This document shows positions 1 to 24,918 of a DNA stretch of 24,918 bases, one piece after another (position 1 is the first letter of the stretch; the number at the start of each line of letters is the position of its first letter). Source of the DNA: Nitrososphaeria archaeon. Its GTDB lineage: Archaea > Thermoproteota > Nitrososphaeria > JACIWG01. The notes beneath the pieces were generated by a model that was not told where the DNA came from, did not search any database, and worked only from the letters and a program-made list of their open reading frames with translations. Location of the stretch: assembly GCA_050011875.1 (NCBI GenBank), contig JBEKIG010000024.1, positions 1-24,918 of the forward strand. The letters are read 5' to 3'. Position numbers and translations under genes: made by a program.

Positions 1-123
1 CAATTGGGGCAAGCCCCACAGAAGCAATGGAATGGAGCCAAAGCCCCAGTTCCAGTCAAACCTGGTGAAAGAACAAGTTCAATAGATAGAGCTGCAAGAA
101 AACGCAGACTAATGGGAATGTAA
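1..123 (+). CDS. 3' end of an upstream gene, probably the capsid scaffolding protein (partial)
   Basis: Frame 1 is open from base 1 to TAA at 121-123 (QLGQAPQKQWNGAKAPVPVKPGERTSSIDRAARKRRLMGM*). A Pro-rich linker with a basic C-terminal helix, upstream of the capsid gene, fits a scaffold. Not in the ORF track. Confidence 0.5.
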   Translation, partial: QLGQAPQKQWNGAKAPVPVKPGERTSSIDRAARKRRLMGM

Positions 124-157
124 AGTTATATACCTGAGTGGGAACAATAAATTAATT

Positions 158-1924
158 ATGAATGCTAACGAAAAGTTTTTACTTGAAATGGAAAAAAGAT
201 TTAAGGCGACATGCGATGTCTCTCCATTTCCATTGCAGACTAAAAAGGCTAATGTAGAAACTAATAAGGATAAATCTAAAGAGTTTAGCGAGGTCTTTAC
301 TCCACTTTGGTTAGTAGACCAAATGATCAAGCAGGTAGATTTTGATAGTTGTGATACGACTACTTTAGATTTATGTGCAGGTTATGGACAATTTAGTATT
401 AGATTAATGAGGTATTTCTATAATAACTTTCCTTATTGGGATGTTAAGAAGTTCCTGATTAACAATCATGCCTTTTCAGAATTGCAATTATCTTCTTGTT
501 ATAAACTACTAAACATTTTTAGCAACAAGATAACTCTTTTTATTGGCGACTCCACGCACTTAAACAAGTTGCCAGCTAATGCTAAAGGGTTGTGGTGTTA
601 TATTGAAAATTATGGTTATTGGGTTTGTTTGACCAAAACTATTCAAGGCATTCTTTCTTCTAATGGGATTAAAGAAAAGCCTTGTTCGGAAGCACAGTTT
701 GTCTCATCGGTTGAAACTATAATCAAGGACTTAAACGAAACATACACTACTATGGAAGAAAATTTTCTCAAGCAGCTAACCAATTCAAAGCTTAGGCTTG
801 AATTGATCGATCAACTTAACGAACGGGTGAAGATTATTCCGCCCAATCTTGTATCGGAGATGTTGGATCAGGTTGAGGATTTGGAAAAGAAGACTATTTT
901 GGTATTGTATAATTGCGAGATAGTGGAGCAGTTAATTCATAAGAAGAAGATTGATCCCAAGACGATTACATTTGGAAGCGAGCTTGGATTTCTACACAAT
1001 ACTTTCAAAGGTCGGAAGTTTGATGTATGTTTGAGCAATCCCCCGTATAATCGTGGATTAGATTTAAAGATATTGCAAGCTTTAATGAATAATGGAACGG
1101 TGGAGACTTCGATTGCTAAGAAGTTTATCTGGGTTCATCCTTCTACTTGGTTGCTAGATCAAAAAGGTAAAGCAAACACCTATAATAATGTCAAGGCCTT
1201 GTTGAATAAGAAACTGAGAAGTGTAAAGATTTTCAATGGCAATGCGGTATTTGGAATAGAACTATTTGTTCCGTGCGTTATTAGTCACATAGACTGTGAG
1301 TATGATAATACAAAAACGAAAGTCCTTCTTTTTGAGGAAAATTTCACTGTCAATTCTATTGCTGACATTACTAAATTCGGTGTCAATTGGAAGACAATTG
1401 TAGAACCATTCATTGTTAAGATGGAGAAATTTATCCAAACATCTGGCCATATCTGGTCTCATAACACCAGGACGATTGATCCTACTAAAACGTATTGTCA
1501 AACTGCCGCTATTCGAGGAAATGTTAACGATCGTAATAAAAAATCCAACGCAACAAATGCTACCAAAGAAATTGTTAAAGATAATTTCTATACAATGCTT
1601 AAGGGTAGAGATATCGAAGAGTGTAAAGGTATCAGAGAAACAAGATTGAATAAGCCGGGTGGTGCAACACCAACTTTCGGATTTGATACTGTGGCTGAGC
1701 GAGATAATTTTCTCAATTATCTTAATACCGATTTCGCACGCTTCTGCTTGTCGATATATAAGATTGGTCAACATATGGAAAATGGAGAAATGGAACTCAT
1801 TCCATGGCTTGATTTCACTCAAACTTGGGATGATAAGAAACTATTTGATCATTTCGATATCAATAAAGATACGCAAGATTATATTAGAAAGTTTTTGCCA
1901 GATTACTATGGAATTAGAAAATAA
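158..1924 (+). CDS. N6-adenine (amino) DNA methyltransferase, Eco57I/gamma-like, with duplicated MTase module
   Basis: Motif X EVFTP, SAM-binding motif I LDLCAGYGQF, GDS, catalytic motif IV FDVCLSNPPY, downstream WVHPSTWL and a TRD-like C-terminus. No endonuclease motif recognised. Confidence 0.85.
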   Translation: MNANEKFLLEMEKRFKATCDVSPFPLQTKKANVETNKDKSKEFSEVFTPLWLVDQMIKQVDFDSCDTTTLDLCAGYGQFSIRLMRYFYNNFPYWDVKKFLINNHAFSELQLSSCYKLLNIFSNKITLFIGDSTHLNKLPANAKGLWCYIENYGYWVCLTKTIQGILSSNGIKEKPCSEAQFVSSVETIIKDLNETYTTMEENFLKQLTNSKLRLELIDQLNERVKIIPPNLVSEMLDQVEDLEKKTILVLYNCEIVEQLIHKKKIDPKTITFGSELGFLHNTFKGRKFDVCLSNPPYNRGLDLKILQALMNNGTVETSIAKKFIWVHPSTWLLDQKGKANTYNNVKALLNKKLRSVKIFNGNAVFGIELFVPCVISHIDCEYDNTKTKVLLFEENFTVNSIADITKFGVNWKTIVEPFIVKMEKFIQTSGHIWSHNTRTIDPTKTYCQTAAIRGNVNDRNKKSNATNATKEIVKDNFYTMLKGRDIEECKGIRETRLNKPGGATPTFGFDTVAERDNFLNYLNTDFARFCLSIYKIGQHMENGEMELIPWLDFTQTWDDKKLFDHFDINKDTQDYIRKFLPDYYGIRK

Positions 1925-2025
1925 TCTAAAATGAAAAAGTTTAACCCATAATTTCTATCAATATTTCATTATATTATTAGACATTCGTGTTCTATTCATG
2001 CTATGTGCAGGCGTCTTGGTTTCAA

Positions 2026-2078
2026 TTGCCTCGAATAAGAAGAAATGTTTTCAACAAATCCCAACTATTTTGAGGCAA
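2026..2078 (+). promoter_or_regulatory. Leader stem that sequesters the capsid-gene Shine-Dalgarno
   Basis: TTGCCTCGAATA (2026-2037) is complementary to TATTTTGAGGCAA (2066-2078), with one G-U pair and one bulge. The SD GAGG (2072-2075) lies in the 3' arm. Confidence 0.45.
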
Positions 2079-2082
2079 ACAA

Positions 2083-3366
2083 ATGACTTTCGTAACAGGT
2101 AATACATCTACCACAATTGATGCGATTCTAAAAGAATATTATGATGATGGTGCTCTCGTAAACGAGACATACATTGACAATCCACTTTGGGCACGTATGT
2201 CCAAGGCAGAAGCTCTTGGTAACGTAACTGGTAGGCACTTTGTGCATCCAGTGGTTATCGCTACTTCACAAGGTCGTAGCAGAAGCTTTACACAAGCACA
2301 GTCTCGTGGTCAGGCTACAAATGAAATGGCTTATGACTTCTTAGTCCCACGTGTGACTAACTATCAGCTTGCAACAGTATCAACCCAGGCTGTTCTACAG
2401 ACCAAGGGTGATCGTGGTGCATTCATTGACATTCTAACTCTTGCAACTGATGACGCAGTGCGAAACCTTGGTCTTGCACAAGCTCACAGCATGTATGGTA
2501 ATGGTGGTGAAGCAATTGGGCAGATTGGAACAATTGGTGGAACATCCAATTCAGTTATTACTTTTGCTCAGGCAGACCAATGCCTAAACTTCGAAGTCCA
2601 GATGGAATTAGACGCAGCCTCTGATGATGGCTCGACTGGTTCAACAACTGTTGCTGCTTATGGCACCAACGCTCATGGTCTTTATGTTATCGCAGTAGAT
2701 AGAACTGCAAATACAATCACTGTTGGAACTGCTGCTGGCGTTGCCTGTGCAGTTACAGATGCAGCTGATGGTATTCCAACAGCAGCAGATGGTTATTACC
2801 TATTTGGTCGTGGTGATAAAGGTCTTGGTATGCAAGGCATTCAAGCCTGGATACCTTTTGGTGGTCCATCATCTGGCGACAGCTTCTTAGGTGTCACTCG
2901 TACAGTAGACCCACAGCGTTTGGCTGGCAACTGGCTTGATGCTTCAAGTCTTGCAGTTGAAGACGCATTCATTACAGCTTCGCAGGTCGTTGCAAAGGCT
3001 GGTGGAAAACTAACTCACTTCTTCGTTCCATTTACCAAGTATGCCCAGCTTCTAAAGAGCCAGTCAGCTAAGGTAACAATCATTGAAGAGGTTAATCCAG
3101 ATATTAGCTTCGATGGTCTCCAAGTCTTGACCCCCAAAGGTCCAGTTCTTGTAATCCCAGATCGTAACTGCCCAAGCAATAGAATGTTTGGTCTAAATAT
3201 CGACACTTGGACTTACACTCACGTTGGTGATCCAGTTCAGATGTTCAATCTTGATGGTAACACTTGGCTTCGTCAAGCAACTGCTGATGGTCTTGAGATT
3301 CGTTTCTTCTCCATGGGCAACCTTGTTTGCAGAGTTCCAGCTCACAACATCACAATGGCTTGCTAA
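2083..3366 (+). CDS. Major capsid protein (HK97 fold inferred)
   Basis: 427 aa. The N-terminal LKEYY...YIDNPLW and C-terminal GNLVCRVPAHN patterns resemble phage capsid proteins. It has a GAGG SD, a biased codon usage suggesting high expression, a 3' hairpin, and sits at the head of the structural module. Confidence 0.85.
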   Translation: MTFVTGNTSTTIDAILKEYYDDGALVNETYIDNPLWARMSKAEALGNVTGRHFVHPVVIATSQGRSRSFTQAQSRGQATNEMAYDFLVPRVTNYQLATVSTQAVLQTKGDRGAFIDILTLATDDAVRNLGLAQAHSMYGNGGEAIGQIGTIGGTSNSVITFAQADQCLNFEVQMELDAASDDGSTGSTTVAAYGTNAHGLYVIAVDRTANTITVGTAAGVACAVTDAADGIPTAADGYYLFGRGDKGLGMQGIQAWIPFGGPSSGDSFLGVTRTVDPQRLAGNWLDASSLAVEDAFITASQVVAKAGGKLTHFFVPFTKYAQLLKSQSAKVTIIEEVNPDISFDGLQVLTPKGPVLVIPDRNCPSNRMFGLNIDTWTYTHVGDPVQMFNLDGNTWLRQATADGLEIRFFSMGNLVCRVPAHNITMAC

Positions 3367-3373
3367 TTTTAGC

Positions 3374-3416
3374 GATAATGTGTGGGCTGGTTATATAATG
3401 ATCAGCCCCCATTATC
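3374..3416 (+). terminator. Long hairpin just after the capsid gene (mRNA-stabilising or partial terminator)
   Basis: GATAATG..GGGCTGGTTAT-ata-ATGATCAGCCC..CATTATC, an imperfect inverted repeat starting 8 nt after the stop. No clear U-tract. Confidence 0.55.
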
Positions 3417-3447
3417 AAATAACTTTCTAACATAAAGGTAAAATAAA

Positions 3448-3837
3448 ATGCCATTTGGTTATAATCAGATTTTCACAGACATTCCAGAATCATGGATAAC
3501 AGCAGGTGTCGTATCCATTGGTACAACTGGAGCCCCAACATTCACCACAAAAAAGCCATCTGGTCTTATTTCAAGTATTACCAGAACTGGCATAGGTGCA
3601 TATACACTCGCATTATCACAAGGCTTTCCAGAATATGAGTTCTTCAAGGCTGAAGTAATAGGTGCTGATGGTTATACTATTAGAACAGAAACAATTACTA
3701 TTGGGACAACTCCAACAGCAACTTCTGCCACTCTACCAGTTATAACTATCCAAGCAGTATCAGGTAGTTCAGCAGCTGAACTTCCATCAAGTTCTAAGTT
3801 CTGCTTCTTACTAATCGTAAAGAAAATGAGTCTATAA
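3448..3837 (+). CDS. Putative capsid decoration/minor head protein
   Basis: 129 aa, T/S/G-rich with a beta-strand pattern, AAAGGT SD, directly downstream of the capsid gene. Confidence 0.55.
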   Translation: MPFGYNQIFTDIPESWITAGVVSIGTTGAPTFTTKKPSGLISSITRTGIGAYTLALSQGFPEYEFFKAEVIGADGYTIRTETITIGTTPTATSATLPVITIQAVSGSSAAELPSSSKFCFLLIVKKMSL

Positions 3838-3838
3838 A

Positions 3839-4087
3839 ATGGACGAAAAGAAACCTGGACTTGCAATTCTAATTGGACATGCTCTTGCTGAAAAAGGCAA
3901 GGCTAAGCACGATCCATTATCAGAAGCTCCAAAAGATGATGGGGAAGCAAAAGATGATGGTGGTCTCGACGAACATGTTCATATGATAGCAGAAGACATG
4001 ATAGCAGCAATTCATGAGAAAGATGTAGATAAACTCGCAGACTTACTCAAAGAAGCGTTTGAATGCATGGATGACAAATTAGTATAA
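3839..4087 (+). CDS. Small acidic hypothetical protein of the head module
   Basis: 82 aa, coupled to the previous stop, D/E/K-rich and helical. Confidence 0.7.
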   Translation: MDEKKPGLAILIGHALAEKGKAKHDPLSEAPKDDGEAKDDGGLDEHVHMIAEDMIAAIHEKDVDKLADLLKEAFECMDDKLV

Positions 4088-4108
4088 TTAGTTTATTATA
4101 ATTTAGAT

Positions 4109-4149
4109 TAAGAGCCTGACCAGATAAGAGAAGATTTGGCAGGCTCTTA
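4109..4149 (+). terminator. Intergenic hairpin closing the head gene cluster
   Basis: TAAGAGCCTG-a-CCAGAT...ATTTGG-CAGGCTCTTA, with a 10-bp perfect outer stem. No U-tract. Confidence 0.55.
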
Positions 4150-4188
4150 GCATATGGAATATTCTCATATATAATAGAGGCAAACAGT

Positions 4189-4908
4189 ATGGCTACCACA
4201 TTACAAAATATCATTGACCTGACTCGCTATCGTTCAAATATGGAAAACAATTTCTTTGTAACTGATGCAGAACTAACAATCTATATAAATAATTCACTCG
4301 CAGAACTCGATGACATTCTTGTAACAGACTATGAAGACTATCGAGTTTCTTCATTTCAGTCAGTCATACCAACTGATGGCACATCAAATACTATTCCAAT
4401 CCCATCCAACCTTTATAAGCTGCGTGGGGTCGATTACCAGATTAACCACGAACAGAATGGAACATACTGGCTAACATTATTTCCATTCCAAATGCCAGAA
4501 CGTAATAGACAGCGTAATGGTTTAACAAATATTCTTATTCCATATCGCACAGGTCTTTCATATAGATTAGAAGATACACAAATTATGATAATGCCACAGA
4601 TGCAAGCAGGTGGAACATATCAGGTATGGTTCACGCCCAAGTTCGTTCCACTGGTTGAGACAACTGACACGCTAAATATCCAAATGGATACGCAGGCTTG
4701 GGGTGAATACGCTGTTGTAGATTGTTGTGCCAAGATATTTAATAAGCAAGCTCTTGATCCATCAGGCTTCTTGGCAGAGAAAGCAGCCTTACAGCAAAGA
4801 GTTCGTGGTGCAATGAAGAATAGAGATGCAGCTGCTCCCAAACGCGTTTCTAATGTTCGCTTTCAAGATAATGATTTTGGTGCTCCATTTGGGTGGGATA
4901 ATTTTTAA
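4189..4908 (+). CDS. Head-tail adaptor/tail tubular A-like protein
   Basis: 239 aa. The N-terminal helices TLQNIIDLTRYR...VTDAELTIYINNSLAEL and the C-terminal helical hairpin match the phage adaptor pattern. Synteny between capsid and tail genes. Confidence 0.7.
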   Translation: MATTLQNIIDLTRYRSNMENNFFVTDAELTIYINNSLAELDDILVTDYEDYRVSSFQSVIPTDGTSNTIPIPSNLYKLRGVDYQINHEQNGTYWLTLFPFQMPERNRQRNGLTNILIPYRTGLSYRLEDTQIMIMPQMQAGGTYQVWFTPKFVPLVETTDTLNIQMDTQAWGEYAVVDCCAKIFNKQALDPSGFLAEKAALQQRVRGAMKNRDAAAPKRVSNVRFQDNDFGAPFGWDNF

Positions 4909-4923
4909 AATGGTATAAATAAT

Positions 4924-5268
4924 ATGTTTAAGGTATTTCGTAAACAAGTTCTATCAGTCAAAGAGTTGGCTACACCAGAAAATCTGTTAAAGGTTATAAA
5001 TACTATACAGCAGAACATTTCTGATACGACAGATAACATGGCTCGCAAAGTACAAAGTGACTCAATAATTTTAACAAATATATCTCTCAAATCTGGAAAA
5101 AATAATATAATTAATCACACACTTAGTCGTAAGCTAACTGGATGGAAGATAGTTAGACAAAGAGCAGAAGCCAGAATCTGGGACACACAAGACAGCAATC
5201 CATCACCTAACCTAACACTTTGGCTCTCAACTGGGGCTGATGTAATCGTAGATATTGAGGTTTTTTGA
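4924..5268 (+). CDS. Hypothetical virion protein (coiled coil plus beta domain)
   Basis: 114 aa with INHTLSRKLTGW, an H-x-L-[GS]-R-type motif common in small phage tail proteins. Confidence 0.65.
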   Translation: MFKVFRKQVLSVKELATPENLLKVINTIQQNISDTTDNMARKVQSDSIILTNISLKSGKNNIINHTLSRKLTGWKIVRQRAEARIWDTQDSNPSPNLTLWLSTGADVIVDIEVF

Positions 5269-6745
5269 CTTGAACTCTTGTTATAATCCAACAGTTGGTC
5301 AAGAACCAGGTCCAGCTTATGCTTCAGATATCTCTGGAGACCTAACTAAGATTGCAGAGCATACTCATACTGGTGCTTCTAATACTGATGGCTATCAGAT
5401 TCCAGCAGCTGGCTTGAATATTAATGCAGATATTTCTATGCAAGACCACAATCTAACTAATGCTCGTTCAGTTAGAATGCAATCTCAATCAGGCACATTA
5501 TCTGGCACAGGTGATGTAAGTTGTATTTATGTAGATGGTGGAAATCTTTGGTTTAATAACTCAACTGGAACGCCAGTTCAGATTACAGCTGGTGGAGCAG
5601 TTGATGTCACAGTTGCAGCATCTTATACAATCGATGCTGTTTCAACCAATTTAACAATTCCATATACAGCATTATATAATATTGTAAATGTTAATTCAAG
5701 TTCATCTGCTGTAACAATTACACTTCCAGCTGCCAATACAGTTGCAGGTGGTCGTTATTTTATAATCAAAGACATTCAAGGTTCAGCAGCCACAAACAAT
5801 ATTACAATTAGAACCAATGGTGATACATTCAATGGTGGAGCAACATCAATTACAATTTCTACACCATTCCAAGCAGTTATGGTTGTTGGAGATGGTATTT
5901 CAGTTTGGGGCACATATCCATTTGATAAGTCAGCCTATGAACAAGGCGATGGTTATCTAACATTTAATGGAAATACTTTTGCCACAGCACCAGGCATTAA
6001 GATGAATGGTGAGACCTGTATCTATTTAGGCTCAAATGCTTCAATCATAAGCTATGGCACAGGTCAATATGGTGGCATTCGCAATAATGGAACATTGACA
6101 AGCCAAGGCGTAATCTATCATGCAACTGGCGACAATGATTACTTTGCATCTGGTTCTCAGTTTAACTTAACAGCTGGAGCACAAGCAGAGTTTGGGGCTG
6201 GCTCAACTGTTCTAATGTCTCAACCACCAATCTTCATAAATACACAAATAAGAACATTAGTTAATTCAATTATTAATGGTTTCTCATATGGAGCTGCTGG
6301 TAACTGGGCTCCATTATATTCTGGTGGATTGCTTTGTGGTGTTGTTGGCTCAACTTGGGTTATTCCATTGATTAAAGTTCATAATGGAGCAACATTATCT
6401 TCAATTTCAATCTCATTCAGGGTAGGTTCGTCTCACCTTCCAGCAACAGGTCCATCAATACAAATGTTGAGAGTCAATGCTGTAACCAGTGTAAATTCTT
6501 ATATGTCAAATACAAATCCAACCCAGTATTATTCATTGCCTGGTAATGCAAACGCCTATTACAATAATGGAAACATTAACACATTAACATTTACTTGTAA
6601 TGAGAATAATGTAATTGATAATACTACATATGAATATATTCTTGTTCTGGTAGATGAATCAGGTTCTGGTTCAGCAGGTGGAAACACTTATTATTCACCA
6701 GTTTGTTCATTCACTAATATCACTTCACTTGGCTGGAGCATTTAA
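5255..6745 (+). CDS. Tail fibre/spike-like structural protein (start uncertain: TTG 5270 or +1 frameshift from the upstream gene)
   Basis: 496 aa, G/T/S/N-rich, with an EHTHTG motif and a VTITLPAA...YFIIKD...NNITI fibre-type domain. No in-frame ATG near the 5' end. Confidence 0.7.
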   Translation: MRFFDLNSCYNPTVGQEPGPAYASDISGDLTKIAEHTHTGASNTDGYQIPAAGLNINADISMQDHNLTNARSVRMQSQSGTLSGTGDVSCIYVDGGNLWFNNSTGTPVQITAGGAVDVTVAASYTIDAVSTNLTIPYTALYNIVNVNSSSSAVTITLPAANTVAGGRYFIIKDIQGSAATNNITIRTNGDTFNGGATSITISTPFQAVMVVGDGISVWGTYPFDKSAYEQGDGYLTFNGNTFATAPGIKMNGETCIYLGSNASIISYGTGQYGGIRNNGTLTSQGVIYHATGDNDYFASGSQFNLTAGAQAEFGAGSTVLMSQPPIFINTQIRTLVNSIINGFSYGAAGNWAPLYSGGLLCGVVGSTWVIPLIKVHNGATLSSISISFRVGSSHLPATGPSIQMLRVNAVTSVNSYMSNTNPTQYYSLPGNANAYYNNGNINTLTFTCNENNVIDNTTYEYILVLVDESGSGSAGGNTYYSPVCSFTNITSLGWSI

Positions 6746-9700
6746 TGGCTTTCATTCAACCCACAACAGTGCCACTTTCATTTCAAGGTGGCATCAACTC
6801 CAAGACTGATGCATTACAGCTCCAACCACCAGCTTTATTGGAGTTGCAAAATGCTCAATTCTCGAAGATTGGTCAGCTTAATAAGAGATTTGGATACGAC
6901 ATTCTTTCCACACAAATTATGGATGGCACGAATATTGGATCAGCTGTTGCTATTGACAACTTCAATAATGAGCTTAATCTTTTTGACAATAGTAATATCT
7001 ATACTTATATTTCTTCTAATGGAACTTGGGCTAATCGTGGAGCTGCCATATCACTAATCAATACCAACAATAATATTATCAGAATGGATAACGCCCAGCA
7101 AATCAATCCAGATAGTAATTATTGTAATGGTATAGAAGTTTATGTTTGGGAAGATAGTCGTGGTGGCATTCGCTATTCCATCATAGATTCTGAAACAGAT
7201 TCATATGTTGTTTCTGATAAGATATTAAATGGAAATGGTCAGCAACCTAAGGTCGTTGTCTTCGATAATATTTTCTATATTTTCTATAATGATGGAATAG
7301 ATACCTTCTGGTATGCAACAATCAATCCATCAAATCCAGAAATATTAACAATTCCAATCCCACTTGTTTCAGATTGTATGCCAACTGGATTTTGCTATGA
7401 TGCCTGTGCATCGTCTGATGGCTATATTTATGTAGCCTATACTCAACTCTATGATACCAACCAATATGTAACAACAATTAGGTTTAATAAAACTACTATA
7501 CCACAAACAATACAATGTCATGTTATTTATAATACTGATATTATTTCTTGTCTTTCTATTCTTGTAGATAGTCATGATAATTGTTGGGTATCATTTGGAC
7601 AATCTTTTCAAGGCGTTTGGTCAGTTCAGTCTATCGTCATTACAAATTATTTAACACCAACATATACTATTTATCAAGTTGATTCATTACAAACAGCCAC
7701 AATTGCAATGGTTGAGTCGCTTAATCTTGGAAGCATTCAGATAATCTATGAAGTTGTTGGAGATCAATCTTATAATCAACTAACAAAATCTTGCACAGTA
7801 AATGCAAGTGGCACAATAATTCCAATTGGCACATTGCGTTCTGTTGGTATTGCCACGAAGCCTTTTACTTATAACAATGAGATTTTCATCAACCTTACCT
7901 ACCAGTCAGCGTTGCAGTCAACCTATTTTACAGTTTATCTTACAGAATCGCCATTCACGATTGTAGGCAAGGTGTCAGCCCAAGTTGGTGGAGGCTTGCG
8001 AACCAACTCAATGCTCGCAGAAGTTGCTTCTCCAAAATCAGGTCAATTCATTTGGTCCAATCTTGTTAAAGGTCAATTCATTTCAGAAGATAATACAAGC
8101 TTCTCATTGCTTGGCATCAATTCTACATTAACAGATTTCACAAATGTTAATAAGTTTAATTCTGTAACGTTCAGCAACAATTTACTTTTCGTTGGAGGTA
8201 TTCTACAAAGTTATGATGGCGTCTCTGTGGTTGAACAGAACTTCCATCTATTCCCAGAGAATGTAACAGCAACGCCAAATAACAATGGTGGTTCTGGTGC
8301 ATTGTCTGTTGGTCAATATCAGTATCAGGTTGTCTATGCTTGGACTGATAAGTTTGGGCAAATCCAATACTCATCACCATCAGTTCCAGTCACAGCCACT
8401 TGCACAATTGTGAATGATAGCGTTTCAATCTTTATACCTACATTAAGGTTGACTGCAAAGCAGAATGTAATTATAAAGATTTATAGAACACAGGTAAATG
8501 AAACTACATTCCAAGAGGTTACATCAGAGTTAGCTCCATTGTTAAATGATCCAACAACTGATGTAATTCTATTTGAAGATGCAGTTGCAGATATCGATAT
8601 AGCTGGCAACCAAACCATCTATACAACAGGTGGAGTTTTACCTAATGCAGCACCTCCATCTTGCTCTATGATTACGCTATTCCAAGATAGAGTTATGATC
8701 TCTGGACTTGAAGACCCACATTTGATTTGGTTCAGCAAGAATAGAGTTGATAATACTAACTTCTCTACTGTGCCTTGTGAGTTCTCTGCTGAATTGACCT
8801 ATGCTGTTTCACAAAAAGGTGGTCCAATTACAGCCATTGCAGTTATGGACCAGAACCTTGTAATATTCAAAGCATCTTCAATCTATTTACTTTCGGGTGA
8901 TGGGCCAAATGATGAAGGTGGTGGCGACACATTCCCAGACCCACAATTGATTACTACTTCTATTGGATGCACAAATCCAAATAGTATTGTATTTATTGAT
9001 GATGGGCTAATGTTCCAATCTCCAAATAAAGGTATTTGGCTATTACCAAGAAGCGTTTCAGCCCCAACTTATATTGGTCAGAATGTTGATGATACAGCAT
9101 TATCATATGTAGTTTCATCTGCAACTGCTGATGTAAATAGTAATCAGGTAATCTTCACAACCTCAAATGGTCCAGCAATGGTTTATGATTATTTTGTAAA
9201 TCAATGGAGCCTTTGGACAAATCACAATTCTGTTGATGGAATTATATTTGATGGCAATTTCTGTTTTGTAAAGAATAATGGAAACGTCTATATTCAAGAT
9301 AGAACAATATTCTATGATGGATATATTGATGGTTATCAACAAGGTTATGATATGGAATTGACTACACCTTGGATTAGTTATAGTAGTCTTATGGGTTATC
9401 AAGCCATATTTAGAGCATTCTTGCTTGGAACATATAAATCTCCACATACTTTAAATGTTTCACTTGGCTATAATTTCAATCCAGCATTTACAAGTTTTGC
9501 TACAATAAATGCAACAAATACAGTTGGGGCAACAATGTGGGGTATGGATGGATATACGTGGGGTGGTGGCTCTGTTTGGGGTGAAGACTATTCTCCATAT
9601 ATTTATCAGATTAATTTCCCAATTCAGAAATGCACAAGTTTTAGAATTAAATTGAGCGATACTCAGTCAGTCAATGCTTATATGGAAGCGTTTGCAATTT

Positions 9701-9777
9701 CTGGAATGTTATTCGAGCTTGGTCAGATGCCAGCTGGTGTTCGTATTCCAACAACTAAGAAGGTTGGGGCTCAATAA
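6745..9777 (+). CDS. Tail tubular B/nozzle-like protein (P22 gp10/T7 gp12 analogue)
   Basis: 1,010 aa. N-terminal FQGGINSK...LQNAQF...KRFG and later QDRVMISG...IWFS, ITAI...LVIFK and IGC...SIV propeller-type segments are typical of podovirus nozzles. Synteny agrees. Confidence 0.75.
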   Translation: MAFIQPTTVPLSFQGGINSKTDALQLQPPALLELQNAQFSKIGQLNKRFGYDILSTQIMDGTNIGSAVAIDNFNNELNLFDNSNIYTYISSNGTWANRGAAISLINTNNNIIRMDNAQQINPDSNYCNGIEVYVWEDSRGGIRYSIIDSETDSYVVSDKILNGNGQQPKVVVFDNIFYIFYNDGIDTFWYATINPSNPEILTIPIPLVSDCMPTGFCYDACASSDGYIYVAYTQLYDTNQYVTTIRFNKTTIPQTIQCHVIYNTDIISCLSILVDSHDNCWVSFGQSFQGVWSVQSIVITNYLTPTYTIYQVDSLQTATIAMVESLNLGSIQIIYEVVGDQSYNQLTKSCTVNASGTIIPIGTLRSVGIATKPFTYNNEIFINLTYQSALQSTYFTVYLTESPFTIVGKVSAQVGGGLRTNSMLAEVASPKSGQFIWSNLVKGQFISEDNTSFSLLGINSTLTDFTNVNKFNSVTFSNNLLFVGGILQSYDGVSVVEQNFHLFPENVTATPNNNGGSGALSVGQYQYQVVYAWTDKFGQIQYSSPSVPVTATCTIVNDSVSIFIPTLRLTAKQNVIIKIYRTQVNETTFQEVTSELAPLLNDPTTDVILFEDAVADIDIAGNQTIYTTGGVLPNAAPPSCSMITLFQDRVMISGLEDPHLIWFSKNRVDNTNFSTVPCEFSAELTYAVSQKGGPITAIAVMDQNLVIFKASSIYLLSGDGPNDEGGGDTFPDPQLITTSIGCTNPNSIVFIDDGLMFQSPNKGIWLLPRSVSAPTYIGQNVDDTALSYVVSSATADVNSNQVIFTTSNGPAMVYDYFVNQWSLWTNHNSVDGIIFDGNFCFVKNNGNVYIQDRTIFYDGYIDGYQQGYDMELTTPWISYSSLMGYQAIFRAFLLGTYKSPHTLNVSLGYNFNPAFTSFATINATNTVGATMWGMDGYTWGGGSVWGEDYSPYIYQINFPIQKCTSFRIKLSDTQSVNAYMEAFAISGMLFELGQMPAGVRIPTTKKVGAQ

Positions 9778-10178
9778 TGATGGTTATAGATAATTATTGG
9801 CATCTTATTAGAAATGATTTCTATGCCAAACAACTAAAAACCTGGTTCGAGCAATGGAATATTAGTGTATCTATTATGGATGTTCTACCTACAACTGGAT
9901 TTATAATCGATAACGTGGCTGCTATGTTTGTCTATGAAACAAATAGCAAAGTATGTTTCTTCGATTGTCTTATTTGTAATAAAGAAATAGATAAAGATAT
10001 AAGAAGTGAAGCCTTGGATATGTTGGTAAATTATGGAGAAAAATATGCTAAAGATAAAGGTTATTCTTATATATTCTCTAATTCACACTATGACGCAGTT
10101 GTCAAACGTGCTGAAAACCATGGATTCAATGTTGACAAACATGATTACAAAGTTTTTGGAAAGGTAATAACTAAATGA
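9777..10178 (+). CDS. GNAT-fold acetyltransferase-like protein
   Basis: 133 aa with LPTTGFII..AAMFVY and a C-terminal AKDKGY...RAENHGF pattern. It occupies the usual position between nozzle and ejection genes. Confidence 0.55.
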   Translation: MMVIDNYWHLIRNDFYAKQLKTWFEQWNISVSIMDVLPTTGFIIDNVAAMFVYETNSKVCFFDCLICNKEIDKDIRSEALDMLVNYGEKYAKDKGYSYIFSNSHYDAVVKRAENHGFNVDKHDYKVFGKVITK

Positions 10179-11440
10179 GTGGATTAATTTCAGGCATTTT
10201 TGGAAGTGGTTCGAGTCCAGGTCTATTAGGCACTGGACAATATCAAGTTCCAACCTATAACATCAATCAACAAGCTTATATGAATCCAGTTGGCGACCAA
10301 TCCCAAAACTGGAACTCTGGTATGCAGAATATGCTTAACACTACTACTGGAACTGCACCACAAGGTGCTGCTGCTCAATTAGGTAATGCTGCTCAATATG
10401 GTGGCTATAATATGGGTAATGTATCTTCTGCTGGTTATGGTAGAATTGGTCCAACTTCAACTGTTGGTGCAGCAAATATGGGTGGTGGTGCTTCAAGTCA
10501 AGCAGCACAAATGCAAGCAGCACAAATGAACGCTGGGCAATACAACCAGACATTTGGTCAAGAACAAGGTCTTGCTGGACAATTAGCTTTGCAGGCACAA
10601 GGTATGGGTCCATCTGTTGCTCAGGTTACAGCACAGCAACAAGCTGGACAGAACCTGCAAAATCAGATGGCTATGCTTGGTTCTCAGCGTGGTGCATCAA
10701 ATCCAGCATTAGCTCAAATGCAAGCAGGTCAAGCTGGGGCAACTGCTCAACAGCAAGCTGCTCAACAGGCTGTCTTGGGAAGAACTCAAGAAGAACTTGG
10801 TGCTCAACAGTCTTATGGTAATTTGCTTAGTGGAATGAATACACAGGCACAGAACTTTGCTGGAACACAAGCACAATTACAGCAACAAGCAGCAATGCAA
10901 AATGCCTCGATGGGGCAACAAACTGCTCTTGCAAACACTCAATTAGCACAGCAAGCTGCATTAACTAATTCTGGATATGGTCAGCAAGCAAATCTTGCAA
11001 ATCAAGCAGCAATTAATGCACAAAACTTAGCACAAGCCCAAATGTATCAACAAAATAGTCAATACAATGTTGGTCAGGCTAATCAGTTTAATGAAGCCCA
11101 AGGTGCAATGTATCAGCAAGCTGGTCTTGCAAATCAAGCAGCATCAAATCAATTTGCTATGCAAAATGCTGCAAACTCTCAGCAAATGGGAATTGCAAAT
11201 CTTTCAGCGCAACAAGCACAAAACCAATTGAACGATCAACAATATAATGAATATATGAATAACCTTCAACAAATGAACCTTGCACAATATCAAGGTCAAA
11301 TGGCTGGACAGCAACTTGCAGTTCAACAGCAATTAGGTGCAGCAGGTACTCAAGCACAAGCCTATCAAAATGCAGCCCAAGCAGCCCAAGGTGTGGGTGG
11401 TGGAATAATGGGTGCAGTTGGTGGCTTATTAGCAATGTAA
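10175..11440 (+). CDS. Q/A/N/G-rich DNA ejection/pilot protein
   Basis: 421 aa, almost no charged residues, ANQ/NAQ-type repeats, Gly-rich hydrophobic termini (MSGLISGIFG; GGGIMGAVGGLLAM). Confidence 0.65.
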   Translation: MSGLISGIFGSGSSPGLLGTGQYQVPTYNINQQAYMNPVGDQSQNWNSGMQNMLNTTTGTAPQGAAAQLGNAAQYGGYNMGNVSSAGYGRIGPTSTVGAANMGGGASSQAAQMQAAQMNAGQYNQTFGQEQGLAGQLALQAQGMGPSVAQVTAQQQAGQNLQNQMAMLGSQRGASNPALAQMQAGQAGATAQQQAAQQAVLGRTQEELGAQQSYGNLLSGMNTQAQNFAGTQAQLQQQAAMQNASMGQQTALANTQLAQQAALTNSGYGQQANLANQAAINAQNLAQAQMYQQNSQYNVGQANQFNEAQGAMYQQAGLANQAASNQFAMQNAANSQQMGIANLSAQQAQNQLNDQQYNEYMNNLQQMNLAQYQGQMAGQQLAVQQQLGAAGTQAQAYQNAAQAAQGVGGGIMGAVGGLLAM

Positions 11441-11456
11441 TAAATGGAGAATTAAT

Positions 11457-12191
11457 ATGGACCCAGAAGATATTGGATCAGTAGCAGGCGATAGTGGTGG
11501 TGGCGATAGTGGTGGTGGCATGGGTGGAATGCTATCAGGTATTATGGGTGGGGGCAAAAAGTCTTCAAATAATGGTGTTTTAAGCCAAATAGTTTCAGAA
11601 CAAATGGCAGGCACCCAAAACTCAACTCCAAACCTAACTGGAACAGCCCCAACTCAACCTTCTCCAACAGGTGTTTCAAGTTCTTCAAGTTCTCCATCAA
11701 CTGCAACAGCAGCACAAGCTCCAACAACAGTACAAACTACATCATCTGGTGATATTAATAGACAAAATCCATATCAAACAGGTCCAACAACTCAACAACA
11801 GATTGGTTCTACAATCCAGAACTTTCAGAAAGGTATGGGAAATGCTCAAAAACAATCATCTGCCCCAATGCCTTCGACATCTATGCCAGGCAATACATAT
11901 GCAGCTCTTTTTGCTTCTCAAACTACTCCAGGTAATTTGGGTGGTGGTCAGATTGGCGTACAAAGTCCATCTGCCATATCAAATGTGCAACCAGTGCAAG
12001 TACAGTCGCCTACTGTACCTTCTGCACCTCAAGTTGCGATGCCTCCACCTGCTCCACCAGCACCAATGCCAAGTATGCAATCAGTGTCAGATGTAAGAGC
12101 AAAATATAAAATCCAAAATGCACAAGATGAAGTTGATAGATTCTTATCAAATATCTATAATAACCTATTAGCAAAACGAGGTAATAAATAA
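11457..12191 (+). CDS. Low-complexity S/T/P/Q protein with a truncated Peptidase_S74-like C-terminus
   Basis: 244 aa with a GGAG SD. It ends SDVRAKYKIQNAQDEVDRFL..., which aligns with the S74 start of the next gene. Confidence 0.6.
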   Translation: MDPEDIGSVAGDSGGGDSGGGMGGMLSGIMGGGKKSSNNGVLSQIVSEQMAGTQNSTPNLTGTAPTQPSPTGVSSSSSSPSTATAAQAPTTVQTTSSGDINRQNPYQTGPTTQQQIGSTIQNFQKGMGNAQKQSSAPMPSTSMPGNTYAALFASQTTPGNLGGGQIGVQSPSAISNVQPVQVQSPTVPSAPQVAMPPPAPPAPMPSMQSVSDVRAKYKIQNAQDEVDRFLSNIYNNLLAKRGNK

Positions 12192-13612
12192 TGCCTTTTG
12201 TAAATGGACAATGGATGCCACAGCAAATGCAGGCACCTCAAGCAGCACAACAATTTCAACAGCCAACAGCACCACAGCCACAAATACAACCACAGGCTAT
12301 GAATCAAATGGCTATGATGCAGGCTCGCCCACAATTCCAAAACCAATTGGGTATGCAGCAAAGCAATCCACAATCGCAGTTGTATAGACCACAACAGCAA
12401 TTTCAGCCACAATCTCAATTATATAGACCTCAACAGCAAATGCCTTCTAATATGATGCAATTAGGTCAAAATAATCCATTTGGCAAACAGGCTGGACCAC
12501 CCCCAATGCAAGGTGGTTATGGTCCCCCACAGCAATCGAATTACATGCCAGCCCAGCAAGGTTGGGGTGGTCCAAACTTTGGTGTAGCACAAGGTCAGCA
12601 ACAGCAGGTAGGTCAATCAGTTGAGCAAAGTGTTCAACCTAATTCACCACAATCTGTTCAGAACTTTATGTCAGCACTAAATAAAGTAGGTGCTGGAACT
12701 AATAACCAATTTATGAATGGTGCTGGACAACAAGGTGCTGGAGCACAAGGTGGTTTCGCAGGTTTTGGTCAGAATGGTTATCAAGGCATGATGGGGACAG
12801 GTGTTGCAGCAGGTTCACCAACAGGTGGTGGTTTCTATGGTGGAGGTTATCAAGGTAGCTATGGTGGTGGAAATGGTTCTATGGGACGTGCTGCAAATCA
12901 AGCTGCTAGTGGAATGACTTTCTTAGGCGATCAAGGTGGTGGACCTGGAAACAATACATTTAATACACCAAGTCTAACTAATGGTGCTTATGTAAATGCA
13001 TCATCAAATGCACCAAATCAAAATAATAATCCAAGTATGGGAACTCAGGCAGGTTATCAGCAACCAACTCCATGGGCTCAACCAGGTAATCAGGCTCCAG
13101 GTGTTTCTGGTTCGTGGTATCCAGATACTGACACAGGTTGGCAAGCATATGGTGGTCAATTATTTGGTGCTTCTCCAATGGCTCCATCTCAATCTGGTTC
13201 ATATTATTCACAAAATTCACCATCTGATTATTCTATGAGTGCTGGTTCTGCTGCCAATTATGCCACATCAGATATTAGAGCCAAGACCAATATTCTTCCA
13301 GGCAAAGAAGAATTACAAGAGTTTTTAGACGCATTAGGTATATATTCATATGAGTACAAGAATAAGAACGATGGTGATGGAAGACGAATTAGTCCAATGG
13401 CTCAAGAAATTGAATCAACTCCATTGGGCAAAGTTGCTGTTTCCCAGAGACCAGATGGCATCAAATATGTCGATTATGGTAAGTTGGCTGGAACGCAATT
13501 GGCAGCGATTGCAATGCTTAACCAAAAATCAAAAGAATTAGAAGCTAAAATTACAACAATTCTTAGCAATAAGTTTAATTCGCGAGTAATTAACGAGCAT
13601 GGGAAAAAATAA
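12191..13612 (+). CDS. Q/G/P/N-rich protein with a C-terminal Peptidase_S74 intramolecular chaperone domain
   Basis: SDIRAKTNI...YSYEYK...MAQEIE...VDYGKL...coiled coil is the canonical S74 signature, starting at about 13268. Confidence 0.8.
   Translation: MPFVNGQWMPQQMQAPQAAQQFQQPTAPQPQIQPQAMNQMAMMQARPQFQNQLGMQQSNPQSQLYRPQQQFQPQSQLYRPQQQMPSNMMQLGQNNPFGKQAGPPPMQGGYGPPQQSNYMPAQQGWGGPNFGVAQGQQQQVGQSVEQSVQPNSPQSVQNFMSALNKVGAGTNNQFMNGAGQQGAGAQGGFAGFGQNGYQGMMGTGVAAGSPTGGGFYGGGYQGSYGGGNGSMGRAANQAASGMTFLGDQGGGPGNNTFNTPSLTNGAYVNASSNAPNQNNNPSMGTQAGYQQPTPWAQPGNQAPGVSGSWYPDTDTGWQAYGGQLFGASPMAPSQSGSYYSQNSPSDYSMSAGSAANYATSDIRAKTNILPGKEELQEFLDALGIYSYEYKNKNDGDGRRISPMAQEIESTPLGKVAVSQRPDGIKYVDYGKLAGTQLAAIAMLNQKSKELEAKITTILSNKFNSRVINEHGKK
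12368..12439 (+). repeat. 39-bp-period coding duplication (PQSQLYRPQQQ x2)
   Basis: The peptide is repeated exactly, with synonymous DNA differences between copies. Confidence 0.85.
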
Positions 13613-15423
13613 TGGCAGACACAGATAACACACAACAGACACCACCTGTTTCAGATCAGCCAGGTAAAGCCACAGTTGCACCAACTACAATAACTGGAAA
13701 TCCACCAACACAAGGTTCATTGGCTTATATTGGTGAAGGTGCTCCAGCCCCATCTACAAATCCACTATCTACACAAGGTTATGTAGATCAACAAGTTGGA
13801 AGTGCAGAAGAACGCAAGATGATTACTTCTCAATTGGCAGAAGCACAAGCTAAAGGCACAGATACACAAGCAAATCTATTAGCACAAGCAACACAAGAAC
13901 AAGATAGAATGCTTAATGGTGATCCAGTTAAACGCCAACAATCAATGAATTTATATCAGGCAGCGAAAACTCATTTGGCAGCAAACCCAGACTCACAAGA
14001 AGCAAAAGATGCACTGTATCAGGCTAAACTTGGAACAGAACTAAACTCTGGAGCAAAAGATCAATGGGCAAGAGCAAAGTTAGATGCAGATAATAGAGAT
14101 GCAGAATTAAGAAAAAAAATTGCAACAGTTCAGGCACAACAAATCGATCCAGATCATTGGTGGAATCAAAAATCTACTGGAAGTAAAATAGCAGCAGGTA
14201 TTGGTATTATATTGGGTGGAGCAGGTGCTGGATTACAAAGACGTGGTGGTGAAAATCCAGCAATGCAAGTAATTAATAGAGCAGTTGATCAAGATATTGA
14301 TGCACAAAAAACAAATATTAGAAATAATATGGAAAATAGTTGGAAGCAAATTGCAGCAACTCATGAATTAGATGATAGTGCATTTAATAGAGAATTACAT
14401 AATCAGGTTTGGCAATCTAATTATAAAAATGCAGCATTAGAAACTGTTAAATTACAATTACAACAAGCAGCAGCAAAAACTCAAAGTGATGTTACAAGAC
14501 AGAACGCATTAATTGGAATACAAGATTTAACAGATCAACAAGCCAAAATACGTAATGGTTTATACAATATGCAACAAGCATCCATGGCAGCAAATCTTCA
14601 ACGTATTCGTAAGAATGGTGAAGATGTTAGTAAAGCAGCTCAAGATTATGCCAAAGAAAAAGGTGTTGATTTAGAAACAGCAGAAAAAGCAGTGTGGGGA
14701 ACTGATACAAGAGCAAAAGAACTAATCTATGCAGGCTATGCTCCAACTTGGATTACACAAGCAGAAGGTCAAAAACATCTTGCCCAAGTGGCTATTGCAG
14801 CAAAAATTAAATCAGGTATTGCTCCAGAAGTGGCGATGCAACAAGTTCTTGCAGACCCAAAGTTTGACGCATTACGCAGATGGAGCACACCAGTTGGTAC
14901 AGTTGTTCCAAATCCAGAAGTAGATAAAGATGTTAGAGAACGCACAGTTACAATCAATGGACAAGACTATCTTGCCAGAGATGCAAAACAAGCAGAAGCA
15001 GCAGCAACAGCAGCAAACTCAGCTCTGGAAGTAAAGAAAATTAATGCACGTATTCTTGCATTAGCAAATAAAGGTGGAATACTTGGACCATCAGAACGAG
15101 CTGAAATGGATTCATTATTAGATATGGGTGCATTACATTATCCAAGAATGCAAACTGGTTCTATGAGAGTTAATGATACAGAAATCCAAATGGGTAAAGA
15201 TACTTATCAAGGTAAAGGTGATTGGTATCGTGGTGATATTTTAAGTAGAAAAGCCGGACATCTTACTGCAATTAATCAAGAAGCAGATCAGAGATTACAT
15301 GATGCACTTGATGGATTACAACCACTAAATCGTCAAGGTCCAGGCGTATCTCAACCACAGCAATCACAAGTTGCTCCAGGTCAAGCAGTTGGATTAAGTG
15401 GTAAAGTCTATGGGGTAAAGTAA
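13612..15423 (+). CDS. Internal virion/ejection protein
   Basis: 603 aa, helical and Q/A-rich, with a Gly-rich hydrophobic segment KIAAGIGIILGGAGAGL. Lies in the ejection cluster. Confidence 0.6.
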   Translation: MADTDNTQQTPPVSDQPGKATVAPTTITGNPPTQGSLAYIGEGAPAPSTNPLSTQGYVDQQVGSAEERKMITSQLAEAQAKGTDTQANLLAQATQEQDRMLNGDPVKRQQSMNLYQAAKTHLAANPDSQEAKDALYQAKLGTELNSGAKDQWARAKLDADNRDAELRKKIATVQAQQIDPDHWWNQKSTGSKIAAGIGIILGGAGAGLQRRGGENPAMQVINRAVDQDIDAQKTNIRNNMENSWKQIAATHELDDSAFNRELHNQVWQSNYKNAALETVKLQLQQAAAKTQSDVTRQNALIGIQDLTDQQAKIRNGLYNMQQASMAANLQRIRKNGEDVSKAAQDYAKEKGVDLETAEKAVWGTDTRAKELIYAGYAPTWITQAEGQKHLAQVAIAAKIKSGIAPEVAMQQVLADPKFDALRRWSTPVGTVVPNPEVDKDVRERTVTINGQDYLARDAKQAEAAATAANSALEVKKINARILALANKGGILGPSERAEMDSLLDMGALHYPRMQTGSMRVNDTEIQMGKDTYQGKGDWYRGDILSRKAGHLTAINQEADQRLHDALDGLQPLNRQGPGVSQPQQSQVAPGQAVGLSGKVYGVK

Positions 15424-15424
15424 T

Positions 15425-18100
15425 ATGAATCAATCTCTAATCTCGCCTTCTGGAGAAGTAATTCAAGTTCCAGATGAGCAAGTACAAGATGCTCTTAAAG
15501 ATGGGTTTAAGGTGGCTGGCAACCAACCATTGCCAGACTTATCTCAAACGCCAACTAAACCTGTTGAGCCATTTACTAATGAAGGTGTAGTTGCACCAAG
15601 AGCAACAATTCAAGCAGTTTCGCCACAAGGCAAAGTTGTAAATCTGTCAAAAGAAGAAGCAGCAGATGCATTTAAAGATGGTTTTAAACCAATTGAAAAT
15701 GTAATTAAAGAACAGAAAATAGATTCTGCATCAGATAAATTAGCAGCAGAACTGATAAATAATTCTGCTACTAATGGATATGATTTAACTGTGGCTTCTG
15801 GTTTATTAGATACACTATCTCTTGGTGGTGCTGACAAAGCAGAAAAAGCAATTACCAATTGGCAAAATAAATCTCTTGGTCCAGATCAAATTAAGGCTAT
15901 TCAAGAGCATTATGGTGTTGATCCATCTGATATGGGTGAAGTTCATGTAAGAGCCTATAAAAAGATTCAAGCACAAAATCCAATTACAAATGTTATCTCA
16001 CAAGGTATAGGTGCTATTGCTCCAATGGTTCTTACTGGTGGTGCAGGTATGTTTGGTGAAGGTCTTGCAGCCACTAAGATTGCTGCTGGAACAAAAGCAG
16101 CAATTGGTGCCACATCAACTCTTGGTAGAATTGGTTCTGCTGTTGCTGGTGAAGCATTGGCAGGTGCTGCTATTGCTGCTCCCCAAGCAATTGCACAAGC
16201 AGCAATTCAACAAGACCCCAAAGGTGTTGCAGAAACACTTGGATGGGGATTATTAATGGGTGGTGGTTTGGGATTATTAGCCCAGAGTGGTAAAGAAGCT
16301 ATTATGGGCGTTAAAGCAGCAAAAGAATATATTGCTGGCAAAACTATGCATATTGCAGAAGCACCTATTACAGAATTACCAGAAGGTCTGACAGAAGGCG
16401 TTAATGCCAATCCAGTTGGAACTGAACCTATTAAAACACCAACAAGTGAAGCAGATAAAATGCTTCTTGGACAATTTGGAGTGACTCAAAAAGAAATTGC
16501 TGAGTTTGGAACGCCTGCTCAAAGAGCACAAAAAGTTGGAATGCTCATTAATGAAATTGGTGCAGATAAAATTAGTAATATGAGTAGAGCAGAATTAGCT
16601 CAAAAAATAATTGATATTGGAGATTTATCTGGGCAAAGAATTGGTGGATTTATTAAAAATGCTGATGCTGCAATAAAAGAAGAACCTGAACTTATGCAAT
16701 ATGCTCCAAATAGAACAGATCAAATTAATAAACTTGAAAAATTAGCAGAAACGCTTGACAATCCATTACAAAAAACAGAATTATCATATGTGAAAAAATC
16801 AATTCAGTATTTAAAAGAAATGACTGATGAGCCAACTATTACTTTTGCAAAACAACAAGAACTTAAAGAATTACTACAAAGTAAAGTAAATTATAAATCT
16901 GTTGAAAATCCAAGTCTAAATGGTATTAAAGCAGAAGTTGCAAAAATAGCAAAAGAAGAAATGGAATTAGCTGCAGATCGTATTGCTGAAAAAAGTATGT
17001 ATGCTCCAATGATAGAAAGTTGGAAACATCAAAAAGATTTGTATAAATTAGCACAAGAAATAATGCCTGGTGCGATGCGAGGTGTAAGTGAAATTGCCAC
17101 AGTTGGTTCTCATATTACTGGATTTGGTGGTGGTGCTCTTGCTGGTCATGCTTTAAGCCCATTACTTGGACCATTTGGACCATTGGGAACTGCAATTGGT
17201 GCTGGTATAGGTAAATTAGTAGATCGTTGGACTCGTGATAAAGGCATTACAAAATTGTCAATGTGGCTTCGTAAAAATGCAGAAAATGTAAATATGCCCA
17301 ATTATCTTGTAACTGATGCAGCAACTGCATTGAAATCTAAATTACAAGACATTCCACAAATGTTGCGTATGGCAGCAGAACATCCAGAAATAGATATTAT
17401 CAAATCTGCATTAGGTGATGAAGCTAATGGTTTATCTAAAACACAACAATTTGATAGACTTGGAAATCATTTAGCAAATATGGTTTCTAATCCAGAAAAT
17501 ACAAAAGTATCAATGCAACAATTGCTTTCACCAATTGCACAATACCATCCAGAATTAGCATCTGGTGTTATGGATGCTATGATGACAAAGATTCAAGTTC
17601 TTCAGGATGCATTTCCCAAATTGATGACTGCTCCACAACCATTCCAAAAAGATGTAAAACGTGAGCCAACAACACAAGAAATTAATGATTTCAAGAAGAT
17701 ATTGGCAATTGCTGAAAATCCATTCCATGTTCTTGAAGAAATAAAAGCTGGAACTTTATCACAAAAACAAGTAGATGCATTAAATCAAATGAATCCAGCA
17801 ATAGCAACTCATATTCAAGAAGAAATTATGGAATCAGCTTATAATCAATCTGAACTTCTAGATCTTAATTATAATCAAAGACTTGCTGCTTCTGTGCTTA
17901 TGGGACAGCCAATGGAGAGATCATTGGTTAATCTTCAGGCTTTACAGTCTGGATTTGTTCCACCAACTCCACAACAAGGTCCATCAGCCCCACCATCAGG
18001 TAGAGGCAGAGGTGGTTCTAAATTAGATGGTGGCAAAATGCCAGGTGCTCAATATACTCCATCTCAAAGAATTGGTGGGGGTATTAAGTCTGGCAAATAA
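15425..18100 (+). CDS. Large internal virion/DNA transfer protein
   Basis: 891 aa with two N-terminal SPxG..V...DA.KDGFK repeats and two G/A-rich hydrophobic regions. Last gene of the ejection cluster. Confidence 0.6.
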   Translation: MNQSLISPSGEVIQVPDEQVQDALKDGFKVAGNQPLPDLSQTPTKPVEPFTNEGVVAPRATIQAVSPQGKVVNLSKEEAADAFKDGFKPIENVIKEQKIDSASDKLAAELINNSATNGYDLTVASGLLDTLSLGGADKAEKAITNWQNKSLGPDQIKAIQEHYGVDPSDMGEVHVRAYKKIQAQNPITNVISQGIGAIAPMVLTGGAGMFGEGLAATKIAAGTKAAIGATSTLGRIGSAVAGEALAGAAIAAPQAIAQAAIQQDPKGVAETLGWGLLMGGGLGLLAQSGKEAIMGVKAAKEYIAGKTMHIAEAPITELPEGLTEGVNANPVGTEPIKTPTSEADKMLLGQFGVTQKEIAEFGTPAQRAQKVGMLINEIGADKISNMSRAELAQKIIDIGDLSGQRIGGFIKNADAAIKEEPELMQYAPNRTDQINKLEKLAETLDNPLQKTELSYVKKSIQYLKEMTDEPTITFAKQQELKELLQSKVNYKSVENPSLNGIKAEVAKIAKEEMELAADRIAEKSMYAPMIESWKHQKDLYKLAQEIMPGAMRGVSEIATVGSHITGFGGGALAGHALSPLLGPFGPLGTAIGAGIGKLVDRWTRDKGITKLSMWLRKNAENVNMPNYLVTDAATALKSKLQDIPQMLRMAAEHPEIDIIKSALGDEANGLSKTQQFDRLGNHLANMVSNPENTKVSMQQLLSPIAQYHPELASGVMDAMMTKIQVLQDAFPKLMTAPQPFQKDVKREPTTQEINDFKKILAIAENPFHVLEEIKAGTLSQKQVDALNQMNPAIATHIQEEIMESAYNQSELLDLNYNQRLAASVLMGQPMERSLVNLQALQSGFVPPTPQQGPSAPPSGRGRGGSKLDGGKMPGAQYTPSQRIGGGIKSGK

Positions 18101-18165
18101 TAACATGGAATAATTTAACATATATATGAGACTTTTGAAGGCTCGTTTCTGAAAGGTAATTTACA

Positions 18166-18585
18166 ATGACTGATTTCTCTGGCAAACTATTAGATGGCTA
18201 CGCTCTATCCACAACTGATGGATATAATTTTACAACTCCATGGCTCGATGTTCATGGGGCACAAAACTTCTCGCTTACAGCGATGATTACAGGTGGAACT
18301 GTTACAGGTGTTCTAACCTTGCAGCAATCCAATGCAAAAGAGGCTGGAAACTCTAATGGTGTTTATCCATTGGGAGCAACCTCAACCACAACATCTCCAC
18401 CAGATGCCTGTAATGTGCCAACTGATGCAGCAATGGGGCTAACTTCCATAACTCTGGCTGCGTCTGCAACGCCTGTTGCTCTGGCTCAACATCACATAGG
18501 TTATCACTGGGCAAGATTATCTGGCGTTCTTTCTGTTAAGAACCAAACTGGCAAAGTGGATATCTGGTTTCATTGGAAAAAATAA
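18166..18585 (+). CDS. Small beta-rich virion protein
   Basis: 139 aa, AAAGGT SD, G..TLQQSN...YHWARL beta-sandwich pattern, directly upstream of the fibre gene. Confidence 0.6.
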   Translation: MTDFSGKLLDGYALSTTDGYNFTTPWLDVHGAQNFSLTAMITGGTVTGVLTLQQSNAKEAGNSNGVYPLGATSTTTSPPDACNVPTDAAMGLTSITLAASATPVALAQHHIGYHWARLSGVLSVKNQTGKVDIWFHWKK

Positions 18586-18602
18586 TCTAAAAGGCGAATA
18601 AT

Positions 18603-21600
18603 ATGGCAACCAAGTATGTAATGAATGGGACGATAAACTCGCCTCCATATACAAAAATTACGTGGCAGGTTTGGAATACTCCAGACATGACAGGTGCCTT
18701 ATCAGGCGTATCTAATCTTACAAATATATTTGTAGATTATACAGTTAATGACGATGTGGTCGCTGGGGGAAACGAGCAAGTTGCTCAAGTCCCACCTCCA
18801 ACACCTGAACAAAATGCAGTTACACCAAAAGTCTGGTATGTAATGAAGGCATTGTGTTCTGCTACTACGCCTGCTAATGGTTTAATTACTTGGAAGGTTG
18901 CCAATGATCCAGATTTAACTGGACAGTATTCTGGTTTTGAAACTGATACATTATCTAATATTGTAATTGATTATACAATAAATGATAGCGTTACATCTGG
19001 ACCACAGGCTGTTCCAGACTACCAATTAATTTATGGAGCTGCCTCTGGTGATTTGACAGGTGTTTATCCAGACCCAATTGTTGTTGCTATTCAAGGTCAG
19101 TCAATATCACGTGTTCCACCATCTTCTGGTCAAGTATTAGAGTGGAATGGAACTAATTGGATACCAACAGCACTTCCAACAGCACTTCCACCAGATGGTT
19201 CTGCTGGTGGCGATCTATCTGGAACATATCCAAATCCAACTGTTGCTAAATTACAAGGCAATACATTATCTGCAAGTTCTCCAAGACCTGGACAATTACT
19301 TGGATTTAATGGTTCAGCTTGGGTTCCAGAAGCTGCACCAGTTACATTTACTGCTGGTGGTGATTTATCTGGAAATAATTCAAGTCAAACAGTTATTGGT
19401 ATTCAAGGTAAATCAATTTCATCAACTTCTCCAACAGATGGATATGTTCTTACTTGGAGTGCTGCAACTTCTAAATGGGCACCTGCTGCTGTAACAACAG
19501 GTACAACAACATTGGGTGGAGATGTAACTGGTATTTCAAGTGCAAATACAGTTATAAAACTTCAAGGTATTGTAGTAAAATCTGGAACTCCAACTGATGG
19601 CTATGTATTAACATATTCAACGGCAGATAGTCAATGGGAACCAAAATCTGCACCAATTGGGTTTACTGCTGGTGGTGATCTTTCTGGCACAAATAGTTCC
19701 CAAGAAGTTACTGGTATTCTAAATAAATCATTACCATCTCTTCCGGTTTCAGATGGTTATTTAAATTATACTGGGTCTGCTTGGACATTTTCACCAATAA
19801 TTATGCCAACATCATTGCCACCTAATGGTTCTGCTGGTGGTGATCTATCTGGAAGTTATCCAAATCCAACTGTTGCTAAAATAAATGGTCATGCAGTTGC
19901 TTCTACTTCTCCAACTGATGGTTATTTATTAACTTGGAGTGCAGCAGATTCTCAATGGGAACCAAAAACTGCTCCAACACCTTTTACTGCTGGTGGAGAT
20001 CTATCTGGAACAAATACAAGTCAAACAGTTGCTGGCATTCAAGGCCAAACATTACCGGCTTTGCCGGTTTCTGATGGATATCTAAACTATACTGGGAGTG
20101 CTTGGCAATATTCTACAATAACCATTCCAACAACATTACCACCTTCGGGGGCTGCTGGTGGTGATCTTTCTGGAACATATCCAAATCCAACGGTTGCTCA
20201 GGTTAATGGTCATCCAATTTCTTATTATATTCCAACAAGTCTTCCACCTAATGGATCTGCTGGTGGAGATCTCTCTGGCACATATCCAAATCCAAAAGTA
20301 ACTCAACTTGATGGTTATGCAATTACACCACTTGCTACTGGTTATTTAAACTGGACTGGTTCTGCAATGGCTTGGACTGCTTTGCCTTCTGCACTACCAC
20401 CTAATGGAAATGCAGGTGGCAATCTCTCTGGAACTTATCCAAATCCAACAATATCTTCTCTTGCAGTTTCTAAACTTGCTGCTGGTAATGCTGGACAAAT
20501 TTTACTGAGTAATGGATCGCCAAATCCAACTTGGATAACAGTTATTGGCGATGTAACAATCTCATCTTCTGGTGTGACTACTGTCGCAAAGATTTACAAT
20601 ACTTCTGTTTCTTCTACTGCCCCAACTGATGGATATATCCTTCAATATCATTCATCTGGAACTCAATGGGCACCTACAAAAATTACAGGCGATGTAACAA
20701 TATCTAATGCTGGGGCAACAACTCTTGCAGCAATTGATGGACATACACTTCCATCCCCATCTGGATCAAATACTGTTTTAACCTACAACTCTGGCTCATT
20801 ATCCTGGGGAGCTGGTGGTTCTGGTATTACTGCTTTAACAGGTGATGTTACTGCATCTGGTTCTGGTTCTGTGTCTGCCACTGTTGCTGCAATTTCAGGC
20901 TCTTCGCCAATTGCAATAACTCCAAACGTTCTATCTTGGGCTGCTGCTTCAACTGCCCCAGAAATTACGCAAACTGCTGCTGCCTCAACATCTGGTGGAA
21001 ATGGTGCTGCTGGTATTAACTTAACCATTCAGGCACAGGCTGGTCAATCTGCAGCAGGTACTGGCAATAATGGTGGTGCAGGTGGTAATATAATTCTTCA
21101 GCCAGGTGCAGGTGGAGCTTCTCTTTATGCAACTGTTGGTTCTGCTGGATATGTAGAAGTTGTAAATGAAACATTATTCTTACCACAAACTTATGGATCA
21201 ATTACATATGGTTCAGTTAACTCTCAATTATTAACTTTGCAAACAACATCTGGTGCATATAGTTCTATTACAGTTTTAACATTGCCATTACCTGGAACTT
21301 CTGGTGCCCCATGTACAAAAGGTGTGCTTTATGTAGATATATGTGTTGCTATGGCAAGCACGACAACTGCTGTTGGAGCAACAATCAAGGCGTGTGGTGG
21401 CTGGGCTGTTGTATCTGCTGGATCACCAACTGCAATGGGCGTAACAAACTTACTAAATATTGGAACTAACTCTGGTGCTCCACCTTCTGGATGGGCAGCA
21501 ACAATGGCATTAGATGGTGGTTCTAATAACGTTTTAGTTAAGGTAACTGGTGATTCTTCACTTACAGTAGATTGCACTATTCAGGTTGACTGGAGATATG

Positions 21601-21608
21601 TCAAATGA
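18603..21608 (+). CDS. Long repeat-built tail/head fibre protein
   Basis: 1,001 aa with a duplicated N-terminal domain, about 13 GGDLSG/GDVT repeat units, a Gly-rich GGxGG segment and a C-terminal beta domain. Confidence 0.8.
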   Translation: MATKYVMNGTINSPPYTKITWQVWNTPDMTGALSGVSNLTNIFVDYTVNDDVVAGGNEQVAQVPPPTPEQNAVTPKVWYVMKALCSATTPANGLITWKVANDPDLTGQYSGFETDTLSNIVIDYTINDSVTSGPQAVPDYQLIYGAASGDLTGVYPDPIVVAIQGQSISRVPPSSGQVLEWNGTNWIPTALPTALPPDGSAGGDLSGTYPNPTVAKLQGNTLSASSPRPGQLLGFNGSAWVPEAAPVTFTAGGDLSGNNSSQTVIGIQGKSISSTSPTDGYVLTWSAATSKWAPAAVTTGTTTLGGDVTGISSANTVIKLQGIVVKSGTPTDGYVLTYSTADSQWEPKSAPIGFTAGGDLSGTNSSQEVTGILNKSLPSLPVSDGYLNYTGSAWTFSPIIMPTSLPPNGSAGGDLSGSYPNPTVAKINGHAVASTSPTDGYLLTWSAADSQWEPKTAPTPFTAGGDLSGTNTSQTVAGIQGQTLPALPVSDGYLNYTGSAWQYSTITIPTTLPPSGAAGGDLSGTYPNPTVAQVNGHPISYYIPTSLPPNGSAGGDLSGTYPNPKVTQLDGYAITPLATGYLNWTGSAMAWTALPSALPPNGNAGGNLSGTYPNPTISSLAVSKLAAGNAGQILLSNGSPNPTWITVIGDVTISSSGVTTVAKIYNTSVSSTAPTDGYILQYHSSGTQWAPTKITGDVTISNAGATTLAAIDGHTLPSPSGSNTVLTYNSGSLSWGAGGSGITALTGDVTASGSGSVSATVAAISGSSPIAITPNVLSWAAASTAPEITQTAAASTSGGNGAAGINLTIQAQAGQSAAGTGNNGGAGGNIILQPGAGGASLYATVGSAGYVEVVNETLFLPQTYGSITYGSVNSQLLTLQTTSGAYSSITVLTLPLPGTSGAPCTKGVLYVDICVAMASTTTAVGATIKACGGWAVVSAGSPTAMGVTNLLNIGTNSGAPPSGWAATMALDGGSNNVLVKVTGDSSLTVDCTIQVDWRYVK
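19041..20900 (+). repeat. About 13 tandem 35-55-aa fibre repeats (AGGDLSGTYPNPTV / AGGDLSGTNSSQ / GDVT types)
   Basis: The repeats are visible in both protein and DNA (gctggtggNgatctNtctgg). Confidence 0.9.
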
Positions 21609-22558
21609 TGTGTGGTCAAATGATTAATGGAAAAGCTCCATATGCAACGCATTTTGGCAATAATTGTTGTTTTGATGGCAGCAATTTATGGATAACTATT
21701 CCTGGATCGAATCTTATATACAAAATTAGATGTAGCGATGGTGCGATTCTTGGATCAGTTTCAACTGGAACTTATCCAATAAATTGCTGTTATGATAGTA
21801 ATACTGGGACCTTATTGGTATTAAATAATAATAATAATAACCAAGCTTCTATTACTTTTATTACAGCATCATCTATGGCAGTTGCTGGTACGTATACATT
21901 ACCTGCAAGTACTGATAAACAGTGTTATGGAATTACGTCTGATGGAACTTATGTCTATCCTTGTTCTGGGGTTTCTGGTAATTTGTATAAAATTATTATA
22001 AGTAATCGTCTACTAGATGATGGGGAAACAATTGCTGGATACGCCGCTGCTGTATATTATGATTCTTATAATAATTATTTGTGGGTGTCTTTACCTGGTG
22101 GTGGTGATCCCAATTCTCTTGCGAGAGTCAATGTATCTAATTTAAGTATTATGACAACATTTAATATTGGAAGCAATCCATATATAGAAAATTGTATGTT
22201 ATTAAACAATGTTTTGTGGTGTTTTGTTAACAGAGCTACTAATAATTTGGTAAGTATTAGTTCATCTGGTTCTGTTATAAATCAATATACTATTGGATCG
22301 TCTGCACTGCTTTGTGGGGCTACTGATGGAACTTATATTTATACCACACCATTTACTTCAACTGGCACAATCTACAAAGTGAATGCATCTAATGGTAACT
22401 TAACTGCAACTTTCACTTTACCAAATAACCTTGGTAATTTCTCTTTCTGTAAAAACATTATTTATGATGGGACTTATCTGTGGGCAGTAAATAGTGCAGG
22501 CGTTGCTGCTACACAATTAGATGTAAATGGAAATGTGATAAGAACAATAAACTTATAA
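21605..22558 (+). CDS. YVTN/YncE-like beta-propeller, putative receptor-binding or fibre-associated protein
   Basis: 317 aa with about 40-aa repeats (FDGSNLW, YDSNTG, SDGTYVY, YDSYNNYLW, TDGTYIY, YDGTYLW). ATGA overlap with the fibre gene. Confidence 0.7.
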   Translation: MMCGQMINGKAPYATHFGNNCCFDGSNLWITIPGSNLIYKIRCSDGAILGSVSTGTYPINCCYDSNTGTLLVLNNNNNNQASITFITASSMAVAGTYTLPASTDKQCYGITSDGTYVYPCSGVSGNLYKIIISNRLLDDGETIAGYAAAVYYDSYNNYLWVSLPGGGDPNSLARVNVSNLSIMTTFNIGSNPYIENCMLLNNVLWCFVNRATNNLVSISSSGSVINQYTIGSSALLCGATDGTYIYTTPFTSTGTIYKVNASNGNLTATFTLPNNLGNFSFCKNIIYDGTYLWAVNSAGVAATQLDVNGNVIRTINL

Positions 22559-22570
22559 GGTAAGTTAATA

Positions 22571-23179
22571 ATGAAACTATTAAATAAAGAAGAATTAAAA
22601 CAATTTGCTTCTGTTGGAGATAATGTCCAAATAGATTCGTCTGTTCAGTTTGTTCATCCAGAGAATGTCTCAATTGGAAGCAATGTTCGCGTTGATGCGT
22701 TTACAATAATTACAGCAACACATAAAATAACAATTGGAAATTACATTCATATTGCAGCATTTTGTCAATTACAAACCTCTGGTGGAGAGATAATAATTCA
22801 CGATTTTGCTGGAATTTCATCAAGGTGTAGTTTATTTACAGCATCTGATGATTATGTTGATGGTTTTATGACTGGACCAATGGTTGGAGAACAGTTTAAG
22901 AAATTAGACAAAGGCAATATTGTTCTTCATCGACATGCAATTGTTGGCTGCAATTTTATAATTATGCCAGGTATAACTCTTTGTGAAGGCGCATCTGTTG
23001 GGGCGTTATCATTTGTAAATAAAGATGTTAATGCTTATACTGTTGTAGCTGGCGTTCCAGCAAAACAAATAGCGTTGCGAGACAGAGAACAATTACAAGA
23101 GATGGAACAGATGTTTAATTGGTATGCTCGCGACTCGCTCGCATATAAACAAGAAGAAATCTATTATGCATTGGAGTAA
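22571..23179 (+). CDS. Left-handed beta-helix sugar acyltransferase, VioB-like (NDP-4-amino-4,6-dideoxyhexose N-acyltransferase / O-acetyltransferase family)
   Basis: Hexapeptide repeats (VGDNVQI, IGSNVRV, IGNYIHI), SDDY..FMTGP, and C-terminal GASVGALSFV...VAGVPAK. Confidence 0.85.
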   Translation: MKLLNKEELKQFASVGDNVQIDSSVQFVHPENVSIGSNVRVDAFTIITATHKITIGNYIHIAAFCQLQTSGGEIIIHDFAGISSRCSLFTASDDYVDGFMTGPMVGEQFKKLDKGNIVLHRHAIVGCNFIIMPGITLCEGASVGALSFVNKDVNAYTVVAGVPAKQIALRDREQLQEMEQMFNWYARDSLAYKQEEIYYALE

Positions 23180-23184
23180 ATAAT

Positions 23185-23379
23185 ATGTCATTAATGAGTA
23201 ATCATCAAATTATAGCAATATCATCTGGGGCGTCACTGGCTGCCTGTCAAGGTAATGGTGCCTCATCATTTGAGGTGGGTTTAGCTTTATGGTTGGCAAC
23301 CCATATATTATCGTATGTATGGAGTAAAAAAGATGTGGCTTATAAGTTTATTAAAAGCTTGTTTTCAAGGCATTCTTGA
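23185..23379 (+). CDS. Small membrane protein (holin-like candidate)
   Basis: 64 aa, GGAG SD, hydrophobic FEVGLALWLATHILSYVW and a basic tail. Confidence 0.5.
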   Translation: MSLMSNHQIIAISSGASLAACQGNGASSFEVGLALWLATHILSYVWSKKDVAYKFIKSLFSRHS

Positions 23380-23572
23380 ATGTCTATCAAGTGCAGAAGG
23401 TTTTCTGGCTTTAGCAGCTTTATTGGCAGTGACTTTCTTATGCTATCACAAGTGTTGTGGAGATATGGCATTTGCAGCAGTTTGCACAATGGTTCCAAGT
23501 ATTTTCGCATATTGCCAACACAAAATAGACTTAAAACAATTAGAGTCTTCTCTTCCGGAGAAAGGTAAATAA
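23333..23572 (+). CDS. Small two-TM membrane protein (holin-like candidate)
   Basis: GGAG at 23321-23324 favours ATG 23333 over 23315. Two hydrophobic segments and a charged C-terminus. Confidence 0.55.
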   Translation: MWLISLLKACFQGILECLSSAEGFLALAALLAVTFLCYHKCCGDMAFAAVCTMVPSIFAYCQHKIDLKQLESSLPEKGK

Positions 23573-23573
23573 A

Positions 23574-23714
23574 ATGATCGTAAAAGAAAATGGTAAATAT
23601 AAAGTAAAGTCAGAAGATGGCAGCAAAACACTTGGCACATATGCCACGAGAGGCGAAGCAAAAAAACGTTTAATGGAAATAGAATGGTTCAAATCTCATC
23701 CAAAGAAGAAATGA
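23574..23714 (+). CDS. 46-aa basic phage protein missing from the ORF track
   Basis: MIVKENGKYKVKSEDGSKTLGTYATRGEAKKRLMEIEWFKSHPKKK*. AAAGGT SD at 23561, and it fills the gap between flanking genes exactly (1-nt spacers). The LGTY..R.EA..RL..IE.FK pattern resembles small phage proteins. Confidence 0.8.
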   Translation: MIVKENGKYKVKSEDGSKTLGTYATRGEAKKRLMEIEWFKSHPKKK

Positions 23715-23715
23715 C

Positions 23716-23997
23716 ATGTCGCTTTTAAGACGTTCCATTGAGGCAGAACTGGCTATCAGAGCCAGGTTGGTTGAAACTATTTTAGAAATTGTATTATCAA
23801 AATATGAAATTGCTTCTTATGGGCACTCGAAGCGTGGGGAATGCTACCAGCTCGTTTGGGAGCAACTTGGATTTGCTGGACGTCATAGCAATGAATTGTG
23901 TAATTTTGTATCTAAAATCTTATTAGAAGAACTTGGTGTGCGTAAAGGCTGGTCACGAGGTGCTGCTGTCTTTTATGGACTAATTGCAAAAGCATAA
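23716..23997 (+). CDS. Hypothetical protein
   Basis: 93 aa, coupled to the previous gene and ending at the terminator-like inverted repeat. Confidence 0.65.
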   Translation: MSLLRRSIEAELAIRARLVETILEIVLSKYEIASYGHSKRGECYQLVWEQLGFAGRHSNELCNFVSKILLEELGVRKGWSRGAAVFYGLIAKA

Positions 23998-24051
23998 AAA
24001 TACCCAGCTGGTGGAAACACTATGTCAATAAAGTATCCAGCTGGGTATTTT
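23997..24051. terminator. Bidirectional terminator-like inverted repeat
   Basis: Perfect 15-bp arms AAAATACCCAGCTGG (23997-24011) and CCAGCTGGGTATTTT (24037-24051) with a 25-nt loop, between convergent transcription units. Confidence 0.7.
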
Positions 24052-24060
24052 GATTTTGGC

Positions 24061-24260
24061 ACACGAAGAAAATTAAGTGGCTGAATAACTCCAAGCTAAA
24101 GCATTGGAGGTTCCGAGGTTCAAAAAGCTTTTCTTCAAGCATTTGATTGCCTCATAGGCGTATCAGTATCGCCATTACTACCGATCTTTTTCTCGGTAGT
24201 AGAGATCAAAGCAGATGACTTTGCAATAGTAGAGATCAAAGCAGATGACTTTGCAATATT
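24061..24260 (-). ncRNA. Predicted TnpB reRNA/omegaRNA (scaffold plus guide; boundaries approximate)
   Basis: Established TnpB architecture: the scaffold overlaps the tnpB 3' end and the right end, and the guide is the flank beyond TCAG (CCACUUAAUUUUCUUCGUGU). The 5' boundary is a guess. Confidence 0.5.
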
Positions 24261-24918
24261 GAAACTCGCATTGACATCGGCATGACCAGTGTGGTTGCAA
24301 TGAGCACACTTGAATACTTTTCCATTACGTTTTCCAAGATGACCACATCTACTACAGTTTTGACTGGTATAGGCTGGATCAATATACTGCACTGGAATAC
24401 CTGCAAGTAGAGCCTTATAGGCGATCATAGCGCCTAATTGATAATAGCTCCAAGAGTTCAAGGTATAACGAAATGTTCTATTATTTTTCTTACTATTGCG
24501 AATACCAGTTAAGTCTTCTAACTTAATACCGCACTTATTATCTTTAGCAAACTGAACAATCTGCTTGCTAATCTTATGGTTAATATCTTTAACCTTTCTG
24601 CTTTCTTTTCCTTTAGTTTGCTTAAGCTTCTTATATAGTTTACAACGTTGCAAACTGCTACGCAAAGCCTTATACTTCTTATGGATATATGGTGCCTGCT
24701 TACCTAATTTGATAACTTTTCCGCTAATAGGCTCGCCTACTACCGCACAATGAGAAGTGGCATTGAGATCAACTCCAACAAACTTACTGGTTGCTAACTG
24801 TGCCTCATTCATCTTACTAAAAGCTATATAAGCATAAGTCTTATCTAATTCTATCTGATAGACTTTTGTTATTTGATGCTTGCTTTCATTAGTTAGCGTT
24901 AGTTTCAATGGAACTATT
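24135..24918 (-). CDS. tnpB: RNA-guided endonuclease TnpB (5' part outside the window)
   Basis: RuvC-I GVDLN, RuvC-II IKLEDL, zinc finger CSRC...CAHC and RuvC-III HADVNASFNI. The frame stays open past 24908 (I-V-P-L-K) to the window edge. Confidence 0.93.
   Translation of the reverse strand, partial: IVPLKLTLTNESKHQITKVYQIELDKTYAYIAFSKMNEAQLATSKFVGVDLNATSHCAVVGEPISGKVIKLGKQAPYIHKKYKALRSSLQRCKLYKKLKQTKGKESRKVKDINHKISKQIVQFAKDNKCGIKLEDLTGIRNSKKNNRTFRYTLNSWSYYQLGAMIAYKALLAGIPVQYIDPAYTSQNCSRCGHLGKRNGKVFKCAHCNHTGHADVNASFNIAKSSALISTIAKSSALISTTEKKIGSNGDTDTPMRQSNA
24197..24258. repeat. Perfect 30-bp tandem duplication in the tnpB 3' end
   Basis: TAGTAGAGATCAAAGCAGATGACTTTGCAA x2, encoding IAKSSALIST twice. 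Confidence 0.95.

Follow-up and report, generated by a model that had tools for sequence, protein, structure and literature searches.

DGY, an ordered tripeptide enriched in capsid, tail and fibre proteins of a SU10-like podophage lineage

The ordered tripeptide Asp-Gly-Tyr (DGY) is enriched in capsid, tail and fibre proteins encoded in a 24,918-nucleotide stretch of DNA (further referred to as the window), and this enrichment is a lineage trait of a ~37-kb SU10-like podophage and its relatives. The data support a real, protein-level motif that lies mostly in lineage-specific loops of proteins which, judging by their type, probably face outwards. We tentatively propose that DGY is a short linear motif of the particle exterior read in trans, the likeliest mechanism being a covalent change of the tyrosine by an enzyme encoded outside the window.

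Results

Enrichment of DGY in the window

The window contains 17 in-frame DGY tripeptides, all in six open reading frames (Table 1); the remaining 15 of its 21 ORFs have none. An earlier interpretation made from the letters alone (the sequence-only reading) had listed the same 17 sites, every one of which was recovered exactly. The number expected from per-protein composition is 1.10 (0.63 in the six DGY proteins). DGY ranks first among all tripeptides (Poisson p = 5e-15), followed by GTY (9e-7). The enrichment survives removal of the repetitive long fibre: ten sites remain, as had been counted before, vs 0.92 expected, and none of 2000 composition-preserving shuffles attained this number.

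A first-order Markov expectation is conservative, given that DGY's own DG and GY are counted in; under it DGY is still the top tripeptide (17 vs 3.26 expected, p = 7e-8). With the fibre excluded, 10 sites are observed vs 2.54 (p = 3e-4, a value that taken alone fails correction for about 8000 tripeptides). The sites are not fully independent, since two pairs are just 4 and 8 residues apart. Permuted tripeptides are scarce in the window (GDY 0, YGD 0, DYG 1, GYD 3, YDG 3). NGY occurs only twice, both times outside the six DGY proteins, and DGF and DGW are absent from those six. The remainder of the 2.64-Mb genome contains 107 DGY vs 83.8 expected (1.28x).

Table 1. Genes carrying DGY in the window, and the acetyltransferase gene downstream
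Feature	Position	Strand	Remarks
Major capsid protein gene	2083..3366	+	one DGY, 2788-2796 (aa 236); weak Pfam SU10_MCP match and gene order
129-aa protein, 3' of capsid gene	3448..3837	+	DGY 3667-3675
Spike/fibre protein	5255..6745	+	DGY 5387-5395, 5948-5956; N-terminal HTHTG...DGYQIPAAGLNINAD block
Tail nozzle protein (predicted)	6745..9777	+	DGY 7417-7425, 9316-9324, 9328-9336, 9547-9555
139-aa protein, 5' of long fibre	18166..18585	+	DGY 18193-18201, 18217-18225
Long fibre, DUF5907-type repeats	18603..21608	+	seven DGY
Long-fibre DGY (9 bases each)	19437, 19596, 19752, 19917, 20073, 20310, 20628	+	repeat units aligned
Hexapeptide-repeat acetyltransferase	22571..23179	+	Pfam Hexapep; judged not part of the DGY feature

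Proteins carrying DGY

The Pfam SU10_MCP match of the capsid protein (E = 0.002) is below the cut-off. Its DGY is unique to the window; relatives have AGY, PGD or NGD at this place. The next protein, of 129 aa, had been called decoration-like, a label that is a matter of gene order. It has no family match in Pfam or PHROGs. All seven of its homologues in the loci carry at least one DGY, and shared sites occupy two alternative columns, that of the window (L001, L008, P0272, P0273) and another one (L002, L003, L009, L011); the L011 homologue has two further sites. Of the two spike sites, that at 5387 recurs in 7 of 12 database clusters and all three related loci, and that at 5948 is unique to the window.

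Fold similarity and the position after the adaptor gene (Pfam SU10_adaptor at 4189-4908) point to a SU10/T7-type tail nozzle as the product of 6745-9777. A PDB sequence search with this protein gave no match. Its AlphaFold2 model (pLDDT 88.8) was matched by Foldseek to the SU10 tail chains 7z47_G (E = 2e-19) and 7z4b_DW (E about 1e-19), and further to the crAss001 muzzle 7qok_A and T7 tail chains; the low TM scores (0.38-0.43) are what one would expect of a chain with several domains.

The 139-aa protein has no family match in Pfam or PHROGs; its homologue in G001, a complete relative genome of 37,001 bp, is 58% identical and keeps both DGY. The long fibre of the window has no Pfam match at E<=0.01, and that of G001 scores 22.1 bits against PF19264 (DUF5907; cut-off 27). 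Among 8000 candidates scored, 2313 fibre homologues were found at E<=0.001, and PF19264 is present in many of the best 120 of them. As previously noted, fibre units reading GQ (SGQVL, PGQLL, AGQIL) have no preceding Asp. The sequence-only reading had also stated that DGY is absent from five ejection proteins. The absence holds for all five; the class does not, as a Peptidase_S74 chaperone domain and a match to a tail-fibre PHROG mark the product of 12191-13612 as fibre-like. In the S74 fibre, 0 DGY were found vs 0.29 expected.

Distribution among relatives and homologues

The six DGY protein families contain 16 DGY in three relatives vs 1.34 expected, mostly elsewhere in the sequence. The inner or unassigned virion proteins of the same relatives contain 0 vs 0.82 expected, and their other proteins 2 vs 1.08. 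The N-terminal spike site is the only one common to all four phages, and four sites have been gained in the window since the split from L001. The nozzle alignment (123 sequences, i.e. 122 homologues and the window) contains 65 DGY over 41 columns, and all four nozzle sites of the window are at positions gapped in at least 114 of the 123 sequences, in line with the lineage-specific loops that had been anticipated. The nozzle excess shrinks in more distant homologues, from 30 vs 5.97 expected for ranks 1-30 to 27 vs 20.4 for ranks 61-150. Comparison of the sequences supports the view that DGY evolves in the manner of a recognition site: positions turn over, yet sites remain far more numerous than expected.

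DGY presence is overdispersed among fibre, spike and nozzle homologues, and in fibre and spike it is nearly all-or-none. Of 119 fibre homologues, 76 lack DGY, compared with 8.75 expected if the enrichment were even, and the other 43 carry up to 27; where the conserved spike site reads DGA or DGL, DGY is missing from the whole homologue. In six loci with at least three DGY in the fibre, the other ORFs contain 29 DGY vs 2.86 expected. There is no such excess (21 vs 23.07) in 41 loci for which no recognised fibre ORF with DGY was seen, 26 of these lacking a recognised fibre ORF altogether. In the locus L046 the ORFs counted as other are paralogous fibre-like proteins.

Residue identity is strict in the fibre homologues, with neither Phe, Glu nor Asn acting as a substitute: tripeptide counts are 385 for DGY, 5 for DGF, 1 for EGY and 32 for NGY. 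Of the 385 DGY, 209 lie outside the canonical unit. DGY units and xGQ units are distinct subtypes in this family; the coupling of Asp and Tyr does not therefore amount to many independent events, because unit subtypes can spread by duplication. DGY-rich fibre homologues also occur on contigs 140-410 kb long and on fragments whose completeness is rated at 14-45%.

Codon usage

At the 17 sites Gly is encoded by GGT (7), GGC (4) and GGA (6), Tyr by TAT (16) and TAC (1), and Asp always by GAT (background 81%). A nucleic-acid motif on the coding strand (GATGGNTAT) was considered along with chance combined with repeats and composition. All 19 occurrences of GATGGNTAY lie on the + strand and none on the − strand, and the exclusive use of GAT has p of about 0.03. 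However, 17 of the 19 occurrences are in frame 0, the Gly codons are close to background, and two of the ten DGY of G001 use other codons. Loci with 66-68% GC spell the tripeptide GAC-GGC-TAC, again with near-background usage, and GAT/GAC and TAT/TAC stand roughly at background rates in five AT-rich and two GC-rich lineages. Since codons track background usage, GC-rich relatives included, the signal is at the protein level, as the sequence-only reading had concluded from the variable Gly and Tyr codons. As for chance, the excess outlasts fibre removal, the Markov control and the shuffles, and DGY recurs elsewhere in the proteins of relatives. Both explanations are largely refuted by these controls, and we consider them most improbable.

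Search for a modifying enzyme

The sequence-only reading took DGY for a candidate glycosylation sequon, possibly served by a VioB-like gene at 22571. The only match of this gene passing the cut-off is the Pfam Hexapep repeat; it scores 44.1 bits against NeuD/VioB TIGR03570 (cut-off 160.8), and its best NCBIfam matches, all below cut-off, are WcaF/WbbJ O-acetyltransferases. By sequence it thus appears to be a generic O-acetyltransferase and not VioB. No homologue was found in G001, where 10 DGY are observed vs 1.52 expected.

Pfam and PHROGs scans of all 21 ORFs of the window, and of 22 (Pfam) and 20 (PHROGs) ORFs of G001, gave no glycosyltransferase or sugar-nucleotide gene; in G001 they gave no kinase or other protein-modifying enzyme either. 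G001 ORFs that are neither structural nor assigned encode at most 205 aa. The sequon-like behaviour of DGY and the location of a hexapeptide acetyltransferase 3' of the fibre genes would suit a phage-encoded glycosylation pathway including the gene at 22571. Such a pathway is weakened by G001, which is enriched in DGY and lacks that gene, by the closer, sub-threshold similarity of the gene to polysaccharide O-acetyltransferases, and by the lack of glycosyltransferase and sugar-nucleotide genes in the ORFs scanned. Further, the transfer to Tyr in S-layers is proposed to be co-secretional (PMC2943079), which is ill-suited to proteins assembled in the cytoplasm. We regard this pathway as very improbable, and neither glycosylation of DGY nor its link to the gene at 22571 is supported by the present data. 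As the enrichment persists in G001 without a recognisable phage glycosyltransferase among the ORFs scanned, such an enzyme is also argued against as a general reader.

Discussion

We propose that positive selection would act on DGY as a short linear motif in the capsid, tail and fibre proteins of a single phage lineage. The turn made by Asp-Gly, which often forms the tip of a beta-hairpin or lies in a lineage-specific loop, would present the tyrosine, whose hydroxyl would matter, and would be recognised by something outside the protein itself that is present in some lineages and absent in others. The tyrosine would be covalently changed in the infected cell by an enzyme that the window does not encode, presumably one of the host or a small phage protein that has escaped recognition, and neither the acetyltransferase at 22571 nor a recognisable phage glycosyltransferase. 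We infer both the existence of this reader and its action on tyrosine. Against a covalent change speak two of the four nozzle sites, which in the model look like textbook structural hairpins with a strand-initial Tyr after a loop or a DG turn of two residues, the S74 fibre without DGY, the DGY and xGQ fibre subtypes, which may have spread by duplication, and the G001 genome, in which Pfam and PHROGs reveal no protein-modifying enzyme. It may also be that the inner proteins without DGY fold differently, so that the missing turn motif would say less.

Two readings dispense with the enzyme. Exposed DGY hairpin tips, with a carboxylate and an aromatic ring, may be microsites that weakly bind a cation or a glycan of the host surface, their repetition in the fibre and scatter over capsid and tail serving multivalent adhesion; lineages would then differ in DGY because their hosts differ. 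This would explain why DGY is confined to capsid, tail and fibre proteins, with seven sites in the fibre repeats of the window and more in some homologues, and why Phe does not replace Tyr nor Glu Asp. Needing no enzyme, it fits G001, and it agrees with the occurrence of DGY both in a podophage and in fragments of far larger phages whose fibres are homologous. In hairpin repeats that bind sugars, Asp is typically paired with Tyr or Trp. On the other hand, a tripeptide alone is too small for a site, the flanking residues are not conserved, single capsid sites would bind very weakly, and the ligand is putative; we consider this reading a real but minor possibility. Alternatively, DGY may be an intrinsic folding element, a beta-hairpin cap at which a fibre chaperone perhaps docks. 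It would have come with DUF5907-type units, been carried into other beta-rich proteins by duplication and recombination, and been kept by lineage habit without any reader. In the nozzle model strands 857-861 and 864-867 are joined by a turn of two residues, D862-G863, and D225-Y227 closes the loop before strand 228-236. Relatives often keep the central Gly at homologous positions (AGY, PGD, NGD, AGV, SGL, DGI, NGN, TGT), DGY and xGQ units are separate, and the spike site at 5948 (DGYLTFNGNTF) resembles the fibre unit DGYLNYTGSAW. However, an Asn-Gly turn is at least as good as Asp-Gly, and NGY is not enriched in the window; DGF and DGW are missing from the six proteins. A structural habit should not be nearly all-or-none over lineages in three unrelated protein families, nor does it account for the many fibre DGY outside the canonical unit or for the level of about 1x in the rest of the genome and in 41 control phage loci. 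We judge this explanation unlikely.

The preferred reading, a motif read in trans, can be compared with known systems. N-X-S/T and the general O-glycosylation motif of Bacteroidota, D-(S/T)-(A/I/L/V/M/T), are three-residue sequons. Like these, DGY is short and ordered, combines one acidic and one hydroxyl residue, has free flanks, is gained and lost in loops, and occurs in proteins of one compartment. Unlike them, it would have as acceptor a Tyr after Gly, its transferase was not found in the window or the scanned G001 ORFs, and the two known systems work outside the cytoplasm. The Bacteroidota motif is depleted in the six DGY proteins (5 vs 12.5 expected), and N-X-S/T is not enriched (51 vs 41.3). 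Mycobacteriophage virions are reportedly glycosylated by phage glycosyltransferases whose genes lie beside structural genes; no tripeptide sequon is known to have been described for them. There, as proposed for DGY, the phage modifies the exterior of its own particle, whereas here no glycosyltransferase gene was seen in the window or the scanned G001 ORFs. If DGY is the recognition site of a modification, it would to our knowledge be the first sequon defined on a phage virion. A Tyr acceptor on a surface-array protein, as DGY would provide, is described for the Paenibacillus alvei SpaA S-layer, which is Tyr O-glycosylated, with an O-oligosaccharyltransferase proposed to act (PMC2943079). The phrase 'consensus sequence' does not occur in that review, and, unlike co-secretionally glycosylated S-layers, phage proteins are synthesised in the cytoplasm and assembled there. 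In the papers searched, neither 'DGY motif' nor 'DUF5907' was found.

If DGY is read, it would be a simple, portable mark of the particle exterior, predictable from sequence alone, with possible effects on host recognition, on stability in soil and sediment or on evasion of host defences. A wider and rather speculative version, to which we give little credence, is that an undescribed Tyr-directed modification of phage particles uses DGY as its recognition site in unrelated virion types, the 37-kb podophage clade and phages several hundred kb in size, between which DUF5907 fibre modules are exchanged, the enzyme of the small phages coming from a shared host or being a very small, unrecognised phage protein. 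The near all-or-none pattern in fibre and spike, in a trait spanning three unrelated families, provides phylogenetic profiling with a clean contrast by which the reader could be sought. In virion type the present phage differs from the larger ones with homologous, DGY-rich DUF5907 fibres, and the trait thus reaches a much smaller particle, that of a ~37-kb podophage.

DGY excess in the window

All 17 DGY (Asp-Gly-Tyr) sites listed in the sequence-only reading were found at their positions, and the ORFs other than the six named there (capsid, 129-aa post-capsid protein, spike, nozzle, 139-aa protein and long fibre) contain none. The composition of the window ORFs predicts 1.10 sites, and DGY is the most overrepresented of all tripeptides (p 5e-15). 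The ten sites claimed outside the fibre stand against 0.92 expected, and none of 2000 composition-preserving shuffles with the fibre excluded reaches this number. A first-order Markov model counts the dipeptides of DGY itself and is conservative for that reason; it predicts 3.26 for all proteins (p 7e-8) and 2.54 without the fibre (p 3e-4), and DGY still ranks first. Each of the five other orders of the three residues occurs 0 to 3 times. In the five non-fibre proteins, Tyr follows 10 of 25 Asp-Gly pairs and Asp precedes 10 of 16 Gly-Tyr pairs. A host-wide bias was ruled out, as DGY in the rest of the 2.64-Mb genome reaches 1.28x expectation; the excess on another contig of the bin, C2 (24 vs 6.67 expected), is spread over ordinary enzymes with one site each. 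GTY ranks second among the enriched tripeptides of the window (13 vs 2.29 expected), largely owing to the GGDLSGTYPNP block that opens the DUF5907-type repeat units of the fibre; this pattern was found in 116 of 120 proteins of the family.

The DGY signal sits in the protein. All 19 copies of the pattern GATGGNTAY lie on the coding strand, 17 of them in frame. Gly codons at DGY sites match background usage, and the Asp codon deviates marginally (GAT in 17 of 17 vs 81% in the background). The preference for GAT is gone in relatives: 2 of 10 DGY sites in a complete related genome (G001) use other codons, the GAT:GAC ratio at DGY is 48:15 in five AT-rich loci, and two loci of 66–68% GC encode DGY with GAC and mostly TAC. 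Frame, codon usage and the GC-rich relatives agree with the earlier claim of a protein-level signal and rule out a DNA or RNA motif; a nucleic-acid motif or chance is an extremely improbable source of the excess.

DGY in related phages

Capsids 58–89% identical to that of the window are encoded in three IMG/VR contigs and four short metagenome contigs; little was gained from capsid queries against the phage set and the genome contigs. One of these relatives, G001, is a complete genome of 37,001 bp with terminal repeats. Against 1.52 expected, it has 10 DGY sites; all but one belong to the post-capsid protein, spike, nozzle, a 138-aa protein and the fibre. In the window and three relatives taken together, the six DGY-bearing families hold 33 sites against 1.96 expected; this "outer" class is circular for the window, because it was defined by the DGY proteins, but not for the relatives, which alone hold 16 against 1.34. 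The adaptor and post-nozzle proteins have 0 (0.82 expected), the fibre with a Peptidase_S74 domain 0 (0.29), and all other ORFs 2 (1.08).

The positions of DGY shift between relatives, and only the N-terminal site of the spike is common to all four phages. The relative with the most similar capsid (L001, 89% identity) lacks four sites of the window, reading AGY, DNL, DGI and NGN there. In the post-capsid protein, DGY occupies one alignment column in the window, L001 and L008, and another in L002, L003, L009 and L011; a homologue search with this protein yielded only 2 further clusters. Two nozzle columns have DGY in relatives but not in the window. In L011, whose capsid is the least similar among the relatives (58% identity), the gene after the capsid gene encodes a 356-aa protein with three DGY sites against 0.05 expected, and a fourth lies in the partial ORF that follows.

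The fibre-unit alignment was too variable to serve as a locus query, hence a 120-aa fibre stretch was used to collect 50 IMG/VR loci with related fibre segments and 10-kb flanks. In the six loci whose fibre has at least three DGY sites, the other ORFs hold 29 (2.86 expected), 16 of which come from one locus with paralogous fibre-like proteins. The other ORFs of 41 loci without DGY in a recognised fibre ORF hold 21 (23.07 expected), with no fibre ORF recognised by the pattern in 26 of these control loci; those of three loci with one or two DGY in the fibre hold 0 (2.02 expected). A feature common to phage structural genes in general is ruled out by the control loci together with phage T7 (4 vs 1.27 expected in 14 proteins). 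Completeness of the DGY-rich loci, all of them fragments, was rated at 14–45%, and the genomes should therefore be roughly 80 to 430 kb long.

Wider protein families

Across lineages the spread of DGY is overdispersed, being nearly all-or-none in fibre and spike. Among the best 119 homologues of the fibre, with its DUF5907-type repeats, 385 DGY sites were counted against 23.1 expected; DGY is missing from 76 of these proteins and the other 43 carry as many as 27 each, whereas about 9 proteins free of DGY would be expected under even enrichment. Phe does not take the place of Tyr (DGF, 5), nor does Glu (1) or Asn (32) that of Asp. At the unit position, DGY occurs 147 times and N/T/S-Gly-Gln 196 times, with 6 DGQ and 4 NGY; this Asp–Tyr coupling does not represent many independent events, because the units form distinct subtypes with different spacing. 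Of the 385 sites, 209 lie outside the canonical unit. In 11 clusters homologous to the spike, there are 17 DGY sites against 0.81 expected. Six clusters with the conserved N-terminal DGY hold 10 further sites, and five without it hold one in total; in three of these five, the conserved site is DGA or DGL and DGY is absent throughout.

The nozzle family comprises 7237 representatives at E<=0.001, and 112 of the best 150 homologues have no DGY. The excess declines with distance: 30 vs 5.97 expected at ranks 1–30, 22 vs 7.17 at ranks 31–60, and 27 vs 20.4 at ranks 61–150. In an alignment of 123 sequences (122 homologues and the window), 65 DGY sites are spread over 41 columns. The four nozzle sites of the window fall in columns gapped in at least 114 of the 123 sequences. 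The tendency of nozzle DGY to lie near gaps is only modest (matched by 25 of 1000 shuffles), and the entropy around the sites is not different (145 of 1000 shuffles).

Possible interpretations and candidate enzymes

We read DGY as a motif recognised in trans, because it is ordered and residue-strict, occurs in unrelated virion proteins, is mobile yet well above its expected number, and is overdispersed. Recognition could result in a covalent change on the Tyr of DGY by an enzyme encoded outside the window, which we propose tentatively. A somewhat doubtful alternative is that DGY provides a non-covalent binding microsite. An intrinsic hairpin or folding element appears unlikely. In the AlphaFold2 model of the nozzle (pLDDT 88.8), D862-G863 form a two-residue turn to strand 864-867, opened by Y864; D225-Y227 end the loop before strand 228-236, D858-Y860 lie inside strand 857-861, and D935-Y937 belong to a loop whose pLDDT is below 50. 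The model matches tail chains of SU10 (E about 1e-19), the crAss001 muzzle and tail chains of T7, hence the name nozzle holds. Sequence searches of PDB with fibre and nozzle returned little, and a literature search gave no mention of "DGY motif" or "DUF5907".

Glycosylation linked to a VioB-like gene at 22571, as suggested earlier, is very improbable. The product of this gene scores 44 bits against NeuD/VioB (cut-off 160.8) and best matches WcaF and WbbJ, all below cut-off; by these matches it is classified as a generic hexapeptide O-acetyltransferase. It has no homologue in G001, which keeps its DGY excess; the same is true of the methylase, the propeller, the small ORF 23716-23997 and TnpB. 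Glycosyltransferase or sugar-nucleotide genes were found neither in the 21 window ORFs (Pfam and PHROGs) nor among the scanned G001 ORFs. The remaining genes of G001 encode homing endonucleases, HTH proteins and two glycine-rich proteins resembling fibre-assembly ones, and its non-structural ORFs without matches do not exceed 205 aa. Since none of these offers a candidate, a phage-encoded glycosyltransferase is unlikely in this podophage clade. In the six DGY proteins, the O-glycosylation motif of Bacteroidota is rarer than expected, and N-X-S/T shows no enrichment. A co-secretional mechanism has been proposed for Tyr glycosylation of S-layers (PMC2943079). The 317-aa ORF after the fibre was rejected as a DGY enzyme, being a beta-propeller by its Atlas model and missing from G001. 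Three of the G001 homing endonucleases are of the GIY-YIG type, and no DNA polymerase or replication genes were recognised by Pfam or PHROGs in its scanned ORFs.

Gene content and origin of the contig

The window is one whole contig (C24) of a 2.64-Mb bin of 119 contigs. It is an incomplete genome of a tailed phage, comprising the structural half.

Features of contig C24 in gene order, and loci on other sequences
Feature	Sequence	Position	Strand	Remarks
Eco57I-like methylase	C24	158-1924	+	5' of capsid gene
Capsid gene	C24	after methylase		weak SU10_MCP match
129-aa protein	C24	after capsid gene
SU10-type adaptor	C24	after 129-aa protein
Spike	C24	after adaptor
Nozzle	C24	after spike		1010 aa
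Six further virion proteins	C24	after nozzle		one (12191-13612, +) with Peptidase_S74 fibre chaperone domain
139-aa protein	C24	before fibre
Long fibre	C24	18603-21608	+	1001 aa
Beta-propeller (Atlas model)	C24	21605-22558	+	317 aa; overlaps fibre stop
Hexapeptide acetyltransferase	C24	22571		3' of propeller
Two small ORFs	C24	23315-23572, 23716-23997
TnpB, 5'-truncated	C24	24135-24917	-	contig end
Terminase-like frame	C25 (locus L004)	10359-10856	-	same bin
Post-capsid protein	L011	1932-3002
GIY-YIG homing endonucleases	L012 (G001)	9845-10555, 13351-14124, 17921-18382

Portal and terminase genes like those of the relatives were searched for in the bin and not found. The 457-aa open frame on C25, distantly related to the large terminase of the relatives (31% identity, E 1.4e-6), hints that the bin contains a further viral or proviral region. 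TnpB is no evidence that the contig belongs to the bin, because its paralogues there are at most 40% identical. Named fibre homologues come from Bacteroidota and Chlorobi. At start sites, AAGGTAA is favoured on the contig and GGTGA/GAGGT in the bin. Mis-binning of the contig is possible.

The product of 12191-13612 had been counted among ejection proteins lacking DGY. It does lack DGY, as do its two upstream neighbours, all three being Asp-poor with 12–14% Gly; the assignment is revised to fibre-like, because of a C-terminal intramolecular chaperone domain of the Peptidase_S74 type (E 1.6e-7) and a match to a tail-fibre PHROG. The propeller ORF has no Pfam, PHROG or NCBIfam match. Its model (pTM 0.85) resembles NHL/YncE/lactonase-like clusters (TM 0.75–0.82), and the protein could act at the tail as a receptor-binding or depolymerase-like accessory.
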